Virus record (IMG/VR): IMGVR_UViG_3300013014_000020
Span: 32,001-96,000 of that record
DNA: 64,000 bases
Source: a virus
Reading direction: 5' to 3' (one strand)
Shown here: positions 1-64,000 of the stretch, piece after piece
Layout: every line of letters starts with the position of its first letter
How positions within the stretch are numbered: position 1 is the stretch's first letter
Translations under genes and position numbers: made by a program
Notes under the pieces: generated by a model
Told to the model about the DNA's origin: nothing
Databases searched by the model: none
What the model saw: the letters and a program-made list of their open reading frames with translations, nothing else

Positions 1-745
1 CGATAAAAACTCTATCCTCCATTAAAGCTTGAACTTCATACCACCTATTATTTTGTCCAAGAAATTCTTGAGTTGGTGGTATTGTTACATATTGTGTTCC
101 TTCTTTTATTAGTACACTTGTTATACCTAATACATTTTTTTCCGGTAAAAATAATTCATAAAAAGGTCTAACGTCATTAGGTGTTACAACTTTTTTAAAT
201 ACCTTTGTTACACCATTAACAACAACTTCACGTTTAATAATTGTGTAGTTTATTATTTTTCCGTTTGAATCAAAATTAGGTATTTTTAATCGATTTGGTG
301 AGCCCTCGGCATTTACAGCGGATGAAAAATCAATATCATAAACAGTTTCAAATGGTTGTCCGGCGCCAAGAACTTGCGCTCCTCTTCTTAATACACCACA
401 GTAACTTAAATTTTCTTTATCACCAAAGGCTGGTACTGTGATTGAAAAATCAACAAGTGCGACGGAAGGTCTTTGTCCCGGAATTTTTAAACCGTAAGTC
501 CTTGCGATATTAAAAACTGAAGATCTTTGTTGTGCATACTGAAGGACAGTCTCTTGGATACTTCTATCAATGTGAAATTGTAGGTTGTCTGTAACGGCGG
601 CGTTTAAGTCTAAAAACACCGAAAAAATACCGGCGTCGTTAAAGTTTTGTACAAGGTCTGGATAATACTGTCTTGTAAAATTAATAAGTTCGGTTCTTAT
701 TCCTTGAAAGTCCCTTGTTGTGTACGATATTTTCTTTTCTGCCAT
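1..745 (-). CDS. Baseplate wedge subunit, T4 gp6-like (runs off the window edge)
   Basis: Not in the ORF track. Manual translation from ATG at 745 gives MAEKKISYTTRDFQGIRTELINFTRQYYPDLVQNFNDAGIFSVFLDLNAAVTDNLQFHIDRSIQETVLQYAQQRSSVFNIARTYG, the typical gp6-like N-terminus. It directly follows a gp25-like gene. Confidence 0.85.
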   Translation of the reverse strand, partial: MAEKKISYTTRDFQGIRTELINFTRQYYPDLVQNFNDAGIFSVFLDLNAAVTDNLQFHIDRSIQETVLQYAQQRSSVFNIARTYGLKIPGQRPSVALVDFSITVPAFGDKENLSYCGVLRRGAQVLGAGQPFETVYDIDFSSAVNAEGSPNRLKIPNFDSNGKIINYTIIKREVVVNGVTKVFKKVVTPNDVRPFYELFLPEKNVLGITSVLIKEGTQYVTIPPTQEFLGQNNRWYEVQALMEDRVFI

Positions 746-749
746 TTTT

Positions 750-1211
750 TTAAATATTAAGTATTACAAAATCACTTGATTCAAAGGCACTATTTGTAAC
801 CTTATAATCAATTTTTACTCTTGCTGTATATTCTTTTTGTGATAACCCAGGTACACGAAACTCTCTTTGACCTTCTGAATTAATATATGTTGCTCCTGGG
901 TCTTCTAAATCAGCAGTAGCTTCTTTTATTTCAACATTTGTTACTAAAACACCGGGCATATATCTTCCAACACTATCTCTAATTTCAGATTCAACATCAG
1001 AAAATGTTGGTCCATCTAATGGTTCAAAAATAAATTCATATAATCTTGTTCCAAAATCTGGTAAAAAATACCTAGTTCCTTTCCTTGTTAAAAGTAAGTG
1101 TATTAAATTACTTCTAATTTCATCATCAGCAGTTGGTGTAACACCAAGATACTTACCAAGTGATGATTGTTCAAAGGGAAATGCTAAACCATATGTTGTA
1201 CCGTATGCCAT
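750..1211 (-). CDS. Baseplate wedge protein, gp25/GPW-like (sheath initiator)
   Basis: IRSNLIHLLLTRKGTRYFLPDFGTRLYEFIFEP matches the GPW_gp25 motif; adjacent to the gp6-like gene. Confidence 0.9.
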   Translation of the reverse strand: MAYGTTYGLAFPFEQSSLGKYLGVTPTADDEIRSNLIHLLLTRKGTRYFLPDFGTRLYEFIFEPLDGPTFSDVESEIRDSVGRYMPGVLVTNVEIKEATADLEDPGATYINSEGQREFRVPGLSQKEYTARVKIDYKVTNSAFESSDFVILNI

Positions 1212-1261
1212 ATAACATAAATATACATTATAGTGATTTTGAATAAATAATTAAAATCTAT

Positions 1262-2029
1262 TTATAATTGTCTGGCAACTTGATCAATCGCACACCAATG
1301 TGGTTTGTCACACCCTGTTTTTTTTGTACTTGTTGGATTGCTTACAATCCCCAATCCTGCCGCCGCATATGAACCAACCCATACATTACTTTCTGGTAAA
1401 CCTAGTTTTACTGCGGAAGTAACACTTTGTTTTGCTGAAGAATGTGGTTCAATAACATATAAATTATTTAGACTTTTATTAAGTAATTTTAACTTTCTTG
1501 CAAATTTTTCAGAATATGCACAACCAGCACTAAAAAGTAAAACATAACTATTTGGTTCTGACTCTAAAGCTCTTAATGCGTTTTCATTATCTGTATGTGA
1601 ATATCCTTCAACATCAGCATTAATTTTTAAATTGTCACTAACTCTTTTTGTTTGTTTTTTTACTGGTTCGTCACTACTTCTATTATGTAATCCAGAAACA
1701 AATATTACGTTTTTTATTTTACCGTCTTTTTTTTCTTCAGTATCTTTTTCTTCTTTATCTTTAGTGATTTTTACGTCTTTTTTAATATCTTCAATTTTAT
1801 TTTTAATTTCTTTATTTGTTGGTACTTCATCAATTTTAATATCGTCTTTCTTGTCGAAATCAATCCCGGTCAAACCTTTAAACACCTCTTTAGTTTTGTC
1901 TTTAGCTGTTTTATATGAAGACTTTACAAAATCTAAAGCATCATCATACCAAGCTTCGTTTAACACATCATTTTCTGTATATTTTTCAATAATTCTTTTT
2001 AATTGACTTTCTGTGATTTTTATTTTCAT
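1262..2029 (-). CDS. Putative head-packaged protein with a C-terminal alpha/beta-hydrolase-like domain
   Basis: N-terminus MKIKITESQLKRIIE...LNE, then a charged linker, then VIFVSGL...LLFSAGC (nucleophile-elbow-like)...HW. Confidence 0.5.
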   Translation of the reverse strand: MKIKITESQLKRIIEKYTENDVLNEAWYDDALDFVKSSYKTAKDKTKEVFKGLTGIDFDKKDDIKIDEVPTNKEIKNKIEDIKKDVKITKDKEEKDTEEKKDGKIKNVIFVSGLHNRSSDEPVKKQTKRVSDNLKINADVEGYSHTDNENALRALESEPNSYVLLFSAGCAYSEKFARKLKLLNKSLNNLYVIEPHSSAKQSVTSAVKLGLPESNVWVGSYAAAGLGIVSNPTSTKKTGCDKPHWCAIDQVARQL

Positions 2030-2057
2030 AACACTTTTATTTAATAAATATAGTGAT

Positions 2058-2086
2058 AAAAAAAAATCCCTACTTTCGTAAGGATT
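2058..2086 (-). terminator. Rho-independent terminator
   Basis: Minus strand AATCCTTAC-GAAA-GTAGGGATT followed by a T run; overlaps the stop of the 2070..2297 ORF. Confidence 0.7.
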
Positions 2087-2297
2087 CTTTTAAATTTGTA
2101 TTACCCCTTTCATATAAGGGTTCGTAGGGACAATGTCTACAATTATTTCCACAGCATTTGCCTCGTTTCATATGAAAAGATTCTGTCATAACAATATTTC
2201 CAGAATCATCTTTATAAAAGTCTTGTTCTGGAGTTTTTTTTGTTGTCTCTTGAACGTATAACTGTTGTACCCAGTCTTTTGATGCGTTTACTGTCAT
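2070..2297 (-). CDS. DUF5522-like small Cys-rich protein
   Basis: VMTESFHMKRGKCCGNNCRHCPY signature. Confidence 0.8.
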   Translation of the reverse strand: MTVNASKDWVQQLYVQETTKKTPEQDFYKDDSGNIVMTESFHMKRGKCCGNNCRHCPYEPLYERGNTNLKESLRK

Positions 2298-2298
2298 T

Positions 2299-2379
2299 TT
2301 AGTTTTGTTTTCTTTGGTTATAGAACGCTAACAATACTTGATATGTTAGCGTTACATTGTTTCCCCAGGTTATTTTCAT
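2299..2379 (-). CDS. Putative 26-aa microprotein
   Basis: ATG..TAA ORF MKITWGNNVTLTYQVLLAFYNQRKQN fills the gap between the HNH and DUF5522 genes almost exactly. Confidence 0.4.
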   Translation of the reverse strand: MKITWGNNVTLTYQVLLAFYNQRKQN

Positions 2380-2383
2380 AATA

Positions 2384-2944
2384 TTAAATATTTTCTTTTT
2401 TATTTTCAACAACTAATTTACATACATTATAAAATTCTTCGTAAGATAAGTCTCTCTTCATAATGTTAACGTTTTTATGAACCCAAACAACATTAGATTT
2501 TTCATAACCAATTTTACTGTCTATTCTTTCTAAAGATGCTGTTTTATCTTTAAATGTTATTGGTAATCCGGTGTAAAAACATTTACCATTTTGTCTATTG
2601 TAAAGTTCGGATATAAACTCAATTGTGAGATTAAAATTTATGTTTCTTAATCTAGCCCCTCTTTCAATTTTTGAAAGTTTCTCTCCTGGAACTTTACCAT
2701 ATCCTTTCCAAGCAGGGTTTTTTTCTTCTTTCAAAGAATTACCACAAACAGAACATTTTTTTGAAGTGCCACTAATCAAATTGTATGCTGGAACATATTT
2801 TTCGGTTTTATCGCACTCTAAACAACGACACAAAACTTTGGCTTCTCTGTCTATTTGTAGTTTTTCCCCAATAACCAACCATTTTCCATATTTTTGTCCT
2901 AACTGAAAAAAATTGTCATATTTACTAATACCTTTACGTCCCAT
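2384..2944 (-). CDS. Free-standing HNH-type homing endonuclease
   Basis: CxC..C and CxxC pairs, NPAWKG motif, and CFYTG...SLERIDSKIGYEKSNVVWVHKNVNIMK (phage HNH variant); lies directly downstream of nrdJ. Confidence 0.8.
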   Translation of the reverse strand: MGRKGISKYDNFFQLGQKYGKWLVIGEKLQIDREAKVLCRCLECDKTEKYVPAYNLISGTSKKCSVCGNSLKEEKNPAWKGYGKVPGEKLSKIERGARLRNINFNLTIEFISELYNRQNGKCFYTGLPITFKDKTASLERIDSKIGYEKSNVVWVHKNVNIMKRDLSYEEFYNVCKLVVENKKENI

Positions 2945-2952
2945 ATATAATA

Positions 2953-2999
2953 AATATTAGAATGGTGAGTAAAGTTTAATTTATCACCATTCTAATATT
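2953..2999 (-). promoter_or_regulatory. 16-bp perfect inverted repeat in the leader of the HNH gene
   Basis: AATATTAGAATGGTGA (2953-2968) and TCACCATTCTAATATT (2984-2999); the arm ends 8 nt before the HNH ATG. Confidence 0.7.
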
Positions 3000-3008
3000 A
3001 AAATTTAA

Positions 3009-4868
3009 TTATATAATCTCACATCCTGACGCTCCACAAGCGATTTCACCGCTTAGGTTGGTATTATCCTGTAATTCAATTACTTTAGTTAAGTCAATAT
3101 TGGTTAATGATCTAACTAATTTTTCATACTCTTCTTTAGAACAATCGGTAAAAGGTGCCTGTTTGTAAGTATGGTTTGAATAGGGTAATACTGATAAGCC
3201 GTTGTAAAATTTTCTTGATTTCCACATCCAGTCTCCAACTAAATCCCATTCGTCTTCTTTAATTGAGATTGTCGCTGATACATTGTGTGTGTTTTGTCCT
3301 GTTCTATGTCCATTTCTAATCCACTCTTGAGATACTTTTTTCACTCTTTCTAGTATTTGAAATACTGATTCATATCTCAAAATTGATCCTTCCGGTGACA
3401 TCTGTGGTATTGTAATTACCGCGGTATCGTGTGGTCTAAAAAACTCATCTTCCACAAGTTCTGGGTGATTTATTGCAAGATATGTATAAATTGCCTCATT
3501 TTTTCCAACACGGATTCTTCTTAAATAATAATCATTATGCCAAGCGTGAATACCAGATGCCGTACCTAAAACCAATGATGATGTGCCAGATGGTTTTACA
3601 GTCGTTGTACGGGCAGCTTTGTTAATGCCAATTAAATTTGCAACTCTTTCGTTTTCTTCTTTAACGGCTTGAGCTGCTGCTTTCATATCATAACCCAACA
3701 CAACACCTGATCCAATTCCAGTCATTCCAATACCAATAAGTGCATCTTTTTCTGTTGTTCTTTTCCAAACATCTCTCAAGTAATGGAAGTCTGTATAACC
3801 CGCTTGTAGTGTTCCGATGAATGCCGCACCTTTAACTCTATTTTCAAAATCTTCTTGAGATTCCAAATCTGAAGCGTTCACTTCACATAGATTACAGAAT
3901 TGGTATGGACGTAAACCGATTTCACAACAAGGATTTGTTCCCCAATCTTTATCGTTTGATAAATAAATCCCTGGTTCACCAGCACCTGATAATTCAATTC
4001 TTTTCCAAAGACCCATAAAGTATTCTTGTGTTACTTTATGTCTTAATAGAACAGCAGAATTGTTTGCTCTACCTCTTTGTGGGTTTGATTCCCACCAATT
4101 TCCAGATTTACAAGAAATCATTTCATCATCATCAGCTGAAAATAATGAGATAAGTGCTGCACGTCTGATTCCTCCTGCTAATACCGCATCAGCAATATGA
4201 CATACGATGTCGTGAGTTTCAATTGGTGTTAATTTATCACCATCGTTTTTGTTTTCCAGCACCTTTGTAATGTGGTGGATACAATCTTTTAATGGTTGAG
4301 GTCCCGGCGCTTTTCCTCCTGATGTTACAAGCATAGCTCCCTTTTGTCTAATATCTGAAAAGTCAAATATTGGTGTTGATGCTTTGTATCCGAAATAAGA
4401 CTCCATTAATACTTTAATAGCATCTGCCCATCCTTCAATAGAATCTCCAATTAAGTATCTTCTTGTTCTTGTTGAGTTTGGTTTTTTAATTTCAGGTAGT
4501 TTATCAACGTGATGTTTTTGAACTGAAAACCCTACTCCTGTTCCACCTAGTAACAAAAACATTGTTTCTGAAAATGCGTCAGTGTGGTCTATCGGCAAAT
4601 AAGCACAGTTATAAACTCTGTTTGGTGAGATTTCAATTGGCTTACCACCAAATTGTAATGATCTCATTGATGGTAAGATTTTCTTATCATATACCATTTT
4701 ATAGACGTTTTCAATTTCGTCTTTAATTTTTGGGTATTTTTTTTGGTGCATTTCCTTATTTCTTGTCACCAATTCTTCCCATGTCTCCCTTCTATTTAAT
4801 TCAGGGACAAATTTAGCGTATTTCATATACACCGTAATATCGCTCAATATTTTTTGTGAAATATCCAT
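3009..4868 (-). CDS. nrdJ: Class II (adenosylcobalamin-dependent, monomeric RTPR-type) ribonucleotide reductase
   Basis: YNCAY, GGTGVGFS, GGIRRAA, GTNPCCEI (catalytic N-x-C-x-E), TTVKPSGT and C-terminal CGASGC redox pair; no small subunit gene nearby. Confidence 0.92.
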   Translation of the reverse strand: MDISQKILSDITVYMKYAKFVPELNRRETWEELVTRNKEMHQKKYPKIKDEIENVYKMVYDKKILPSMRSLQFGGKPIEISPNRVYNCAYLPIDHTDAFSETMFLLLGGTGVGFSVQKHHVDKLPEIKKPNSTRTRRYLIGDSIEGWADAIKVLMESYFGYKASTPIFDFSDIRQKGAMLVTSGGKAPGPQPLKDCIHHITKVLENKNDGDKLTPIETHDIVCHIADAVLAGGIRRAALISLFSADDDEMISCKSGNWWESNPQRGRANNSAVLLRHKVTQEYFMGLWKRIELSGAGEPGIYLSNDKDWGTNPCCEIGLRPYQFCNLCEVNASDLESQEDFENRVKGAAFIGTLQAGYTDFHYLRDVWKRTTEKDALIGIGMTGIGSGVVLGYDMKAAAQAVKEENERVANLIGINKAARTTTVKPSGTSSLVLGTASGIHAWHNDYYLRRIRVGKNEAIYTYLAINHPELVEDEFFRPHDTAVITIPQMSPEGSILRYESVFQILERVKKVSQEWIRNGHRTGQNTHNVSATISIKEDEWDLVGDWMWKSRKFYNGLSVLPYSNHTYKQAPFTDCSKEEYEKLVRSLTNIDLTKVIELQDNTNLSGEIACGASGCEII

Positions 4869-4892
4869 TTTTTACAAATTTAATTATTTTAT

Positions 4893-6281
4893 TTAAGATT
4901 TTTGTTTTTCTTGTTCTCTTTGTTGTCTTTTTTCCAACAATTCTTTAACTCTTTGTCTTTGTCGTTCTTCTTTTTGTTCTTCTAAACCTAAGAATGTAGT
5001 TGTTGATTCAGTATCAATTTCAATCATCGCATTATCAAATTTACAATTTTCAAACACCACACCGTCATCTCCAATACGAGATTTGGTAATTGCTATTGTG
5101 GCTAATTTCATTTCTTTTTGTTGTAATGTCTTTGCTACTGAAATAATAACGTGTCCAACTTGTGCTTTCTTGATAGAACCACCCATTTGGTCTGTTGTAA
5201 CAACTTCTGACGAAATAGAAGCTCTATTTCCCTGTGTTGCCGTCCAACCAACAAGGTTTAATTCGTGACACATAGCTTCAAAACCTCTCATTACAGATCC
5301 TTCACTTTTCCACTCATCACCTAGGTTTTTATCTGGAACAACACAATCAATGTAGTCTAAAACAACCATATCTATTTTAACACCGTCTGCAATCATTTTT
5401 CTTATTTCATTTTTAATTTGCAACATAGTTTTTGTATCAGATGGTAGTTTCTTTAAGATTAACTCATTTGGCATCGTCTCCTTGATTTCGTTTACTTTTT
5501 TCATCACCTCTTCCTTTTTTTCTGACAATTCGTCAGGGTGAATCTTTGTCCAGAGAATAAAATGTTTTCTCTGTATCACTTTTGGGTTGTCTTCAAAAAA
5601 TACTTGAAGAACGTTAAATCCTAGGTTAAATGCGTGGTTTGAAATCTTTGTAAGAATGGTTGATTTACCTACACCGGTAGGTGCTAATATTACACCAATT
5701 TCCCCTTTTGCTAGTCCTCCTTTCAACAATCTATCAATACCTGGTATTCCCATTGGTATTGGGTGTCTATAGTCTTCGTCTAGTACTTGATCTAGGTTTG
5801 AAAAAACATCTAACATTGATGTGTCTTTTGACCCAACAAGTAATGCATCTCTTACTAATTCTTCTAGTGTGTCGTAGTTTTCAAACTCACCTCCGTCTAT
5901 AATCTTTTGAGCCTTTTTCATTACTTTCTGTAACTCTTGTTGTTTACAGAATTTAAGTGCCTTTTCTTGTACGAAATCCACTCCGTCGATAGGTGCAGAC
6001 TTGATTTTCTTAACTGTATCAAGTACAACCTTAACAGCGGTTTCTTGTTGTAATTCGGATTTTGCGACTTGTTCTAAAGTATCAAATGATGGTGTGTGAT
6101 CATACTTTTTATAGTATTCTTTTATCATTTGAATAATAATTTTGAAATACTTGTTTTCAAAATAATTGTTTTCAATTACGTCAATAATCGAATGTGAAAA
6201 GTCTTTGTCTACAATGATTTGATTAAGTAATTGTATTTGAAAATTGTTGCCAAGATATTCAAAGTTTTTGTTTGTCGCCAT
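4893..6281 (-). CDS. Replicative DNA helicase, DnaB/T4 gp41-like
   Basis: Walker A APTGVGKS, Walker B VVLDYID, WTATQGNR, and KSRIG arginine finger. Confidence 0.92.
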   Translation of the reverse strand: MATNKNFEYLGNNFQIQLLNQIIVDKDFSHSIIDVIENNYFENKYFKIIIQMIKEYYKKYDHTPSFDTLEQVAKSELQQETAVKVVLDTVKKIKSAPIDGVDFVQEKALKFCKQQELQKVMKKAQKIIDGGEFENYDTLEELVRDALLVGSKDTSMLDVFSNLDQVLDEDYRHPIPMGIPGIDRLLKGGLAKGEIGVILAPTGVGKSTILTKISNHAFNLGFNVLQVFFEDNPKVIQRKHFILWTKIHPDELSEKKEEVMKKVNEIKETMPNELILKKLPSDTKTMLQIKNEIRKMIADGVKIDMVVLDYIDCVVPDKNLGDEWKSEGSVMRGFEAMCHELNLVGWTATQGNRASISSEVVTTDQMGGSIKKAQVGHVIISVAKTLQQKEMKLATIAITKSRIGDDGVVFENCKFDNAMIEIDTESTTTFLGLEEQKEERQRQRVKELLEKRQQREQEKQKS

Positions 6282-6314
6282 AATTTTTCCTTTTATCAGT
6301 AAAGATAAATACTA

Positions 6315-6764
6315 TTAGTTTTGAATAAATTGTGGATAAAAATAATTAAATTTTCTACCTGAAAAAATGTCAGTAAGTTCAGATAATATACTTTTCAGCT
6401 TTGGGCGTAGGTCTACGGTATATCTGACCTTTGGGGGGTATACTTTTGCGTCAAATGTTCTCTGACAAATTGTCATATTTTCAACCTTAATGTAAAGGTT
6501 AAAATTTTCTTGTCCTTCTGTAATTGAAGTGTTTAATACGTCAGGATTTTCCATAATCTCATACTGGTTTTCCATCATATAAACAACTGACCTCATTTTT
6601 AAATCATACTGAAGTTCATTACAAAATGTTCTAATGTAATCATAGAATTGTTCTGACTTGTGTGCATTTTTGTTAAATCCTTTTACATTAAAGAATCTTT
6701 GTACCACAATGTTGTCGTTACACATCAGAATAAACTCTACTTTTGTTACGTCTTGTTCTTTCAT
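6315..6764 (-). CDS. Hypothetical protein in the replication operon
   Basis: 149-aa ORF packed between the helicase and exonuclease genes. Confidence 0.7.
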   Translation of the reverse strand: MKEQDVTKVEFILMCNDNIVVQRFFNVKGFNKNAHKSEQFYDYIRTFCNELQYDLKMRSVVYMMENQYEIMENPDVLNTSITEGQENFNLYIKVENMTICQRTFDAKVYPPKVRYTVDLRPKLKSILSELTDIFSGRKFNYFYPQFIQN

Positions 6765-6768
6765 TTTT

Positions 6769-7785
6769 TTACTTTTTTGTTTTGTTTCTAAAATTTGTTT
6801 TTTCTTTTCTTGATAGTTTTAAAAATGGTTTTAAAAAATTTACCCAAGCGTCATCACCTTTTGGGAGAAATTTGAAGAATCCGTCGTCCATCATCATTCT
6901 AATTAGATTTCTATGTCCTCGTCCGTCAGGATCCAATGACTCTGAATAGTATAGTCTAACCAGTTCTTTTCCATCATCTGATATTAATGGATTAGCTAAA
7001 TCCACTAATTTTTCATTGATTGTGAAAAACTCCTCTCCAAATATTCCCTCTTTGGTTTTTCCGCTTAGGAGATTTTGTAAGGCAACATTTCCTTTTTGTT
7101 CTGAAAGTAAACTTTCTGCCTTTGTTAAAATATCGGTATATTTTAATTCAGTATCAAGTATTTCAGGAAACAATTTAAGAAATGTTTTTTCACCCAAATA
7201 AAAAATTCCGTCAATATTATCCGAACTATCACCGGTTAATATTTTGTAAGTCATAACATTATAATGTGGTATTTCTGACGCATCCATTTTAATACCATCA
7301 CCATTCTTATAATATCGTTTTTGTTGGGGTGAATATATAGTTACCTTCTCGGAAATTAATTGTGTTAAATCTCTATCAGAAGAAAAAATGGTCTTATCTT
7401 CATCCTGGGATATTTGACAATAGTAAGCTATCAAGTCGTCGGCCTCCGACTGTTCAACTTCTAATTGTCTAACAAACATTTCTTCTAGGTATTGTTTTAC
7501 TCTATTCTTTTGAGTAATAAAAGATTGTTCTTTAAAATCTTCGTCGTTTTTTTGTTTTCGATTAAGCTTGTACTTGGGGTAGATAAGTCTTCTTTGTGAA
7601 GATCCAGTTTCACTATCCCAAAATACAACAACTTTATTATAATTACTTTCCTCTAAAAATCGTCTTAAAGTATTTAAAAAATGCCAAGTACCACCAACGT
7701 GTTCTCCTTTGTTAAAAAAGTCTCTAACACCGTGAAATCCAATTTTTAATAGATTATTTCCGTCAACTAATAAAGTTTTAGTCAT
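6769..7785 (-). CDS. 5'-3' exonuclease / flap endonuclease (T4 RNase H, PolI N-terminal type)
   Basis: LLVDGNNL, YKLNR, EADDLIA, SSDRDLTQL and GDSSDNIDG motifs. Confidence 0.92.
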   Translation of the reverse strand: MTKTLLVDGNNLLKIGFHGVRDFFNKGEHVGGTWHFLNTLRRFLEESNYNKVVVFWDSETGSSQRRLIYPKYKLNRKQKNDEDFKEQSFITQKNRVKQYLEEMFVRQLEVEQSEADDLIAYYCQISQDEDKTIFSSDRDLTQLISEKVTIYSPQQKRYYKNGDGIKMDASEIPHYNVMTYKILTGDSSDNIDGIFYLGEKTFLKLFPEILDTELKYTDILTKAESLLSEQKGNVALQNLLSGKTKEGIFGEEFFTINEKLVDLANPLISDDGKELVRLYYSESLDPDGRGHRNLIRMMMDDGFFKFLPKGDDAWVNFLKPFLKLSRKEKTNFRNKTKK

Positions 7786-8800
7786 TAGTTGTTTCGTTTA
7801 TTGGGTTTGACAACACCGATTCTTTTTCTACAATGTAATCACCAAGAAATTCACTAAAGATAGCTTCCATTACAGGCACACAAATTGAGTTACCAGCTAA
7901 AGATACGTGTCCCTTTGTTGATAACGATGTTGTAAGTAACAAATCTATGTCTTCATCACGAACACCCATAAATCTATAACCCTCTCTTGCTGTGATATTT
8001 CTTACTCTACCGTCTTCAGTCATAATTTGTGGTGACCCACTTGTTGTAAGACAAGGTGAACAACCGTCAACAGAGTAAATTCTTCTTGCCTGATCATAAC
8101 TTACATCATCTCTTCTTGCAATTAATCGACAAACAGAGTTACCTTTTGGTTGATGGTTGGTATATTGACAATCAATAAATAATTCTGGGTCCTGTGTGTC
8201 TTCAATAAAAGGTCTCATCGGAACTCTTGTTTTTTTGTGATTGTCAACATTTTCCATTCTTTGTTTTACATCTTCTTTTTCACCATCTAAAACTGAAATC
8301 ATAAACACCCTTTCTCTATTTTGTGGACAACCAAAGTCGGCTCCATTTAAGATTTTCCAATACGATGTATAACCTAGTCCACGAAGAAAATAAATGTGTT
8401 TTTTAAAATTTTCATAGTGATTTTTAGATACAAGATTTTTAACATTTTCCATTAACAAATACTTTGGTCTATTTGTTGATAAAATTCTTTCAACATCAAA
8501 TAATAATCCACTTCTTGTTCCTTCTTTAATCCCTCTTTGAACGCCTGAAATTGAAATGTCTTGACAAGGAAAAGAATATGTTAATAGATCACACTGTGGA
8601 AAATTATTGTGGTTGATTTTTGTAATATCACCTAAATTACCCATTTGTGTCTCGTGTAATACATCATAGCACTCATTCGCTTGTTTGAAATTGTCACAGT
8701 TTGCAACATTCTCATAATTAACTCCAATGTATTTAAGTGCTAATTCTTGTGTTCCGTATCCAGAGAACAAAGAAATTAATTTTAATTTATTCTTGCTCAT
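7778..8800 (-). CDS. DNA (cytosine-5)-methyltransferase
   Basis: Motif I LFSGYG, motif IV SFPCQ, motif VI ENV, motif VIII QNRERV, motif X AGNSI. Confidence 0.93.
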   Translation of the reverse strand: MSKNKLKLISLFSGYGTQELALKYIGVNYENVANCDNFKQANECYDVLHETQMGNLGDITKINHNNFPQCDLLTYSFPCQDISISGVQRGIKEGTRSGLLFDVERILSTNRPKYLLMENVKNLVSKNHYENFKKHIYFLRGLGYTSYWKILNGADFGCPQNRERVFMISVLDGEKEDVKQRMENVDNHKKTRVPMRPFIEDTQDPELFIDCQYTNHQPKGNSVCRLIARRDDVSYDQARRIYSVDGCSPCLTTSGSPQIMTEDGRVRNITAREGYRFMGVRDEDIDLLLTTSLSTKGHVSLAGNSICVPVMEAIFSEFLGDYIVEKESVLSNPINETTND

Positions 8801-9797
8801 ATACTTTTTCTTCTTTTAAATCAAATTCACCATCTACACCTATAATTGTTTTCCAATATTCGGCATATTCACTTTTGTAAGTTTCAATAGACTTCTTTTC
8901 TTCTGTTGCGTCTTTTCCAGGTAAAAACCCGTGAGGCGTTACAATAATTTTACCATCTTCAAATCCAAGTCCGTTAATATGGTTTTTCATAACCGATACT
9001 TTTGTTCTTGATGCAAATTTAACAGTTCTTTTATCTTTGGTTGCCGTAATTTTTGTTGTTCCAGCACCTTTTTGATTTCCATATAAAAATACCAAAGATG
9101 AGTTTAACCAAATTGCTTCACCGCCTTTTGCTTTGATTTTTGGTTGTCCAAATGGATTATCTGGTAATTCAACCCAAGGTTGGTTTACGATAATTAAAGT
9201 GTTTTCAAATTTTGAATCCGCTTTTCTTGATCCAGAAATACGTTGGTTAATTCCCATACCAATCTTATCCGCTAAAACACTTGCGTTGTGTTGTTTGCCA
9301 CCCTTTCCTTCGTATGTCATTTTACAAGGAACAGATCCAACTGAATCCCACATAATACATAAAGAATAGTCTAACTCACCTTTTTCTTGAGCATCTAATA
9401 ATTCATTAATGTATTCTGTGATTTGTTCAATATAACTAAAATTGTTGTTAAACAAGAAGAAACCATCCCAAGTTAGTTCACCAGTTTCCTCATCAACAAC
9501 TTCTTCACACTCAAAACCCATAAGTCTGGAGTGTTCAAAAGACCATTTTTGTTCTGTAATAATAAAAACAGGTAGTATTTCTTTTTTCTGTGCATCAACT
9601 GCGGTTTTAACAAGTGCTGTTGTTTTACCGGTATCTGAATGTCCCAAAAACATATTAATATGTCCCATAGCTGGACCTGGAAGTCCTACCGCATCCAAAA
9701 ATGCCGGTCCTAAATCAAAGTATCTTTGTGGTTTGTATTTTGCGTCCGACGAGAATTTTTTCTTAATCGAACTAAAGTCATTTTTCTTGATTGCCAT
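8787..9797 (-). CDS. uvsX: RecA/UvsX-like recombinase
   Basis: Walker A GHSDTGKT, WDSVG, IVNQ, KGGEA and KNH motifs; next to the gp32-like SSB. Confidence 0.88.
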   Translation of the reverse strand: MAIKKNDFSSIKKKFSSDAKYKPQRYFDLGPAFLDAVGLPGPAMGHINMFLGHSDTGKTTALVKTAVDAQKKEILPVFIITEQKWSFEHSRLMGFECEEVVDEETGELTWDGFFLFNNNFSYIEQITEYINELLDAQEKGELDYSLCIMWDSVGSVPCKMTYEGKGGKQHNASVLADKIGMGINQRISGSRKADSKFENTLIIVNQPWVELPDNPFGQPKIKAKGGEAIWLNSSLVFLYGNQKGAGTTKITATKDKRTVKFASRTKVSVMKNHINGLGFEDGKIIVTPHGFLPGKDATEEKKSIETYKSEYAEYWKTIIGVDGEFDLKEEKVYEQE

Positions 9798-9823
9798 ATA
9801 ATTTTCTTTTTAAAAAGATAAGA

Positions 9824-9860
9824 AAAAATGGGTATATAGTCCACCTATATACCCATTTTT
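9824..9860 (-). terminator. 16-bp perfect hairpin, terminator-like, between the SSB and recombinase genes
   Basis: AAAAATGGGTATATAG-TCCAC-CTATATACCCATTTTT. Confidence 0.75.
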
Positions 9861-9874
9861 ATTTAGAATTTTTT

Positions 9875-10741
9875 TTAGAATGGTAACTCTTCATCAACAT
9901 CGTCACCGGTTTGTGGATCCTCAACCTTTGTTTCAGTTTTTGTTTTTCCACCACCCATTGAAATTTCTTCTTCAGAAGTATTGCTGTAGATGTATTTTCC
10001 AGCATCGGAGTCCCAACGTGGTGTTTCTCCTCGTGCGATTGCTTCAAGGTATTCAGTTGCTTTTTTAGAATAAACATCTTCCCAAGTAAGTTCATCTTCA
10101 ATCCAAGAAGTCATTGTTTCTTCATTTTCGTGAACAGATCCCGCGTCTTCGTACATAACAGTTTGGATAACTGTGTAGAATGCACCTTTTGGTGTTTTTG
10201 CTTTGGTTAATTCAAGGATAATGTCACGACCCGTTGTCGCATCTGTAATATCACCTTTAGCTCTCCAAATAGGAATAATTTTGTCAAGGATTCCTTCGTT
10301 TTTGTAATTGTGTTTAAAACGCCAGAATTTAACTCCGTCCGACTCATTATCACGGTCAATTACTTTAACAATATAAAACTTACGTGGTTTGTATTGTTTA
10401 GCAAGTTCCTTGTCAGAATCTCTACCCGTAGACATAAGAACATCATAAACTTCACTTAAAGGTGAACGCTCATTGTCATTTTTTCCTGGATCATAAAATT
10501 TCTGCCATTTTCCATCTACTTGAATCTCGTGAAACCATACTTCTTTAAAAGGTGAAGAACCATCAGGTGTTGGTAAGATTCTTAATCTTTTTTGACCTTG
10601 TTTTTCGTTATCCTTAAGTATTGCAGCAAAATACTTTTTCATTCTTTCTTCTTGTGTGAATTTTGCAGTGGAAGAAGAGCCACCTTGTTTTGCATTCTCA
10701 TACTGAGCCAAAACCGCATCTAAAACATTGTTTGTCGCCAT
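9875..10741 (-). CDS. Single-stranded DNA-binding protein, T4 gp32-like
   Basis: LRILP..DGSSPF.EVWFH, YIVKVIDRD, GRDIIL and an acidic tail ending DEELPF. Confidence 0.85.
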   Translation of the reverse strand: MATNNVLDAVLAQYENAKQGGSSSTAKFTQEERMKKYFAAILKDNEKQGQKRLRILPTPDGSSPFKEVWFHEIQVDGKWQKFYDPGKNDNERSPLSEVYDVLMSTGRDSDKELAKQYKPRKFYIVKVIDRDNESDGVKFWRFKHNYKNEGILDKIIPIWRAKGDITDATTGRDIILELTKAKTPKGAFYTVIQTVMYEDAGSVHENEETMTSWIEDELTWEDVYSKKATEYLEAIARGETPRWDSDAGKYIYSNTSEEEISMGGGKTKTETKVEDPQTGDDVDEELPF

Positions 10742-10772
10742 ATATATTATTTATTAAAAGTTTACAATAGAA

Positions 10773-10801
10773 AGTATAGTTAAATTTTGTGTCGCAGTCA
10801 A
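10773..10801 (-). promoter_or_regulatory. Sigma70-type promoter of the SSB/recombination/replication operon
   Basis: Minus strand TTGACT-17 nt-TATACT, about 30 nt upstream of the ATG. Confidence 0.75.
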
Positions 10802-10837
10802 CAAGAAATTTTAAAGTCGTCTTGTACGACCTTAAAA

Positions 10838-11512
10838 TTATCTCATCATATTGTTTTCGTCTTCGTCTTCATAATCATTAAAAGAAGTTTTTACTTCTTC
10901 TGGTGAGTATTCTTCCACATCATCAGATGTTAAAACATATTCATTTTTACCTGATTGTCTCATTTCTTCTTGTTTGTCAACAAAGAAATCTGATAACTTT
11001 TGTTTAAATGGTCCCGAATCTAAACTTCTTAATTCAAGTTTTTCTTCTGGTGTTTTTGGTCTAAACTGATCAAATTTAGTTTCAAGACTATTAATCTTTT
11101 GTACCAATTGATCCATTTCACCTAATTTTGATTCTAAATTTGATAATTGTGTAAATAAATTATTAAAATATTCTTCTTGTTTATCTGACATAGTTTTTTG
11201 TGTGTCGACAAGGTCTGTAATATCAATTTCTTCTTCGCCACCTTCTTCGTCGGCACCAATTTCTTCCACATCAGCGTCAGCTTCAACATCGATTGGTTCA
11301 CCTTCTGTTGGTGGTGCTGGTGTCGCGGGTGCACCTGCTGCCGGTGCCCCTGCTGCTGGTGGTGGGACTTCACCACCTATTGGTGCTTCACCTCCTGGGG
11401 GTGGTGGTGCTCCTAATTCGTCTCCTGGGGGAGGGGGAACTTGTTCCATAATGTATTTGTTAATACTATTGTATCTTGCAATTTCTTCTAAAATTTTTTG
11501 ATCTACACTCAT
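10838..11512 (-). CDS. Acidic Pro-rich coiled-coil protein, possibly scaffold or internal head protein
   Basis: KILEEI..YIMEQ N-terminus, PPP/PAAG linker, acidic stretch, then a coiled coil. Confidence 0.55.
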   Translation of the reverse strand: MSVDQKILEEIARYNSINKYIMEQVPPPPGDELGAPPPPGGEAPIGGEVPPPAAGAPAAGAPATPAPPTEGEPIDVEADADVEEIGADEEGGEEEIDITDLVDTQKTMSDKQEEYFNNLFTQLSNLESKLGEMDQLVQKINSLETKFDQFRPKTPEEKLELRSLDSGPFKQKLSDFFVDKQEEMRQSGKNEYVLTSDDVEEYSPEEVKTSFNDYEDEDENNMMR

Positions 11513-11513
11513 C

Positions 11514-11738
11514 TTATCCGTTCAATAATGTTTTTATTCCAGATTTTGTTTCAACCTGAATTTTTTTAAATTGTTTCATTGTATTATCAACTCTTTCAAT
11601 TAGACCATCTTTCATTCTAACTGTGTAGCAATCACCAGTATCTAAATCACATACTTCTTTAAATCCATTACCAGCGTCTTTTTCTGACATTCTTGTGTTC
11701 TTACCTAAGTAATTGTCCAATATTAGTTTTGTGTTCAT
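11514..11738 (-). CDS. Hypothetical protein
   Basis: 74-aa ORF with CDLDTGDC; TATTTAT motif upstream. Confidence 0.7.
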   Translation of the reverse strand: MNTKLILDNYLGKNTRMSEKDAGNGFKEVCDLDTGDCYTVRMKDGLIERVDNTMKQFKKIQVETKSGIKTLLNG

Positions 11739-11785
11739 ATTTTTTTATTTATTTATAAATATCTATTAAAGATAAAAAATTTACT

Positions 11786-14700
11786 TTATATTAAAATTGG
11801 GGTACCACTTTGGTTATATTCAAAATTTAAGTTAAATATTCTATAATAATCAGTTCTTGTTGGGTCTGGACTACCGTCACTTTTAATTGGGGTTGATTTC
11901 ACATCAAATTTTAAATAATACTTACCAACTTGATCATTAATTGGTTCTCCAAGACATGTTAATTGATCAAAAATTTCATTAAAAGTCATATTAAATGTTT
12001 GTCCATCACTTGATACATATTGTGTTCCAAGAGGAATAATTCCACTTCCAGCACAAATAGATGTTGATGCGTTCAAAATAAGTATATCAACATAAAATAT
12101 TTTTCTTTTGTCTGCTTTAGGGTTTAAACTAATTATTAAACCGTTTACAATGTTTCCAACACTAGCTGAAAGTAATTTTGGTTCAAATAAGAATATCGGA
12201 ATTTCTGGTTCTTGTGGTGGTTGTACAACTGGTTTTGGTTGATTACTCAAAACAAAACTAACAGCTTCTGAAACTTTTTGGATGTATTCTTTCTTAACTT
12301 GTTCAGTTAATGATACCCAAACATTTTTTTCAAACGGAAAATTATTAACAATAAATTCGGAAATAGCAACAATATATGATTGTATATTTGTTACAGAATC
12401 TGTTGGTATATTCACAATTTGTGAAACTAAAATTTTTTCTTTATACTTTTCACCCAAAAATCTTATATGTGAGTCAAAATCAGTAAACACAGCATGTGGT
12501 TTTTGACCGCTAGAATAATTTACACAAACATAACTATTATTGAAATAACTTTTTGATATTTCACCATAATTAAAATTCAAAGGTACTGAAGCAAAATTAT
12601 TATTGTAGCTTGATAAACTTTCACCATTTTTACTATTAAGATAAACTAATGAAAATAATGTATTAATAAACGCACTTATTTGTTGTGGTGGTGTTCCTTG
12701 TATTGCTGTTTGATTAATAATTTGTGTAATTTTATTATAAGCATCACCAATAGTTATTACTGTTTGAGTTGGTGTCGTTGCCGTATAACTTGTATAAGAA
12801 GGATTTAAACCAGTCGAGCAGTTTTGTACTTCACTTGCTTTTGGTTTACTATCTTCCTGTACTTTATTAGTTGCCGCAGAAGTTTCTTTTATTACGTTAT
12901 TTGTTTCTGTTGTTTTTTTAACTTCTTCTTCTTCTTTAATCCTCTCTTTAATTGTTGTAAGGATATTTGTACTTAATGATTGTAATAGTGAATCAATTGC
13001 TGGAATACTATAAAATGGTTGTCTTTGACCTTCTATTGAAGTATCGAAACCATTTTCACTAATTCTATGACTTACATTTGTAATCATATAAGGACCGCTA
13101 AACATTGGAATATTTCTAAGGTTAAAATACATTGTTGGTTGTATTAGGGCGCAACCCAACATATCAATAGAACATTTATAACTTCTATTTCTATATATGT
13201 TGTATAGCGAAACACTTTGTGAGGCACTTGTTCTATTTCTTGATTGGTTCGCCATTTGGTTTAACATCTCAAGAGATTCTGCTGTTGGTTTTCCGACATC
13301 TTGACCGATATCCAATTGTTTAAATATTTGTTGGTTTTGTGGTCCAAAGTCTACATTGAAACCAACTACTTTATTTGATTTATCCCAATTGGTTTTACCT
13401 TCTTGGTTTTCAATCAACGGATTGTCACTTGCTCTTCTCATGTCAAAAGCATCGTCTCTAAATCTATAATCAGCATTTTCATTCATTGCTAAATGTTGAC
13501 TAGTAGCATGCGCATACATTGCAACTATTTTTGATCCAGTTTCACGATAGTCAACAGTTGTGTGTGTCCCAAATAAAGTTTTGGCAAATTCTAAAGTGCC
13601 TTCCGGTCTTGGGTTTGGGTTTTTAGACACGTCTTGTACATTGTAGAAATTAGCATAAGCCGGTAAAATCCAATACGTAAATCTATTATCAGAAAAAATA
13701 GTATTAACAATCCCCAACATATTATTTGTGTGCTGCCATTGACTTATCCTATCTTTTAATAAAAATATATCAACAAATATTTTCTGTCCAACATCTCTAC
13801 TTGCTCTATCAACAATTAAAACATCTTCAAATAATGTTTTACTTCGTAGGTCCGCTCCGGCAATCCAAGAATCGTTCATACCTTTAAAGGCGTCCCACAT
13901 TTCATATCTTGATATTTCACCAAGATATTCTTTAAATTTAACCCCAGTTTGGTTTTGTTTAATGGATATGCTACCTAGTTTGTTTCTAACTGATGTTAAA
14001 GTATTATCTAAAATTAAATTCAAATATGTTTCACCATCCCTTATGTAACTATTCATAAGACCAAAAAACTTATTCATTGTTAAAGTTGGGTCTTTTAATT
14101 TTTGTGTTGCATACAATTTAATCATTGGAGCATAAAATTTCACATTATTTTCTGTGAACTCCATATCCATATCAATAAAGAAATCTGTAATATATGAACC
14201 ATTATTTGTATATTCTAATTCTGGTATTTCAGAAAAACCAACATAGGTTTCTAATGCTTTCCAAGTTTCTGGACTTTGTGTTTTAGATTGTGCTAATGTA
14301 ATTGTGCCTCCTTGTGTTGGTAATAAACCAGGTGAATTTTGTACATAACCGGCCCAGGTGTAAGGATCTTGTATAAAATCTGTTGAAAACGTGTAAAACA
14401 TTTTTTTATCAAAATTAGATGGATTACCGTATTTGAATACAACTTGGTAGTCCATAAATGTTTCAATTGTTTTTTGAAAAGACTTTTTTTGGTTTTCTGT
14501 TATTTCATTTATTAATGCACTTCCGGTTAAACCTTCTGGATTAATCGTCTTAAACATTGTTTTCATCAAGCCTTGGAAATTTTCATATGTTTCTTCAACA
14601 GTGATTTCATCTTCCCTTGGTTGTAAATTACTCTCAAAGTCATAAACAGACGTACTAAACAATAAAAATTGTTTTTCAAATTGATCTAATATTTCTGGTG

Positions 14701-17700
14701 TAAATGTTGTAAATAATTCACTTATTTTTGAATATTTTGTTGGGTCTCCGAAAATTCCAAAGTTTTGTTGCTCTTCTTCGTTTGTAAAAATTTCTCTTAT
14801 GTATTCGTCTGGTTGTGGTTTTGCTAATTTTGAATTATCAAAATAACCGTAGTTTGGCGCTTTCCAGAATAATCTTACAGCTCCATTGTGGAGTGCAGGA
14901 TTATTACTTATATTAATTTTCATACTACCATTATTATTAAAACATTCTTGTTTTGCTTGGTTAACATTTGAACCAAAAGATGGTAGAGCGTAAATGGATT
15001 TTTTATCTGGTGTAAGGGTATAACAACTCCAAGGAAGACAAATTAATGAACTGTTAGGTGAAAGAATCCCAGGTCCTTCATTAATTAAGGCACTAGTTGT
15101 TGGGATCATTCTAAAGTTTTCACTTAATGCGTTTTGTATACTTGAATTTTGGTAGCCGGGTATTGGTTTATTTGTAACAATAAATGGTTGTGCCACGGTT
15201 GGTGGTGAAACAACAACACCTTGTACTGGACTTATTATGTATGTTCCGGTACTTCCGGTTGCGCCAGCTAATTGTTGTATTATTGTTGTTCCTGGAGCTA
15301 AAGTTGACCCAGACAAAACTAATCCAGGTTCTAAAGCGATAAAGTTTAACGAAACAACCTCCAAAGTATTACCTGTAACATAATACGTTCCTTCAATGTT
15401 TGTGGTTTGACTAAATAATTTTGTCCCTTTAAAGAAGACGTGAAAATCATCAAGTAATTTAGGATAAAATCCAGTATTAATAATTGTTTTTTGATTTAAT
15501 CCTAATGTGTTAACACCATCTAATACGATATCATAATTGGTGCCATCAACTTGTAAATTATATTGTGTTGTTGTCGATGAAAATGCCGGATCATAATTAC
15601 CAATATAATCTGTGTTATCCCAAATTCCGTCTAAAATATCAACACCATCCAGTTTGAATTTCTTATATCTATGCCAAATTCCACCATACTTTAAAACCCA
15701 AGCATATGGTACTTCGTGAATTGCTCCGAATTTTTTTAATGAAGGAAGTATATAACTATTTGTTATTACAGAACCATCTGAATTATATGTCTTATATTTA
15801 TCTCTTAATGTTGCCAGCGGTAAACTATTTAAAAATAAATAAGCCGCTGCCTTATACGGTGATTTTTCAATTAAACTATATCTAAATTCATATAAACCTT
15901 TTTGGATTGCGTTTGTAAAATATGGTGTATTAAATAATGATGTTGTTTGTCTTGCAACAAGTTTACCGTCATAATTTTCATAAACAACATCTCCTTCGGT
16001 TGTATATTGTTCTTTAATTTTTCTTTCTTTGTAGAAAGTTTCTAAATTTTGTAAATTAAGTGTTTGATCAAAAACACTAGTTTTATAGTTAAAGTTAACA
16101 ATAGGTAAAAGGTTGTCTTTGTTTTTTACAAGTTTAATAGATTTGTTATACTCTAACGTATCGCTTGTTTTAAACACATCTACCTTTGATTGGATTGCTT
16201 TGCCATTTGCTAAGTGGTCTTTACACCAATCTAAATCAGTTAGTGGGTATAAATCAGTAAAATCATAATCATCATTTATAACAGACCCACCAAAATAATT
16301 TATTACTGGTTGTTCATTTGTTAAACCAACATTTGGTAGTGCTTTGTCTTCATCTAATATTGATCCTTTATACATAAAAAATGAAACGTCCGTATCGTTT
16401 TTCAAATATGGTGTATTAATAATTCCACGAATAAAGTTTTGCCAACTTTGTCCCTCACCTTGATTTGATATATGTCTTAAAAATCCAGGATAAATTGATG
16501 CGTTTATATTATATTGTTTTAATTTTTGAGTTATAAATGGATTGTCATCACTTATTGCTTTAAGTATGTCTGTTGTTTCTGACTCACCAACATATTGTTG
16601 TACATTATTATCCTTAATACTTTTTCGATTAAATTTGGAATAAAATGAATTTACAAACATTCTTTCATAAATTTCATAGAAGAATTTTACCTCTTCGGTA
16701 TTTTGATAAACGTCATTTCCAATTGTAAATTCGGTAGCATTAAAACTAAACCTATTTGGTCTTTCTAAAAAATTACCAGTTGGTCCATTATCAAATTTTG
16801 GTGGGCTAACTTGTGTATAACCTCTTAAAAATTCTTCAACAAATTGTACTTCTGGCCAAATTTCTGGATTATACGCGTTAAACTGTAACGCTAAGTCATC
16901 ATCACCGGGATATGCTAATTCGTATTTTTCTTTACCTTCTTCAAGTGAAGACTTTATAATTTGTGGCCAAGGATAAATCGGTGAATCTAATTCGGCATTT
17001 TTATAATCAACACTTTGTACTGTAAGACTTGTGTTAAAAACTGCCTTTTTTCTGTTTGCGTCGTCTCTTAAATCCCAAGCTTTTGTGTGAACATCATCCA
17101 TCATTCTTAAAAAAGCTTCACCTTGCGCAAAAAATACCGCTAAAACATTTCTAATTGTTGGTTGAAAACCTAATCCATTTGTTGGACTGGAAAACTCGGC
17201 TTGAATTTCTTTAGTTATATTTTCTTCAATTTCTTTTTTCTTTATTTCATATTTTTCTTGGATTTTTTTAATCAAATCTTTATATGATTTTGGTCCTTCA
17301 AAATATGTTAAACCAGGATATTCCCCAACATTTGAGTAATCGGTAATTTCTTTGTTTAGATCATTTCTATATTTAATATATTCTTCACTGGTACTTAAAC
17401 CAGAAAATGTTTGTCCAATTCTTTTTTTGTATGTTTCAGATATATTAATATCACCAATATTTACGTTTTGGAAAAACGTACCTATAGTAATTGGTATTGG
17501 TATGTCTTTACCGATAGCAGAATTTGATAATAATATATTATTATATTTTTTTATAATTCCATCTAAATCTGTGATTGCTTTTGATTTTTGTTGAGCATCA
17601 TTAAATTCTGGTTTGTATTTATAAAGAACTGTTTTTTCTTTGTTGTTTTTTATAAAAACATTTTCATCGTCAAACCATCTTCCTTTCCAAGAATTAACAC

Positions 17701-18766
17701 CAGAATACAAATATATTTCACTGGTGTATTCACCTAGCTTAATCAAATAATCCTCAAGTTTATTTAAAACATCTAAATTTTTTTTCTTAAACTTTTCTTC
17801 AATTGCTGTTATTAATTTTTCTAATTTTTCCTTTAATTGTAATATTGTTATTTCTGGAAAATTATCATCGATTAACCCTTTTGATTTATATTCAGAATAA
17901 AGTTCTTTCATTTTCTGAAGACCTAAACTACTTGTAACTGTTTCAGTTTTTGAGTTGCCTCCACTTGAATTTGTTGTTACTGTTGTTGGTTTTGTTATTG
18001 AAAGTTGGTACATAGAAGGAACAGCATACATTGCGGCCCAACTTACCTGACTCATAATTGTATATTTGTAAGTATAAAACTGACAGTTGATTCTAAAGTT
18101 ATGTGATGAAGGATCAAAAGAGCTTGTAAACGAATGTAACATCAATGGAAGTCTTATTGCTTTACCTAAATAACCTTTTATTGTTAAATAGAAAACAGGA
18201 TAAGGTAACTGAAAAAATGCGGCATAAGGTGAATTGTTTCCGGCTTCAAATAATGCTCTACCTTTAATGTCTTCAAATGTTATACTAATTACTGGTAAAA
18301 AATCTAAACCATAGTCAATATTTATTTGAGTTATACCAAGTAGTCCATTATCGATAGCACCTTCAACGCCGTTTGAATATAAACTTTGATTAATATAATA
18401 ATCATCAGATAAGTTTGGGTTTTGAGTTACCGTAATTTTTGGTTGGTTCACACCCTTACCTTCTATTGTTCCTTTACCGGTTAATTCGTCAGACCAATTA
18501 GTATCTAAAAATTGTTTAAATCCTGGGTTCAAAAAATTAATCTTTCCAACAGATACTGTTTTTACAGCTTCATTTGCTGGAACACCAACGGCTAATTTAG
18601 TTCTTGGTATTACCGAACATTCAAGGTTGGCATACATTACCAAATCTTCCTGTCTAATTAACCTATCTTTAACATTCCCATCGTTATCTATTACTTTGTT
18701 TGGGTCTATTACTGATATATTTTGGTAATCAAATTCAACTAATATGTTTTCTGAGTTATCTTCCAT
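11786..18766 (-). CDS. Giant baseplate hub-like structural protein (gp27/gpD-like C-terminal motif)
   Basis: 2326 aa in the tail module. SIDMLGCALIQPTMYFNL..FSGPYMITNVSHRISENGFDTSIEGQR resembles the gp27/gpD/VgrG hub barrel end. Follows a LysM/gp53-like gene. Confidence 0.6.
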   Translation of the reverse strand: MEDNSENILVEFDYQNISVIDPNKVIDNDGNVKDRLIRQEDLVMYANLECSVIPRTKLAVGVPANEAVKTVSVGKINFLNPGFKQFLDTNWSDELTGKGTIEGKGVNQPKITVTQNPNLSDDYYINQSLYSNGVEGAIDNGLLGITQINIDYGLDFLPVISITFEDIKGRALFEAGNNSPYAAFFQLPYPVFYLTIKGYLGKAIRLPLMLHSFTSSFDPSSHNFRINCQFYTYKYTIMSQVSWAAMYAVPSMYQLSITKPTTVTTNSSGGNSKTETVTSSLGLQKMKELYSEYKSKGLIDDNFPEITILQLKEKLEKLITAIEEKFKKKNLDVLNKLEDYLIKLGEYTSEIYLYSGVNSWKGRWFDDENVFIKNNKEKTVLYKYKPEFNDAQQKSKAITDLDGIIKKYNNILLSNSAIGKDIPIPITIGTFFQNVNIGDINISETYKKRIGQTFSGLSTSEEYIKYRNDLNKEITDYSNVGEYPGLTYFEGPKSYKDLIKKIQEKYEIKKKEIEENITKEIQAEFSSPTNGLGFQPTIRNVLAVFFAQGEAFLRMMDDVHTKAWDLRDDANRKKAVFNTSLTVQSVDYKNAELDSPIYPWPQIIKSSLEEGKEKYELAYPGDDDLALQFNAYNPEIWPEVQFVEEFLRGYTQVSPPKFDNGPTGNFLERPNRFSFNATEFTIGNDVYQNTEEVKFFYEIYERMFVNSFYSKFNRKSIKDNNVQQYVGESETTDILKAISDDNPFITQKLKQYNINASIYPGFLRHISNQGEGQSWQNFIRGIINTPYLKNDTDVSFFMYKGSILDEDKALPNVGLTNEQPVINYFGGSVINDDYDFTDLYPLTDLDWCKDHLANGKAIQSKVDVFKTSDTLEYNKSIKLVKNKDNLLPIVNFNYKTSVFDQTLNLQNLETFYKERKIKEQYTTEGDVVYENYDGKLVARQTTSLFNTPYFTNAIQKGLYEFRYSLIEKSPYKAAAYLFLNSLPLATLRDKYKTYNSDGSVITNSYILPSLKKFGAIHEVPYAWVLKYGGIWHRYKKFKLDGVDILDGIWDNTDYIGNYDPAFSSTTTQYNLQVDGTNYDIVLDGVNTLGLNQKTIINTGFYPKLLDDFHVFFKGTKLFSQTTNIEGTYYVTGNTLEVVSLNFIALEPGLVLSGSTLAPGTTIIQQLAGATGSTGTYIISPVQGVVVSPPTVAQPFIVTNKPIPGYQNSSIQNALSENFRMIPTTSALINEGPGILSPNSSLICLPWSCYTLTPDKKSIYALPSFGSNVNQAKQECFNNNGSMKINISNNPALHNGAVRLFWKAPNYGYFDNSKLAKPQPDEYIREIFTNEEEQQNFGIFGDPTKYSKISELFTTFTPEILDQFEKQFLLFSTSVYDFESNLQPREDEITVEETYENFQGLMKTMFKTINPEGLTGSALINEITENQKKSFQKTIETFMDYQVVFKYGNPSNFDKKMFYTFSTDFIQDPYTWAGYVQNSPGLLPTQGGTITLAQSKTQSPETWKALETYVGFSEIPELEYTNNGSYITDFFIDMDMEFTENNVKFYAPMIKLYATQKLKDPTLTMNKFFGLMNSYIRDGETYLNLILDNTLTSVRNKLGSISIKQNQTGVKFKEYLGEISRYEMWDAFKGMNDSWIAGADLRSKTLFEDVLIVDRASRDVGQKIFVDIFLLKDRISQWQHTNNMLGIVNTIFSDNRFTYWILPAYANFYNVQDVSKNPNPRPEGTLEFAKTLFGTHTTVDYRETGSKIVAMYAHATSQHLAMNENADYRFRDDAFDMRRASDNPLIENQEGKTNWDKSNKVVGFNVDFGPQNQQIFKQLDIGQDVGKPTAESLEMLNQMANQSRNRTSASQSVSLYNIYRNRSYKCSIDMLGCALIQPTMYFNLRNIPMFSGPYMITNVSHRISENGFDTSIEGQRQPFYSIPAIDSLLQSLSTNILTTIKERIKEEEEVKKTTETNNVIKETSAATNKVQEDSKPKASEVQNCSTGLNPSYTSYTATTPTQTVITIGDAYNKITQIINQTAIQGTPPQQISAFINTLFSLVYLNSKNGESLSSYNNNFASVPLNFNYGEISKSYFNNSYVCVNYSSGQKPHAVFTDFDSHIRFLGEKYKEKILVSQIVNIPTDSVTNIQSYIVAISEFIVNNFPFEKNVWVSLTEQVKKEYIQKVSEAVSFVLSNQPKPVVQPPQEPEIPIFLFEPKLLSASVGNIVNGLIISLNPKADKRKIFYVDILILNASTSICAGSGIIPLGTQYVSSDGQTFNMTFNEIFDQLTCLGEPINDQVGKYYLKFDVKSTPIKSDGSPDPTRTDYYRIFNLNFEYNQSGTPILI

Positions 18767-19079
18767 AGTATAGGAAATGGTTATCTATTGCACTTTTATA
18801 TTCCTGTACAGAAGTTAGTAGCGGATATGGAATTGTCAATACAGCACCATCTGGTATATTAGTTTCCATACCGGTATATCTTGGGTTTGCTTGCATAATT
18901 AACCAACCAAATAGCGGACTATTATAATATTGTTGTGAAATTTTATCTAATCTTGATTGGCCAAATCTATATATATGTTTCTTATCAGATGATTTACTGG
19001 CCACATTTACGTATGGTACAACAGTCTGTTGACCATTTTGCAAAAACATTGCATACCTATTATAATATTGTTGTGTCAT
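18756..19079 (-). CDS. LysM / gp53 / Tail_X-like baseplate protein
   Basis: RLDKISQQYYNSPLFGWLIMQANP...IPDGAVLTIP motif. Confidence 0.8.
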   Translation of the reverse strand: MTQQYYNRYAMFLQNGQQTVVPYVNVASKSSDKKHIYRFGQSRLDKISQQYYNSPLFGWLIMQANPRYTGMETNIPDGAVLTIPYPLLTSVQEYKSAIDNHFLYYGR

Positions 19080-19080
19080 A

Positions 19081-22000
19081 TTAATTAAATGTTATTTTAT
19101 CATTAAAGTTATTATCATTATTTATATTATTATCAGAATATGTTTTTTTCAATAATTTTTCATTATCTTTATAGTTATTATCTTTTTCAGTTGAGTATTT
19201 CATTTTAGTTTCAAATGGTTCAATTTTGTAATTTTTAAAAGTTTGATATGTCGGACTAGTTTCAAAATCGGTTAAAATTTTTGTTTCAGCATTTTTTTCT
19301 TTAATAAAAAGAGTTTTAAGTTCTTCACAAACATTACGAATATCTTCTTCCATTAATGTGTTTTTCTTAACAAGTTCTGTCATTAAACTTTCAACAAATG
19401 GTTGGTATTTTGCATCATCAGTGAAAATATTTGACATACATAGATAGAATCTTTCGTCTTCTACGGTGTCAAATTCTAGTCTTAATATTGGTACAAAACT
19501 ATAATCTTCTGTTACTACCTCTTCATCTAAAACCTTATTTAATGTAAGTCCACTAAGATATTCATCTAATCTATAACCTATATTAGTTTGATAGTTTTCT
19601 GCAACTAACTCAAATGGTGTTGGATTTGGTGATGGTGTTGGTGGTTGTAAATTATAAACAACATATTTACCGGTATCTAACTTAAAACCATCAACTTTAT
19701 GATTAACTAAATCTAATTTTCTAAAGGTTTGTACATAATTTTCTTGGTATTTTGTAATTTCATTTTGTGGTCCTATAAGTGCCTCATTTAATTCATCTAA
19801 TCTTTCTGTTATTATATCAATTAATTTATTTTTAAGTTGTCTAATTGCTGAATCTGGATATCCATTTGTACTCTTTTTAACTTTTAAAATAATTGGGTTT
19901 TTATCGTCTTTTACATCATTTCTAGCTTGTCTAATAATGTTTTCAACGTCATCTTCAACTTTTGTTGGTTTTCCAAAAATTTCAGTTAATACTTTATCAG
20001 GATCATATTGTGCTAAAGTTCCTGAAAAATATTTTACATTTTTATATAGGTATTGTATAAAGCCATAGTTTGTAACATTGTTTACAGTTTTTAACTGATC
20101 AAAAATTGTTATAAAATAATTTTTAGTGTTATCTGATAATTCTTTAAAGATGTCGGTGTATTCTATTTCACCTTCCTCATACTCACCATTATCAAATGAT
20201 ATTGTACTCAAAATTTTACCAATAGTTGAACCGCCATTGTTATTAATAATGTCTGGTACATCAGCACTAGTTGTTTGAATTGGTGGTGGTGGTGTTTCCT
20301 TAACCGAAAGTAGTTTCTTTGCAAAGTCTTCGTCGTTCTTTTTTCCACTTTGATCTGTCGCAACAGCTCTATCATCATATATTTCAGTATTAGCATAAAA
20401 ATTAAATGATAATGCATTTTGTAATTGTGCGACAGGTTCCGCTAACCCGTGTCCACCAATAAAATCAAAACTCAATGAAACTTTAGCAATCATTGGTTGC
20501 ACCCCAATTCCTTCTGGGTTAATATCATATATTAATGGGTCATAAGTTATTTGTAGTTGTGTTGGTACTATTTTAGTGTGATAAAAATCACCAACTCTCA
20601 ATACTAATATTGGTGGTGTTCCAAATGATGTATTCCTTGCGTCGTTATATTTTGGTTTACCGTCTGGACCAATTACCGGTATTGTTTCACCCGGTCTAAC
20701 ACATTGATTAAGAAATGTTAATCTAGAATTTAAACCTTCTGGTGTTGTTGAGTGGAACGCCGGATGGAAATACTTTATCTTGTCTTGGATGCTTGCAAGA
20801 ACCATTGGTTGATCTTCTTTTATTAAATCAAAATAATCGCATTCAGAAAATAAAAATCTTAATACTTTTTTAGAAATACCTTCTTTTAATTTTTTTGCAG
20901 GATCAATTGGTCTTGTCGTCACGGGTGTTACAACAACATCTTCGATTGGTGGGTCACCACAATTATTTTCACAATCCGTTAAGCCGCTAAACGGTGCTGT
21001 TGGGTCATCAGTTTCAATACAAATACCATTTACACACTTATATCTTTTATTTACCTGTGGTGTTATTGGTATCGGTGACGGTGACGGTGTTGGGGGTATC
21101 GGTGAAGGTGCTGGTGTTGGGGGTGGTTTTGGTTTTGTAACCGAAATTTTATTAATACCGACTCTACGACAAACCATAGCTGGAACACTATACCATTGAG
21201 AATTGTTTGTAACAGCATTTAAATTAACATCTTTAATATTGTTAGTACAATTAACACCTTTTCCGGCACCATTATTTGTTTGTGGTATTATATACTGTTC
21301 ACCACTTGCAGTATATTTAAATTTAACTTTACCTTGACTTTGTAATGTAGCCATTGTGTCATTACCAAGTTTTTGTTTTAAAAACCATTTTTTTACAGAA
21401 TCATTTCTTCTTTGTGATAAATTATTATTATACCCAACTGAAGCTGGGGCTGACGCTGATCCTTGTAATTCTAAAACTACGGTACCACCTTGATCTATAA
21501 TTATTTCTTTAAGTTTTGGTAAAAGTTCATCTTTAATTTTTTTAAAGTTGCCAATAATTACTTGGTCAAAAAATGGTATTACTTCTGCTCTTGTGAATAC
21601 ATCACCACCACTACTTACTTTTAAAGGTGCTGAACTTGTATTATAGACAGTTTTTCTTCCTAAATAAACATCGTACCAATATTGATAATCTTGACTATTA
21701 GGTACTGTTGTTTCCCAGCTTCCAGATCCAAATGGATAATCATTGTCAAAATAAAAGGCATATCCTTCCCATTCTGTTAATTCGGTATTGGTGATTTCTT
21801 GTTCTTTATTCGGTACAGCATTTGTGTTTGATGTGCTATTACTATTGTTTTCTGAAACGTTAACAGCATTACCTGTATTGGCAATAATAGGATTGTCACC
21901 ACCACCAGAAGACGCATCAATTTGTGGTTCTGGATTTACTGGTATTTCATCTAACACACCATATTTTTCTTCGTCTGTAAGTCTTGGGTCTGCTAATAAT

Positions 22001-24294
22001 TTTTGATATTCATAAAGTTGATTAACAGGAATTGTATTAAATTTAGCGGCTAAATCATATAAATCATATTTCACACAACCAGCAAAAAATGAATCCATAA
22101 TAGAGTCAACTTGTTCTGGTGAAAACTTATCTAATTGTTTTCTAATAATTGTGTTCATCATAGACGGATGATCAACAACAATTTTCCAAGCTATTGAACC
22201 GGTTCTTGTCGTGTTTTTATATGTATGTATTGGTTCTGGTCTACCAAGGAACGATGTTGGGTTCCAGTTAGCTGTTGATGAATCACTAAAAGTTAAATCG
22301 TATGGTGGGAACCACATAATTCTTCCTCCGTTTGGTCCTCTTTCACACACTGGTAAATCATCATATGTAAAACCTGGTTGACTTGATGTCCTCCAAGCAA
22401 GATTTTCCAAAGAAAACATATATTTTTTAACTTTTTGATCAAATATATTTGTTGATCCAGGATTTCTTAATGGCGCAATGTTTAAATTATATGTGTTATC
22501 TAACACTGAATAGTCAAATTTTCTACCGGCAATTGTAATACCATCTGTTTTTTGTAAATCACCATAAGTAAAATACGGTGTATCCTTTTGGAAAACTCTA
22601 CAATATTCTCTTCCAACTTCCGAACCTTCAATTCCTATTGTTTCTGAATCGGTTACACTATCATAATAAGCAATTACTTGTGAACCTTTCGTCATTTCTT
22701 TGTATCCATCATTAAAGACTTTGGATACTTGATTAATTGCATTTCCTACGTGTTGTAATCTTTTTGCACCAGTAACATTATCGGCAGCATTAATTAATCT
22801 TTGTGTATTATCTAAAATGGAACCACCTTTAAATTCAAAACCGGTTGATTCTGTATCTGCGTTAAATTCTCCTTTAACTGCGTCAAATTGTTTATCTTGT
22901 GGTTGTACTGGGTCACCGCCAGGTGCAACCTTGAATCCTAAGTTATCTTTATATTTTGGTGAAACCCAAGTAAATTGTCCTGTTATTCCACCTTGGTTTG
23001 AATATGATTTTCCGGCTAAACCAAATTTAATTTTATCTTCATTTCCTTCGTAAAGTTTACCTAAACTATCAGGACCATAAACTAGACTTGGTTGTTGATT
23101 TCCAAATCTATCAGTAGGAATTTCATTTGCGGGTGAATTTATTGTTGATGGATCGGCTTGACTACTACCAACGTAATACCCACTACCACCGTCCTCTGTG
23201 TTTCCACCTAAAAGATTATTAATAGCATCTGTAACGCCAAGTATTAATCCTTTATCATAATTTGGTCTATAGATGTTATACTGAATACTTCTAAATAATA
23301 CAGATTTTTGTCCGTAACCGGTATTCTCTAAAAATAAAACCGAAGGGTTTTTGTAATTTGGTAATAACGAACCTAATGCACCACCAGTTAAATTATTTAC
23401 AACGTTAAGAGCTCCTTGTGTTTGATCATTTTGACCTTGTAATGGTTTTGTAAAATAATCACCAGGAATCAATGATACTGGAAAATAAGTACCGCTTAGT
23501 CTGTTTGCAAAAGAAACGGCGGCTAATAACGGATTTTGCGGAATTGTAATTTTCCAATTTTTATTAATTAGTGGTTGTTGACCGCTTGCAACAAGTGACG
23601 CTTCAAATGGATCTTGTAATGAATCTAAATTTACAATACTATTAATTGTATTGTTAACCTCATCTGCAATTCTTTTTTCAAAAGCTTCTTTTAATTTTTT
23701 CGCACCAATTTGTGCTAGTAATGAATCTTGTGATAGTGGTCCTGGTGTTCCCGTTGGATTTGAAGATGATAATATTTCAAAAGGACTATATATTGAATAT
23801 AAAAAATTAATTGGTACTGATTGAAATACACTACCATTAGATGTTGCATATGGTGAAAAGTATTGTAAGTTATTAAAATTATCAGTAATAATTACTAAAT
23901 CTTTATAACCACTTTCTGGTCCATAAACATTTTTTATGTATGCCGAATCAATATAAAATTCATTAACTAAATCTATTTCTGCGTTGTCTTGTCCGTATTC
24001 ACCTTGATTTGGTGTTACTGGTAATGGCTCACCATCAGTTGATATAATATTGTTATAACCACCTTCTGGTCCATATTCATTTAATGTATAAAGTTGGTTT
24101 GCTTGTACTGTAGTCCCAATTAAATCATTCGGCGAATTAATGACTGAACTATCATTCATTGGTGATACTTCGTAATTTACATTTCCAGATGGTGGGCTAT
24201 AAGCCCCTGGGACATTATAGGGTGTTAAATTCCTGCCCATTAGGATATTCCTAAATGTAGCTGTTGAATTAAACGATAATGAACTTTCAGACAT
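19081..24294 (-). CDS. Large tail-tip protein: tube-initiator-like fold with an inserted OmpA-like peptidoglycan-binding domain
   Basis: FPPYDLTFSDSSTANWNPTSFLGRPEPIHTYKNTTR...PPILVLRVGDF (tube-initiator-like) flank FYFDND...LQGSASAPASVGYNNNLSQRRNDSV (OmpA C-like). Lies immediately after the tape measure gene. Confidence 0.6.
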   Translation of the reverse strand: MSESSLSFNSTATFRNILMGRNLTPYNVPGAYSPPSGNVNYEVSPMNDSSVINSPNDLIGTTVQANQLYTLNEYGPEGGYNNIISTDGEPLPVTPNQGEYGQDNAEIDLVNEFYIDSAYIKNVYGPESGYKDLVIITDNFNNLQYFSPYATSNGSVFQSVPINFLYSIYSPFEILSSSNPTGTPGPLSQDSLLAQIGAKKLKEAFEKRIADEVNNTINSIVNLDSLQDPFEASLVASGQQPLINKNWKITIPQNPLLAAVSFANRLSGTYFPVSLIPGDYFTKPLQGQNDQTQGALNVVNNLTGGALGSLLPNYKNPSVLFLENTGYGQKSVLFRSIQYNIYRPNYDKGLILGVTDAINNLLGGNTEDGGSGYYVGSSQADPSTINSPANEIPTDRFGNQQPSLVYGPDSLGKLYEGNEDKIKFGLAGKSYSNQGGITGQFTWVSPKYKDNLGFKVAPGGDPVQPQDKQFDAVKGEFNADTESTGFEFKGGSILDNTQRLINAADNVTGAKRLQHVGNAINQVSKVFNDGYKEMTKGSQVIAYYDSVTDSETIGIEGSEVGREYCRVFQKDTPYFTYGDLQKTDGITIAGRKFDYSVLDNTYNLNIAPLRNPGSTNIFDQKVKKYMFSLENLAWRTSSQPGFTYDDLPVCERGPNGGRIMWFPPYDLTFSDSSTANWNPTSFLGRPEPIHTYKNTTRTGSIAWKIVVDHPSMMNTIIRKQLDKFSPEQVDSIMDSFFAGCVKYDLYDLAAKFNTIPVNQLYEYQKLLADPRLTDEEKYGVLDEIPVNPEPQIDASSGGGDNPIIANTGNAVNVSENNSNSTSNTNAVPNKEQEITNTELTEWEGYAFYFDNDYPFGSGSWETTVPNSQDYQYWYDVYLGRKTVYNTSSAPLKVSSGGDVFTRAEVIPFFDQVIIGNFKKIKDELLPKLKEIIIDQGGTVVLELQGSASAPASVGYNNNLSQRRNDSVKKWFLKQKLGNDTMATLQSQGKVKFKYTASGEQYIIPQTNNGAGKGVNCTNNIKDVNLNAVTNNSQWYSVPAMVCRRVGINKISVTKPKPPPTPAPSPIPPTPSPSPIPITPQVNKRYKCVNGICIETDDPTAPFSGLTDCENNCGDPPIEDVVVTPVTTRPIDPAKKLKEGISKKVLRFLFSECDYFDLIKEDQPMVLASIQDKIKYFHPAFHSTTPEGLNSRLTFLNQCVRPGETIPVIGPDGKPKYNDARNTSFGTPPILVLRVGDFYHTKIVPTQLQITYDPLIYDINPEGIGVQPMIAKVSLSFDFIGGHGLAEPVAQLQNALSFNFYANTEIYDDRAVATDQSGKKNDEDFAKKLLSVKETPPPPIQTTSADVPDIINNNGGSTIGKILSTISFDNGEYEEGEIEYTDIFKELSDNTKNYFITIFDQLKTVNNVTNYGFIQYLYKNVKYFSGTLAQYDPDKVLTEIFGKPTKVEDDVENIIRQARNDVKDDKNPIILKVKKSTNGYPDSAIRQLKNKLIDIITERLDELNEALIGPQNEITKYQENYVQTFRKLDLVNHKVDGFKLDTGKYVVYNLQPPTPSPNPTPFELVAENYQTNIGYRLDEYLSGLTLNKVLDEEVVTEDYSFVPILRLEFDTVEDERFYLCMSNIFTDDAKYQPFVESLMTELVKKNTLMEEDIRNVCEELKTLFIKEKNAETKILTDFETSPTYQTFKNYKIEPFETKMKYSTEKDNNYKDNEKLLKKTYSDNNINNDNNFNDKITFN

Positions 24295-24354
24295 TAATTT
24301 TAATTTTATTTATAAATAGATTATAAATAATTTTTTTGAAATGTAATTAAGAGT

Positions 24355-26385
24355 TTATTGTGGTTTGTACCAGGCTGGTATTAAATTATTATTGGTTTGG
24401 ATGTCATTAATCTTTTTAATAAACTCAGCCATTTTACTTGGGTCTTTGTAATATTCAGTGATAGCATTACTCATTAAAGTTGTTAATGCGTCATTTCTTA
24501 TTGCAGGATCCATTGTAACATTAATATCAATCTTATTTGTTAAATCAATTTTAGACTCTGCTGGTTTGTTTTGAGTGCTTGATGGTGTTGTGTTGTTCAC
24601 AACGCTATTTGAACTAACCGCATTATTCGAATTGTTTATTGCGGTATTGCTTACACTACTTGTAGATTTTGTATTTTCTTTTCTGAATAATGTTTCTAAT
24701 TCTGGTGAATTAGTTTTAAAATCTGTACCCATTTGTTCAAAAAATTGGTCACTTGTAATTGTACTATAAGCTTTACCTAATGTTTCAAGTGTTGATGATG
24801 CCAAATCTTTTAAGTCTTCGACACTACTCACATTTTTTATTTTCTTATACAGAGTTTCAACTTCAGTTGTTACTCCAGCAACTCTATCACCAATAACACC
24901 TAATCCAACTCTTATGTTTTCAGATTCCCTATATTCATCTTTTACGATTCCTTTTGGTGATTCTGGAGCTTCAAATCCAGCTTTTCTAACACCAGTTGTT
25001 ATTGCCTCATATCCAGTTTGCATTAATGAAGTTGTTGCAGCTCCAAAACCCATAGCAGTCAATGTTGCTGATATTTTAGCGTCAATTGATTGTAAAGAAG
25101 AAAGTTGGTCAATTGCAAGTTCCTCCATAGATTTTCCTTGTAATTCTTGAGATTCTTTTAAAGATTGTATTTCGTTAACTTGTAAATCTGTAACTTCTTT
25201 CATTACATATTCTCCAGTCCATTTATCTTTTTTACCAGTTTTTTCGTCTACCACAAATTGTTTAACCTTAACTTCAGCAATACCTTGTTTATTAATTTGA
25301 GCCATAGTTGCAATCATTTCCCTATCTTCTTTTGATGTTCCAGGTGAAAATTTGATTTGTTTCATTTTATAATCTAAATTTGCGGCATTTAAAGACATTT
25401 TTGCTAGTTCACCACTCGTCATACCTAAAGCTTCTGCAACTTCTCTTAATCTTCTTTTTTCTCCGGGCATAATTTGAAACTCACCCAGATTTTTATTAAA
25501 ACTTACAAAATCTTTTGACATTTTTACAATTTGATTTTGTAGTTCAGTTGGGTCATTTGCCGATAAATCCATTAACTTTAGTGGGTCTGTTAAAGCACTT
25601 GTTTGAACACCTAATCTTTGTAGAGAGGCTGCCATTTCTATTGCACTTTCTGGGTTAAAGGCTTTTTCTGTAATTTCAAACATTTTACCCATATCTATTC
25701 CGAGTTTAGATGCTTGAACTGACATTTTAGCAAGTCCTTTAACACCACCATCAAAATTATATAAATTCATTACGCCGATATTTTTTGTTACTTTGTCGGC
25801 AACATCCCTCACAATAGCACCAGATTCTTTTGCTACTTTTGTTACATCCATCATTTTGTCGGCAACACCACTTAAATTAACACCAACACCTCTAAATGAT
25901 GATGCTAAGTCTTTCGCACTAACACCGGTTACTTTAGCGGTTGCTGCTAGTTCTGCCATTCGTTCGTCACTAATTGATATGTTAGTACCAAACACAGAAG
26001 ATAAATCAATATATTGTTTTTGAACTTCACCAATTGATAAACCTAGTTCAGCAAACTTTGGGGCACTGTCTGCAATTAATTTTCTAAACTCATCTGCTTT
26101 TTTTGAACCGGTACCTAAGGCTTCATTAATTTTTGCACTTTCTTGATCCAAAAATTTTAATCTAGCTAGATTGCCTTCTAATGATAATAAATCAGTAATA
26201 CTACCCTTAATTGTTTGCATTACGGAACCTACTGTATCTGCAACACCTAAAACACCATTTTTAGCGGCTGTTGTTAATAAGTCTGAATATTTGGTAGCAT
26301 TTTGTAAAGTTGCGGTATTGTTAGCTTCGACTTGGGCTAATTCCAAATCGGCTTTACTTGTTTTGGCGCTTTCATCAAACATCAT
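24355..26385 (-). CDS. Tape measure protein
   Basis: Ala/Leu-rich helical protein directly downstream of the tube and chaperone genes; canonical position. Confidence 0.75.
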   Translation of the reverse strand: MMFDESAKTSKADLELAQVEANNTATLQNATKYSDLLTTAAKNGVLGVADTVGSVMQTIKGSITDLLSLEGNLARLKFLDQESAKINEALGTGSKKADEFRKLIADSAPKFAELGLSIGEVQKQYIDLSSVFGTNISISDERMAELAATAKVTGVSAKDLASSFRGVGVNLSGVADKMMDVTKVAKESGAIVRDVADKVTKNIGVMNLYNFDGGVKGLAKMSVQASKLGIDMGKMFEITEKAFNPESAIEMAASLQRLGVQTSALTDPLKLMDLSANDPTELQNQIVKMSKDFVSFNKNLGEFQIMPGEKRRLREVAEALGMTSGELAKMSLNAANLDYKMKQIKFSPGTSKEDREMIATMAQINKQGIAEVKVKQFVVDEKTGKKDKWTGEYVMKEVTDLQVNEIQSLKESQELQGKSMEELAIDQLSSLQSIDAKISATLTAMGFGAATTSLMQTGYEAITTGVRKAGFEAPESPKGIVKDEYRESENIRVGLGVIGDRVAGVTTEVETLYKKIKNVSSVEDLKDLASSTLETLGKAYSTITSDQFFEQMGTDFKTNSPELETLFRKENTKSTSSVSNTAINNSNNAVSSNSVVNNTTPSSTQNKPAESKIDLTNKIDINVTMDPAIRNDALTTLMSNAITEYYKDPSKMAEFIKKINDIQTNNNLIPAWYKPQ

Positions 26386-26411
26386 TGGATTCTAGTTTAT
26401 TGATAAATACT

Positions 26412-26561
26412 TTATTGTTGATTTTGTTCTGAAATTTTATCAATAACATACCTTCTGAAATATGTTGGCATAATCAGATAGTCACTATAAGAAAGTTTTA
26501 ACATTCTAGCTAAATAAATGTATTCGTCAATAAGTCTTAACTTATATTGAGAAGAAAGGCC
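26412..26561 (-). CDS. gp51/'GT'-like chaperone extension, probably reached by frameshift from the upstream gene
   Basis: The +1 frame after TTT TTT C reads GLSSQYKLRLIDEYIYLARMLKLSYSDYLIMPTYFRRYVIDKISEQNQQ*, with the MP..R motif of tail chaperone C-terminal extensions. Confidence 0.7.
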   Translation of the reverse strand, partial: GLSSQYKLRLIDEYIYLARMLKLSYSDYLIMPTYFRRYVIDKISEQNQQ

Positions 26562-27312
26562 GAAAAAACTCCACCCCAAAAGCAATAGATACTACTGCTC
26601 TTTCTCCAGACGGGGCTATAACTTCTTTTGATAGATCAAGTCTAGGTTCGTTTTCAAACATAAAGTTTCTAATATACTTGGAATCAGAAATAGGCATTGA
26701 TTCAACAAATTTTGCAATATCACCTTTGTTTGCTTTTCCGTCCAATTCAACAATAAGTTTATTAAGTCTTAATGTAACTGTTGGTTGGATTCTTCCTTGT
26801 GGGTATGACTCTAATGTTCTTTCTATTTCTAGATAATCCCTCATATTTAAAGGTTTTAATTTGACCGTTGATTTACTCCTTGGTAAGGTAACAGTAAATG
26901 TACCGTCACTATCTGGGTTTACTGGATTTTTTTTAATATTTAATTCATCAAGAACAATTGTAGCATCAAATAATTTTCCGGTTTGTGGATCTGGAACTGA
27001 AACGACATATTCTGGTCCAAAAGATGTATTTCTTAAAAAAAGTAATATTGCCTCCAAATCACCGTCTAATAATTCTTCTGGTCTTAAATCTGGTTCATAT
27101 AATTTATTTCTTAATAAAGGTAATATTAATGTTTCTTTAATGGATTTATTGCCGTCCATATTAACCAATATGTTTTCATCAGCAGCCGTTAGATATCCAA
27201 CCTTAACACTTTTCTTTTTATTTGGATAGAAGATTCCTCCAGACGGTAGCGGTACTACATCGTGTGGTAAATTAAAATTCATTTGTCCATAATCATTAAC
27301 ATTAGTTTCCAT
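26542..27312 (-). CDS. Tail/baseplate assembly chaperone, T4 gp26-like
   Basis: VVPLPSGGIFY..LTAADENIL..LFLRNTSFGPEY, ending in EFFRP; lies between the tube and tape measure genes. Confidence 0.8.
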   Translation of the reverse strand: METNVNDYGQMNFNLPHDVVPLPSGGIFYPNKKKSVKVGYLTAADENILVNMDGNKSIKETLILPLLRNKLYEPDLRPEELLDGDLEAILLFLRNTSFGPEYVVSVPDPQTGKLFDATIVLDELNIKKNPVNPDSDGTFTVTLPRSKSTVKLKPLNMRDYLEIERTLESYPQGRIQPTVTLRLNKLIVELDGKANKGDIAKFVESMPISDSKYIRNFMFENEPRLDLSKEVIAPSGERAVVSIAFGVEFFRPFFSI

Positions 27313-27357
27313 ATTCTTTTTTATTATAAAAATATCTTACTTATGTTTTTTGTAAAT

Positions 27358-27392
27358 AAAAAACCCACATAACAAAAAATTATGCGGGTTTT
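27358..27392 (-). terminator. Rho-independent terminator after the tail tube gene
   Basis: Minus strand AAAACCCGCATAA-loop-TTATGTGGGTTTTTT. Confidence 0.7.
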
Positions 27393-27411
27393 AAATATCA
27401 TTTGGAGTAAA

Positions 27412-27900
27412 TTAGTATACTAAAATACAACGGTCCATACGAAGTGTTGCCGAAATATCAGCAATTGCATCCTGTGAATAAGATAAAGAACCAAAGTTCA
27501 AGTCTGTCATAAATGTACCTTCTAAAATCCATTTTTCAACAACTACCCCAGTTGGGTCTAACATTTCTAAATCAACATTCTTTTTGTATCCAGCGGCATA
27601 ACCCATACGACCGGTAACTGATTCAGCACATAGACGCATCCATTCCATTAATGCTTGTGATGCAGACGGTCCGATTGGGTCTCTAAATTTAACAGTAATT
27701 GGATCCCAGTTAAATCTACCAGCAACATAAGTTGATGTGTTTAAAAATTGAATTTCAGTTGAACCTACTTTAATTGATGGTCTTGATGCGCTTTCAACGA
27801 ACCACTCGTTAATTCCTAAACTTGAAGGAAACCTAACGATAAACCTGTTCTGCCTTTTTGGTTCATACGGAACTGGCATTTTCATTAATAAATCAGCCAT
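27412..27900 (-). CDS. Tail tube protein, T4 gp19-like
   Basis: EPKRQNRF..RP..YVAGRFNWDPITVKFRDPI..YKKNVDLEMLDPTGVVVEKW. Confidence 0.9.
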   Translation of the reverse strand: MADLLMKMPVPYEPKRQNRFIVRFPSSLGINEWFVESASRPSIKVGSTEIQFLNTSTYVAGRFNWDPITVKFRDPIGPSASQALMEWMRLCAESVTGRMGYAAGYKKNVDLEMLDPTGVVVEKWILEGTFMTDLNFGSLSYSQDAIADISATLRMDRCILVY

Positions 27901-28041
27901 AATTATTTAATTTTTTTTAATTGTTTATTTTCTTTATTTGATAAATATATCTTTATGAAAAATTTTTCTATTTACTTTGACTTTTTTTCAAATTATATAT
28001 TCTATTATAAATACTACTTTAATAATTAATATATTAGTTTA

Positions 28042-28875
28042 TTAATATTCTTTCTTTTCTCCTCCTGCTGTTAAATAAGTCTTTAATATATTATCTTTTT
28101 TTTTATCAAAATGTTTTTTCATAGATTCTACATTTCTTACATCATCATCTGAAAATCCAATAAATGGTGTGAAGTAATTACTAATCTTATTTTTCATCAT
28201 AGCTTTTGTTTGCAAATTCCTTGAAGTTAGTTTTACATAATCAACAAACTCTTCCATAGCATTTATTTTTGCTTGCTCAGGATTAGTTGCCGAACCTTCA
28301 CCAAATGAAACTGGGTAAAATCTACACATATCAAGATAAGACTTTATTAATTGATCTTTTGTTAATTTATCTTCATCCGCCAAATTTCTATATTTTAAGA
28401 GGTTTTTTGCTAATAGATTAGAATTAAGACCATGCATATTTTTCTTTATTAAATTATATACCCCTTGTTTTAATATACTTGGTGTATGACCTCTTGCTGT
28501 TACAATTGAAAATATTGAACCGTTATTAACTGCTTCTATAAAATCAGACCAAGCGGGCCCAGTAGGTGCTTTCATTGCGTCTTCCAAGAATTTTTTGTCC
28601 CCAGTAACTCTAAAATCTCTAAAAGGGTCTTCATCAAAGCCCACAATAGTATGTCCCTCATATCCAAAATCTTCATTTCCAATTAAAGTTCTATATTCAG
28701 CAAAATCTTCGGTCGACATACCAACAGATTTGTTGTTATTATCTTTCAAATAAATTTTTGTTGGCATATACATTAGGTTATCATCCCAGTCAAAAGCATA
28801 GTATTTCATAACTGGTGTATGAGCATCATCAATAATTTCATTGATTATTTGTCTAACTAAATTTTTGTAATTCAT
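28042..28875 (-). CDS. HAD-superfamily phosphatase-like protein
   Basis: FDWDDNL (motif I), IVTARG (motif II), GFSDDD (motif IV). Start moved to ATG 28875 because the track's GTG at 28923 lies inside a terminator and a TATTTAT motif precedes 28875. Confidence 0.75.
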   Translation of the reverse strand: MNYKNLVRQIINEIIDDAHTPVMKYYAFDWDDNLMYMPTKIYLKDNNNKSVGMSTEDFAEYRTLIGNEDFGYEGHTIVGFDEDPFRDFRVTGDKKFLEDAMKAPTGPAWSDFIEAVNNGSIFSIVTARGHTPSILKQGVYNLIKKNMHGLNSNLLAKNLLKYRNLADEDKLTKDQLIKSYLDMCRFYPVSFGEGSATNPEQAKINAMEEFVDYVKLTSRNLQTKAMMKNKISNYFTPFIGFSDDDVRNVESMKKHFDKKKDNILKTYLTAGGEKKEY

Positions 28876-28897
28876 ATTAATAAATATTACATAAAAT

Positions 28898-28926
28898 AAA
28901 AAATGGGGATCAATGACCCCCACTTT
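28898..28926 (-). terminator. Rho-independent terminator after the sheath gene
   Basis: Minus strand GTGGGGGTC-ATT-GATCCCCAT followed by TTTTT. Confidence 0.7.
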
Positions 28927-28944
28927 ATAATAATCTTTAATTGA

Positions 28945-31900
28945 TTATACATCATCAAACGACGCACCAGTTGGTGTAATGTAGAATGTAATATCAATAA
29001 ATTCTAAAGATTTTGTAGGTTTAATATAGATTTTACCAACCATTTGGTTTTTATCTAAGTCTTCGGTATCATTTGATACTGTTACTCGGAAATCATATAA
29101 ACCTCTATCTCTTCTTATTGAATCTAAAATTGGGTTAACCGCATTCAAGAAGTCTTGTCTTACTTGTTGGTCATTTTGGTCAAACAACAATCTTACAGAA
29201 ACAGCAGAAATTAATTTTCTTGCTTGTAATAACAATCTTCTTACGTTGATTCTATCAAGGGCTGATTCTCTTACTTGAAGTGTTTTATTACCCCAAATTA
29301 CAGTACCTACGTCAGCAAATGTTGCGATTGGGTTAATTCTACCAAGATAAAGAACGTCTCTATCTTCTTGTGTTAACTTCTTACGAGCTTTAATTGAATT
29401 TACAATACCACGAGTATAACCCGCTGCCGCAAACCAAGGGAATGCAATATTATCAGTAAGTGCCAAGTTTCTTGTAACTTCAGCAGTTGCTGGAATATAG
29501 ATTTGTGTATTGTTTACACTATCTCTTGTTAACACCCAAGGATAATATGTTGCAGTATAGTTAGAGTCAATACCTGTTTCTTCTAACAAATCAACAGCTT
29601 CTTGTGGGTAGATAAAGTTATCACCTTCAGTTGTTGTTGCAACAAACATATTGTAATCCGGCATTGTTGTAATATAAAGTGAATCCGCTCTTTCATTTTC
29701 AACCATATCGATTGTTGTTTCAACAAGATTACTATTGTTATACAAATCAATACCTGGTGTTGTTAATATATTGATATTTACAGCTTCTGGGTTGGCAAAT
29801 GTTCTAATACCTAATAAGTAAGCGTAGTAATCTGTATTACCATATTCAACACTTCCATCACCGATTGCAATTTGTTTAAACAATCCATTTCCTTTACCTT
29901 TAGGGTATCTTAAAGATGAACAAGCACCATTTAAGAATCCTGTTCTACCTAAAGTATATTTATCAGCATTTGTTCTGTATTCTCTATAGATATCCCAACC
30001 ATCAAATCCACCATAAACCATTACTGTGAATTTTCTAGCGTTTAATCTGTAGTAAGGATCAGTTGGGTCCGTAGGTTCCGAAGAAAACGTAGCGTCACCA
30101 ACTTCAAAAGCTGAAGTACCACTTGAAGCAAAAGCTCCGGAAATTGTAATACCACTTGCAAGTTCGTCCATATGGAAACCTTTAGTTTTGAAATCCCACT
30201 CAAATGGTTCACCAGAACATAAGTTAAATGGTTTTCTTTTTCCTTTATATTGGAAGAAATCTGTATCGACACCCCAGTAAGAACCTAAACCTAAGTATGT
30301 TCTTCTAACGTTGTCTCCACCACTTGTGAACGCATCATCACCACCATTGGATAAACCAAAAGGAGGGTTAAATACTAATTCACCTGGTAAGAAATATTTA
30401 GTTTTATAAACTGGGAATGGTGATCTTCCACCTGGATATTCTCTGAATGTATAACCTTCAAAACCACAAGGGATTGAATCTATTGGTGCGTCTTCATTAA
30501 TTTCAACAAGGACGTATCTAGACTTTAATTCATATTCACCATCTAATGTACCAATTTTTTTAGCAATAAAGTTATTTTCTTGTGGGTTCATTGAACAGTT
30601 AGTGAATTTTTCCAATACAACTGGGTTAGAATCACTATCAAAATAATCTCTAATTAAAACTGTAAACGTTTCATTGTTAAATGATAAGTCAGCTAATGAA
30701 ATTTTCACTTCGGTGTTTGCACTATTACCGTCCGAAATTGTATAGAATTTAAATAAGTTATAAACCTTTGTACCTCTTAATTCTGATACAACCCAAGGTG
30801 TGCTTGGTGATTGGAATTTTTCTAAAAAGTAACCAATACTATTTAAGTCATTACTTTGAGCACCTTCACTAGTAACTAATTCAGCACTTAAACCTCTTAT
30901 ATAACCTTTGCTCCACGCATAATTAAGTAAATTTAAATACGATTCTTCGACCATTAATGGAACTTGAGTTCTTGGTTTTTCAAAATTACCACGACCAAAT
31001 ACTTTATTAATGTTTTTAGCATCACTATTAGATAATGAAACTTCAAAATCAAATTCTTTACCGTCGTAGTTAGTAATACCAACACTAAATGGTAAAAATG
31101 GATTTTTAAGTACACCACTATACTGACCAGTCATATCTATTGTAACATCTGTAATACCAGTAACTTCATAGATTGGATTTGTTCCATCTGAATAAGGTGA
31201 ATTACCTCTTGATCTCAATGTTGTTACAACTAAATCATCGTATTCAGTAAATGAACTTCCAGTGTAATAATAAATCACACCCACAACAGAACCTGTAAAA
31301 CACACATTTGGTATTGGTGGTACTGTTGTTGTAGTTGTTACTGGTAAAATTGGGTCGCAAATAAATTGTATAGTAATTGTAACATCATTAGGATCTAATT
31401 CGATAGGATCACTAGATACTAAATTACTTACTGAACCAGTACCAGCTAATCTTTGATAATCGTCGTTAGGGAAACTAACAATAGTACAACCACTAACCTC
31501 ACCGGCTTCAATTGTTACAGAATCACTAATTAATATTGGTAACCCACTTGTAACGTTTATTGTTGTATCAAATGATAATGTTACATCATTTGTAACTGGT
31601 AGTGTTGAAGATAAACAAAATTGAACGACAATTGAACCTGGTGCAACACTTACAACTAAATTATAAGGACCAAAATTTCCAGTCGTTGTTGTCGTTGTTA
31701 TCATATACGGAATGAATGGATTTTGTAAACTTGTATATGTGTTTGTTTGAACAAGGTTATCAACCGATGAAAAGAATGAAAACCCTGAATATAAACTATT
31801 TCCAGCATTTTGAAACAATGCATAATACCAAGAATCGTTTTGTGGTGAAGTTGGGTCTGAATTTTCAAAAACAACATTATCAACCGCAAATACATTTGTT

Positions 31901-32601
31901 TCCGCAGTGTAACCACCACCATATAAAGTATTATAATCTGCTTGTGGTATTGAACCAAAATATCTTATAAAATTATTTTGTGCGGCAGTTGGATTACTAC
32001 TATTAATAACATCAGAAATTAATGCGTTAATTTGTGTTTGTAGTGTTGATAAATCACCATCAAATTCTTCATACGAAGAAGTTAGAATGTTTTGGATGTC
32101 GCTTGGGAAACTTGTTAAGTAACTAACAGCTCCTGTGTTTAGAGTACACGCACTAAATTCTACGGTAAATGGTAATTCTTTTTTAATCACACAAGCTGGT
32201 TCACATAAAACGGTACCAGCACTTAAACACCAATAATCTAATGTTTTAGAGTCCAAGTTTGCTTTAGTTAAAATAGACCAAGAAGGCCCAGCGTCATATC
32301 CAGATAATCCTAAAATTCTGGTAACAAACAATTGATTTGATTGTTGTAAATACGCTTTAGCGATATAAGCAGATTCATACTTTGGAATCTGTGTGTTTAC
32401 GAATTTATCTGGTGATGTTCCACCAAAATAAGATTGGAATTCGTCGTAGTTTCTTACAAAAATTGGTTCAAATGCCGGACCTTTAATTGTTTCTCCGACT
32501 ATCCCTAGAGTTGTAACACCAACGCTTTGAGCAACAAAACTCAAATCAACTTCTGATGTATAAACTCCTGGTGATACAAAAACTTTACTGTTAGTAGCCA
32601 T
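28945..32601 (-). CDS. Tail sheath protein, gp18-like, with large insertions
   Basis: SPGVYTSEVDLS N-terminus; PWFAAAGYTRG, INPI, IWGNKTLQ, LDRINVRRLL and IKPTKSLEFI C-terminal sheath motifs. Confidence 0.95.
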   Translation of the reverse strand: MATNSKVFVSPGVYTSEVDLSFVAQSVGVTTLGIVGETIKGPAFEPIFVRNYDEFQSYFGGTSPDKFVNTQIPKYESAYIAKAYLQQSNQLFVTRILGLSGYDAGPSWSILTKANLDSKTLDYWCLSAGTVLCEPACVIKKELPFTVEFSACTLNTGAVSYLTSFPSDIQNILTSSYEEFDGDLSTLQTQINALISDVINSSNPTAAQNNFIRYFGSIPQADYNTLYGGGYTAETNVFAVDNVVFENSDPTSPQNDSWYYALFQNAGNSLYSGFSFFSSVDNLVQTNTYTSLQNPFIPYMITTTTTTGNFGPYNLVVSVAPGSIVVQFCLSSTLPVTNDVTLSFDTTINVTSGLPILISDSVTIEAGEVSGCTIVSFPNDDYQRLAGTGSVSNLVSSDPIELDPNDVTITIQFICDPILPVTTTTTVPPIPNVCFTGSVVGVIYYYTGSSFTEYDDLVVTTLRSRGNSPYSDGTNPIYEVTGITDVTIDMTGQYSGVLKNPFLPFSVGITNYDGKEFDFEVSLSNSDAKNINKVFGRGNFEKPRTQVPLMVEESYLNLLNYAWSKGYIRGLSAELVTSEGAQSNDLNSIGYFLEKFQSPSTPWVVSELRGTKVYNLFKFYTISDGNSANTEVKISLADLSFNNETFTVLIRDYFDSDSNPVVLEKFTNCSMNPQENNFIAKKIGTLDGEYELKSRYVLVEINEDAPIDSIPCGFEGYTFREYPGGRSPFPVYKTKYFLPGELVFNPPFGLSNGGDDAFTSGGDNVRRTYLGLGSYWGVDTDFFQYKGKRKPFNLCSGEPFEWDFKTKGFHMDELASGITISGAFASSGTSAFEVGDATFSSEPTDPTDPYYRLNARKFTVMVYGGFDGWDIYREYRTNADKYTLGRTGFLNGACSSLRYPKGKGNGLFKQIAIGDGSVEYGNTDYYAYLLGIRTFANPEAVNINILTTPGIDLYNNSNLVETTIDMVENERADSLYITTMPDYNMFVATTTEGDNFIYPQEAVDLLEETGIDSNYTATYYPWVLTRDSVNNTQIYIPATAEVTRNLALTDNIAFPWFAAAGYTRGIVNSIKARKKLTQEDRDVLYLGRINPIATFADVGTVIWGNKTLQVRESALDRINVRRLLLQARKLISAVSVRLLFDQNDQQVRQDFLNAVNPILDSIRRDRGLYDFRVTVSNDTEDLDKNQMVGKIYIKPTKSLEFIDITFYITPTGASFDDV

Positions 32602-32719
32602 TGTCTTTATTTAATTTATTCATTTATTTTAATATAAATATTAACGTTTTAAGCAAAAACTTTACTTATTATAAACTATTTATATTTTGGTATGATTTTT
32701 TTCTACCTTTTTTCTACCT

Positions 32720-32884
32720 ATGTCAGAACAACTAAAAAAGATAAAAAATTTAAAGATTGATAAAGACGTTCACGATGTCTTAAAAAAATATTGTGATAAA
32801 AGGGGACTTAAAATGTATAAATTTTTAGAAGGTCTTATTTTGGAAAAATGTAAAGAAAAAAAAGATATATACGGTGAAGATTAA
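32720..32884 (+). CDS. Small ribbon-helix-helix-like DNA-binding protein
   Basis: Below the track cutoff. MSEQLKKIKNLKIDKDVHDVLKKYCDKRGLKMYKFLEGLILEKCKEKKDIYGED shows a beta-strand then two helices. Confidence 0.7.
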   Translation: MSEQLKKIKNLKIDKDVHDVLKKYCDKRGLKMYKFLEGLILEKCKEKKDIYGED

Positions 32885-33918
32885 TTAAGAGACTCAACGT
32901 ATACTAAACTAGCCACTTGTGTTGCGTCTAGTCTAACAATCTGAAATAAAATTGTATCATTTGTGTTAATTTGTATTTCAGTTAAATCATTTCCGTAGTA
33001 ATCCCCATTTATATAAACTTGGAATGAACTAATGTTATTTGATTGGGTTAAGTTCATTTTAAATGTATAATTAAATAATTCCTCAACCTCATCAGTTGTT
33101 ACTGGAAATACAACATCATAAACCGTTGGTTCTGGTGGTTGTGCTCTTTTTTGTCTTCTTTTTTTATACGGAGTTTCGGTTTCAAACAACTGGAATGACC
33201 TAGTAATAGCAGGGCTAACCTCAAATTGGTCTTCATCTATTAAAAACCCCATCATTGTAAATTCATACTTTTGTATATAGTATTTTCTTTTTTCCAAATC
33301 CATAACCGACTCATCCGTTATGTTATTCATTTTAATTGGTATGTAATGTCCTTTAATTGTTTGATACGATTGAAGTGATGAAAATTTTTCAATAACAATT
33401 TGATTAAATTTATTAACCTCACGCATTCTATTACAGATAATAGCAACAGTATAAGTTATATCAACTGGGACTGGTTGTGGTATTTTATAAATGTCATAAC
33501 CATTTTTATTTCCATCCCAAGTTGGTACCTTAGCATAAAAATATAATCTCCTATTAGGTATTGTGTAAACTATCGATGGGTTATTACCATATTTAACTTC
33601 TGGTGTTCTAATTACAGTTATAAATGGCGGTTCGGTATTTTTGTCAATATTTTGAAAGTCCCAAGTTTCAACAAACTGTGACCAATTTTGTGTTGTTATT
33701 AAAATATCTATCATTGGTATTGTTTTACCTTCGACAACACACTTTAATTCATCACGAACAAAATCTAAAAATCCACGATCTAAATCTGCGTGTAATAAAC
33801 TTTTAGGTAAAAACGTTCCATCCGCCTCTATCATATCACGAAGTTCTCTTCTTCGTGGTAAAAGAGTTTTAGATTCAGTTAACGGAATGTATTTTTTTAT
33901 TTTTTTTGGTAATGCCAT
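32881..33918 (-). CDS. Tail terminator / sheath stabiliser, gp15-like
   Basis: PQPVPVDITYTVAI...NQIVIEKF; lies between the neck and sheath genes. Confidence 0.6.
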   Translation of the reverse strand: MALPKKIKKYIPLTESKTLLPRRRELRDMIEADGTFLPKSLLHADLDRGFLDFVRDELKCVVEGKTIPMIDILITTQNWSQFVETWDFQNIDKNTEPPFITVIRTPEVKYGNNPSIVYTIPNRRLYFYAKVPTWDGNKNGYDIYKIPQPVPVDITYTVAIICNRMREVNKFNQIVIEKFSSLQSYQTIKGHYIPIKMNNITDESVMDLEKRKYYIQKYEFTMMGFLIDEDQFEVSPAITRSFQLFETETPYKKRRQKRAQPPEPTVYDVVFPVTTDEVEELFNYTFKMNLTQSNNISSFQVYINGDYYGNDLTEIQINTNDTILFQIVRLDATQVASLVYVESLN

Positions 33919-33920
33919 TA

Positions 33921-34433
33921 TTATAACGCTCTAAATTCATTAGGTCCGACTGGTGCCGCAACAATAGTTTTATAAAAAGGACGATAGCCTTTATATGTGT
34001 GTTTAAAATCAGACACTACCCTACCGTCATTAACAACAGTGTAATACCTTACAAAATTTTCTGTATCGTAATAACCAACGTAATCTCCAAGATCAATATC
34101 TATCCCAAGCTCCTCAAGTGTTTTTAAATAAACTGATATTGTTATGTTTCCTGGCTCAAGTTGTACGTTCTTGGTAGAACCAACATTTTTATTTTCTGGT
34201 GTCGCAATTTGCACAAACGCACTAAATTCTATTGGTGCTAAAAACTTAATACCGTCTGACACTGTTTCACCATAAACATCATCAGTTTTTGTTTTTGTTT
34301 TATCTACTCTGTAAAGAACACAAGTAAAGTTCATATCACCAATTAACCATTCTTGACCCATCTCAATTTCAAGATTAAAGTCGTTATCACCAAAAAATTT
34401 ACCAAGTCTTGTTATTGGAACTCTATTATCCAT
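33921..34433 (-). CDS. Head closure / neck protein, gp14-like
   Basis: LYRVD..KTDDVYGE motif and position. Confidence 0.6.
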   Translation of the reverse strand: MDNRVPITRLGKFFGDNDFNLEIEMGQEWLIGDMNFTCVLYRVDKTKTKTDDVYGETVSDGIKFLAPIEFSAFVQIATPENKNVGSTKNVQLEPGNITISVYLKTLEELGIDIDLGDYVGYYDTENFVRYYTVVNDGRVVSDFKHTYKGYRPFYKTIVAAPVGPNEFRAL

Positions 34434-34492
34434 AATTGTTATTTATTGATAAATATTGTTTTTATTATTATTTTTATTTATAACTTGGAATT

Positions 34493-36253
34493 TTGGAATT
34501 ACAAAAACAATTAATAGAACATAAAGCACTCGATTTGTTGGATTCATATAGTGGAGCCAACAATCATATTCTTTATATGAAAACAAAAAAGGACACTAAT
34601 AAAAAGTTTTATCCTACAAGAACACAAGCTGAATATGTTGTAACGTATTTTGATACAAAACCTAAAGTTGCTCGTAAGTGGGTTGAGTTAGATCCTTATT
34701 TTGCTAAAAAGTTTGCACAAGAAAGGTCTTTACTTGAAACTCCAGAAAAAATTTACATTGAAAAGTTATTAGTTGAAAAAGATAAATCTTATCATATCTG
34801 GGGTAAATTTTTTGAAAGGGATGGTTTGTCCGAATTTTGGGTTCCTAAGTCGTCTTTAATTAAATCACAAACGGTAGATGAGGTTAACATTGATTACTCT
34901 AAATATGATCATAGACCACCACTATCACATCAAAAAGAAGCAATAGAAAAACTTGTTGGTTCTAAACGATTTATATTGGCCGATGATATGGGTCTTGGTA
35001 AGACAACATCTACAATTATTGCGGCTCTTGAGACTGGTGCAAAGAAAATATTAATAGTATGTCCTGCATCACTTAAAATAAACTGGGAAAGAGAAATTGC
35101 AAATTATTCAGATAGAGTTTGTTATATTGCTGAAGGTAAAAAATTCTCAACTGAAGCCGATTTTGTTATTGTTAATTACGACATATTAAAAAATTTCCAC
35201 AACAAGGAAGATAAAGAAAATTCTTTATTATTACAATCAAAATTTGAACTTGTAATTTTAGATGAGGCACATATGGTCTCAAATGCTCAAGCGCAAAGAA
35301 CAAAACTTATAAACGATTTTACAAAAAACATTAAAAGAGTTTGGTTGCTTACCGGAACGCCAATGACATCAAGACCTATTAATTACTATAATCTATTAAA
35401 CATAATTGAAAGTCCTGTTGCTCAAAACTGGATGGCTTATGCAATTCGTTATTGTCAGGGATTTCAGTTTAGAGCTGGTAATAGAAAAGTTTGGAACGTA
35501 ACTGGGGCGTCAAACCTAGAAGAGTTAAGGGATAGAACATCAAAACAAATTTTAAGAAGATTAAAAGAAAATGTTTTAGATTTACCGGACAAGATTATTA
35601 CACCAGTGTATTTAAGAACCTCATCAAAAGAATACAAAGACCTAATGGGTGAGTATTACGAATGGTTAGAAAATAGAAAAGATGAATCATCTTCACTTAC
35701 AGTCCAGTTTTCAAAATTAATGAAAGTAAGAAAAGTAATTGCAAATGAAAAAGTAAAAGACACAATTGAGTTTGTGCAAAACATTGTAGACCAAGGAAAA
35801 AAAGTAATTATTTTTACAAACTTTACTGACACACTACAACTAATCCATAATCATTTTGGGAAAGAATCTGTATATCTGGACGGTAGTTGTAACAAAACAC
35901 AAAGACAATATGCCGTGGATCAGTTTCAAGAAAATGAAAAAGTAAAAGTCTTTGTTGGAAATTTAAAAGCGGCAGGTGTTGGTCTTACATTAACAGCGGC
36001 TGAAGTTGTGATAATGAATGACCTATCATTTGTACCAGCGGAACACGCACAAGCAGAAGACAGGGCATACAGATATGGTCAAAAAAACAACGTCCTTGTT
36101 TATTATCCAATATTTGAAAATACAATAGAAGGCGTTATCTATGATATATTAAATAAGAAGAAGAAAGTGATTGGCACCGTAATGGGGGATGAACTACAAG
36201 AATCTGGTGATGTTGTAGAAGAAATACTACACCTAATAAATAAAAGAAATTAA
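34493..36253 (+). CDS. SNF2-family (SMARCAL1/HARP-like) helicase/ATPase
   Basis: LADDMGLGKT, VCPASL, LDEAH, LTGTP, AAGVGLTL and QAEDRAYRYGQ. Confidence 0.93.
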   Translation: MELQKQLIEHKALDLLDSYSGANNHILYMKTKKDTNKKFYPTRTQAEYVVTYFDTKPKVARKWVELDPYFAKKFAQERSLLETPEKIYIEKLLVEKDKSYHIWGKFFERDGLSEFWVPKSSLIKSQTVDEVNIDYSKYDHRPPLSHQKEAIEKLVGSKRFILADDMGLGKTTSTIIAALETGAKKILIVCPASLKINWEREIANYSDRVCYIAEGKKFSTEADFVIVNYDILKNFHNKEDKENSLLLQSKFELVILDEAHMVSNAQAQRTKLINDFTKNIKRVWLLTGTPMTSRPINYYNLLNIIESPVAQNWMAYAIRYCQGFQFRAGNRKVWNVTGASNLEELRDRTSKQILRRLKENVLDLPDKIITPVYLRTSSKEYKDLMGEYYEWLENRKDESSSLTVQFSKLMKVRKVIANEKVKDTIEFVQNIVDQGKKVIIFTNFTDTLQLIHNHFGKESVYLDGSCNKTQRQYAVDQFQENEKVKVFVGNLKAAGVGLTLTAAEVVIMNDLSFVPAEHAQAEDRAYRYGQKNNVLVYYPIFENTIEGVIYDILNKKKKVIGTVMGDELQESGDVVEEILHLINKRN

Positions 36254-36255
36254 CC

Positions 36256-36282
36256 AAATCCCACCCAAAAGTGGGGTTTTTT
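36256..36282 (+). terminator. Rho-independent terminator
   Basis: AAATCCCAC-CCAAAA-GTGGGGTTTTTT right after the helicase stop. Confidence 0.7.
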
Positions 36283-36305
36283 ATTTTATAATGTATTTAT
36301 AGTTA

Positions 36306-38402
36306 ATGAAAGTTAAGGTAAAACATATAAAATGTGATATGTCCGAAAAAGACAGAAAGTTAGCAAACGATTTTATAAAATTTCTACAAAAAAAATATCC
36401 ATTAAAAGAAGAAATTACAATTATTTTTACTGGTGAAAGATTTGGCACAATGACATCTGGAAGTAGAACTAAAGATTCTGAACTTAAAATATTAACTAAA
36501 GGAAGAATGAATAGAGATATTTTTAGAACTTTAGCTCACGAATGGATACACGAATGGCAAATGAATGTAAAAGGAAAAAAACCAACTAACGATGGTATTG
36601 GTGGGCCACTAGAAGATGAAGCAAATGCTGAAGCTGGTTCTCTATTAAAGAAATTTGAAAAAAATTTTCCAGAAAAAGAAGAAATGATGTATGAAGGTAT
36701 AAATAAAAAAATTAATTTATTAAAAGAAAATATTTTAATCACTGAAAAAGAAAACATCAAAAAAGAATTTCTTTTAGAGATGAAAAAGATTGGTATTGAA
36801 AAATTACCGTATTCGTATTCGGCATTAAAACAATTTGTTGATCCAGAAACAATGAACATACATTATAACAAACATTATAAAGGTTATGTTAAAAAATTAA
36901 ATGACGCTCTTTCTAAAAAAAATTATAAAGATGTTGATTTAGAAGATATTATAAAATCTATTGGTAAGTACGATACAAAAGTTAGAAACAACGCTGGTGG
37001 TGCTTTTAATCACGCTTTATTTTGGAAAATGTTATCACCAAAAAAACAAATACCAAAAGGTGAAATTTTTGAAAAGATTACCAAACAATATGGTAATATT
37101 AAAAAAATGAAAGACGAGTTTAATGAAGTTGCTAAAGAAAGATTCGGTTCTGGTTGGGTTTGGCTTATTTTAACAAAAACAAATAGACTAAAAATTATGT
37201 CAACACCAAATCAAGATAACCCTTTAATGAACATTGTTAAAGATGGTGGATACCCATTACTTGGTCTTGATCTTTGGGAGCACGCTTATTATTTAAGATA
37301 CAGAAACAAAAGAGATGAGTATATTAAAAAATTCTGGAATCACATAAATTGGGAATTTGTTAATGAGCTCTATGTTGGGAAATCTAAAAAAAAATTAAAT
37401 GAATCTTATTTAAAAGTTTTATTAGAGAGCGAAGAATTTGAACCGGATATTAAACGTGCGATGAATCGTGAATTACAAAAAATTAGATTAATTCCATTAG
37501 ACGCTGAAGCCGCAGAAGTTGCAATCAATAACATAATAACAACAGAAATTGATGAACGTGGTTTAAAATTTGATAGGTCAATAGTTGGTTTAATGTCTTT
37601 AGATTTAAACAATACTTCCGAAAGAACTAGATTTAGATTTAATAATTATTATCAAAGATTCATTAGAAGTAGGTCAAGGGGTCTTGATTTTGAGGCGTTA
37701 ATTTCTGGTTTATTAGGTGGCAATATTTCTTCTGGGTTAAATACCCCTTATGATATTATTACGTCAGATAATTTAAAAATCTCTTGTAAAATTGTTAGAG
37801 ACACAAGTGAATCACCAGTATTAAAAGGTGTGAAAGCTTCGTTAAGTAATTATATTAATTCATACACGGGTAGTGATGAAAATAAAAACCTATTACAAAG
37901 TATTGAGTCTGAACCAAATGTAATTGCAAAATTAATTAATAGTGAAAATCAGGATATGAGAAATGTTGCTGAAGATTTAATTAGTTATTTATTAGTAGAT
38001 ATTGACGGCATGTTACTTGGTGTACCAAAAAATGATTATGAAATATCATTATATTATTACGATAAAAACGCACTTAAAAATATTCTTAAATTACCTGGAA
38101 TGACAACCGCACCAAAATCAAAGGGTTCTCAACAAATAAGGTTCTCAACAAAAATACTTAAATTAACAAATTCTGAAGTTACACCATTAAGGGGTTCTAT
38201 TAAATTTCCAGATATAACTATGGAAGAATACTCAAAATTTTTATTAGGTGATGATAAAACAAAAGAAGTTCTTGATTTATTTAATAATTTAGGTCAAAAA
38301 TATGGTGTAGGTAAATTAGGTGATAATATACCACAGGACGTTATTAAAAATCTTTCTAGAAATGAAAGATTTAAGATAGATATGAGAAGAATACTAAAAT
38401 AA
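36306..38402 (+). CDS. Three-domain protein: HEXXH zincin-like domain + Fe/Mn superoxide dismutase + PD-(D/E)XK-like domain
   Basis: RTLAHEWIHEWQ..EDEANA; LPYSYSAL..IHYNKHYKGY..GGAFNH..FGSGWVWL..NQD..DLWEHAYY; then RGLDFEALI..PYDII..KISCK. Confidence 0.85.
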   Translation: MKVKVKHIKCDMSEKDRKLANDFIKFLQKKYPLKEEITIIFTGERFGTMTSGSRTKDSELKILTKGRMNRDIFRTLAHEWIHEWQMNVKGKKPTNDGIGGPLEDEANAEAGSLLKKFEKNFPEKEEMMYEGINKKINLLKENILITEKENIKKEFLLEMKKIGIEKLPYSYSALKQFVDPETMNIHYNKHYKGYVKKLNDALSKKNYKDVDLEDIIKSIGKYDTKVRNNAGGAFNHALFWKMLSPKKQIPKGEIFEKITKQYGNIKKMKDEFNEVAKERFGSGWVWLILTKTNRLKIMSTPNQDNPLMNIVKDGGYPLLGLDLWEHAYYLRYRNKRDEYIKKFWNHINWEFVNELYVGKSKKKLNESYLKVLLESEEFEPDIKRAMNRELQKIRLIPLDAEAAEVAINNIITTEIDERGLKFDRSIVGLMSLDLNNTSERTRFRFNNYYQRFIRSRSRGLDFEALISGLLGGNISSGLNTPYDIITSDNLKISCKIVRDTSESPVLKGVKASLSNYINSYTGSDENKNLLQSIESEPNVIAKLINSENQDMRNVAEDLISYLLVDIDGMLLGVPKNDYEISLYYYDKNALKNILKLPGMTTAPKSKGSQQIRFSTKILKLTNSEVTPLRGSIKFPDITMEEYSKFLLGDDKTKEVLDLFNNLGQKYGVGKLGDNIPQDVIKNLSRNERFKIDMRRILK

Positions 38403-38432
38403 TTTATTATGATATTTATATAAAAAAACTGT

Positions 38433-39560
38433 ATGGCAATTATTGACGAACCAGAAAGAAGTAAGTTGTACACAAAAGTAAGACATTTACTTGGTGCACC
38501 ATTAAGATCCGTTGAATTAGAGGACGAACAAATGGATACATTGCTTGAATTTTCAATTGATGAGTATTCGCAATATGTTCAAGATTGGTTAATAGAATCA
38601 CAATGGACAGCACTTCACAATCTTAATTTAGATACACAATCATTAACAAAAGCTTTTACAACTAGAAGTTTAGATTATGAAACTAGGTATACATATGCCT
38701 ACTCTAAAATCGTAGGACTACAAGCCGGTGGTGATTCTGTATTGAAAAAGGATTATATACAATTAGTACCTAAACAACAAATTTATGAAATTCCTGCTGG
38801 TCGTGAATTAAATGAATTGTTATGGTATTCTCCACCAGAATTAAATAATATGGTATTTGACCCATGGTCTTTTGGTTCTTTAGGTGTTGGCGGTGGTCTT
38901 GGAGGCGGTGGAGGTCTAGCTCAGATGGGTAATATGGGTGGTAGTTATTTTATGATGCCAGCCTTTGATATGTTACTTAGAATGCAAGAAATTAATATAC
39001 AAAGAAGAATTATTGCCGGTGAATTAACATATCGTGTAACAGCATTACCTGAAGGTAAAAAAGCAGTTCATTTAATGAATACACCTGGTGGTAAATTCGA
39101 CTTTGGTAATTCAACTTTAATGAGAGGTAGAGTTTGGTATTGGTATTACGATGATGGTGGTGATAGAGATAACTGTTTGGCAAAAAATCCAGATATAATA
39201 AGACTACCATCCGATGTTCCATTTGACAAAATAAATTGGTTAGAGTTAAATAATCCGGCCCAAGTTTGGGTTAGAAGATGGTTTATTGCTTATTGTAAGG
39301 AAACATTATCTAGGGTTCGTGGTAAATTTAGCGGGAACTTAAAAACAGGTGAAGGTGGTGATCTTACGATGGATTATACATCACTTGCAACTGAAGCTAA
39401 AGATGAAAAGACAAAACTTATTGACGAACTTATTGGTGCCGAAGGTAGACTTACTAGGTTAAAACCAGAAAAAGTTATGGAGAGAGAAGCATTACTTGCT
39501 GAAAACTTAAATAAACAGCTCAAGTTTAGAGCAATGCCTAGACAAATTTATGTGATATGA
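38433..39560 (+). CDS. Neck / head-tail adaptor, T4 gp13-like
   Basis: RHLLGAPLRSVELEDEQM and WVRRWFIAYCKETLSRVRGKF..G..LTMD. Confidence 0.8.
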   Translation: MAIIDEPERSKLYTKVRHLLGAPLRSVELEDEQMDTLLEFSIDEYSQYVQDWLIESQWTALHNLNLDTQSLTKAFTTRSLDYETRYTYAYSKIVGLQAGGDSVLKKDYIQLVPKQQIYEIPAGRELNELLWYSPPELNNMVFDPWSFGSLGVGGGLGGGGGLAQMGNMGGSYFMMPAFDMLLRMQEINIQRRIIAGELTYRVTALPEGKKAVHLMNTPGGKFDFGNSTLMRGRVWYWYYDDGGDRDNCLAKNPDIIRLPSDVPFDKINWLELNNPAQVWVRRWFIAYCKETLSRVRGKFSGNLKTGEGGDLTMDYTSLATEAKDEKTKLIDELIGAEGRLTRLKPEKVMEREALLAENLNKQLKFRAMPRQIYVI

Positions 39561-39928
39561 TAAGAATAGAAAATATAACACCAAGAAAAAATATTGTAAA
39601 ATACCAAACACATATTCCTATTGAAATACCAAACGAAGTTGTGGTACCAGAAGTTACTGATAAAATCATTTCAGACTCAATTTATAAAATAGGTAAAGAA
39701 TCTTTATTAATTGTAAAAGACGTTGAGCAATCTGAAGTTACTTTAAATTCCGAAACAAGTTCTAAAATCACAATAAAATCTTTGTCTAGCGTTATAGTAA
39801 AGACTGATGTTGGTCAAATTGATGAAGAGTGGGACGAACTCCTTTTAGAAAAAGGAGCTTGTGTTCGATTTAAATTTGTTGATGGTAACTGGTATATCTT
39901 ATCAAGTGACGGCTTAAAGATTAGTTAG
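39557..39928 (+). CDS. Hypothetical beta-rich structural protein
   Basis: Overlaps the gp13-like stop (ATGA); C-terminal FVDGNWYILS. Confidence 0.6.
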   Translation: MIRIENITPRKNIVKYQTHIPIEIPNEVVVPEVTDKIISDSIYKIGKESLLIVKDVEQSEVTLNSETSSKITIKSLSSVIVKTDVGQIDEEWDELLLEKGACVRFKFVDGNWYILSSDGLKIS

Positions 39929-42858
39929 ATATAATCTTCCCACCCATCTTCAGCTAACTCGTAAATATAATTTGGGTCAACACCAACATTTTCCCAAAAT
40001 ATAACTTCACCCTTTTCCATATCAATTAGGTCTTTTTGTATATCATCCTGATCCTTTTCTTCAAACGGAACACCATTAATTAATATACATTGGTCTTTTG
40101 TAAAGAACGGTCTATCTTCTGGGTTTTTAACTAAAAGCCCATCTCTTACTTCTTCTTTAAAAACAACAAGTAATGGCTCTACTCGTTTATTAAAAGTTGC
40201 AATTGCTCTTTGGATATTATACTCACCGGTTAAACCTGGGTTACTTTCTAATTCTTGGGGGTTAATTCTGTAACAATTAAGTTGTATTACAGATTCTGTA
40301 CTAGCAAGTTTATATGCAACATCGGTTGGTACACCGGTATTAGCTTCTTTATTTTTAGAATTACTACGTACCCAGTTATCGTCTGACCAAGACTTTTCCC
40401 AACCATTCTCAAGTAGAAACTTTTCTTTTTCTTTATACGAACCTTTAAATACTGTAGAGTCGGAGAAAAATAATTTTACTTGTTCGTCATTCCATCCGGC
40501 TTTTGGTCTATTAACTTTTTGTACATCTCCGTGTGATGCTTTTGTTCCATTATTAACATAATAAATAACATCACCAAGATTAACATTTAAACCCTCATTA
40601 ATCGCAAGTTCCATATGGGCTTGTCTTGACATTAAAGCACCTGCTTTTGTTTTGGTTTTACTTCTTTTAATGTAATCATCAATTGATTGTTTAATCTTTG
40701 CTTTACTTGCAATGTCCATTAAAGGAATTTTTTGATCAAATATTCTTTGTACATATTCGTAGTACCACTCAACAAACCCTTGACCATCACCATTAAGTAA
40801 TAATTTAACACCTTTGTCTAAAAATAACTCAATATACTTTGGCATCTTTTTAGATTTAATACTATTACCTGTAAGTTTAACTTTTCCGTTGTGTTCTAAT
40901 GTTGCATAGTTTTTACGTGCTAGGTTAATACAAGAATCCCAAGTACCGTCACAATCAAGTCCCATTGTACCACGCATAAACCGGTCGTTAAATTCGGCCA
41001 CATCAGCATCATAACCAGTATACTCTTTTCCTTCTTTCACTAACCAATTTAATCCACGACCAACATACTTCCTATCATCAACACCACCATCTGGCAACGA
41101 AAAGTTCATACCGTCCGTATCACATACAAGTGGGGTGTAACCTCGTTTCACAAAGAATTTTAACATTTGTCTTAAATATTGACGACCGGTACAAGTGATT
41201 TTTTCTCCCATATCCATATCGCCCCAGGGAAATACTTGTGGAGCCGAAAGAGCACCAAATAATGAGTTAATAAAAATCTTAATCGGTAACTGTTTTGTAT
41301 CAAATGATTTGGCCTTCTTTTTATCTATTGATTTATACTCTGATGCCAAGTTCTTATACATAATACGACTATCCCTAAAATAAGATAATAACCCTTTCAT
41401 TACACCTGTAATATCTGATTCCGGAAACACATCGTGTGTTAATTGGATTGAAGGATAAAGTGATGAGTAATCAAGTTTTAATACGTTCCTTGAAAATCCT
41501 GTTTTAAGTAAACGTGATAACCCACCAACAAAGTTTCTTTTTTCTTTTTTTGCTGGAATTGCAAGTCCATTCTTATAGGACCAAGCAAGCATTACAAGTT
41601 TCCAGATTGTTGCGGTCCCCATTGTTGATACTCTTTCATAAGTTGTTGGAAGAAGTGATGCAAGAAGAAAAGATCCCTGGTTAAACTCTTCGTCAACAAG
41701 TAATGTTTCTTCTAAGTCATCGTCAAGGTAACGCTCCACAATATCATCACCAGTTGTTTGAATATAAATGTCAGTTCTTCTTTCACATACCTCATCAATT
41801 TTTTCACTGACACCAACTTTCTTATATTTACCATTTTCTATATTTAACCAGTATAAGTTTTTTTCCTTATACAAAGAACCAATTTTATCGTGGTCAATAT
41901 AAACCCGGTCGGCCGCTTCACCGTCAATAAATTTTGTAATATATTTAAGACCGGCCTCTTTAATGGATGAATTAATTGCTTGAGCCCTACGAACTGAATG
42001 GATAATATCAATAATGTTATAACCCCACATTTGAGTTTGAGTGAATTTCTCAACCTCATTACCAAGTTTTAACATAGAATCTTTTTGTGTTATTGATCTT
42101 TCTCCGTGAAGAGACTTGGCAATCTTTTTAATGTCAAGGTGTAACATTTTACATCTTTCATAAATCCAAAACCAGTCAAAGTTTGCCGAGTTATAACCTG
42201 AAATGATTGAGGGTTTTATTTCGTCTATAATTTTAAAAAATTCTACAAGACCTCGTCTTTCTTCATCTTCATTTGAACACTCAATTACTTTTTTGTAACC
42301 TGTATTTGTTTTAATCCCAATCATAAAGATACGACCATCCTTTGGTTCTAAAGAGGTCGTCTCAAGGTCAAATACAAGTCTTGTAATATCATTGTATTCA
42401 TCAAATCCTTTAAATAATCTTTTTTCTTTTGATATTAAAAATTGTTCCGTTGGGGTTAGCATTAGAAATTTATCTTTTGCTTTTTCACCCCAAGGGTCTA
42501 TTCCGCCGTCTTTAAAAAATTGTGATAGAGCTCTATACCCTTTTAGTGATTTAACAAGAAACGTTAAACCATTTTCCAATTGCTCATTACCATCGGTTCT
42601 TAATTTCTCAATTACGATACCGTATTTAGACATTGCTTCTTTTTGTAACGCCTTGGATCCTTGATAAAAATTAAGACCACGTAAGTCACCGACCCATGCA
42701 AATGCAATTAGACTATCTCTAACGATTGATTTTCCTTTTCCTGGTACTTCTTTGATTTTATAAATGTGGTCTTTTTGATAGTCAAATTCTATCGCCACAA
42801 TGTGTTCATCTGGATCATTCCCTTCCAGAAAGGATTTAATTTCCTCTGCTGTAATCAT
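39925..42858 (-). CDS. DNA polymerase, family B
   Basis: ExoI FDLETT, ExoII GYNSANFD, motif A LDYSSLYPS, motif B KIFINSLFG, motif C DTDG, and KNYA. Confidence 0.95.
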   Translation of the reverse strand: MITAEEIKSFLEGNDPDEHIVAIEFDYQKDHIYKIKEVPGKGKSIVRDSLIAFAWVGDLRGLNFYQGSKALQKEAMSKYGIVIEKLRTDGNEQLENGLTFLVKSLKGYRALSQFFKDGGIDPWGEKAKDKFLMLTPTEQFLISKEKRLFKGFDEYNDITRLVFDLETTSLEPKDGRIFMIGIKTNTGYKKVIECSNEDEERRGLVEFFKIIDEIKPSIISGYNSANFDWFWIYERCKMLHLDIKKIAKSLHGERSITQKDSMLKLGNEVEKFTQTQMWGYNIIDIIHSVRRAQAINSSIKEAGLKYITKFIDGEAADRVYIDHDKIGSLYKEKNLYWLNIENGKYKKVGVSEKIDEVCERRTDIYIQTTGDDIVERYLDDDLEETLLVDEEFNQGSFLLASLLPTTYERVSTMGTATIWKLVMLAWSYKNGLAIPAKKEKRNFVGGLSRLLKTGFSRNVLKLDYSSLYPSIQLTHDVFPESDITGVMKGLLSYFRDSRIMYKNLASEYKSIDKKKAKSFDTKQLPIKIFINSLFGALSAPQVFPWGDMDMGEKITCTGRQYLRQMLKFFVKRGYTPLVCDTDGMNFSLPDGGVDDRKYVGRGLNWLVKEGKEYTGYDADVAEFNDRFMRGTMGLDCDGTWDSCINLARKNYATLEHNGKVKLTGNSIKSKKMPKYIELFLDKGVKLLLNGDGQGFVEWYYEYVQRIFDQKIPLMDIASKAKIKQSIDDYIKRSKTKTKAGALMSRQAHMELAINEGLNVNLGDVIYYVNNGTKASHGDVQKVNRPKAGWNDEQVKLFFSDSTVFKGSYKEKEKFLLENGWEKSWSDDNWVRSNSKNKEANTGVPTDVAYKLASTESVIQLNCYRINPQELESNPGLTGEYNIQRAIATFNKRVEPLLVVFKEEVRDGLLVKNPEDRPFFTKDQCILINGVPFEEKDQDDIQKDLIDMEKGEVIFWENVGVDPNYIYELAEDGWEDYI

Positions 42859-42921
42859 AAATATATTTTTTTGAGCGGTTTATTTGCTTTCGTAGTTTAC
42901 GAAATTTACCTTACCTCAATA

Positions 42922-42950
42922 AATATATTGATTTAACCAACTAATGTCAA
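42922..42950 (-). promoter_or_regulatory. Sigma70-type promoter of the DNA polymerase gene
   Basis: Minus strand TTGACA-17 nt-TATATT. Confidence 0.75.
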
Positions 42951-42952
42951 AT

Positions 42953-42986
42953 AAAAAACCCTCCTTTATTTTGGGGGGAGGGTTTT
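42953..42986 (-). terminator. Rho-independent terminator ending the fibre operon
   Basis: Minus strand AAAACCCTCC-loop-GGAGGGTTTTTT. Confidence 0.75.
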
Positions 42987-42992
42987 AATTTA

Positions 42993-43175
42993 TTAATTTA
43001 ATAATAATGTGTGTAATTCTTCTTCGGTCCAAGTTTCTTTAAATGCAACTTCTTTAAGGATTGGTCCTTGTTCAGTTCTAAATCTAATTCCTCTTGGTAC
43101 TTGCCTAATTGCAATTACCTTGTGTTCACCAATTGTTTTTGGTTCTTCATACTTAAATAATAATTTAATTTCCAT
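42993..43175 (-). CDS. Hypothetical protein
   Basis: 60-aa ORF just downstream of the Gly-rich fibre gene. Confidence 0.55.
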   Translation of the reverse strand: MEIKLLFKYEEPKTIGEHKVIAIRQVPRGIRFRTEQGPILKEVAFKETWTEEELHTLLLN

Positions 43176-43195
43176 TTTTATTTTTGATTTATTGT

Positions 43196-45091
43196 TTATA
43201 CAATATTTAACACACCACCATTATTCCAAACTGTTCCTGAAGCAAGGCCTGCTGAACTTGTTGGTAAATTACTCAAATGTAGACAGTTCATATGTGCCGT
43301 ATTTGCCGCTGTTGTTGTAATACCATTACCAATAATAAAAGAACAATCGTGCGATACTGTATTTCCGGACCCACCAAGAATACCAGAGTGAGAATTTGTT
43401 ATAGTGTTTTGAATACCACCAACAACAAGTGAATAACATCCACTTGATACGTTACAAGCGCCACCACCAATAAACGAACAACCACAATTTGTCATATTAC
43501 CAAAACCACCACCTATTGTTGAGTAAACTCCACTACTAGTGTTGGTTCCACCACCACCTATTGTTGATCTATCACCAAAAGCACGATTAAAATAACCACC
43601 ACTAACAGTTGATGTATCACCACTTGATGTGTTTTGACAACCACCACCAATTACAGAATAATCACCTAATGCTAGGTTACCGTTAGTACCGGATGATGAA
43701 CCACCACCACCAACTGTTGAGTAATTACCGCTTGCGGTATTACAACGACCACCAAGAATTGATGACGCAAAACCTATTGAGGTGTTACAAGTACCACCAA
43801 CAACAACTGATTCGGGCGAATCCGTAACATTACACCCACCACCACCAATAAATGATGCGGGTCCGTTTGCTGTGTTTACATAACCACCACTTACTGTTGA
43901 TAAATAATTACTTGATGTGTTAAACGCACCTCCACCAATAAATGATGCGGGTCCGTTTGCTGTGTTTCCGTAACCACCACTTATAGTTGAACTTTCGCCG
44001 ATTGTTGTGTTTCCTAAACCACCACCAATAAAAGAAAATTCTGAAGTTACAACATCATCTAAATCAAAGGTTAAATTATTTGTTGGTGATGAACCACCAA
44101 TAGTATTACCAGAAACTAAAACTTGTTCTCCTTGTTCATATCTTACACCTGTATTTATGATTATAATGTTACTAACAACACCACTACTAACATCAAAACT
44201 AAATTGTAAGTTTGAACCATAACCAACTAAACTAGTTGGATTAACTGTATATGTGTTATCTGTGATTCCAGATAAACTACCAGAATTAAAACTAATTGAG
44301 GTTACAAAACCACCATAATTTGTATTTCCTAATCCACCTCCTATTGTTGAAAATTCACCTAGTATAACGTTTTCACATCCACCACCATTAAATGTGTAGT
44401 AATTTCCTGATGTGTTACACTCACCACCACTTATTGTTGCTCCGCCCGTTGCGCCACCACTTAATATTGTTGTATTAGAAAGCCCACCACCAATTGTATC
44501 AAATTGGTTTTCGGAAAGATTATTACGACCTCCACTTACGGTTGATTGATAACCAGATGATGTGTTAAACGCTCCACCACTTACGGTTGAGTAATAACCA
44601 CTTGATGTGTTACGATAACCACCACTTACGGTTGAATGATAACCACTTGATGTATTTCTACGTCCCCCACTTACTGTTGAATAACACGCACTTGATGTAT
44701 TTTCAAGACCACCTCCTACGGTTGAAGAATTACCACTTGATGTGTTATTAATACCTCCACTTACTGTTGAACCATAACAACTTGATGTGTTAAGATAACC
44801 ACCACTTACGGTTGAATGATAACCACTTGATGTATTTCTACGTCCCCCACTTACGGTTGAGTAATTACATCCGGCAGTATTTAAAAGTCCTCCACTTACC
44901 ACGGAGTAATCACCAATTGCTGAACCACTTACATTTACTAATTGTACGGAACTACTTCCAGAACCAACTTCATATAGTTGTGTTGATCCAGTAATATTTG
45001 ATGTCCCCGTAACAATTAAATTCCCATTAATTGTTATATCACCACCTATGGTTTGTCCCGATAAGTTATTTACTATGTATTTTATTGCCAT
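43196..45091 (-). CDS. Gly/Ser-rich repeat fibre or adhesin-like protein (beta-solenoid)
   Basis: Many 15-aa repeats S(T/F)(V/I)(S/G)GGxxNTSSGxx; C-terminal LPTSSAGLASGTVWNNGGVLNIV. Confidence 0.75.
   Translation of the reverse strand: MAIKYIVNNLSGQTIGGDITINGNLIVTGTSNITGSTQLYEVGSGSSSVQLVNVSGSAIGDYSVVSGGLLNTAGCNYSTVSGGRRNTSSGYHSTVSGGYLNTSSCYGSTVSGGINNTSSGNSSTVGGGLENTSSACYSTVSGGRRNTSSGYHSTVSGGYRNTSSGYYSTVSGGAFNTSSGYQSTVSGGRNNLSENQFDTIGGGLSNTTILSGGATGGATISGGECNTSGNYYTFNGGGCENVILGEFSTIGGGLGNTNYGGFVTSISFNSGSLSGITDNTYTVNPTSLVGYGSNLQFSFDVSSGVVSNIIIINTGVRYEQGEQVLVSGNTIGGSSPTNNLTFDLDDVVTSEFSFIGGGLGNTTIGESSTISGGYGNTANGPASFIGGGAFNTSSNYLSTVSGGYVNTANGPASFIGGGGCNVTDSPESVVVGGTCNTSIGFASSILGGRCNTASGNYSTVGGGGSSSGTNGNLALGDYSVIGGGCQNTSSGDTSTVSGGYFNRAFGDRSTIGGGGTNTSSGVYSTIGGGFGNMTNCGCSFIGGGACNVSSGCYSLVVGGIQNTITNSHSGILGGSGNTVSHDCSFIIGNGITTTAANTAHMNCLHLSNLPTSSAGLASGTVWNNGGVLNIV
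44530..44915. repeat. 45-nt-unit tandem coding repeats
   Basis: Near-identical blocks ending at about 44674 and 44854, offset by 180 nt (4 units). Confidence 0.85.
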
Positions 45092-45112
45092 TTTATCTTT
45101 TTAATAAATAGT

Positions 45113-45739
45113 TTATTTTTGAAAAAATTTCTCAATTCTTTTACTTAATCTAACTCTTGGGTCATTTATTGTTCTACCAACATCTTCATATTTTAACACA
45201 AACCCAAAACTTAAAAAAACTCTTCTTGAATTGAATTCATTTGTCCAATGTTTATACAGAGAAGCTTCAAACCCATATAAATCAGATTCTTGTATTTTAA
45301 CCGACTCTTTATCCACATAAAAATCATAATCTTCTGACAACACACTGATGTTACATTTATAATTAACATACCCATCTATTGATGCGTCATAGTGAGGATT
45401 TATTTTTCCTCCTTTATTCATATCAACGGATTGTAAAAAAACATTATCTTTTGGAAAATTAAACTCTTCTGTTATCCTATCTATTATTTTATAAATAAAA
45501 TTAGGTAATGGTTCTTTTGAAACATCTGAAATTGATTGAAATTTTGTAATGTAACTAGTTAAAGGAGTGTTAGAAATATCAAACATATAAGATTTACCAT
45601 TTAATGATTTGGATAACTCTGTAAGGTGATGATTACTATCATTCCCGGTATGGTTAATAGATTCAATCCAATTAACTATCTGATTTGACTCATCATTTGT
45701 GATGAATTTTTTTATTATTTTATAATTTTCAGATTCCAT
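45113..45739 (-). CDS. 2OG-Fe(II) oxygenase (hydroxylase-like)
   Basis: GGKINPHYDAS (HxD), YKHW (distal His), RVFLSFG (2OG-binding Arg). Confidence 0.8.
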   Translation of the reverse strand: MESENYKIIKKFITNDESNQIVNWIESINHTGNDSNHHLTELSKSLNGKSYMFDISNTPLTSYITKFQSISDVSKEPLPNFIYKIIDRITEEFNFPKDNVFLQSVDMNKGGKINPHYDASIDGYVNYKCNISVLSEDYDFYVDKESVKIQESDLYGFEASLYKHWTNEFNSRRVFLSFGFVLKYEDVGRTINDPRVRLSKRIEKFFQK

Positions 45740-45963
45740 TTATTAAGAAATTCTTTTGGACCAATTTCTAATTCCATAATAGATAAGTTTTTCTTAGCGT
45801 AAATAGAGTTCATTTTTTCCTCAGATCCTGCCATGGTACAAAACCAATGTGTTGCAGGTTCTTCACCTGTTGATGAACAAGGTATTTTCATAACATTTTT
45901 ATTTATCCAACCTTCTCTTACTTGTTCTACCTTATCGTTTTCAGTTAAAATATTTATTCTCAT
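45715..45963 (-). CDS. Hypothetical protein
   Basis: 82-aa ORF overlapping the oxygenase start. Confidence 0.6.
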   Translation of the reverse strand: MRINILTENDKVEQVREGWINKNVMKIPCSSTGEEPATHWFCTMAGSEEKMNSIYAKKNLSIMELEIGPKEFLNKWNLKIIK

Positions 45964-45989
45964 ATTTTTTATTTTTTAGTCATTTTAAT

Positions 45990-47273
45990 TTATGCTGGTG
46001 TTGTTGTTGTTCTTTCCCCATACGCAACTATACCCGATACTGTATTTACAATTGTAAACTTATAAATATACAATGTATTTCTAGCACCATTAGTCCATGA
46101 TTTAGTCCATATTTGAGGAACTCCATCTATTTTAAACCCTGTTATTTTCCAAGTATTTCCCGATATATCAGCATTTGACGCAATTATCTTTATAGATGTC
46201 GAACAACCATCAGGTAAATCAAAATTTGTTAAATTAACTATCCAATCCGATGTTGCATCAACCCCAAAATGAACAAATGTTGTTCCAATAGAACAATCAT
46301 AATTTACAGTACCAGATGGTGATGGTAAATTTGTTATCGCTCCTGTTATGTTTGGAGAATATATTGATCCTGTTATAGTTAATCTATCTGCATTTATAAA
46401 TTGAAAATAATCAATAGAGTTAGTATTAGTCCCCGTAAGAGATGAATTTGGTTTATCATAGATGGTATTAATAATTGAATAAATACCCGCAACGCTAATG
46501 GGTGCAACATTATTACCTGCCTGAACAAGAACTTGACTATTAAGCAAAGTTAAAGTTGTTGCGGAATTAGTAATAGTTATAGCATTTCCACCTAAAGCTG
46601 TTACAATACAATCAACTATAGCTAGATTACCCGCGCTAGCGGAAGGTGTAACAACACTATTACATCCTTTTACAATGACTTGTGCTGAAGCATTACTTAC
46701 GGATATACCAACATTTTTATTTCCGTTAATGATTATAGTACCCGAACCTGAAATTTGAATACCGGATATACATTGCATTTCCGAGTTAATAATCTCTACA
46801 TAACCACTAGAAGATTTAGTAACTTGAGTATCAACGGTACAGTTGCTTATATAAGCTTGAGCCGTTCCACTAATAACAAGGTTAGTCATCTTCAAACCCG
46901 AAATACGGGAGCCAGAACCTAATGTGCCGATAGTTAAAGTTCCATATAATAAAGTATTAGCACCTGTAAGTTCAGATGTTTGAATTGTAGTATTACCATC
47001 TGCTACAGTAATGTTTTCATTATAACCGCCTGGATGAACAATAATTGTTTTTCTATTACCAGCAACCAAAGTTAATGCCTTAGTAATAGTTGCAACGGGA
47101 TTAAGTAAACTGCCATCGCCTGTAGTGTCGTTTCCATCTATTTGACTTACGTGTATCTCATATTGAAAATTTGACGAAACATTATAATATGTTGTTGCCG
47201 ATATAGTATTCGTGGTTAAATCACCATTTATGGTTTGTCCCGATACGTTATTTACAATATATTTTGTTGCCAT
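45990..47273 (-). CDS. Fibre or spike-like protein with a pectin-lyase-like beta-helix
   Basis: IHVSQIDGNDTTGDGSLLNPVATITKAL..IIVHPGGYNE (beta-helix cap); N-terminus shared with 43196..45091. Confidence 0.65.
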   Translation of the reverse strand: MATKYIVNNVSGQTINGDLTTNTISATTYYNVSSNFQYEIHVSQIDGNDTTGDGSLLNPVATITKALTLVAGNRKTIIVHPGGYNENITVADGNTTIQTSELTGANTLLYGTLTIGTLGSGSRISGLKMTNLVISGTAQAYISNCTVDTQVTKSSSGYVEIINSEMQCISGIQISGSGTIIINGNKNVGISVSNASAQVIVKGCNSVVTPSASAGNLAIVDCIVTALGGNAITITNSATTLTLLNSQVLVQAGNNVAPISVAGIYSIINTIYDKPNSSLTGTNTNSIDYFQFINADRLTITGSIYSPNITGAITNLPSPSGTVNYDCSIGTTFVHFGVDATSDWIVNLTNFDLPDGCSTSIKIIASNADISGNTWKITGFKIDGVPQIWTKSWTNGARNTLYIYKFTIVNTVSGIVAYGERTTTTPA

Positions 47274-47291
47274 TTTATTTTTTTAATTTAT

Positions 47292-48368
47292 TTAGTCAAT
47301 TGGTAATCCGGACATATACCCAACAGTAATATCACTCCACCCTATACCAAATTCATGCTTCATAACTTTATCTACAACGACATATGATTCAAATTGTGTT
47401 GTACCGGTACTAACATCAGAATTAATAAAAATACCACTTAAAAAATATACATCATTTGTAGTGTTTCCGGTTACTTGACTTGGTAAATTTGCAATAATAT
47501 AATCATAAGCAGAATCCCTGATAGTTTCCGTGGCAAATATCATTTGTTTATTATAAACCTCTTCAGTAGTTCCTGTGAATCCACTTAAAGTAGATTTAAA
47601 TGGCCATAAAATATCGGTCAATTTCCAAAAAGAATAATTTTCATTATTAAAAGGTGCGTTATTTTGATTTGGAGGTGAACTTAGTTGATTTACAACTTGG
47701 TCAATTGCTCCCGCAACGGCACCACAGGTATTATCGGTTAAACTATTTGCCTTACCCCTTCTTAACATTCTACCTGAACGACCGTCTTCAGTAACACCAA
47801 TGTGTGGCGTACTTGTTACAAACAAGGTTCCACCAAGAGTTGTTGCTACGTGACTTGCAAATGCCCCAAATCCAACACTACCAACAAATGGATAACCTGC
47901 CAATCCACCGGACATAAACGGCCCTAAAAACGAATTAATACTGGTTGGCCATCCACCGATATTTCCGGGTAAATATGCTGCATCAACGTCATCAGAACAA
48001 ATACCTTCAGCTAAAACAATATCAGTTGATGGTATTCCTTCATTTGTAATATATTCTGTTGTGTATGTTCCCCATACTTCAGATAATACCGCTCCTGAGA
48101 ATGGTTGGTATCCTCCGTCAACAGTAACAGTTCTTACTGTTTGAGTATATGCACTCTGACCTTCTAACGGTGCTGGTACAATTATTTCGTATGTTCTATC
48201 ATATAATGGAACGTCTAATTCGTATGTTCCATAAGGATAACCCGAAATATTATTAAATGGTATTGTTTGAGTACCTAAGTCAACGGTTCCACCAGTTGTG
48301 GGTAAAAAAGTAACATTTGTCGTAAGTCCCGATAAATTTGTACTTGTTATTCTAATTCCTTGTATCAT
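47292..48368 (-). CDS. LCIB/LCIC-like (theta-class) carbonic anhydrase domain fused to an N-terminal surface-protein module
   Basis: GICSDDVD, FMSGGLAGYPFVGSVGFGAFASHV, PHIGVTEDGRSGRMLRRG, TCGAVAGA and SGIFIN match the LCIB_C_CA pattern with Cys/His/Cys Zn ligands. Confidence 0.85.
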   Translation of the reverse strand: MIQGIRITSTNLSGLTTNVTFLPTTGGTVDLGTQTIPFNNISGYPYGTYELDVPLYDRTYEIIVPAPLEGQSAYTQTVRTVTVDGGYQPFSGAVLSEVWGTYTTEYITNEGIPSTDIVLAEGICSDDVDAAYLPGNIGGWPTSINSFLGPFMSGGLAGYPFVGSVGFGAFASHVATTLGGTLFVTSTPHIGVTEDGRSGRMLRRGKANSLTDNTCGAVAGAIDQVVNQLSSPPNQNNAPFNNENYSFWKLTDILWPFKSTLSGFTGTTEEVYNKQMIFATETIRDSAYDYIIANLPSQVTGNTTNDVYFLSGIFINSDVSTGTTQFESYVVVDKVMKHEFGIGWSDITVGYMSGLPID

Positions 48369-48430
48369 TTTTTTTGTTTTTTTTGTTTTTTTTGTTTATT
48401 TTTTATAATAAATATTGTGTTATTTATTTT

Positions 48431-51004
48431 TTATATTACTAACCCATAATTTAAATCGTCTTCAGGTATATCTAAAACAACAATATCGTTAATATAAACT
48501 ATTAATCCATAATTCAAATCATTTTCTGGTATGTCTAATGCGTTTAATCCACCTAAACAAGGAGCTTCGGTTAATGTTTCTATTGTTAGAACATCTGATT
48601 CATCATAATATGATAATCTATCATCTCCATTTTTATTTTTGAATACATTAACTGTTGTGATATCATATAACATACCTGTACTTAAACAAGTACCGACAAT
48701 TTCGGCATTAACAATATTCCATTGAAATGAATCACCTATTTCATTACTACGGAAATTATCAGGTATAGTGTTATTATAGAAATATTCACCAATAGTATTA
48801 TTGTAAAAATTATTCCCAATTCTATTTCCTTGAGAAGTATTTATTCCAAAACCAAATCCATCTTGAATTTCATTACTACTAAAATAAGACCCTATTGTGT
48901 TATATGTGAATGAACCATAAAAATCATTAAATGTAAAATGGTTACCAATTATATTTGAATATGTGCCGCCACTAAGATTGTTGCTCAAAAAATTATAACC
49001 TACATTATTAAATTTAAAATCATCAAATATTTCATTAGCTTTAAAATCTGTTTTAACTTGGTTATCTGTAAAATCACCTTGAATATCATTTCCTTTAAAG
49101 TTATTCATAATTTGGTTACTTTCAAAAGTAAGACCTAAATTATCATCTTCACCAATTGTGTTTGTGTTAAAACCATTTAATATTGAATTTTTTCTAAAAT
49201 CAAAATAAATGGTATTAGTGTTAAAATCATTTAAAATGTTGTTATATTGAAAATTAAGTTTAATTATATTACCTTGAAATTCGTTTCCAATTCTATTACC
49301 CCTAAAATCATATTCCCCGATAATTGAACTGTCTCCAATTGTATTACCATTAAAAACGTGTTCAATAGTATTTTCATAGAACTCTGAATATATGGTGTTA
49401 TTATTATATCCGTTTCCAATTAAATTACGATTAAATTGTGAATAACTTTGATTACCATTATACCCATTACCAATATCATTATTATAGAAGTCATCATAAA
49501 TTTTATTATTATTGAACTGATTTCCTATTTCATTATTTTGAAAATCATCAGAAGTATAAACGTTATCCCTAAAATCATTTCCAATATTGTTTCTATAAAA
49601 AGACCCTCCTAGTAAAGTGTTACTATAAAAATCACTACCAATTCTATTATTATTAAAATTTGCGGTGATATAGTTGTTGTTAAAGTTTTCACCAATTATA
49701 TTACCGTCAAAATCATCGTTTGTTGAGTTGTTATAAAAACTATCACCAATTTGATTATTATCACAATCATCATTAAATGTGTTATTATAAGAACCGTTAC
49801 CGATGGTGTTGTTTCTAAATGAACCACCTAATAATACATTATTTGCAAGTAAAAAATTTCCAGTACCAAATTCTAAATGTAGATTAGAATAGTTACCAAT
49901 ATAATTATTAACCGCTCCACTATTATCAATAACATCTCCAAATGTTGTGTATTCAAAAACTTGGTCTTGTCTTACATTGGGTTGGTAATAACTCATTATA
50001 CCATCATCATTTCCATAATAATAAATTGAGTCAGTGGTTACACTTATTGTTACACCTGATATAATTGCTAAAGAATTGCTTACAACAGATAAAACTTCAA
50101 AAAATGAAGGATTTAAATTTTGTACTGAAACAATGTCTCCTGTTGAGAAATTTGAGGTAAATGTTGTACCCGTGTTACCATATAACACGGCAGTTGTTCC
50201 TGTTAAACCACTTATCCCAACAAGACCACTTAATGGTTGATTTTCGTAATATGAATATCCACGATATCTTTTAAATAAAATACTTCTGTTGTCATAATCA
50301 GTTCTATTATTAAAGTTATCAATTCTTTCAGTGATTCTACCTTTTGCAGGACTGCCGGTTACTTCAGTTGTATTCCAAGTTATGTCGTATGTTATTTTGT
50401 CTTGAGGGTATAATGTAGAATATACGGTAGGTGAAAACCCTGTTGTAGATATCGCCAATAATAAAATTGGTTCTGTTGTTCCTGTTTTATAGTTACCCGT
50501 TGTAATTGGATTTTTTACATTATTGTAGTTTGGTTGGTCATAACAAGTTTGATAATCAGTCATCAAGTAATATCTACCAGGTATTAATATACCATTACCA
50601 GCATCGGCAACAAGTTGTGAATATGTTCCACCAGTTACAAATACATCTGTTGATCCTGTGTATAAACCGCTAATTGATAAAGAACCATTTTGTCTATTAA
50701 GTGTTATTGTACCATTAGAATATGTCCCGCCAGTCACATAAAAATCTGTACCACCAGTATATAAACCGCTAATTGATAAAGAACCATTTTGTCTATTAAG
50801 TGTTATTGTACCATTAGAGTATGTACCACCAGTTACAAAGTTGTCTGATACACCACTTAATACATAATTTTTAAATTGTACTATTGGTGTTTGTTTTGTT
50901 TCACCAGTTATACTACCCAAGTAATTTACAATTGGGATAATGTCGTTTGTTGTATAACCTGAATTACCTAAGTATGGTAACTGTGAAATTTTCTTATCTG
51001 CCAT
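48431..51004 (-). CDS. Asn-rich beta-helix fibre or spike protein
   Basis: KKISQLP N-terminus, 33-aa VTGGTYSNGTITLNRQNG repeats and dozens of NxIGNxFxxN repeats. Confidence 0.75.
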   Translation of the reverse strand: MADKKISQLPYLGNSGYTTNDIIPIVNYLGSITGETKQTPIVQFKNYVLSGVSDNFVTGGTYSNGTITLNRQNGSLSISGLYTGGTDFYVTGGTYSNGTITLNRQNGSLSISGLYTGSTDVFVTGGTYSQLVADAGNGILIPGRYYLMTDYQTCYDQPNYNNVKNPITTGNYKTGTTEPILLLAISTTGFSPTVYSTLYPQDKITYDITWNTTEVTGSPAKGRITERIDNFNNRTDYDNRSILFKRYRGYSYYENQPLSGLVGISGLTGTTAVLYGNTGTTFTSNFSTGDIVSVQNLNPSFFEVLSVVSNSLAIISGVTISVTTDSIYYYGNDDGIMSYYQPNVRQDQVFEYTTFGDVIDNSGAVNNYIGNYSNLHLEFGTGNFLLANNVLLGGSFRNNTIGNGSYNNTFNDDCDNNQIGDSFYNNSTNDDFDGNIIGENFNNNYITANFNNNRIGSDFYSNTLLGGSFYRNNIGNDFRDNVYTSDDFQNNEIGNQFNNNKIYDDFYNNDIGNGYNGNQSYSQFNRNLIGNGYNNNTIYSEFYENTIEHVFNGNTIGDSSIIGEYDFRGNRIGNEFQGNIIKLNFQYNNILNDFNTNTIYFDFRKNSILNGFNTNTIGEDDNLGLTFESNQIMNNFKGNDIQGDFTDNQVKTDFKANEIFDDFKFNNVGYNFLSNNLSGGTYSNIIGNHFTFNDFYGSFTYNTIGSYFSSNEIQDGFGFGINTSQGNRIGNNFYNNTIGEYFYNNTIPDNFRSNEIGDSFQWNIVNAEIVGTCLSTGMLYDITTVNVFKNKNGDDRLSYYDESDVLTIETLTEAPCLGGLNALDIPENDLNYGLIVYINDIVVLDIPEDDLNYGLVI
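50661..50818. repeat. Direct repeat of about 59 nt, 99-nt period
   Basis: TATAAACCGCTAATTGATAAAGAACCATTTTGTCTATTAAGTGTTATTGTACCATTAGA at 50661 and 50760. Confidence 0.85.
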
Positions 51005-51050
51005 TTTTTTTATATTATAAATAGTTTTATTTTTTTTAAATTCATTACTT

Positions 51051-51596
51051 TTAGTAAATTATTTTATCATTATTTTCTGTGTTTAATACATCTCCATTTT
51101 CTGTTAATACATTGAATGTTTCAGGAATTGGTACGGGTTGTACACATATTGTTGTTGTGGTTCCTATAATAACTGGACTTGTATTACAACAAGGAAATTC
51201 ACTAACATAACAATTATTATATTCTAACGAATCACCAATAAAACTTTCTTGTATATTAATATATAGTTTGTCTCTTAAAGGTAATATTAAAACACCATCA
51301 TCATTTCTAAATAAAAATTGTCCTTCATATCTACCAACTTTTCTTGTGTCTGTATTTGAAAACTGATAATAAACATAATATTCTGGTTCGGCATTTGGGT
51401 CCAACATTTCTTTTGCGACAAATCCTGCTGGTCTTGTGATAATCTTTGGTATTCCAGTATCAATATCTACCATTGAAAAGAATATCGCAGATTCTTCAAT
51501 AAGACTTGTCATTTTATTAAAATCACTTCTGCCATCTTTAACCACGGCCATCTTTAATAAAGGAAGAGTTGCGTTTTTCTTAATAAAGAATTCCAT
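51051..51596 (-). CDS. Structural protein, BppU N-terminal-like
   Basis: FFIKKNATLPLL..YYQFSNTDT..GRYEGQF; C-terminal LTENGDVLNTE motif. Confidence 0.5.
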   Translation of the reverse strand: MEFFIKKNATLPLLKMAVVKDGRSDFNKMTSLIEESAIFFSMVDIDTGIPKIITRPAGFVAKEMLDPNAEPEYYVYYQFSNTDTRKVGRYEGQFLFRNDDGVLILPLRDKLYINIQESFIGDSLEYNNCYVSEFPCCNTSPVIIGTTTTICVQPVPIPETFNVLTENGDVLNTENNDKIIY

Positions 51597-51623
51597 TTAT
51601 AGTTTTTACTATAAATATACCAA

Positions 51624-53294
51624 TCAACATTCTTTTCTTAATTCTGCACTATAAAAATCAAAACGGTTGTGCTCAGTTGGTGTGATAAGTAACAGTCCAG
51701 GTTTTAGATTACTTTTGACTGTTTCTTGGAAATTATAAGACATAAGTGTTTGTTCATATGGAAAATCAAATTTATTTTTTAAATAACATTTGTAGTTTCC
51801 TTCTTTTGACATAAGGATTGGCCAATTAGAAAGATAAATTTGTCCGCTAGCATATGGTACGCCTTCATATGATTTTATATTATTAAAAAGTAAACAAGGA
51901 GCCTCTGGATCATAACCTTGCACTGGTAAGTTAGGTTTTTCTGGCCAGTGGTTTTGTCTAAACTCTTGTGGTACATTATACCAGGACCATTGTGTTTGAT
52001 GTGAACCAAAAAATTCTGTAAAGTTCATTTTAAGAAAATCAAATTCTTCTGTCTTTAATATGTTTAGAGTTTTTGAAAAAAGGTTTTCTACATATCGGTT
52101 AAACCCATTTTTACAAGTACCAGAATTTTTATTCACAAATAGCATATCATCCTCAAAGAAAAAATAATAACCCAAATCTTCTTCTTTGTTAAAATGTTCG
52201 GCAATAAATTGTCTTCCACCGGTTATCCCAATATTATCTTTTTTAATGTGGTCAAAACCATATCTTAAACAAAGTTCATTATATTTTGGTGTTGTATTTA
52301 AATCCGTTGAATTATTTAATAAAAATTTCTTCGTTCCGTTAATAAAATTTGGGTCATAAAATAACATACTTTTTATTAGCGACTCAAACTGTGATGGTGA
52401 GTTAAAACTTATAACATATAAGCCAACACCATTAGAATTTATGTTTGATTTTATAATTTTGTTTTTTTTATTTTTAATTACAAATGTATTATTTTTTACA
52501 TCTTCAAAAAATTTATACATCAAACCATTTGATTCTATTTCACAATAATCAATCATTGATGGATAAAGATAAGTCATAATTGTAAAAATACTTTCTTCGG
52601 TTCCCATCAAATTTTTATTTAATGTGTCTATTAATAATTGGTAGTATAAAACATTTAAGTCAGCAATTTTTTGTTTTGTTCCACCAAAAAACCCACCTCT
52701 TGAGACAAACTCTGTTTTTGTTTTTGCGTAGTCACACATTTTTTTATAATCAAATCCGTGCACTTCGTTTTCCGCTTCATAAGGAAAGACAACAAACATA
52801 AATTTATCAAATAAACTTTCTATTTTATCTAATACATTATCACGAGTAAAATACCCCAAATTAACCGTGTTAGTTAATCCGGCGTCTATCCAGTAAAGTT
52901 TTTCAGAATTAAAAGGATCCAAAATAGATGCGTCGTGTAGTAAAAACATTTTGGACATTACAAGTGGATTGTAATATTCTAATCTTGCTTGTGTTGATTC
53001 TTTTAACCAACCAGAAAGATTATACCAATTTTCATTTGTCCTTATTTTTTGAATTTTATCAAAGTATTCGTTATTTCTAAACCAAGATAAATTCCTATTA
53101 ATAAATTTTGTATTGTTTGGGTTTCTATACTTGAATACAAATTCCTCTAATTGTTTATCACCAAAAATAATTAAGTTACAATCTATTTGTAATAACTCTT
53201 TAAATTTTTCTAAATAATAATCAAAAGATCTATTCCACCCTTCATTTAGGTTACCCCTACCAATATCCCATAAACCTGTAACTAATGTTATCAT
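51624..53294 (-). CDS. Two-domain glycosyltransferase: HtrL/YibB-like + GT-A-like
   Basis: ITLVTGLWDIGR, SKMFLL, YWIDAG, GGFFGG and GTEESI (HtrL-like), then GLYVISFN...FFFEDDM (DxD-type). Confidence 0.75.
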   Translation of the reverse strand: MITLVTGLWDIGRGNLNEGWNRSFDYYLEKFKELLQIDCNLIIFGDKQLEEFVFKYRNPNNTKFINRNLSWFRNNEYFDKIQKIRTNENWYNLSGWLKESTQARLEYYNPLVMSKMFLLHDASILDPFNSEKLYWIDAGLTNTVNLGYFTRDNVLDKIESLFDKFMFVVFPYEAENEVHGFDYKKMCDYAKTKTEFVSRGGFFGGTKQKIADLNVLYYQLLIDTLNKNLMGTEESIFTIMTYLYPSMIDYCEIESNGLMYKFFEDVKNNTFVIKNKKNKIIKSNINSNGVGLYVISFNSPSQFESLIKSMLFYDPNFINGTKKFLLNNSTDLNTTPKYNELCLRYGFDHIKKDNIGITGGRQFIAEHFNKEEDLGYYFFFEDDMLFVNKNSGTCKNGFNRYVENLFSKTLNILKTEEFDFLKMNFTEFFGSHQTQWSWYNVPQEFRQNHWPEKPNLPVQGYDPEAPCLLFNNIKSYEGVPYASGQIYLSNWPILMSKEGNYKCYLKNKFDFPYEQTLMSYNFQETVKSNLKPGLLLITPTEHNRFDFYSAELRKEC

Positions 53295-54535
53295 AAATCA
53301 CCAACTAGTCTATCACACCAACCTTTTGATTTTGAATGTGGCCATACAACCCAATACTTCGGTTTTTCTTTTGCGTTAAACTCCCTCCATATTTTTCCAT
53401 AACCGTCGGCATCTGTTTTTATTCTTTTGATTTCTTCTTCTTGTGCGTCCATACGATAAATTGTTTCATCTTTATCGTTATGAAATGCAACAACTAAAAA
53501 ATCATAATCGTCTTCTGGTATTTTATCTAATGGGACATCAATACAATGTTTAAATATTCTTAAAAAACTTTCTTTCCATTCTTCTTCGTTTTTATAATCA
53601 TATGGGTTTGGTGGATAATTTTTATCTATTGTATATTGTTGTACGGATCTTTTCTCAAAAAGAACACCAGAATATTTTTCGTAATCACCAACTGTCCTCA
53701 CATTTCCAAAACCATATTTTAATTCACCATCATATTTTTCACCATCAACCCCCAAAACTTTTCTGTTTTTACTATGTGAACTTTCATTTTTCTTATACCA
53801 TACACTATCATCATCCCACTGTTTTGTTCTACCTTTTCTTGTGTATTCGTGATAAATAACAATTTTATGTGGATGGAATAAATCATATCCGTGCGTGTAA
53901 GCACGAACAGCAATTGATATTTCTTCTCCGTGAAAATAATATTCCGGATCATGCTGAACCTCAACTGAAAATTCACCTAACGTGAAACAAAAATGCGCCG
54001 AATAAAATCTTGCTGGGATTGGTTTTTGCAACTCTTGCCATCCTGGTATTACTTCTGGTAAAAAGAAAACAACACCTTCTGGTGTAAATCTATCAAAGAC
54101 CATTCTCCACGGCTCTTTAACTCTTCCTTGTGGGTCATTTTCTGGGTCAAAAGAAGAAACATATCCTGTTAATAATGGTTTTTTATATCCATCTTCTTGC
54201 AATTCCTTTAACATTTTAATTAAAGTTTCATCCCAATTAGGTTCAAAACGCATATGAGAATCTAATTGTAACGTGTATGTTTCACCACTATATAATTGTT
54301 GGACTTGATGTCTTGCCCAACAAACACCGGTTGATTCTGTGTACGGTATATTTAAAATTCTAAAACGATTATCATTTTCATATTCAATTAAATCATCAAA
54401 CTTATCATCTGAATGAAATTGTCTAGCAATACCTAATCTTAAATTTTCTGGGTATTTTGCCTTATCCAACATATCTTTAATTGTTGGTATAAGTTGGGGG
54501 TCTCTATAAGACGCGATTTGTATAAATATTGTCAT
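53291..54535 (-). CDS. GT60-type GlcNAc transferase (Skp1-hydroxyproline / polypeptide GlcNAc transferase-like)
   Basis: TIFIQIASYRDP, GVCWARH, LQLDSHMRF (DSH motif), FHGEEISIAVRAYTHGYD and YHEY. Confidence 0.85.
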   Translation of the reverse strand: MTIFIQIASYRDPQLIPTIKDMLDKAKYPENLRLGIARQFHSDDKFDDLIEYENDNRFRILNIPYTESTGVCWARHQVQQLYSGETYTLQLDSHMRFEPNWDETLIKMLKELQEDGYKKPLLTGYVSSFDPENDPQGRVKEPWRMVFDRFTPEGVVFFLPEVIPGWQELQKPIPARFYSAHFCFTLGEFSVEVQHDPEYYFHGEEISIAVRAYTHGYDLFHPHKIVIYHEYTRKGRTKQWDDDSVWYKKNESSHSKNRKVLGVDGEKYDGELKYGFGNVRTVGDYEKYSGVLFEKRSVQQYTIDKNYPPNPYDYKNEEEWKESFLRIFKHCIDVPLDKIPEDDYDFLVVAFHNDKDETIYRMDAQEEEIKRIKTDADGYGKIWREFNAKEKPKYWVVWPHSKSKGWCDRLVGDL

Positions 54536-54551
54536 AATTAGTTAAAAATAA

Positions 54552-54770
54552 CTAACACTGATAAAAATTAAATATTTCACAATTGTTTGAATCAATAAGT
54601 TTTACAAGTAACGAACCCACGTTATTTAATGGTTGTGGGACATCAAAGATATATGTGGAAATATACGTACCTCCAGAAACTAAATAACAATAAGTGTTTG
54701 TAATATCACAAACATACACATCGTAAGGGGGGTTTCCTGTAACACCGGATATTGTTATTTGGTTTGTCAT
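54552..54770 (-). CDS. Small Cys-containing putative virion protein
   Basis: ITISGVTGNPPYDVYVCD..C..VKLIDSNNCE. Confidence 0.6.
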   Translation of the reverse strand: MTNQITISGVTGNPPYDVYVCDITNTYCYLVSGGTYISTYIFDVPQPLNNVGSLLVKLIDSNNCEIFNFYQC

Positions 54771-54789
54771 ATTTTATATTTCTAACGAC

Positions 54790-55173
54790 TTAAAAACTTA
54801 ACAACTCATACAACAAAGAAAAAGCAATACCAAAAAGAACTCTGGATATCATAACACTAAATAAACACATTAATTGTGTTGAGCAAGGTAAAAAGATAAA
54901 AAAGATTCCCCCAAATATAAAAAAGGTTCTTAATAATTTAAAAAGGTGCCACCCGTCAGTTAAACCAACTAACAATGTTTTTGAAAATAAAAATTTACGA
55001 CCTAACGTTGGGTCTCCGTCTTTATACTTATTTCTCCAAGAAATACTTGGATCCCAAAAAAGTTTATTTTTTAACTTAAAAAAATATGACGAACCATAGT
55101 GAAACTGCAAGGTGTCCATTACGGCTTCGCACATCCCAGCGATTATAAAAAATAAAAAACCTAAATATATCAT
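54790..55173 (-). CDS. Membrane protein
   Basis: Hydrophobic segments with SWRNKY and TDGWHLFK motifs. Confidence 0.7.
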   Translation of the reverse strand: MIYLGFLFFIIAGMCEAVMDTLQFHYGSSYFFKLKNKLFWDPSISWRNKYKDGDPTLGRKFLFSKTLLVGLTDGWHLFKLLRTFFIFGGIFFIFLPCSTQLMCLFSVMISRVLFGIAFSLLYELLSF

Positions 55174-55367
55174 TTTGATTCTTTAATAAAATTTATATAC
55201 CAAACAATAGAGGCGATAAGTCCTCCATAACAAGTAATAAAAACCATAATTTTTAAATATAGGTTATCCAAATAACCATCCATTAACCAAGATGGGTATA
55301 AAACTGACCCAACTAAAAATAAAATGATTAATAACCAAGAAGAAACGTGTAATTTAAAATTTTTCAT
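55170..55367 (-). CDS. Small two-TM membrane protein
   Basis: Two hydrophobic helices; TATTTAT upstream. Confidence 0.6.
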   Translation of the reverse strand: MKNFKLHVSSWLLIILFLVGSVLYPSWLMDGYLDNLYLKIMVFITCYGGLIASIVWYINFIKESK

Positions 55368-55431
55368 AACCTTTTATTTAATAAATATCACATTAGTTAA
55401 TAACCAACAAATTTAAAAAGTATTTATTATT

Positions 55432-55980
55432 ATGGATAATAAATTAAAAAATCTAAAATTAGATTTGTTGTTAAAAGAATTAAAACTTTTGGATTTGGAA
55501 AGGGAGTATGTTGATGAGTTTACAAAACATTACAGACCAATTTTTATGCAGGAATTAACTAAAAACGGTTACAAGGCACAAGTAGTGTCTGGAGAAACTT
55601 TAAATACATCAATTAAAAAAGAAAATAAAATTAATGCTGATGAGAATGAATTAAAAACTATAAAAAATATTTTTAGAAAAATTGCTAAGGTATCTCATCC
55701 AGACAAAACTAAAAATATTTATAAAAATAAATTATATGATGAAGCTCAAATTGCTTACGATAAAAATAATTTATTAGTCCTTTATAAAGTAGCAAAAAAA
55801 CTAAATATTGATATTGAGTTAAATGTTAGTAATTTACTACTTATAGAAAAAATAATTAGTGATGAAAAAAAGGAATTGTCGTCCGTTGAAACATCCTTTT
55901 TATGGATATGGGCTAACACAGAATCACAAGAAAAAAAAGACGAATTAATAAACCAATTTATAAAAAAACACGGGGAATAG
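55432..55980 (+). CDS. J-domain (DnaJ-like) co-chaperone
   Basis: LKTIKNIFRKIAKVSHPDK (HPD motif)...AQIAY. Confidence 0.8.
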   Translation: MDNKLKNLKLDLLLKELKLLDLEREYVDEFTKHYRPIFMQELTKNGYKAQVVSGETLNTSIKKENKINADENELKTIKNIFRKIAKVSHPDKTKNIYKNKLYDEAQIAYDKNNLLVLYKVAKKLNIDIELNVSNLLLIEKIISDEKKELSSVETSFLWIWANTESQEKKDELINQFIKKHGE

Positions 55981-55982
55981 TT

Positions 55983-57167
55983 ATGAAAATAGGAATAACA
56001 CTTGGACTTAAAGATAATCAAGAATCTATATGGACAAACGGAATAAAACAAAACGTTTTGATGTTAACACATCTTTTAAAAAACTCAGAAAAAAATTATG
56101 ATGTCTGTATTTTAAACTCTATGAATATAGATCTTACAGAAAAACCTTCATATCTTGATGGAGTTGATATTCACTACTTTAACGATAAGTTCTTAGAGAT
56201 GGATTTATTAATTGTAATGGGCGCTCAAATATTTGATTACCAACTTGAGACATTTAAAAAATCTGGACCAAACAAAAAAGTAGTTTCATATAAGTGTGGA
56301 AATAATTATGTTATTCATATGGAAAACATATTATTTAAACCGAGTGAAGATAAAAAATTCCAATATGAGAGACAATATGATGAAGTTTGGTATGTACCAC
56401 AACAAGATGAAGTAAATTCAGGTCTTTACAAAACATTATATCGTACAAATGCCTTTGCTGTCCCTTTTATTTGGTCAGAAAAATTTTTATTTGAATCAGT
56501 TAGAGAAATCCATAAAGGATTTAAGGAAGGAAAATACACTAAAGACTGGCAGTATGATGCAACAAAAGAAAAAAAGATTTTGGGTATTATGGAACCGAAT
56601 TTGAATATTGTTAAATTTTGTTTAATTCCAGCGATGATTGCAGAAGAATCATATAGAACTATTGAAGGACGACGACATATTGAAAAACTTAGAATTACAA
56701 ATGCTACCACCGTTTCAAAACATAAGGAATTTATGTCTATAATTCAAACATTTGACTTGTTTAAAGAAGGTAAGATAAGTGCTGAATCACGTTATCAAAC
56801 GGCGTATATGTTGACACAACATTTAGATGTATTGATTTGTCATCAGTTATTAAATCCCCTAAATTACTTATATTTAGATGCCGCTTATTTAGGGTATCCG
56901 GTATTACACAATGCCCCAATGTGTAAAGATTTGGGTTACTATTATGAAGGTTCAGATACGGTTGAGGCATCTAAAATATTAAATTATATTTTAACTAAAC
57001 ACGATAAAAACATAGATGAGTACAACGAAAAAAACGATAAAGTATTACAACGATATCATATAGACAATCAAGAAGTGGTTAAAACATACGATATGTTAAT
57101 TGAGAACTTATTTAATGGGGGAAATAAGGATTTAGTATATGACCCAATGACCAATTTATACAAATAA
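55983..57167 (+). CDS. DUF2827-family putative glycosyltransferase
   Basis: KIGIT..SIWTNGIKQN, GNNYV, PFIWS, EPNLNIVK, HQLLNPLNYLYLDAAYLGYPVLHN and LGYYY. Confidence 0.8.
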   Translation: MKIGITLGLKDNQESIWTNGIKQNVLMLTHLLKNSEKNYDVCILNSMNIDLTEKPSYLDGVDIHYFNDKFLEMDLLIVMGAQIFDYQLETFKKSGPNKKVVSYKCGNNYVIHMENILFKPSEDKKFQYERQYDEVWYVPQQDEVNSGLYKTLYRTNAFAVPFIWSEKFLFESVREIHKGFKEGKYTKDWQYDATKEKKILGIMEPNLNIVKFCLIPAMIAEESYRTIEGRRHIEKLRITNATTVSKHKEFMSIIQTFDLFKEGKISAESRYQTAYMLTQHLDVLICHQLLNPLNYLYLDAAYLGYPVLHNAPMCKDLGYYYEGSDTVEASKILNYILTKHDKNIDEYNEKNDKVLQRYHIDNQEVVKTYDMLIENLFNGGNKDLVYDPMTNLYK

Positions 57168-57186
57168 AACAATTTAATATAAATGT

Positions 57187-57219
57187 AAAAAGGGACTCTT
57201 TCGAGTCCCTTTCTTTTTT
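57187..57219. terminator. Bidirectional rho-independent terminator
   Basis: AAAA-AGGGACTC-TTTC-GAGTCCCT-TTCTTTTTT between convergent genes. Confidence 0.85.
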
Positions 57220-57236
57220 GAAAGTTAATCTAACGA

Positions 57237-59699
57237 TTAATACATACCGTAAACAGCAACTTTATCACCTGTTCTAGGAGCAGAAATAAATGTTACTGAA
57301 GTTGTTGTAATTGTATAATCACCAGCATCTTGTAATAAACCATTCAAGTAAACTGCTTGTGAACCTGTTCTAAGTTCGTTATTGAATGTGAATTCAGTAA
57401 CAACACCATTAGCAGTTTCAACTACACCAGCATTTCTAAAATAGATATTAGCAAAATCATCAGCTAATGACAATTCAGCGCTTTCCGCTCTAACTACCTC
57501 AGTTGACAAGTTAGCAACGATTTCAGTAAATGAATCAATTTCAGTTACGTCGATGTTAGATATCAAGTAAGAAACTTGAGTTGACAATTCTGTAGCAATT
57601 GAATCTTCAGCGTTTTCAGCTCTTACTATCTCAGAAGATAATGCAGTTTCCAATGATCTGTCAATAAATACTCTGGCAGACGTTTCAGTAAATAAATCAT
57701 CCTCTAAACTTGCATCAGCATCTTGACGGTTGCTAATTTCTCTATCTATAGCAAATTCTCTAGTTGAAACTTCAGTAGATAAATCAGCTATGATTGAATA
57801 ATCCGCAACAACTCTTCTACTAACTTGAGTTGATAATTCAGTAGATAAACTCGTATCAGCATCTTGACGTGCGTTAGCTTCAGAAGATAAATCAGACTCT
57901 AAACTTGCATCAGCATATGCACGTGCGTCAGCTTCATTATTGATTTCTAAACCAATTGATGTAACCGCAGATAACAATGCGTTATCGTTCTCTAAATCAA
58001 TTCCATTAACGAACTCAACGATTTCAGCAAATTGATCTAAATCAACTTCAGAACCATCAAGAATAGCATCAATACGTCCTTGTTCTACAGATACTGCAGA
58101 CGCTAAAGATTGGTCAGCTGCTAAACGAATAGACGCTTCATTATTGATTGCAGTTCCTCTGTTAGAAACTTCAGTAGATAAATTGTTAGTCAATACTAAC
58201 TCAGCACTCATTGCTCTTGACTCTTCAGCATTAACGTCAGCGATTCTGTTAGAAACTTCAGTAGATAAATTGTTAGTCAATACTAACTCCGCACTCATTG
58301 CACGAGACTCTTCAGTATCAACATCAGCGATTCTGTTAGAAACTTCAGTAGACAAATCACCTCTTAATACCGCTTCAGCACTAGTTGCACGTGATTCCTC
58401 AGCATCAACATCAGCTATTCTGTTAGAGATTTCGGTAGACAAGTTAGCAGTAATAGACGCATCAGCAGAAACTCTATCAGATTCTTCGTTTCCTATAGAG
58501 GTTTCCAATGAAGCATCAGCAGCAGCACGAGCATTCTCTTCAGTATTCACACGTTCTGACAATGAAGTATCAGCAGAATTCATAGTTGAAGTCAATTCGG
58601 AAACTTCAGCAATTCTTTCTGAAATTTCAGTAGATAATGCAGCATCAACAGATGAATTAGCTATTGATAAGTCAGTTGAAATTTTACCTTCTAAACTTGT
58701 GTCAGCATTTTCTCTGTTTAACGTTTCAGTTGATAAATCAGACGCTAATGAATTATCACCAGCAATTCTTGCAGATACTTCAGTAGATACAGCAACTTCT
58801 CTGTTAGCAACTTCAGTTGATAAGTTAGCAGCAACAGAAGCGTCACCAGAAATACGAGCAACTTCTTCTAAAGATACTGCAGCAGTTCTATCAACAACTT
58901 CAGTTGATAAGTCAGATGCCAAAGATTGGTCAGCAGCAAAACGAGTTGATGCTTCAGCAGATGTTGCGATAGATGCGTTAGTTGCAAGTTCAGTAATTGC
59001 ACCATCTAATTCACCATCCATTGATTGGTAAGCAGCAACGATTTCAGTTAATGAATCTAAAGCCGCTGGATCTGTGTTTGAAATAACATAGTTAACTTTA
59101 GCATTCAATGAAGTTTCAGCAGATTCTGCTCTTGCGATTTCAGAAGATAAATCAGTTTCTAATGAAAGATCAGCCGCGTTCATTGCATTTTCTAAACTCT
59201 CATCACCAACAACTCTTAAAGACGCTTCAGCATCAATGTTGTTTTGTAATGATTGTTCAGCTACCATTGCACGAGATTCTTCAGCATCAACATCAGCTTC
59301 TCTGTTAGCAACTTCAGTAGATAATGCAGTTGCAATTGAATTATCACCAGCAATTCTGTTAGACACTTCAGTAGATACTGCAGCTTCACGGTTTGTTACT
59401 TCTGTAGATAATTTAGTCGCGATTGAGTTATCACCAGCGATTCTGTTAGAAACTTCAGTAGATACTGCTGCTTCACGATTTGCAACTTCTGTAGATAAGT
59501 TAGAAGTGATTGATTGGTCACCTAAAATACGATTAGATACTTCAGTTGACATTTCTAATGATACGTTAGTATCAATTGATGCAACTGTAGATGTCAAACC
59601 TGAGACATCCGTCATCACTAAACCTGTTGGTGTGGTGATGGTTGCGTTTGTAAGGATTAAGTCCGACTGTCTGTCTAAGACTATTCTAGTATTCGCCAT
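57237..59699 (-). CDS. Long acidic coiled-coil fibre protein with a C-terminal beta domain
   Basis: Repeats STEVSNRIAxD / EESRAxSAE (11/22-residue period), LDSLTEI nodes, C-terminal VYLNGLLQ..DY. Confidence 0.8.
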   Translation of the reverse strand: MANTRIVLDRQSDLILTNATITTPTGLVMTDVSGLTSTVASIDTNVSLEMSTEVSNRILGDQSITSNLSTEVANREAAVSTEVSNRIAGDNSIATKLSTEVTNREAAVSTEVSNRIAGDNSIATALSTEVANREADVDAEESRAMVAEQSLQNNIDAEASLRVVGDESLENAMNAADLSLETDLSSEIARAESAETSLNAKVNYVISNTDPAALDSLTEIVAAYQSMDGELDGAITELATNASIATSAEASTRFAADQSLASDLSTEVVDRTAAVSLEEVARISGDASVAANLSTEVANREVAVSTEVSARIAGDNSLASDLSTETLNRENADTSLEGKISTDLSIANSSVDAALSTEISERIAEVSELTSTMNSADTSLSERVNTEENARAAADASLETSIGNEESDRVSADASITANLSTEISNRIADVDAEESRATSAEAVLRGDLSTEVSNRIADVDTEESRAMSAELVLTNNLSTEVSNRIADVNAEESRAMSAELVLTNNLSTEVSNRGTAINNEASIRLAADQSLASAVSVEQGRIDAILDGSEVDLDQFAEIVEFVNGIDLENDNALLSAVTSIGLEINNEADARAYADASLESDLSSEANARQDADTSLSTELSTQVSRRVVADYSIIADLSTEVSTREFAIDREISNRQDADASLEDDLFTETSARVFIDRSLETALSSEIVRAENAEDSIATELSTQVSYLISNIDVTEIDSFTEIVANLSTEVVRAESAELSLADDFANIYFRNAGVVETANGVVTEFTFNNELRTGSQAVYLNGLLQDAGDYTITTTSVTFISAPRTGDKVAVYGMY

Positions 59700-59930
59700 A
59701 AAATGGGTTTTAAAAAATTATTTATAAAAATGTGTTCTTTTACACCAAAAAACCTTAACACTAGGTTTTAAGTTTGTTGATAAATAGTATACCAGAATAC
59801 CTCTTTAAGAAAAGTATTCTTTAATATAAATTTTTTTATGTGGATAAATATTAGATATTAATAATTGTTAGGAAGAACCCTAAACTTGTTTTCATATAAA
59901 TATATTAATAATTCTAAAAAGACTAAAAAA

Positions 59931-60167
59931 TTATAAATTATATAATAAATTTTTTAAATTCTTAATTGAATTGGTATATAAAAGTGGATCACAAGACCCT
60001 CTCTCATTTAAATAATCGTTAACATTTAACATTAAATCCTCTGTTTTATCAAAAACAAAGACCACTCGGTTTTTGCTTTTTTCAACCCTCATTTTAAAAC
60101 TTTTTAACCTTAAAAAGGCAGATAAATATAAATCACTTGTTTTGTATTCTAATTCTTGCTCCATCAT
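59931..60167 (-). CDS. DUF5659-like small protein
   Basis: YKTSDLYLSAFL..RVVFVF pattern. Confidence 0.6.
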   Translation of the reverse strand: MMEQELEYKTSDLYLSAFLRLKSFKMRVEKSKNRVVFVFDKTEDLMLNVNDYLNERGSCDPLLYTNSIKNLKNLLYNL

Positions 60168-60229
60168 TTTTTATTTACTATTATAAATATGTTAATATTT
60201 TAGGTTGTGCCAATTTTATAAAAATTTTT

Positions 60230-61015
60230 TTAATAAAATCTATATGAACAAGTAATTTTACTCCAAGAAGTTGGGGCAAGATTAAATGTTATAGTTTTTC
60301 CGTTTATGGTGTAATCATTATTTTCACCAGGATCTTGTAGAAGACCATTTAAATATACGTGATCGCTTCCAGGTTTTGGTAGTGTGCTAAGCTCAAAAAC
60401 TTTATTTATTCCGTCAATACCCCCAATCGGATTTTCGTGGTCAATAAAGTTTATTTCACTATAAGTTCTGTAAGTACATAATAATTTACTACCTATTTTT
60501 GGTGGTTCATTAAATGTTATTGTTTTTCCAACTATTAAATAATCTAATTGTTCACCTTTGTCTTGTAAAAGACCATTATAAAATAAATGTTCTGAATTTA
60601 TTTCAGGTGTGAATCTTAATGAAAAAACTTTATTTACACTATCTATGTTTCCAGATATTAATTCTCTATCAATAAACGTGGACGCATTAACTCCCGGTAT
60701 TAATAAATTGTCACGTAAATTATTTAAAACCTCTAATTGTGTTGATGATAAAAAAAAGATTTCTTCCCAATCCAAAATATCAAAAGACCAAAAATTATTT
60801 TTGAGTTTAAAGTACTTTGATCCCCCATTTACACCAACAATCATTCCAGGCCTTCTTCTATCATAAGAAATAAGGTCTAAATCAGATTCTTGGTCAACAT
60901 TTCTTAACCCATCTACTCCATACAAAGGATCGGTAACAGCATAGGTATCTAAAGTATCCATTGGCGAAATGAACCCCATAATACCAACACCACCAATCTT
61001 ACTAAAATCGGACAT
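60230..61015 (-). CDS. Structural protein with two tandem NGLLQ beta modules
   Basis: GLRNV..RRRPGMIVGV N-domain, then two copies of D(S/G)xNKVFxL..P..H(L/V)xxNGLLQDxG..DY. Confidence 0.7.
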   Translation of the reverse strand: MSDFSKIGGVGIMGFISPMDTLDTYAVTDPLYGVDGLRNVDQESDLDLISYDRRRPGMIVGVNGGSKYFKLKNNFWSFDILDWEEIFFLSSTQLEVLNNLRDNLLIPGVNASTFIDRELISGNIDSVNKVFSLRFTPEINSEHLFYNGLLQDKGEQLDYLIVGKTITFNEPPKIGSKLLCTYRTYSEINFIDHENPIGGIDGINKVFELSTLPKPGSDHVYLNGLLQDPGENNDYTINGKTITFNLAPTSWSKITCSYRFY

Positions 61016-61041
61016 CTACATCAAAAATATACATATATTAT

Positions 61042-62778
61042 TTATTCACATAACCATATATCTACCTCAGCATTTGTTGAGACATATGTTCTATATACTG
61101 AATAAATAGTTAAATATCCAAAATTGTCAATTAAAGAAACGTCTGGTTTAGAAATAATTGGAATAACAAATCCGTTACATCCTGAATTACTATTTCTAAA
61201 TATTGATGGTTGTGGCATTGATTTAGGTATTAATATATAGATATAACCAATTCCATTTGAAACTGTTAAATTAAGATCTATTGATGTTGTTATATCTAAT
61301 TTTATTAATGTTGATACGTCATTAGTTGTTAAATTTGAGTTTTGTATTTTTCCATAATAAATCACAGGAGCTGGAGGAGGACTTGATGTTGGTGTTGGTG
61401 TGTTTGTTGGTGTAGGAGTATTTGTTGGTGTATTTGTTGGTGTATTTGTTGGTGTATTTGTTGGTGTTGTCGTAGGAGTTGGGGTATTAGTTGGGGTTGT
61501 CGTAGGAGTTGTTGTTGGAGTATTTGTTGGTGTATTTGTTGGTGTTGTCGTAGGAGTTGGGGTATTAGTTGGGGTTGTCGTAGGAGTTGTCGTAGGAGTT
61601 GTTGTTGGAGTAGGTGTATTTGTAGATGTTATTGTAGGTGTTGGAGTATTAGTTGTTGTTGGAGTTGGGGTATTAGTTGGGGTTGTTGTTGGAGTAGGTG
61701 TATTTGTAGATGTTATCGTAGGCGTTATTGTAGGCGTTATTGTAGGTGTTGGAGTATTAGTTGGGGTTGTTGTTGGTGTGTTTGTCGGAGTAGGGGTATT
61801 AGTTGTTGTAGGTGTAGGCGTAGAAGTATTTGTTGGAGTAGGTGTAGGGGTATCTGTAGAAGTTACCGTTGGTGTGCCTGTAGGCGTAGGAGTATTTGTA
61901 GGAGTAGGTGTAGGCGGGATATTTGAAATTATATTAACTGCATACTCAACATCCAAATCCACATTTAACACGCGAGTATTTTCTAAACAATTTTGGTCTG
62001 ATAACATATTAAAGTCATAATCTAAAATGACTTCTGTAAATCCACTTACCGATCCTAAAGGTATTGTAATTTGCTTGGTAACAACCATTCTTTCACCATC
62101 TAAAGAAACTAATACACAATCATACTCAACAGTACTATCCACATCAAGAGGTATATTATATCTAACAAATGACTGTAATATAACCGAACCTGGAACAATA
62201 TATTGATCAATTAAAACTTGTAAAACTGTTGGGGATGGTGATGCAGTCGGCGTTTGTGTTGGGTTACATTCCGGAGTCTTTGTAGGTGTAGGAGTATTGG
62301 TTGGTGTTTGTGTCGGTGTCGGAGTCTGGGTAGGAGTATTAGACGGTGTAAAGTTTGGAGGCAAAGGCGTTACACACAAATTCCAAGTAGGAGTTGGTGT
62401 TGGCGTAGGTGTCGCTGTTGTTGTTGCTGTCGGAGTGTTTGTTGGTGTAGGAGTCTGTGTAGGTGTTGGCGTATTAGTAGGAGTCTGTGTTGGAGTTCTT
62501 GTAGGTGTTGGAGTTGGTGTTCTTGTAGGTGTATTTGTCGGTGTTGGTGTAGGAGTTGGTCTTGGTACGTTTAAAAAGTTTGTACAACTACCACCATCTG
62601 TTGATATTGTGTATGTTCCGTAAATTTCTTGTTGTGGTGTTAATAAATCTGGCTGGAAAGTATATGGAAGTATAACAAAACCAATATTTATAGTGATATT
62701 ACTATTATCTGGTTTGAATAGTATTTGGGCGCTTTCACCGCTAAAATTAACACTTTGTATTGTAATTATCTGACTCAT
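61042..62778 (-). CDS. Mucin-like Thr/Pro-repeat surface protein
   Basis: Two long (TP)n/(TNTP)n tracts separating three small globular domains. Confidence 0.85.
61370..61920. repeat. Low-complexity Thr-Pro coding repeat (second tract at about 62230-62560)
   Basis: Degenerate GGTGT/GGAGT/GTT repeats on the plus strand. Confidence 0.9.
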
Positions 62779-62809
62779 TGTATATTTTTATAAATACAAT
62801 CAAACAGAC

Positions 62810-63013
62810 TTATTTTTTAATTTTAATCATTTTATACCAAGCTCTTTCGTGTATAAAATAAATAAAAGGTTTAATTAATAGTTCACCCAAACCAATTAAA
62901 GATGAAACCTCTATTGATGCACCAAGTAATAACGCGGTTCCAATTGTTGTTAATGTTGCAAAAAATCTATAAGTCAAAGTTTTTAATATGTGTCTTTTTA
63001 AATCAACCTGCAT
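62810..63013 (-). CDS. DUF2061-family small membrane protein
   Basis: RHILKTLTYR..YFIHERAW signature. Confidence 0.85.
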   Translation of the reverse strand: MQVDLKRHILKTLTYRFFATLTTIGTALLLGASIEVSSLIGLGELLIKPFIYFIHERAWYKMIKIKK

Positions 63014-63024
63014 ATTATATTAAA

Positions 63025-63843
63025 TCAAAAATAACCCAATTGATCATAGAACCATTGATGTTTTTGTTTTATCCAGTTACATGCTGGCACCCCAAGGACT
63101 TCTTTGTAATCTAATTTTAATGGTTCTATTTTTGATTTAATTGTGTGATCACCATAAATTCCATATACAGAATCATCTTCTTGTGTTATCTGTTCTACAT
63201 TATTAAAATCGTGTTCGTAGTATGGTAGTTCTAAATAATTGTAGATTCTTTCCATTTCCTTTTTTGGGTTTGATGTAAAATCCTCAAACTTAACAAACAA
63301 AACTTTTGTGTTAATACCTTCTTTAAACATTTGGTACAACCTCTCAATAGCAAGACCAACTGGTTGTGATTGAGCCCAAACATCAATTCTTTTTTCTGTT
63401 GTTGTTCCTTGCATTTGCGCGTGGTTTACAACACCAGAATCCATATGTTGACTTTTTCTAAAATTCTTTTCCATTGATGCAAAAATTCCACGTAAATCCC
63501 TTACCATACAAATAATTTTTGGTTCTGGATAAAAAGAATTTAAAAATCCGTAATGAATACCCCAACCTCTACTTTTATCTAAAACGTATGGTTTGTCTGT
63601 TACACCATTAAAAAAACCGGTAACACCTTGATTACAAAAGTTTAAAAACCCTTGTTTCATCAATTCCGAATCTTGTGCTTTAAATTCTGGTGATGTAGTG
63701 TAATTTGCTCTTGCGGCATATACTAATTCTAAAACACCAGATGTTGGTGTTACATAAAAATCTGGATTTTGACCCATTACATTTTGAAGCAATGTTGACC
63801 CTGCTCTTGGTAATGAGCTTTGAAAAAATATTTTTTGTACCAT
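63025..63843 (-). CDS. PAPS-dependent sulfotransferase
   Basis: 5'-PSB loop SLPRAGSTLL, DKSRGW, 3'-PB motif MVRDLRGIFAS and VKFEDF. Confidence 0.88.
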   Translation of the reverse strand: MVQKIFFQSSLPRAGSTLLQNVMGQNPDFYVTPTSGVLELVYAARANYTTSPEFKAQDSELMKQGFLNFCNQGVTGFFNGVTDKPYVLDKSRGWGIHYGFLNSFYPEPKIICMVRDLRGIFASMEKNFRKSQHMDSGVVNHAQMQGTTTEKRIDVWAQSQPVGLAIERLYQMFKEGINTKVLFVKFEDFTSNPKKEMERIYNYLELPYYEHDFNNVEQITQEDDSVYGIYGDHTIKSKIEPLKLDYKEVLGVPACNWIKQKHQWFYDQLGYF

Positions 63844-63846
63844 AAA

Positions 63847-63999
63847 TTAATTTTTTAGTGATTCGATTATTTCGTTTACATTAAAGATGTTTGTATCAAA
63901 TAAAGGACATTCGTGTATTGTACCATTAAAGCTGTAATCAAATAAATAGCTATCTGGTAACTTAACGGTTGTTGGTAATTCAGCGATAATGTTTGTGTG
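63847..63999 (-). CDS. C-terminal fragment of an upstream gene, possibly glycosyltransferase-related
   Basis: Open frame HTNIIAELPTTVKLPDSYLFDYSFNGTIHECPLFDTNIFNVNEIIESLKN* ends 3 nt before the sulfotransferase ATG. Confidence 0.5.
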   Translation of the reverse strand, partial: HTNIIAELPTTVKLPDSYLFDYSFNGTIHECPLFDTNIFNVNEIIESLKN

Positions 64000-64000
64000 T

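Follow-up and report, generated by a model that had tools for sequence, protein, structure and literature searches.

The window, the whole 64,000-nucleotide stretch of DNA that we analysed, is part of a 115-kb jumbo myovirus fragment from a large freshwater phage. An ORF check across it found all listed reading frames at their coordinates and on their strands. A Pfam search supports GT60, HtrL_YibB, DUF2827, sulfotransferase and DUF2061, so every profile search named in the original prediction (GT60, HtrL_YibB, DUF2827, Sulfotransfer) gave its match, and DUF2061 lies where it had been placed. The island (Table 1) is a genuine multi-enzyme locus for glycan building, set among co-oriented fibre-like genes.

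Table 1. Features of the island, with positions in the window
Feature	Position	Strand	Basis
Beta-roll fibre-like protein, 631 aa, 12 x[TIV]SGG-type repeats	43196..45091	-	weak LbR_Ice_bind match
Divergent 2OG-Fe(II) oxygenase-like protein, 208 aa, accessory gene	45113..45739	-	remote profile
PHROG tail/virion match	45990-47273		
Fibre-region protein, 857 aa	48431..51004	-	position, homologues
p181, BppU_N-like Ig domain (aa 1-~135) and short Thr-run tail	51051..51596	-	structure prediction, relatives
Two-domain glycosyltransferase, 556 aa (HtrL fusion)	51624..53294	-	residues 2-249 match PF09612, 3e-21
GT60-family glycosyltransferase, 414 aa	53291..54535	-	PF11397 7e-69 (cut-off 21 bits); phrog_24687 5e-164
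DUF2827 protein, 394 aa, sporadic accessory	55983..57167	+	Pfam 5.2e-99
Fibre-like virion protein, 261 aa, two internal repeats	60230..61015	-	PHROG virion structural protein 4e-10, tail fiber 3.6e-8
Mucin-like modular protein (PT protein), 578 aa, candidate glycan acceptor	61042..62778	-	translation, tract statistics
PT tract 2 (aa 284-473)	61360-61929	-	
PT tract 1 (aa 69-178)	62245-62574	-	
DUF2061 small predicted membrane protein, 67 aa	62810..63013	-	Pfam PF09834 8.9e-14
PAPS-type sulfotransferase, 272 aa	63025..63843	-	Pfam Sulfotransfer_3 4e-20, Sulfotransfer_1 4e-11

The first enzyme module is built on the GT60 gene, whose family had been recognized correctly and whose translation carries the SYRD, DSH and GEE motifs. 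The protein is soluble and has no N-terminal hydrophobic segment. Members of the GT60 family transfer GlcNAc to polypeptides or to Hyp (PMC6939170), and we propose that this one would be the priming polypeptide GlcNAc-transferase. By coordinates its stop is overlapped by 4 nt by the HtrL fusion. The fusion is not a YibB equivalog, because TIGR02192 (NCBIfam) gives it 72 bits with a cut-off of 265. Its C-terminal half has an Atlas match of 0.97 to clusters with PF00535 in 25% of members and contains an FFFEDDM motif; it is probably a GT2-like GT-A domain. The HtrL assignment and the overlap thus stand as predicted, and the GT-A half is a lead only. The identity of the DUF2827 protein also holds (Pfam 5e-99), but its membership in the system is weakened by its opposite strand and by a homologue near GT60 at just 1 of 80 loci. 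Its gene pairs with a weak DnaJ-like ORF at 55432-55980 on the plus strand, and searches of PDB and NCBIfam with it gave no match.

Across 80 related contigs the conserved order begins with GT60, followed by 0-9 variable genes for glycan enzymes, the HtrL fusion and a BppU_N-like tail protein, which often has poly-Thr and PT tracts in its variable C-terminus. GT60 is present at 80/80 loci, the fusion at 78/80 and p181 at 66/80, always as the gene right after the fusion. The cassette between GT60 and the fusion includes GT25, GT10, a PLOD-type GT and a CmcI-type O-methyltransferase in relatives, and a carbamoyltransferase in phage XacN1. The AF2 model of p181 (pLDDT 82) has a phage NF5 baseplate as its top Foldseek match in the PDB (E 3.6e-4), and 124 BFVD matches at E<=1e-3 include BppU-domain, minor tail and tail fibre proteins. 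The N-domain is thus predicted to fold like BppU_N tail and baseplate domains, which makes p181 a candidate tail- or baseplate-anchored acceptor. In relatives the same domain is extended at the C-terminus into proteins of up to 1231 aa, in which poly-Thr runs, PT tracts and adhesin-like repeats occur. The gene order of module 1 is an observation; its function we infer. The soluble GT60 would place a first HexNAc on Thr, possibly also on Ser, of poly-Thr and Pro-Thr tracts. Extension and decoration of the primed glycan would fall to the two-domain HtrL/GT-A enzyme and, in relatives, also to the hypervariable cassette of 0-9 further enzymes. The acceptor would be the BppU_N-like tail protein encoded immediately 3', with its variable, tract-bearing C-terminus.

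The PT protein consists of an N-terminal module of ~68 aa, PT tract 1, a beta-rich middle domain, PT tract 2 and a C-terminal domain of ~100 aa. More than 250 residues of Thr-Pro repeats had been claimed for it; the two tracts together make 300 residues, 145 of them Thr, and they are not a DNA microsatellite because Thr and Pro codons are mixed. The N-module and PT tract are conserved 3' of the sulfotransferase module in relatives, and the middle and C-terminal domains are found fused to the p181 N-domain at two loci (L023, L069). No signal peptide is visible in the translations of GT60, p181 or the PT protein, and modification would therefore need cytoplasmic enzymes like those of the island. 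The fibre context is one of prediction, drawn from PHROG matches, beta-roll repeats and the BppU_N-like fold. A segment homologous to the 261-aa fibre-like protein lies in relatives within proteins of 635-2503 aa just 3' of the PT protein. The 857-aa protein has no match in Pfam or PHROG searches, and its homologues occupy the same position at 29 of 80 loci.

A second module adjoins the sulfotransferase and the PT protein on their upstream side, just past the window end. It comprises a GT9-like gene, a TibC-like gene and a GT8, and is closed by the sulfotransferase; like module 1, it has a PT or poly-Thr protein directly downstream. The GT9-like gene (L005:1751-2665, minus strand) has TibC as its sole PDB match (E 2.4e-18), limited to the C-terminal half, where the GLSSGLSWLAWA signature and four Cys align. 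BAHT enzymes carry out O-heptosylation of autotransporter passengers (PMC8498110). The arrangement mirrors the cognate GT-adhesin gene pairs of TibC/AAH with AIDA-I and TibA, the TibC-like gene lying beside beta-roll proteins with many xSGG turns. It differs in that the phage protein is ~100 aa shorter, leaving the TibC N-half unmatched, and in that fibres of the phage, and not autotransporters, would be the acceptors. Module 2 lies between these fibres and the PT protein and would probably heptosylate Ser of the former. The 631-aa beta-roll protein, a paralogue of a 1093-aa protein past the window end, is a candidate acceptor for the TibC-like enzyme. The sulfotransferase shows 'PRAGST' and 'RD' PAPS-loop motifs and occurs within 10 kb of GT60 at 11/80 related loci. 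Its PDB sequence matches are to TPST1 only (E 8e-5, residues 5-124), and it matches NoeE of NCBIfam at 1.7e-6, far under the cut-off. Its target may be glycan or tyrosine, as its likeness to TPST1 (tyrosine) and to NoeE (carbohydrate) is weak in both cases; the family was called correctly, and the claim of glycan sulfation is weakened. On the PT protein, module 2 would extend or sulfate glycans, or sulfate tyrosines.

Among the closest known systems are the clusters of the cultured Xanthomonas jumbo phage XacN1, of Xoo-sp13 and of Stenotrophomonas phages CM1 and RAS14, whose GT60 orthologues are 45-50% identical to ours. Aligned along its entire length, the HtrL fusion shares 41% identity with XacN1 ORF330. 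The XacN1-type clusters also lie 3' of DNA polymerase, have extra enzymes between GT60 and the fusion and a GT9-like gene nearby, and belong to genomes rich in TPTPTP tracts. They differ in host and GC content, and the XacN1 cassette consists of the carbamoyltransferase and two ORFs; a p181 homologue is absent from XacN1-type isolates, and the 25-kb neighbourhood showed no sulfotransferase. XacN1 virions have Schiff-stained glycoprotein bands, which the authors ascribe to ORF328 and ORF334; they noted merely 'two glycosyltransferases' and named no family or acceptors (PMC5852040). ORF334 is orthologous to GT60. The best reading is that the phage glycosylates its own fibre proteins, since a phage with an orthologous cluster has virions that stain for glycoprotein. 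We believe, with a probability of roughly one half, that the island is a cytoplasmic protein-glycosylation system of a lytic jumbo myovirus, acting on its own tail, baseplate or fibre proteins.

The same enzymes could instead act on the infected host, extending or altering its LPS/LOS core or another surface glycan, perhaps to prevent superinfection or to keep released progeny off the dying cell; their proximity to fibre genes would then be a coincidence. GT8, GT9-like, GT25, GT10 and HtrL_YibB are families typical of LPS/LOS core loci, htrL/yibB itself lies in the E. coli waa region, and LPS-core-type enzymes act sequentially at the cytoplasmic face and do not call for a phage-encoded flippase. 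We consider this unlikely. A lipid or polysaccharide acceptor is not known for GT60, the match of the GT9-like gene is to TibC, which heptosylates proteins, and not to WaaC or WaaF, the island genes share one orientation and alternate with structural genes, and XacN1 virions bear glycoproteins. Moreover, a freshwater clade of 31% GC and jumbo phages of the Xanthomonadaceae (Xanthomonas and Stenotrophomonas) have GT60 and HtrL-fusion pairs that remain 41-50% identical. A phage-encoded acceptor fits this better because the pair is conserved across presumably different hosts with different LPS cores.

The case for the PT tracts as acceptors comes from their company with GT60. TPTPTP-coding tracts occur in 8/8 GT60-positive records (the window's own genome, G001-G004, XacN1, Xoo-sp13 and CM1), at 4-34 matches each and 0-1 for a reversed-pattern control, and the co-occurrence that the original prediction proposed to check is thus borne out, although the count is not independent because these genomes represent one or two lineages. 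Seven GT60-negative large phages have 0-1 matches. Among loci that are dereplicated but not phylogenetically independent, a PT tract of at least 30 aa is present in the ORF right after the HtrL fusion at 15/47, compared with 31/724 other ORFs, an odds ratio of 10.5. In complete relatives PT tracts also lie 70-90 kb from the cluster, in G004 there alone, and these may be simple linkers of modular fibres. Extended to all the tracts, this becomes a different account in which glycans sit elsewhere on the virion, for example on beta-roll fibres, on the Ig domain of p181, or at the termini of capsid or tail-tube proteins, as is the case in mycobacteriophages. Modular extracellular proteins often contain PT linkers, GT60 is kept beside the many bare p181 homologues of 119-155 aa without any PT tract as well as where tracts are far off, and the TibC-like enzyme suggests Ser in beta-helix turns, xSGG repeats being abundant in the neighbouring fibres. 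We regard it as improbable, about as much so as host remodelling. Characterised GT60 enzymes act on Thr-rich mucin peptides or on Hyp in an extended segment, the tracts follow GT60 over very different GC contents and are near-absent in the seven other large phages, and poly-Thr runs come directly after the conserved p181 domain.

The oxygenase-like gene had been given the role of a hydroxylase preceding GT60. Its own sequence has no Pfam match and its AF2 model (pLDDT 45) is unusable; the Atlas gave a lead. Within its family H116, D118 and H164 (HxD...H...R) are invariant and R173 nearly so. The six best PDB matches of the family profile are all prolyl-4-hydroxylases (best E 0.0055; 2jig, 3gze and 2jij at E ~0.006). 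In a Pfam scan 6/22 distant members match Asp_Arg_Hydrox and 2/22 match 2OG-FeII_Oxy_3. The invariant residues, set against the missing Pfam match and the remoteness of the profile matches, make a 2OG-Fe(II) oxygenase closest to prolyl-4-hydroxylases probable but remote, which upholds the original assignment in part. The proposed order of action fares worse. The gene is 8 kb from GT60, shares its neighbourhood at 6/80 loci, and is absent from XacN1 and the near-complete relatives (three to four; G001-G004); GT60 and PT tracts are retained in every one of these. The hydroxylase is accessory and not required by GT60; as an optional extra it may hydroxylate Pro in the same tracts. The Skp1 pathway of Dictyostelium and Toxoplasma (the prolyl hydroxylase PhyA, then Gnt1 GT60, then extension GTs) resembles the proposed phage system in three ways: its GT60 is cytoplasmic, the genome also encodes a P4H-like 2OG oxygenase, and additional soluble GTs extend the glycan step by step. 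Its logic is probably not conserved, because the oxygenase is unlinked to GT60 in most relatives and missing from complete ones, and because a single Pro is the acceptor there and a repetitive tract is proposed here. Modification of the phage's own PT-rich proteins thus retains the enzymes, gene order, co-occurrence and XacN1 staining in its favour and is left with a weakened hydroxyproline route.

An oxygenase in a genome with glycosyltransferases also recalls DNA hypermodification, in which hydroxymethylated bases are decorated against restriction. Phages are known to build multi-sugar glycans on 5hmC with GT-A and GT-B enzymes (bioRxiv 10.1101/2023.12.21.572611), and the window encodes a C5-cytosine methyltransferase (7778-8800). 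This gene, however, belongs to the replication module, 45 kb away from GT60, and ThyA homologues are 120-165 kb from the cluster. The oxygenase profile matches P4Hs and not TET/JBP (one AlkBH8 match at E 0.34), its gene is missing from complete relatives, and PF12851 had no match in five records in a search without a positive control. GT60, HtrL, DUF2827 and sulfotransferase are not named in that preprint, and GT60, BAHT, sulfotransferase, fucosyltransferase and carbamoyltransferase fall outside the families it names. We think this the least plausible reading of all. Glycosylation of a host protein to seize or disable a host function is scarcely more credible. Bacteria do use cytoplasmic protein glycosyltransferases as effectors (PMC7142665), and a soluble GT60 would suit the task. 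To inactivate a protein with a single sugar would nevertheless hardly call for a hypervariable multi-enzyme cassette that builds long glycans, the genes lie in a late or structural region, and the PT and poly-Thr proteins are cis-encoded.

The closest characterised relatives of four island enzymes all act on proteins: GT60 polypeptide GlcNAc-transferases, TibC, prolyl-4-hydroxylases and TPST1. The mucin UDP-GlcNAc:polypeptide alpha-GlcNAc-transferase of T. cruzi belongs to the same CAZy and Pfam family as the phage enzyme and accepts Thr-run peptides. Its acceptors are Thr-rich mucin tracts, comparable to the T5-T8 runs and (TP)n tracts of the phage proteins, but it is a Golgi type-II membrane protein whereas the phage enzyme is soluble and predicted to be cytoplasmic. 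Giant viruses also encode such machineries, with capsid glycans and a viral prolyl-4-hydroxylase in chlorovirus PBCV-1 and fibril glycans in mimivirus. They share virus-encoded, host-independent multi-enzyme glycan synthesis on virion proteins, a P4H-like enzyme and Pro-rich repeats, and differ in being eukaryotic viruses with other GT families and N-linked or fibril-associated glycans. PBCV-1 glycosylation receives a mention in PMC5852040. Mycobacteriophage GTs have been proposed or shown to O-glycosylate structural proteins (Freeman et al. 2023, as summarised in PMC12619734). As far as that summary goes, the acceptors are capsid and tail-tube C-termini, the enzyme families are other ones and mucin-like tracts do not figure; that case is experimentally shown and ours is known from genes. 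Phages that sugar-coat their own particle proteins are known in few instances only. Here the pay-off would be that the structures which recognize the host wear a brush of variable glycans, hydrated and resistant to proteases.

By its PHROG and Pfam matches, the source of this DNA is a jumbo myovirus. The record is 115,294 bp long (CheckV completeness 39%) and relatives reach 256-322 kb. It encodes a 1218-aa tail sheath, a family-B DNA polymerase, a DnaB-like helicase, RNR, a UvsX-like recombinase, SSB and a C5-cytosine methyltransferase. Freshwater metagenomes contain this group in great abundance; for the oxygenase alone, a metagenome protein set yields 1955 relatives. Several fibre-like proteins 20-27 kb before the window carry SprB repeats (Pfam 1e-5 to 5e-8) and T5-T7 runs. 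SprB is a gliding adhesin of Flavobacterium, and these repeats, together with the window's GC of about 31%, hint at a Bacteroidota host. Among the same fibres lies a 326-aa protein that may be a further glycosyltransferase; its only match is a sub-threshold one to Nucleotid_trans (PF03407). We rejected a SERGT1/HPAT-like identity for it, since that match reaches only E 0.019 and a PDB search gave nothing meaningful.

Every ORF named in the original prediction is present at its coordinates, and the five family calls made there (GT60, HtrL_YibB, DUF2827, sulfotransferase and DUF2061) all lie above the Pfam curated thresholds. The GT60 protein scores 233 bits against PF11397 (GlcNAc; cut-off 21) and covers positions 1-44 and 97-351 of the 352 in the profile. 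Its translation contains the expected motifs, 'IASYRD' for the N-terminal SYRD strand, 'LDSHMRF' for DxH and 'HGEEIS' for GEE; the metal-binding role of DxH is transferred from related GT-A enzymes (PMC6939170). The neighbouring gene, which by its coordinates does overlap GT60 by 4 nt, had been described as a fusion of an HtrL-like half with a GT-A half. The first part of that description holds, with 76.7 bits against PF09612 (cut-off 24.1) over residues 2-249, and the protein is not a YibB equivalog (TIGR02192, 72 bits against a cut-off of 264.9). It does have an additional C-terminal domain of about 270 aa, for which GT-A is a lead only. PDB sequence searches with GT60, the HtrL fusion and DUF2827 matched nothing meaningful.

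Features of the phage genome discussed in the text. Plain numbers are window positions; L005 is DNA past the window end and L006 is DNA before the window.
Feature	Location	Strand	Match or remark
C5-cytosine DNA methyltransferase	7778-8800	-	PF00145, 2e-60; in the replication module, unlinked to the GT island
Giant ORF, 2326 aa	11786-18766	-	
Giant ORF, 1737 aa	19081-24294	-	
Tail sheath, 1218 aa	28945-32601	-	Unusually long; sheath profiles match the last ~300 aa only
Oxygenase	45113-45739	-	
LCIB/LCIC-type (theta-class) carbonic-anhydrase-like protein	47292-48368	-	PF18599, 3.9e-27; among fibre genes
p181, 181 aa	51051-51596	-	
HtrL fusion	51624-53294	-	HtrL_YibB, residues 2-249, Pfam 3e-21
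GT60	53291-54535	-	PF11397, Pfam 7e-69
DUF2827	55983-57167	+	Pfam 5e-99
PT protein, 578 aa	61042-62778	-	
DUF2061	62810-63013	-	Pfam 9e-14
Sulfotransferase	63025-63843	-	Sulfotransfer_3, Pfam 4e-20
GT9-like, first	L005:847-1731	-	
GT9-like, second (TibC/BAHT-like)	L005:1751-2665	-	Record positions 96751-97665; 751 nt beyond the window end
GT8	L005:2658-3401	-	3.8e-25
943-aa fibre-like protein	L005:10724-13555	-	C-terminal papain-like Peptidase_C1 segment, 5.9e-5
SprB/T-run fibre-like protein	L006:5327-6403	+	
SprB/T-run fibre-like protein	L006:7145-9850	-	
SprB/T-run fibre-like protein	L006:9869-11947	-	
326-aa protein	L006:11960-12940	-	Nucleotid_trans, sub-threshold
SprB/T-run fibre-like protein	L006:15002-17200	-	

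A search of IMG/VR with the back-translated GT60 found 131 relatives; 80 loci were taken with 10-kb flanks, and every window ORF was compared by BLASTP with every ORF of these loci. GT60 is present in all 80, the HtrL fusion in 78 and the small p181 gene in 66, with the sulfotransferase in 11, the oxygenase in 6 and DUF2827 in just one. The gene order is constant: GT60, then 0-9 additional ORFs, then the HtrL fusion, then p181. The additional ORFs fall into about 40 families. Pfam can put names to GT25, a CmcI/rhamnosyl O-methyltransferase, a PLOD-type GT and a GT10 fucosyltransferase, and most of the families in the relatives receive no name from NCBIfam or Pfam. Phages XacN1 and Xoo-sp13 have a carbamoyltransferase and two ORFs inside the same frame, and in XacN1 the HtrL fusion has a full-length orthologue, ORF330 (41% identity). 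The frame is thus common to phages of about 31% GC and to Xanthomonadaceae phages. GT60 and the HtrL fusion thus enclose a cassette of hypervariable, glycan-tailoring content. The most distant GT60 loci (L076-L087, 60-66% identity) have the same enzyme pair in another genomic frame, with the HtrL fusion immediately upstream rather than downstream of GT60 and neither p181 nor a DNA polymerase nearby.

The original prediction also proposed a Skp1-like route in which a hydroxylase acts before GT60. The call of a 2OG-Fe(II) oxygenase stands in part. The ORF itself has no Pfam, PHROG or PDB match, and PDB searches with the single sequence or a shallow profile found nothing. An exhaustive search for relatives gave 63 representatives at 50% clustering, and we aligned 22 diverse members. 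The putative HxD...H iron triad (H116, D118, H164) is invariant in these 22, and R173, the putative 2OG-binding basic residue, is present in at least 90%. With this deeper alignment the six best PDB matches are prolyl-4-hydroxylases (P4H), at E 0.0055-0.086, and some distant members match Asp_Arg_Hydrox (6/22, best 7.5e-5) or 2OG-FeII_Oxy_3 (2/22) in Pfam. An AF2 model, built to look for a double-stranded beta-helix, was discarded because its mean pLDDT was 45.5; its input was shallow, 20 sequences 83-90% identical. We take the ORF to encode a divergent 2OG-Fe(II) enzyme that resembles protein hydroxylases. The route itself fails as a general mechanism. The family profile found no oxygenase in four near-complete GT60-positive relatives or in XacN1, and all five retain GT60, the HtrL fusion and PT tracts. 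Hydroxylation is at most a strain-limited add-on.

What, then, might GT60 act on? In the gene order of the window and of the 80 loci, structural genes surround the glycosyltransferase genes, and candidate acceptors are encoded in cis. The Thr-Pro repeats claimed for the PT protein are there, in tracts at residues 69-178 and 284-473 that total 300 residues with 145 Thr and are written in mixed codons. The second candidate is p181. Its conserved N-domain of about 135 aa is predicted to be an Ig-like sandwich (pLDDT 82). In the PDB its structure comes closest to a chain of a phage baseplate (9m8o_P, E 3.6e-4). BFVD gives 124 matches at E<=1e-3, and those with a name are proteins of the BppU-domain, minor tail and tail fibre kinds. 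The protein has no Pfam match and no homologue in the isolated-phage collection. After the N-domain, its relatives have either nothing (119-155 aa total) or extensions that bring the total up to 1231 aa, made of T5-T8 runs, a beta-rich domain, long PT tracts and, once, BspA-like leucine-rich repeats. In two loci (L023 and L069) the middle and C-terminal domains of the extension are the same as in the PT protein, so both proteins are shuffled versions of one modular family. Homologues at L060:16668-19325(+) and in L058, L049 and L042 join a BppU_N-like domain to very different C-termini, and one homologue has a long BspA/DUF285-like repeat array behind its PT tract; the arrangement resembles an exchangeable module for receptor binding or adhesion. 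No signal peptides are visible in GT60, p181 or the PT protein. The LCIB-like protein has homologues in 5 of the 80 loci. We rejected an N-terminal kinship between it and the PT protein because the BLAST match (E 0.06) is out of register and the shared pattern (I.I.S.N.SG ... P[FY] ... YGTY, first ~60 aa) is seen by eye only.

With the loci collapsed into 50 groups at 97% GT60 identity, a PT tract of at least 30 aa occurs in the ORF after the HtrL fusion in 15 of 47 loci, compared with 31 of 724 other ORFs of at least 120 aa (odds ratio 10.5, nominal p 8e-9, the loci being phylogenetically non-independent). At the scale of whole records we searched for an 18-nt pattern encoding TPTPTP, with the reversed pattern as control. 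The pattern occurs 7 times in the window's own record, 26, 34, 28 and 4 times in four GT60-positive relatives that are 85-100% complete, and 29, 26 and 19 times in the cultured GT60-positive phages XacN1, Xoo-sp13 and CM1; the control gives 0-1 in GT60-positive records. Among GT60-negative large phages (2.5 Mb), Atu_ph07, SCTP-2, phiKZ, G, RSL1 and RaK2 have none and P-SSM2 has one. GT60 and PT repeats therefore do co-occur in relatives, with 4-34 copies in 8/8 positives that represent one or two lineages and 0-1 in the seven negatives. In complete genomes a distance of 70-90 kb separates many of the tracts from the cluster, and one relative (G004) has them only at that distance. A serious variant of the protein reading, which we rate as unlikely, is that the virion is glycosylated and the PT tracts are merely linkers. 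We put the probability that the acceptors are phage proteins and also that GT60 acts on their PT or poly-Thr tracts at about 0.5. That the acceptors are phage proteins of some kind, wherever the sites are, seems to us probable.

Indirect evidence comes from a cultured relative. Purified XacN1 virions show at least two Schiff-stained bands, known from staining alone, and the authors ascribe them to the two glycosyltransferases annotated in the phage, the GT60 orthologue being one of the pair (PMC5852040). Our literature search found nothing connecting GT60 or BAHT enzymes with phages.

The enzyme run extends past the window end, directly upstream of the sulfotransferase, and its order is kept in relatives: GT8, TibC-like, GT9-like, sulfotransferase, small ORFs, PT protein, large fibre. 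Ahead of it lie three large fibre-like proteins (1093, 1258 and 943 aa) whose repeats are of the beta-roll or YadA-like type. The 943-aa protein has a papain-like segment, and ORF382 of XacN1 is also a C1 peptidase and adjoins a giant PT-tract protein. The only PDB sequence matches of the TibC-like protein are the TibC structures 4rap and 4rb4 (E 2.4e-18). The GLSSGLSWLAWA signature (GLxSGLSWLAWA) and the four-Cys metal site align, and the match spans only TibC residues 209-385, the phage protein having 304 aa to TibC's 406. TibC/AAH (BAHT) enzymes O-heptosylate Ser in autotransporter passenger domains (PMC8498110), and 12-14 turns of the [TIV]xSGG type occur in the neighbouring fibres (43196-45091 and the 1093-aa protein). 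The first GT9-like gene matched nothing meaningful in the PDB. In L012, L038, L036, L072 and L073 the TibC-like domain lies inside ORFs of 911-1497 aa, which are possibly multi-enzyme fusions. The sulfotransferase, of the PAPS-dependent kind, scores 73.5 bits against Sulfotransfer_3 (cut-off 27) and has PAPS-binding loops in the form of a 'PRAGST' 5'-PSB-like loop and an 'RD' motif. Protein-tyrosine sulfotransferase 1 (TPST1) is its sole PDB match (E 8e-5, N-half only), and its best NCBIfam match, full length and far under the cut-off, is the carbohydrate sulfotransferase NoeE (1.7e-6).

The sugars could instead go to the host surface, with the phage remodelling LPS or LOS, and the GT8, GT9, GT25 and HtrL families fit this idea. 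We think it unlikely. Four points speak for phage proteins as the acceptors: the GT9-like gene is of the TibC type, all characterised GT60 enzymes are peptide-specific (PMC6939170), the frame is kept across presumably unrelated hosts, and the surroundings are structural genes. Glycosylation of DNA is far less probable still. Genes for glycosyltransferases that act on phage DNA occur in clusters with C5-MT/5mYOX or ThyS (bioRxiv 10.1101/2023.12.21.572611), but here the C5-MT is 45 kb from GT60 and the ThyA homologues of complete relatives are 120-165 kb from it. A search for Tet_JBP, run without a positive control, found no match, and the oxygenase looks P4H-like. The methyltransferase gene does mean that the phage DNA probably carries 5mC at some sites.

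We return to protein acceptors. Building on the family identities, gene order, conservation, predicted p181 N-domain fold, tract composition, co-occurrence and lack of visible signal peptides established here, we propose that GT60 would prime Thr in poly-Thr or PT tracts, and that the HtrL fusion and cassette enzymes would lengthen the glycan and tailor it. The TibC-like enzyme would heptosylate Ser of the beta-roll fibres, GT8 and the GT9-like enzyme could extend glycans, and the sulfotransferase may cap them or sulfate Tyr. The P4H-like enzyme would add optional Pro hydroxylation. The glycosylated products would sit on tail, baseplate or fibre structures. This scheme lends itself to direct testing, as some relatives are in culture (XacN1, Xoo-sp13, CM1 and RAS14), one of them with glycoprotein staining.

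Phage-encoded virion glycosylation is a known kind of process, with demonstrated cases in mycobacteriophages and giant viruses and a suggested one in XacN1. To our knowledge, self-glycosylation of the phage particle has been shown in only a few phages, with simple systems. If our reading holds, what is new is GT60, a BAHT-like heptosyltransferase, an HtrL/GT-A fusion and a sulfotransferase as a phage protein-glycosylation set, mucin-like acceptors within phage structural proteins, and a two-module layout with cassette-type glycan diversification. A soluble GT60 would also be usable in bacterial systems for mucin-type glyco-engineering. The fullest version, which we offer tentatively and regard as doubtful as a whole, is that a widespread jumbo-phage clade of abundant freshwater lineages and cultured Xanthomonadaceae phages carries a mucin-like O-glycan brush, maybe sulfated and heptosylated, on its tail, baseplate and fibre proteins, with a soluble GT60 priming Thr runs and the hypervariable cassette diversifying the glycan by strain. 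If true, viruses would have their own equivalent of the diversity seen in O-antigens or mucins, and the varying glycans of the phages themselves would enter the arms race between phage and host.

Follow-up and report, generated by a model that had tools for sequence, protein, structure and literature searches.

A gene of an AT-rich, uncultured giant tailed phage, which also encodes a sheath and PolB, specifies a 358-aa protein in which a genuine carbonic anhydrase domain of the LCIB/theta type, complete with the Cys-His-Cys site and the accompanying Asp, His and Arg, is preceded by a discrete, virus-only N-terminal module common to diverse cargo proteins. The gene lies in a 64,000-nt stretch (positions 32,001-96,000 of IMG/VR record IMGVR_UViG_3300013014_000020), referred to here as the window. 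We estimate a probability of about 0.5 that the protein is a carbonic anhydrase docked on the virion through the module as an adaptor, where it would alter CO2, bicarbonate or pH, or with which it would be delivered. The features on which the analysis is based are listed in Table 1.

Table 1. Features of the fusion gene and its surroundings, with positions in the window.
Feature	Position	Strand	Basis
Whole gene, fusion of module and LCIB-type carbonic anhydrase, 358 aa	47292..48368	-	ORF list; stop codon 47292-47294
Putative N-terminal adaptor module, residues 1-66, six-strand Ig/FN3-like beta-sandwich	48171..48368	-	AF2 model
Connector, residues 67-102	48063..48170	-	Model secondary structure and alignment A5; short helix 71-79
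LCIB_C_CA (theta/beta-type carbonic anhydrase) domain, residues 103-358	47295..48062	-	Pfam PF18599 and Foldseek
Cys124, predicted first zinc ligand (ICSDD; aligns to Cys of PtLCIB4 CSDEV)	47997..47999	-	Alignment to 5b5y, 6kfs
Asp126	47991-47993	-	Predicted catalytic Asp near first Cys
His173 (ASHV; aligns to His of PtLCIB4 GHIPD)	47850..47852	-	Alignment
His189, predicted second zinc ligand (PHIG; aligns to (S/P)HVGV His of PtLCIB4, 6kfs)	47802..47804	-	
Arg203 (RRGK; aligns to RRG of PtLCIB4 and 6kfs)	47760..47762	-	Alignment
Cys215, predicted third zinc ligand (TCGA; aligns to CCG Cys of PtLCIB4, 6kfs)	47724..47726	-	
TATTTAT promoter-like motif, within the 62 nt that precede the LCIB gene	48408..48414	-	Motif count
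Upstream neighbor, 857-aa repeat-rich fiber-like protein, N-terminus MADKKISQLPYLG	48431..51004	-	ORF list
Downstream neighbor, 427-aa tail-protein-like ORF, separated from the LCIB gene by 18 nt	45990..47273	-	phrog_4577 'tail protein', E 4.2e-7
Divergent module copy, heading the Pro/Thr mucin-like protein of 578 aa (61042-62778)	62593..62778	-	Profile matches

Results

An LCIB-type domain with an intact active site

The Pfam LCIB_C_CA model (PF18599) matched residues 103-332 (profile positions 11-216 of 223) with an E-value of 3.9e-27 and 95.4 bits, the curated cut-off being 25 bits. Searches with phmmer against PDB sequences retrieved 6kfs (6.5e-14) and PtLCIB4 5b5y (2.3e-10), aligning the CSDD, SH, PHIG and CG of the phage protein to the corresponding PtLCIB4 motifs. 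The AF2 model of the whole protein (pLDDT 92.4, pTM 0.86) superposes on PtLCIB4, 6kfs, LCIB and LCIC, and the best Foldseek matches were 5b5y/5b5z, 6kfs, 5b60, 5k5w and 5b5x, with E-values down to 2e-14 and TM (target) of 0.80-0.82; the eight best all belong to the LCIB family (TM (target) 0.66-0.82), and classical beta-type enzymes come next at a TM of around 0.45. The pTM value hints that module and enzyme domain are held in a fixed arrangement. An earlier note on this DNA, made by inspection of the sequence, had assigned the protein to this family from a set of motifs in LCIB/LCIC spacing. All of them were located in the 358-aa ORF (CSDD starting at residue 124, GGLAGYPF at 154, ASHV at 171, PHIG at 188, RRGK at 203, TCGA at 214 and GIFIN at 312), and the profile search and the structural comparison it had proposed both agree with the assignment, PtLCIB4, 6kfs, LCIB and LCIC ranking first in the latter. 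The family identity stands; what the note had missed is that the protein falls within a large phage-specific LCIB clade and that its nearest cellular relatives are Bacteroidota and not algal proteins.

The roles given to individual residues in Table 1 are based on PDB entry titles, alignments and a review. The putative zinc ligands are in LCIB-family spacing, from which zinc binding is predicted, and Cys124, Asp126, His173, His189, Arg203 and Cys215 are invariant in all 72 aligned homologues, as they are in a 19-sequence viral alignment (A4); their codons were confirmed at the positions given in Table 1. His173 is presumably the equivalent of the residue changed in the H88A entry 5b5z. The invariance of Asp126, His173 and Arg203 is what catalysis, rather than fold stability, would demand. 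An intact site does not guarantee activity, because CrLCIB and LCIC, according to the summary of Jin et al. (2016) given in PMC5876011, have the same site yet are inactive in vitro, the active-site His and Arg being disordered in them.

The protein is under purifying selection, the median dN/dS over 20 pairs being 0.29 in the module and 0.19 in the LCIB part. It has 275 homologues, and the best 120 of these are 355-363 aa long and share 78-94% identity with it; contigs of 270-320 kb are among the genomes of the relatives.

The N-terminal module and its cargos

The six strands of the module in the AF2 model (residues 3-7, 16-23, 29-35, 38-42, 47-53 and 58-64) have a pLDDT of around 90, whether the module is modeled alone or within the whole protein. 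Some 50 of the best 150 representative matches cover residues 3-70 only, always at their own N-terminus, with 50-67% identity and in proteins of 83-714 aa. The search for other cargos on the same N-terminus that the earlier note had called for was in this way productive: they include Pro/Thr mucin-like proteins, a ConA-like lectin, beta-propellers and large proteins without a known fold. The DUF5122 propeller, Laminin_G_3 and GSDH were identified by Pfam among the cargo domains, and nine further module-bearing proteins had no match in that database. In other module proteins Pro/Thr linkers often come after the module; the connector of the LCIB fusion, unlike many of these, has none. Tandem arrays of module genes are present in L057, L007 and L048-L051, and in L057 a 693-aa protein with a module at 70% identity occupies the place that LCIB has in relatives. 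The same islands also hold enzyme cargos, with Peptidase_C1 on 51051-like and 1086-aa proteins.

A module profile matched none of the 401 sampled Bacteroidota genomes, and the same profile matches the phage's own genome twice. When the module alone was compared with GenBank/INPHARED phages by tblastn no significant match was obtained, and the ESM Atlas gave no usable one. Its fold matches in the PDB, BFVD and a wide VIA search are generic (Z up to 6.2; Foldseek E of at least 0.13 in the PDB), the best in BFVD being an uncharacterized phage protein with an E-value of 0.02, and among GenBank phages, PDB and BFVD, with these weak generic fold matches, no module relative of known location was found. 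Several type-9 secretion C-terminal domains resembled the module with Z of 5.2-6.0; these matches were tied with FN3 domains, and for that reason no inference was drawn from them.

The N-terminus of the fusion had also been likened to that of the mucin-like protein encoded elsewhere in the window. By pairwise comparison the likeness is marginal (BLASTP E 0.099, 29% over 58 aa), but a profile made from 49 other proteins with the module, leaving out the LCIB proteins and the mucin ORF, raises it to significance. The 75-column version matches the mucin ORF in register from the first residues with an E-value of 1.3e-7 among 805 genome ORFs, and after cutting it to 58 columns, with the Pro/Thr tail removed, the match is kept at 9e-6, the next best being at about 1e-3. 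Orthologues of the mucin N-terminus occur in L007, L012, L026 and L028, and bridging forms in L057 and L007.

A phage-only LCIB clade and its cellular relatives

The LCIB proteins of phages, found in at least 173 IMG/VR stretches, form a single clade (SH-aLRT 100) on a long stem of 1.06 substitutions per site, within which identity is as low as 25-50%; the clade is large, old and phage-only. Specific to it are an NIGQxP insertion that follows CSDD and an extension conserved at the C-terminus (GxFINxD...W.D.T). At least four unrelated N-terminal add-ons are found on the same LCIB core in different phages, the beta-sandwich module being restricted to the subclade that contains the 358-aa protein, and other forms comprise those with a tag of around 45 aa at the N-terminus, MANLTLRS.../MSTLKTNN... 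forms, tandem pairs and a 776-aa form. An L058-type N-terminus resembles tail fibers, with an E-value of about 0.4 to Achromobacter phage tail-fiber genes, which we consider a lead and not evidence. A recurrent ORF of around 337 aa upstream of the short-tag LCIB genes was at first suspected to encode a capsid protein, but it had no PHROG match and only a weak one to a Leptolyngbya phage hypothetical protein.

Neither the LCIB protein nor a divergent viral LCIB matched deposited GenBank/INPHARED phages by tblastn (50,697 records), with one chance-level match (E 0.6). In PHROGs no family corresponded to the 358-aa protein or to any of ten further viral LCIB proteins, and in the literature searched no paper on the phage LCIB clade or on the module fusion was found, in line with the previous statement that no phage example was established.

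A scan of cellular genome contigs with the single protein gave no close relative. A profile (A5) gave 356 matches, and almost all of the top 80 were Bacteroidota, which are the nearest cellular relatives with 30-36% identity over the domain. These homologues, from Pedobacter, Flavobacterium, Emticicia, Saprospiraceae and others, are stand-alone proteins without signal peptides, present as a single copy in 49 of the 401 sampled genomes. Their genes adjoin that of a bestrophin-family channel or urease genes, and such neighbors fit a real CO2/bicarbonate chemistry for the LCIB family. A bacterial homologue reaches 262 bits with the Pfam model, versus 95 bits for the phage protein; because of this far lower score and the long viral stem, the substrate of the phage enzyme may have shifted. 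Hints point to a freshwater member of the Bacteroidota as the probable host. Sabotage of the CO2-concentrating mechanism of a host by a cyanophage was considered and set aside, as the Bacteroidota affinity and the leader features point elsewhere.

Genome context and promoter-like motif

In this phage the LCIB gene is tightly spaced between the fiber-like and the tail-like genes, on the same strand as both; in L016 and L024, too, its flanks are fiber- and tail-like genes. The 857-aa fiber-like protein, which had no match in Pfam or PHROGs, is encoded at the same position in L016 and L024 and is absent in L031, L041 and L044. In these last three, which are relatives at 47-54% identity, the LCIB gene has a small 51051-like gene on one side and the DNA polymerase gene on the other and is adjoined by glycosyltransferases, fiber genes being absent. 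It is found at yet other positions in L045, L050 and L051, and in other lineages an exonuclease and a glycosyltransferase are among its neighbors. The fiber-gene flanks are lineage-specific, and there is no conserved position within a structural gene module.

The leader that follows TATTTAT before the LCIB gene is A-rich and has no Shine-Dalgarno sequence. In sense orientation, 20 of 47 gene starts, those of sheath, baseplate-size and mucin genes among them, have this motif 8-60 nt ahead of them, and 22 of its 70 occurrences precede starts, compared with 1.4 expected if they were uniformly distributed. It is also found upstream of non-structural genes, e.g. a SOD-containing ORF, and therefore does not prove late timing. 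Leaders are generally A-rich, and a Shine-Dalgarno-like word was present in 2 of the 47 genes.

Discussion

The enzyme probably rides on the virus particle, because related phages put the same module on mucin-like, lectin and other proteins. Residues 1-66 would then constitute a virus-specific adaptor, located at the extreme N-terminus of interchangeable cargos, that docks each of them onto a common virion site, on the capsid or a tail appendage, while residues 103-358 would convert CO2 to bicarbonate and back, in all likelihood as a dimer, the form that other beta-type enzymes have. Borne by the particle, the enzyme might locally shift the balance of CO2, bicarbonate and pH where it meets the host surface or, alternatively, be delivered together with the particle; no support was found for the esterase activity suggested earlier. 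A more detailed version, according to which phages of freshwater Bacteroidota expose an active carbonic anhydrase outside the particle, on a docking site that it shares with other enzymes and binders, and manipulate CO2, bicarbonate and pH at the cell surface during adsorption or entry, is tentative and, taken as a whole, rather doubtful. As a separate observation, which counts against display, an enzyme working as a dimer would not sit easily on trimeric fibers.

The protein could instead remain in the cell as an auxiliary metabolic enzyme that, for instance, feeds bicarbonate into the carboxylation steps of nucleotide and lipid synthesis or buffers pH, with the module serving oligomerization, stability or localization. 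A beta-type carbonic anhydrase is needed for bicarbonate supply in E. coli at air CO2, and both the intact catalytic site under purifying selection and the cytoplasmic nature of the stand-alone bacterial homologues, without signal peptides, are in agreement with such a role. So is the location of the gene in the relatives at 47-54% identity, directly before the DNA polymerase gene, near glycosyltransferases and with no fiber genes, and viral auxiliary carbonic anhydrases have been reported (bioRxiv 10.64898/2026.01.21.700432). What an intracellular role leaves unexplained, however, is the existence of at least four unrelated N-terminal add-ons on one core, as well as the sharing of the module with mucin-like, lectin and propeller proteins, tandem swappable arrays being a pattern usual for exposed virion proteins. 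One would also expect a metabolic enzyme to resemble the host copy, whereas the phage clade is old and stands on a long stem. We consider this role unlikely, albeit one to be taken seriously.

The other alternatives concern the function of the fold and the destination of the protein. Some enzymes with the beta-type carbonic anhydrase fold are CS2 or COS hydrolases, and the LCIB fold of the phage could be a shifted or non-catalytic one, used as a distal binding or recognition domain of a fiber or decoration protein, whose zinc site would be structural, bind a small anion at the host surface or act on a related substrate such as COS or CS2 in place of CO2; a fold repurposed as a ligand-binding tip had been among the suggestions of the earlier note. 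The long stem of the clade, the NIGQxP insertion and the conserved C-terminal extension are consistent with this, as are the lectin and propellers among the cargos on the same module and, in the account given in PMC5876011, the inactivity in vitro of CrLCIB and LCIC with their sites intact. Nevertheless, it is not only the metal ligands that are strictly invariant: Asp126, His173 and Arg203 are so too at 25-50% identity. Peptidase_C1 enzymes are among the cargos of the same islands, and no surface patch or variable tip of the sort that marks receptor-binding domains was recognized in the protein, all of which disfavors a mere binding domain and makes it a quite unlikely explanation. Finally, the module might direct its cargo into the interior of the capsid or tail, so that the enzyme would enter the cell with the DNA and act at the start of infection. 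Giant phages package many internal proteins, and a module that is always extreme N-terminal and common to several cargos could be such a signal, but the long Pro/Thr mucin-like linkers and the lectin and propeller cargos suggest exposed, extended proteins, and we regard packaging as improbable.

To our knowledge, the enzymes known from virions act on polymers, as depolymerases and lysins do. If located on the particle, the protein described here would be the first virion enzyme for a small inorganic molecule, and the adaptor a natural display system; if intracellular, it would represent a new class among viral carbon-metabolism genes. The LCIB core forms its old branch across hundreds of uncultured phage contigs, the many natural variants are good material for structural work, and expression, zinc analysis and activity assays are straightforward.

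Comparison with known systems

LCIB/theta carbonic anhydrases are known from the CO2-concentrating mechanisms of algae and diatoms. PtLCIB4 and PtLCIB3 of Phaeodactylum tricornutum and 6kfs share with the phage protein the fold, the Cys-His-Cys motif with Asp, His and Arg, and PF18599, at 19-23% identity over the structural alignment with PtLCIB4/6kfs; the N-terminal beta-sandwich, the insertion after CSDD and the C-terminal extension distinguish the phage protein from them. A role in algal or cyanobacterial CO2-concentrating mechanisms is a feature of the founding members and not of the Pfam family, and it does not extend to the phage protein, which is not part of such a mechanism because the phage encoding it has a probably heterotrophic host. 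Carbonic anhydrases belonging to types alpha, beta and gamma have been described as viral auxiliary genes in metagenomes (bioRxiv 10.64898/2026.01.21.700432); they have conserved active sites, as the phage LCIB protein does, but are of classical classes close to host genes, and that report contains 0 occurrences of LCIB and no fusion to a structural-type module. The LCIB_C_CA proteins of Bacteroidota have the same catalytic residues as the phage protein but are 226-280 aa long, have no add-on and lie outside the phage clade, while in the other members of the clade the same core and invariant residues come with other N-terminal add-ons and at other places in the genome.

Tailspike and fiber families, and decoration proteins such as T5 pb10 and T4 Hoc, are known virion proteins that keep one N-terminal anchor and exchange their distal domains. 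No sequence or specific fold relationship of the module to any of these was found. As in them, the N-terminus is kept and followed by diverse C-terminal cargo, there are tandem paralogues, and replacement between related genomes is cassette-like. The difference lies in the cargo, which in the known modular virion proteins is a receptor binder or a depolymerase and here is a predicted small-molecule metalloenzyme.

An LCIB-type carbonic anhydrase domain

The LCIB ORF had been delimited exactly in the earlier note: a minus-strand frame of 358 codons before the stop, it starts with ATG at 48368 and ends at 47292. Its residues 103-332 match Pfam LCIB_C_CA with 95.4 bits (cut-off 25), and sequence matches in the PDB (phmmer) are 6kfs, the Phaeodactylum tricornutum protein PtLCIB4 (5b5y and the entries of its mutants S47R and H88A) and also 9vzj, with whose equivalent motifs the CSDD, SH, PHIG, RRG and CG of the phage protein line up. 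The AlphaFold2 model, built on an 87-row alignment, has a mean pLDDT of 92.4 and a pTM of 0.86. Foldseek places only LCIB-family entries at the top of its ranking (5b5z, 5b5y, 6kfs, 5b60, 5k5w and 5b5x), with E values as low as 2e-14; the best of them reach a target TM of 0.80-0.82, and classical beta-carbonic anhydrases come next. Across 72 aligned LCIB-domain sequences there is no variation at Cys124, Asp126, His173, His189, Arg203 or Cys215, nor do these columns vary in a second alignment, made of 19 divergent viral members; median pairwise dN/dS of the domain, against 20 close relatives, is 0.19. The LCIB/theta-class identity proposed earlier is thus confirmed by profile score, structural ranking and catalytic residues. 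This is a bona fide LCIB-type domain under selection with a complete catalytic site, and catalysis is predicted. According to a review that summarises the structural paper (PMC5876011), the inactivity of CrLCIB and LCIC is explained by disorder of a His and an Arg, both of which are present in the phage protein.

An N-terminal module shared with other phage proteins

Residues 3-64 form a six-stranded module, with a pLDDT of about 90 in the full model and alone. In an exhaustive search of representatives, about 50 of the best 150 matches cover query residues 3-70 only (50-67% identity). The part matched is in every case residues 3-70 of the protein found; these proteins are 83-714 aa long, and in many of them Pro/Thr-rich linkers follow. 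The likeness to the N-terminus of the mucin-like ORF claimed in the earlier note, marginal in pairwise comparison (E 0.099), became clear when 805 open frames of this phage genome were searched with a profile of 49 module-bearing proteins from which LCIB proteins and the mucin ORF had been left out: the LCIB gene (E 1e-33) was followed by the mucin ORF (E 1.3e-7), in register from the first residues. With the profile cut to 58 columns, removing the Pro/Thr contribution, the mucin ORF retained E 9e-6, the next match being at ~1e-3. Related contigs carry orthologous N-termini of the mucin type as well as intermediate forms.

A search for other cargo on the module, also suggested earlier, returned a DUF5122 propeller, a ConA-like Laminin_G_3 domain and a GSDH-like propeller, most module cargos having no Pfam match. 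Module genes are clustered in related contigs: L057 has three, L007 has three or four, and they form adjacent pairs in L048-L051. A 693-aa protein of L057 has a module 70% identical to the query and no LCIB domain. A profile search of 401 sampled Bacteroidota genomes found no module; the same profile matches the phage's own genome twice, a positive control that works partly by construction, as the alignment includes both N-termini. The fold is a generic Ig/FN3-like sandwich: usher, type-9-secretion C-terminal and FN3 domains share the best VIA Z, 6.2, and the best Foldseek E is 0.13 against the PDB and 0.02 against BFVD, the latter to an uncharacterised phage protein. The module is real, mobile and virus-specific.

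A viral LCIB clade

An IMG/VR pattern scan based on a viral LCIB alignment gave at least 173 stretches with LCIB relatives, with several unrelated N-terminal types: the beta-sandwich module, MANLTLRSTKGSALT..ELDGNFEYF, MSTLKTNNIEPVSGN, a ~45-residue tag (MA.L.PYALKN....VPGSL....P..G.W), those of tandem pairs of two paralogues, and that of a 776-aa form. The divergent tandem paralogues (about 366-406 aa, then 285-313 aa) lie in other uncultured IMG/VR phages, whose contigs reach 217 kb (L097, L098, L101, L128, L131, L133, L135). On smaller phage contigs (L063, L064, L074, L076, L078, L102, L108, L112, L115, L116), a conserved ORF of ~336-338 aa lies one or two genes upstream of short-tag LCIB genes. 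No PHROG family matches this ORF, whose only hit, a weak one, is to a Leptolyngbya phage hypothetical protein; it is possibly a capsid protein; the similarly sized ORF of L111 is a different, tail-fibre-like protein.

A maximum-likelihood tree was built from 136 non-redundant LCIB domains (quick search, LG+G4, midpoint root for drawing only), with near-identical L006, L021 and L024 standing in for the window's sequence. One clade (SH-aLRT 100, stem 1.06 substitutions per site) holds all 31 viral-contig sequences and 20 metagenome representatives, apart from Bacteroidota genomic homologues and multi-domain, diatom-like proteins. Since the module-bearing subclade groups with module-less members inside this clade, N-terminal parts have been exchanged on a stable enzyme core. 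The family is absent from GenBank phages and from all 38,880 PHROG families, and literature searches on the Pfam name and on LCIB or carbonic anhydrase in phages turned up no account of LCIB proteins in phages; the fusion and the wider clade are apparently unpublished.

Genomic context

The LCIB gene lies 62 nt after a repeat-rich, fibre-like gene of 857 aa; 18 nt beyond it comes a gene of 427 aa with a match to a PHROG 'tail protein'. Synteny across relatives makes this context weaker as an argument. The conserved backbone runs from a GT60-like glycosyltransferase to the HtrL-like/GT gene (51624), a 51051-like gene, a variable slot and the DNA polymerase; the LCIB gene is the sole occupant of the slot in L031, L041 and L044, is joined there by fibre genes in the window, L016 and L024, and is placed elsewhere, beside other module genes, in L045, L050 and L051.

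Several other genes are listed in the table. The 51051-like proteins (relatives of 125-610 aa) have their N-terminal ~130 residues in common. Add-on enzymes other than LCIB also occur in these islands: a papain-type peptidase domain (Peptidase_C1) ends the 51051-like protein of L024 and a 1086-aa Pro/Thr-linker protein of L057. Here too, it seems, variable enzyme cargo follows an N-terminal part that is conserved. Another shared N-terminal motif of the LCIB island, distinct from the beta-sandwich module, heads two fibre-like genes. The HtrL_YibB-like and glycosyltransferase genes are backbone genes (58-70% identity across the phage group), between whose counterparts relatives carry a varying number of extra genes. 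The superoxide dismutase domain, set within a far longer protein, is 35-48% identical to bacterial and phage enzymes; relatives have shorter versions of the protein (250-516 aa).

The word TATTTAT stands, in the sense direction, 8-60 nt ahead of 20 of the 47 gene starts, 22 of its 70 occurrences being so placed against 1.4 expected if uniform, a figure inflated by AT-rich intergenic DNA. Often extended as ATATTTAT[ACT]A, it precedes the sheath, baseplate-size and mucin genes, but non-structural genes too; it is promoter-like, resembling in style the T4-late-type TATAAATA box.

Locations of features in the window and in related stretches (L016, L024, L057, related contigs; L136, L184, bacterial)
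Feature	Location	Strand	Length	Remarks
LCIB gene	47292-48368	-	358 aa	
TATTTAT before LCIB gene	48408-48414			
Mucin-like ORF	61042-62778	-	578 aa	preceded by TATTTAT
Gene	19081-24294			preceded by TATTTAT
Gene	28945-32601			preceded by TATTTAT
51051-like gene	51051-51596	-	181 aa	upstream of fibre gene
51051-like or related locus	L024:4469-6301			
51051-like or related locus	L016:6178-7773			
51051-like or related locus	L057:3809-7069			
Fibre-like gene	43196-45091	-		N-terminus MA(I/T)KYIVNN(L/V)SGQTI(G/N)GD
Fibre-like gene	45990-47273	-		same N-terminus
HtrL_YibB-like gene	51624-53294	-	556 aa	N-terminal domain, Pfam E 3e-21
Glycosyltransferase gene	53291-54535	-		phrog_24687, E 5e-164; 4-nt overlap with 51624-53294
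Superoxide dismutase ORF	36306-38402	+	698 aa	complete Fe/Mn domain, about residues 164-356
Pedobacter sp. KBW06 LCIB locus	L136:4777-6630			
Flavobacterium johnsoniae LCIB locus	L184:4291-6633			

Possible role of the protein

We favour, with a probability of about 0.5, a carbonic anhydrase carried on the virion, where the adaptor module would dock it. This reading is suggested by the module being always at the extreme N-terminus, confined to viruses and arranged in tandem swappable arrays, by its being common to extended mucin-like, lectin and propeller proteins, and by other phages mounting the LCIB core on other add-ons. Its main rival, by which the same domain would serve as a metabolic enzyme inside the cell, is unlikely; that the domain has turned to binding or to another substrate seems more doubtful still, and a protein packaged and then ejected is the least probable of the readings weighed against a virion-docked enzyme.

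Phage, host and cellular relatives

The IMG/VR virus record from which the window comes (bases 32001-96000) is 115 kb long, with a CheckV completeness of 39%. The phage is AT-rich (about 31% G+C) and tailed; a sheath-like protein of 1218 aa and a family-B DNA polymerase are among its products. Since contigs of its near relatives reach 320 kb, it is a giant phage, without cultured relative. A Shine-Dalgarno-like word precedes only 2 of 47 window genes and the leaders are A-rich (51% A vs 34% background at 47 gene starts), that of the LCIB gene being AAACAAAAAAAACAAAAAAAACAAAAAAA; A-rich leaders without Shine-Dalgarno are the Bacteroidota style of translation initiation. Scanning a single genome for each prokaryote species gave 356 LCIB stretches; almost all of the best 80 come from Bacteroidota, at 30-36% identity. 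These relatives and the type of leader make a freshwater Bacteroidota host probable.

Of the 401 Bacteroidota genomes sampled, 49 have PF18599, in single open frames 226-280 aa long, whereas the phage protein has 358 aa and an N-terminal module. In Flavobacterium johnsoniae the stand-alone LCIB_C_CA gene is near those of the urease beta and gamma subunits, and in Pedobacter sp. KBW06 it directly follows, on the same strand, a bestrophin-family (Bestrophin_2) channel gene; both neighbourhoods fit CO2/bicarbonate chemistry, and the pairing with bestrophin recalls the algal CO2-concentrating mechanism.
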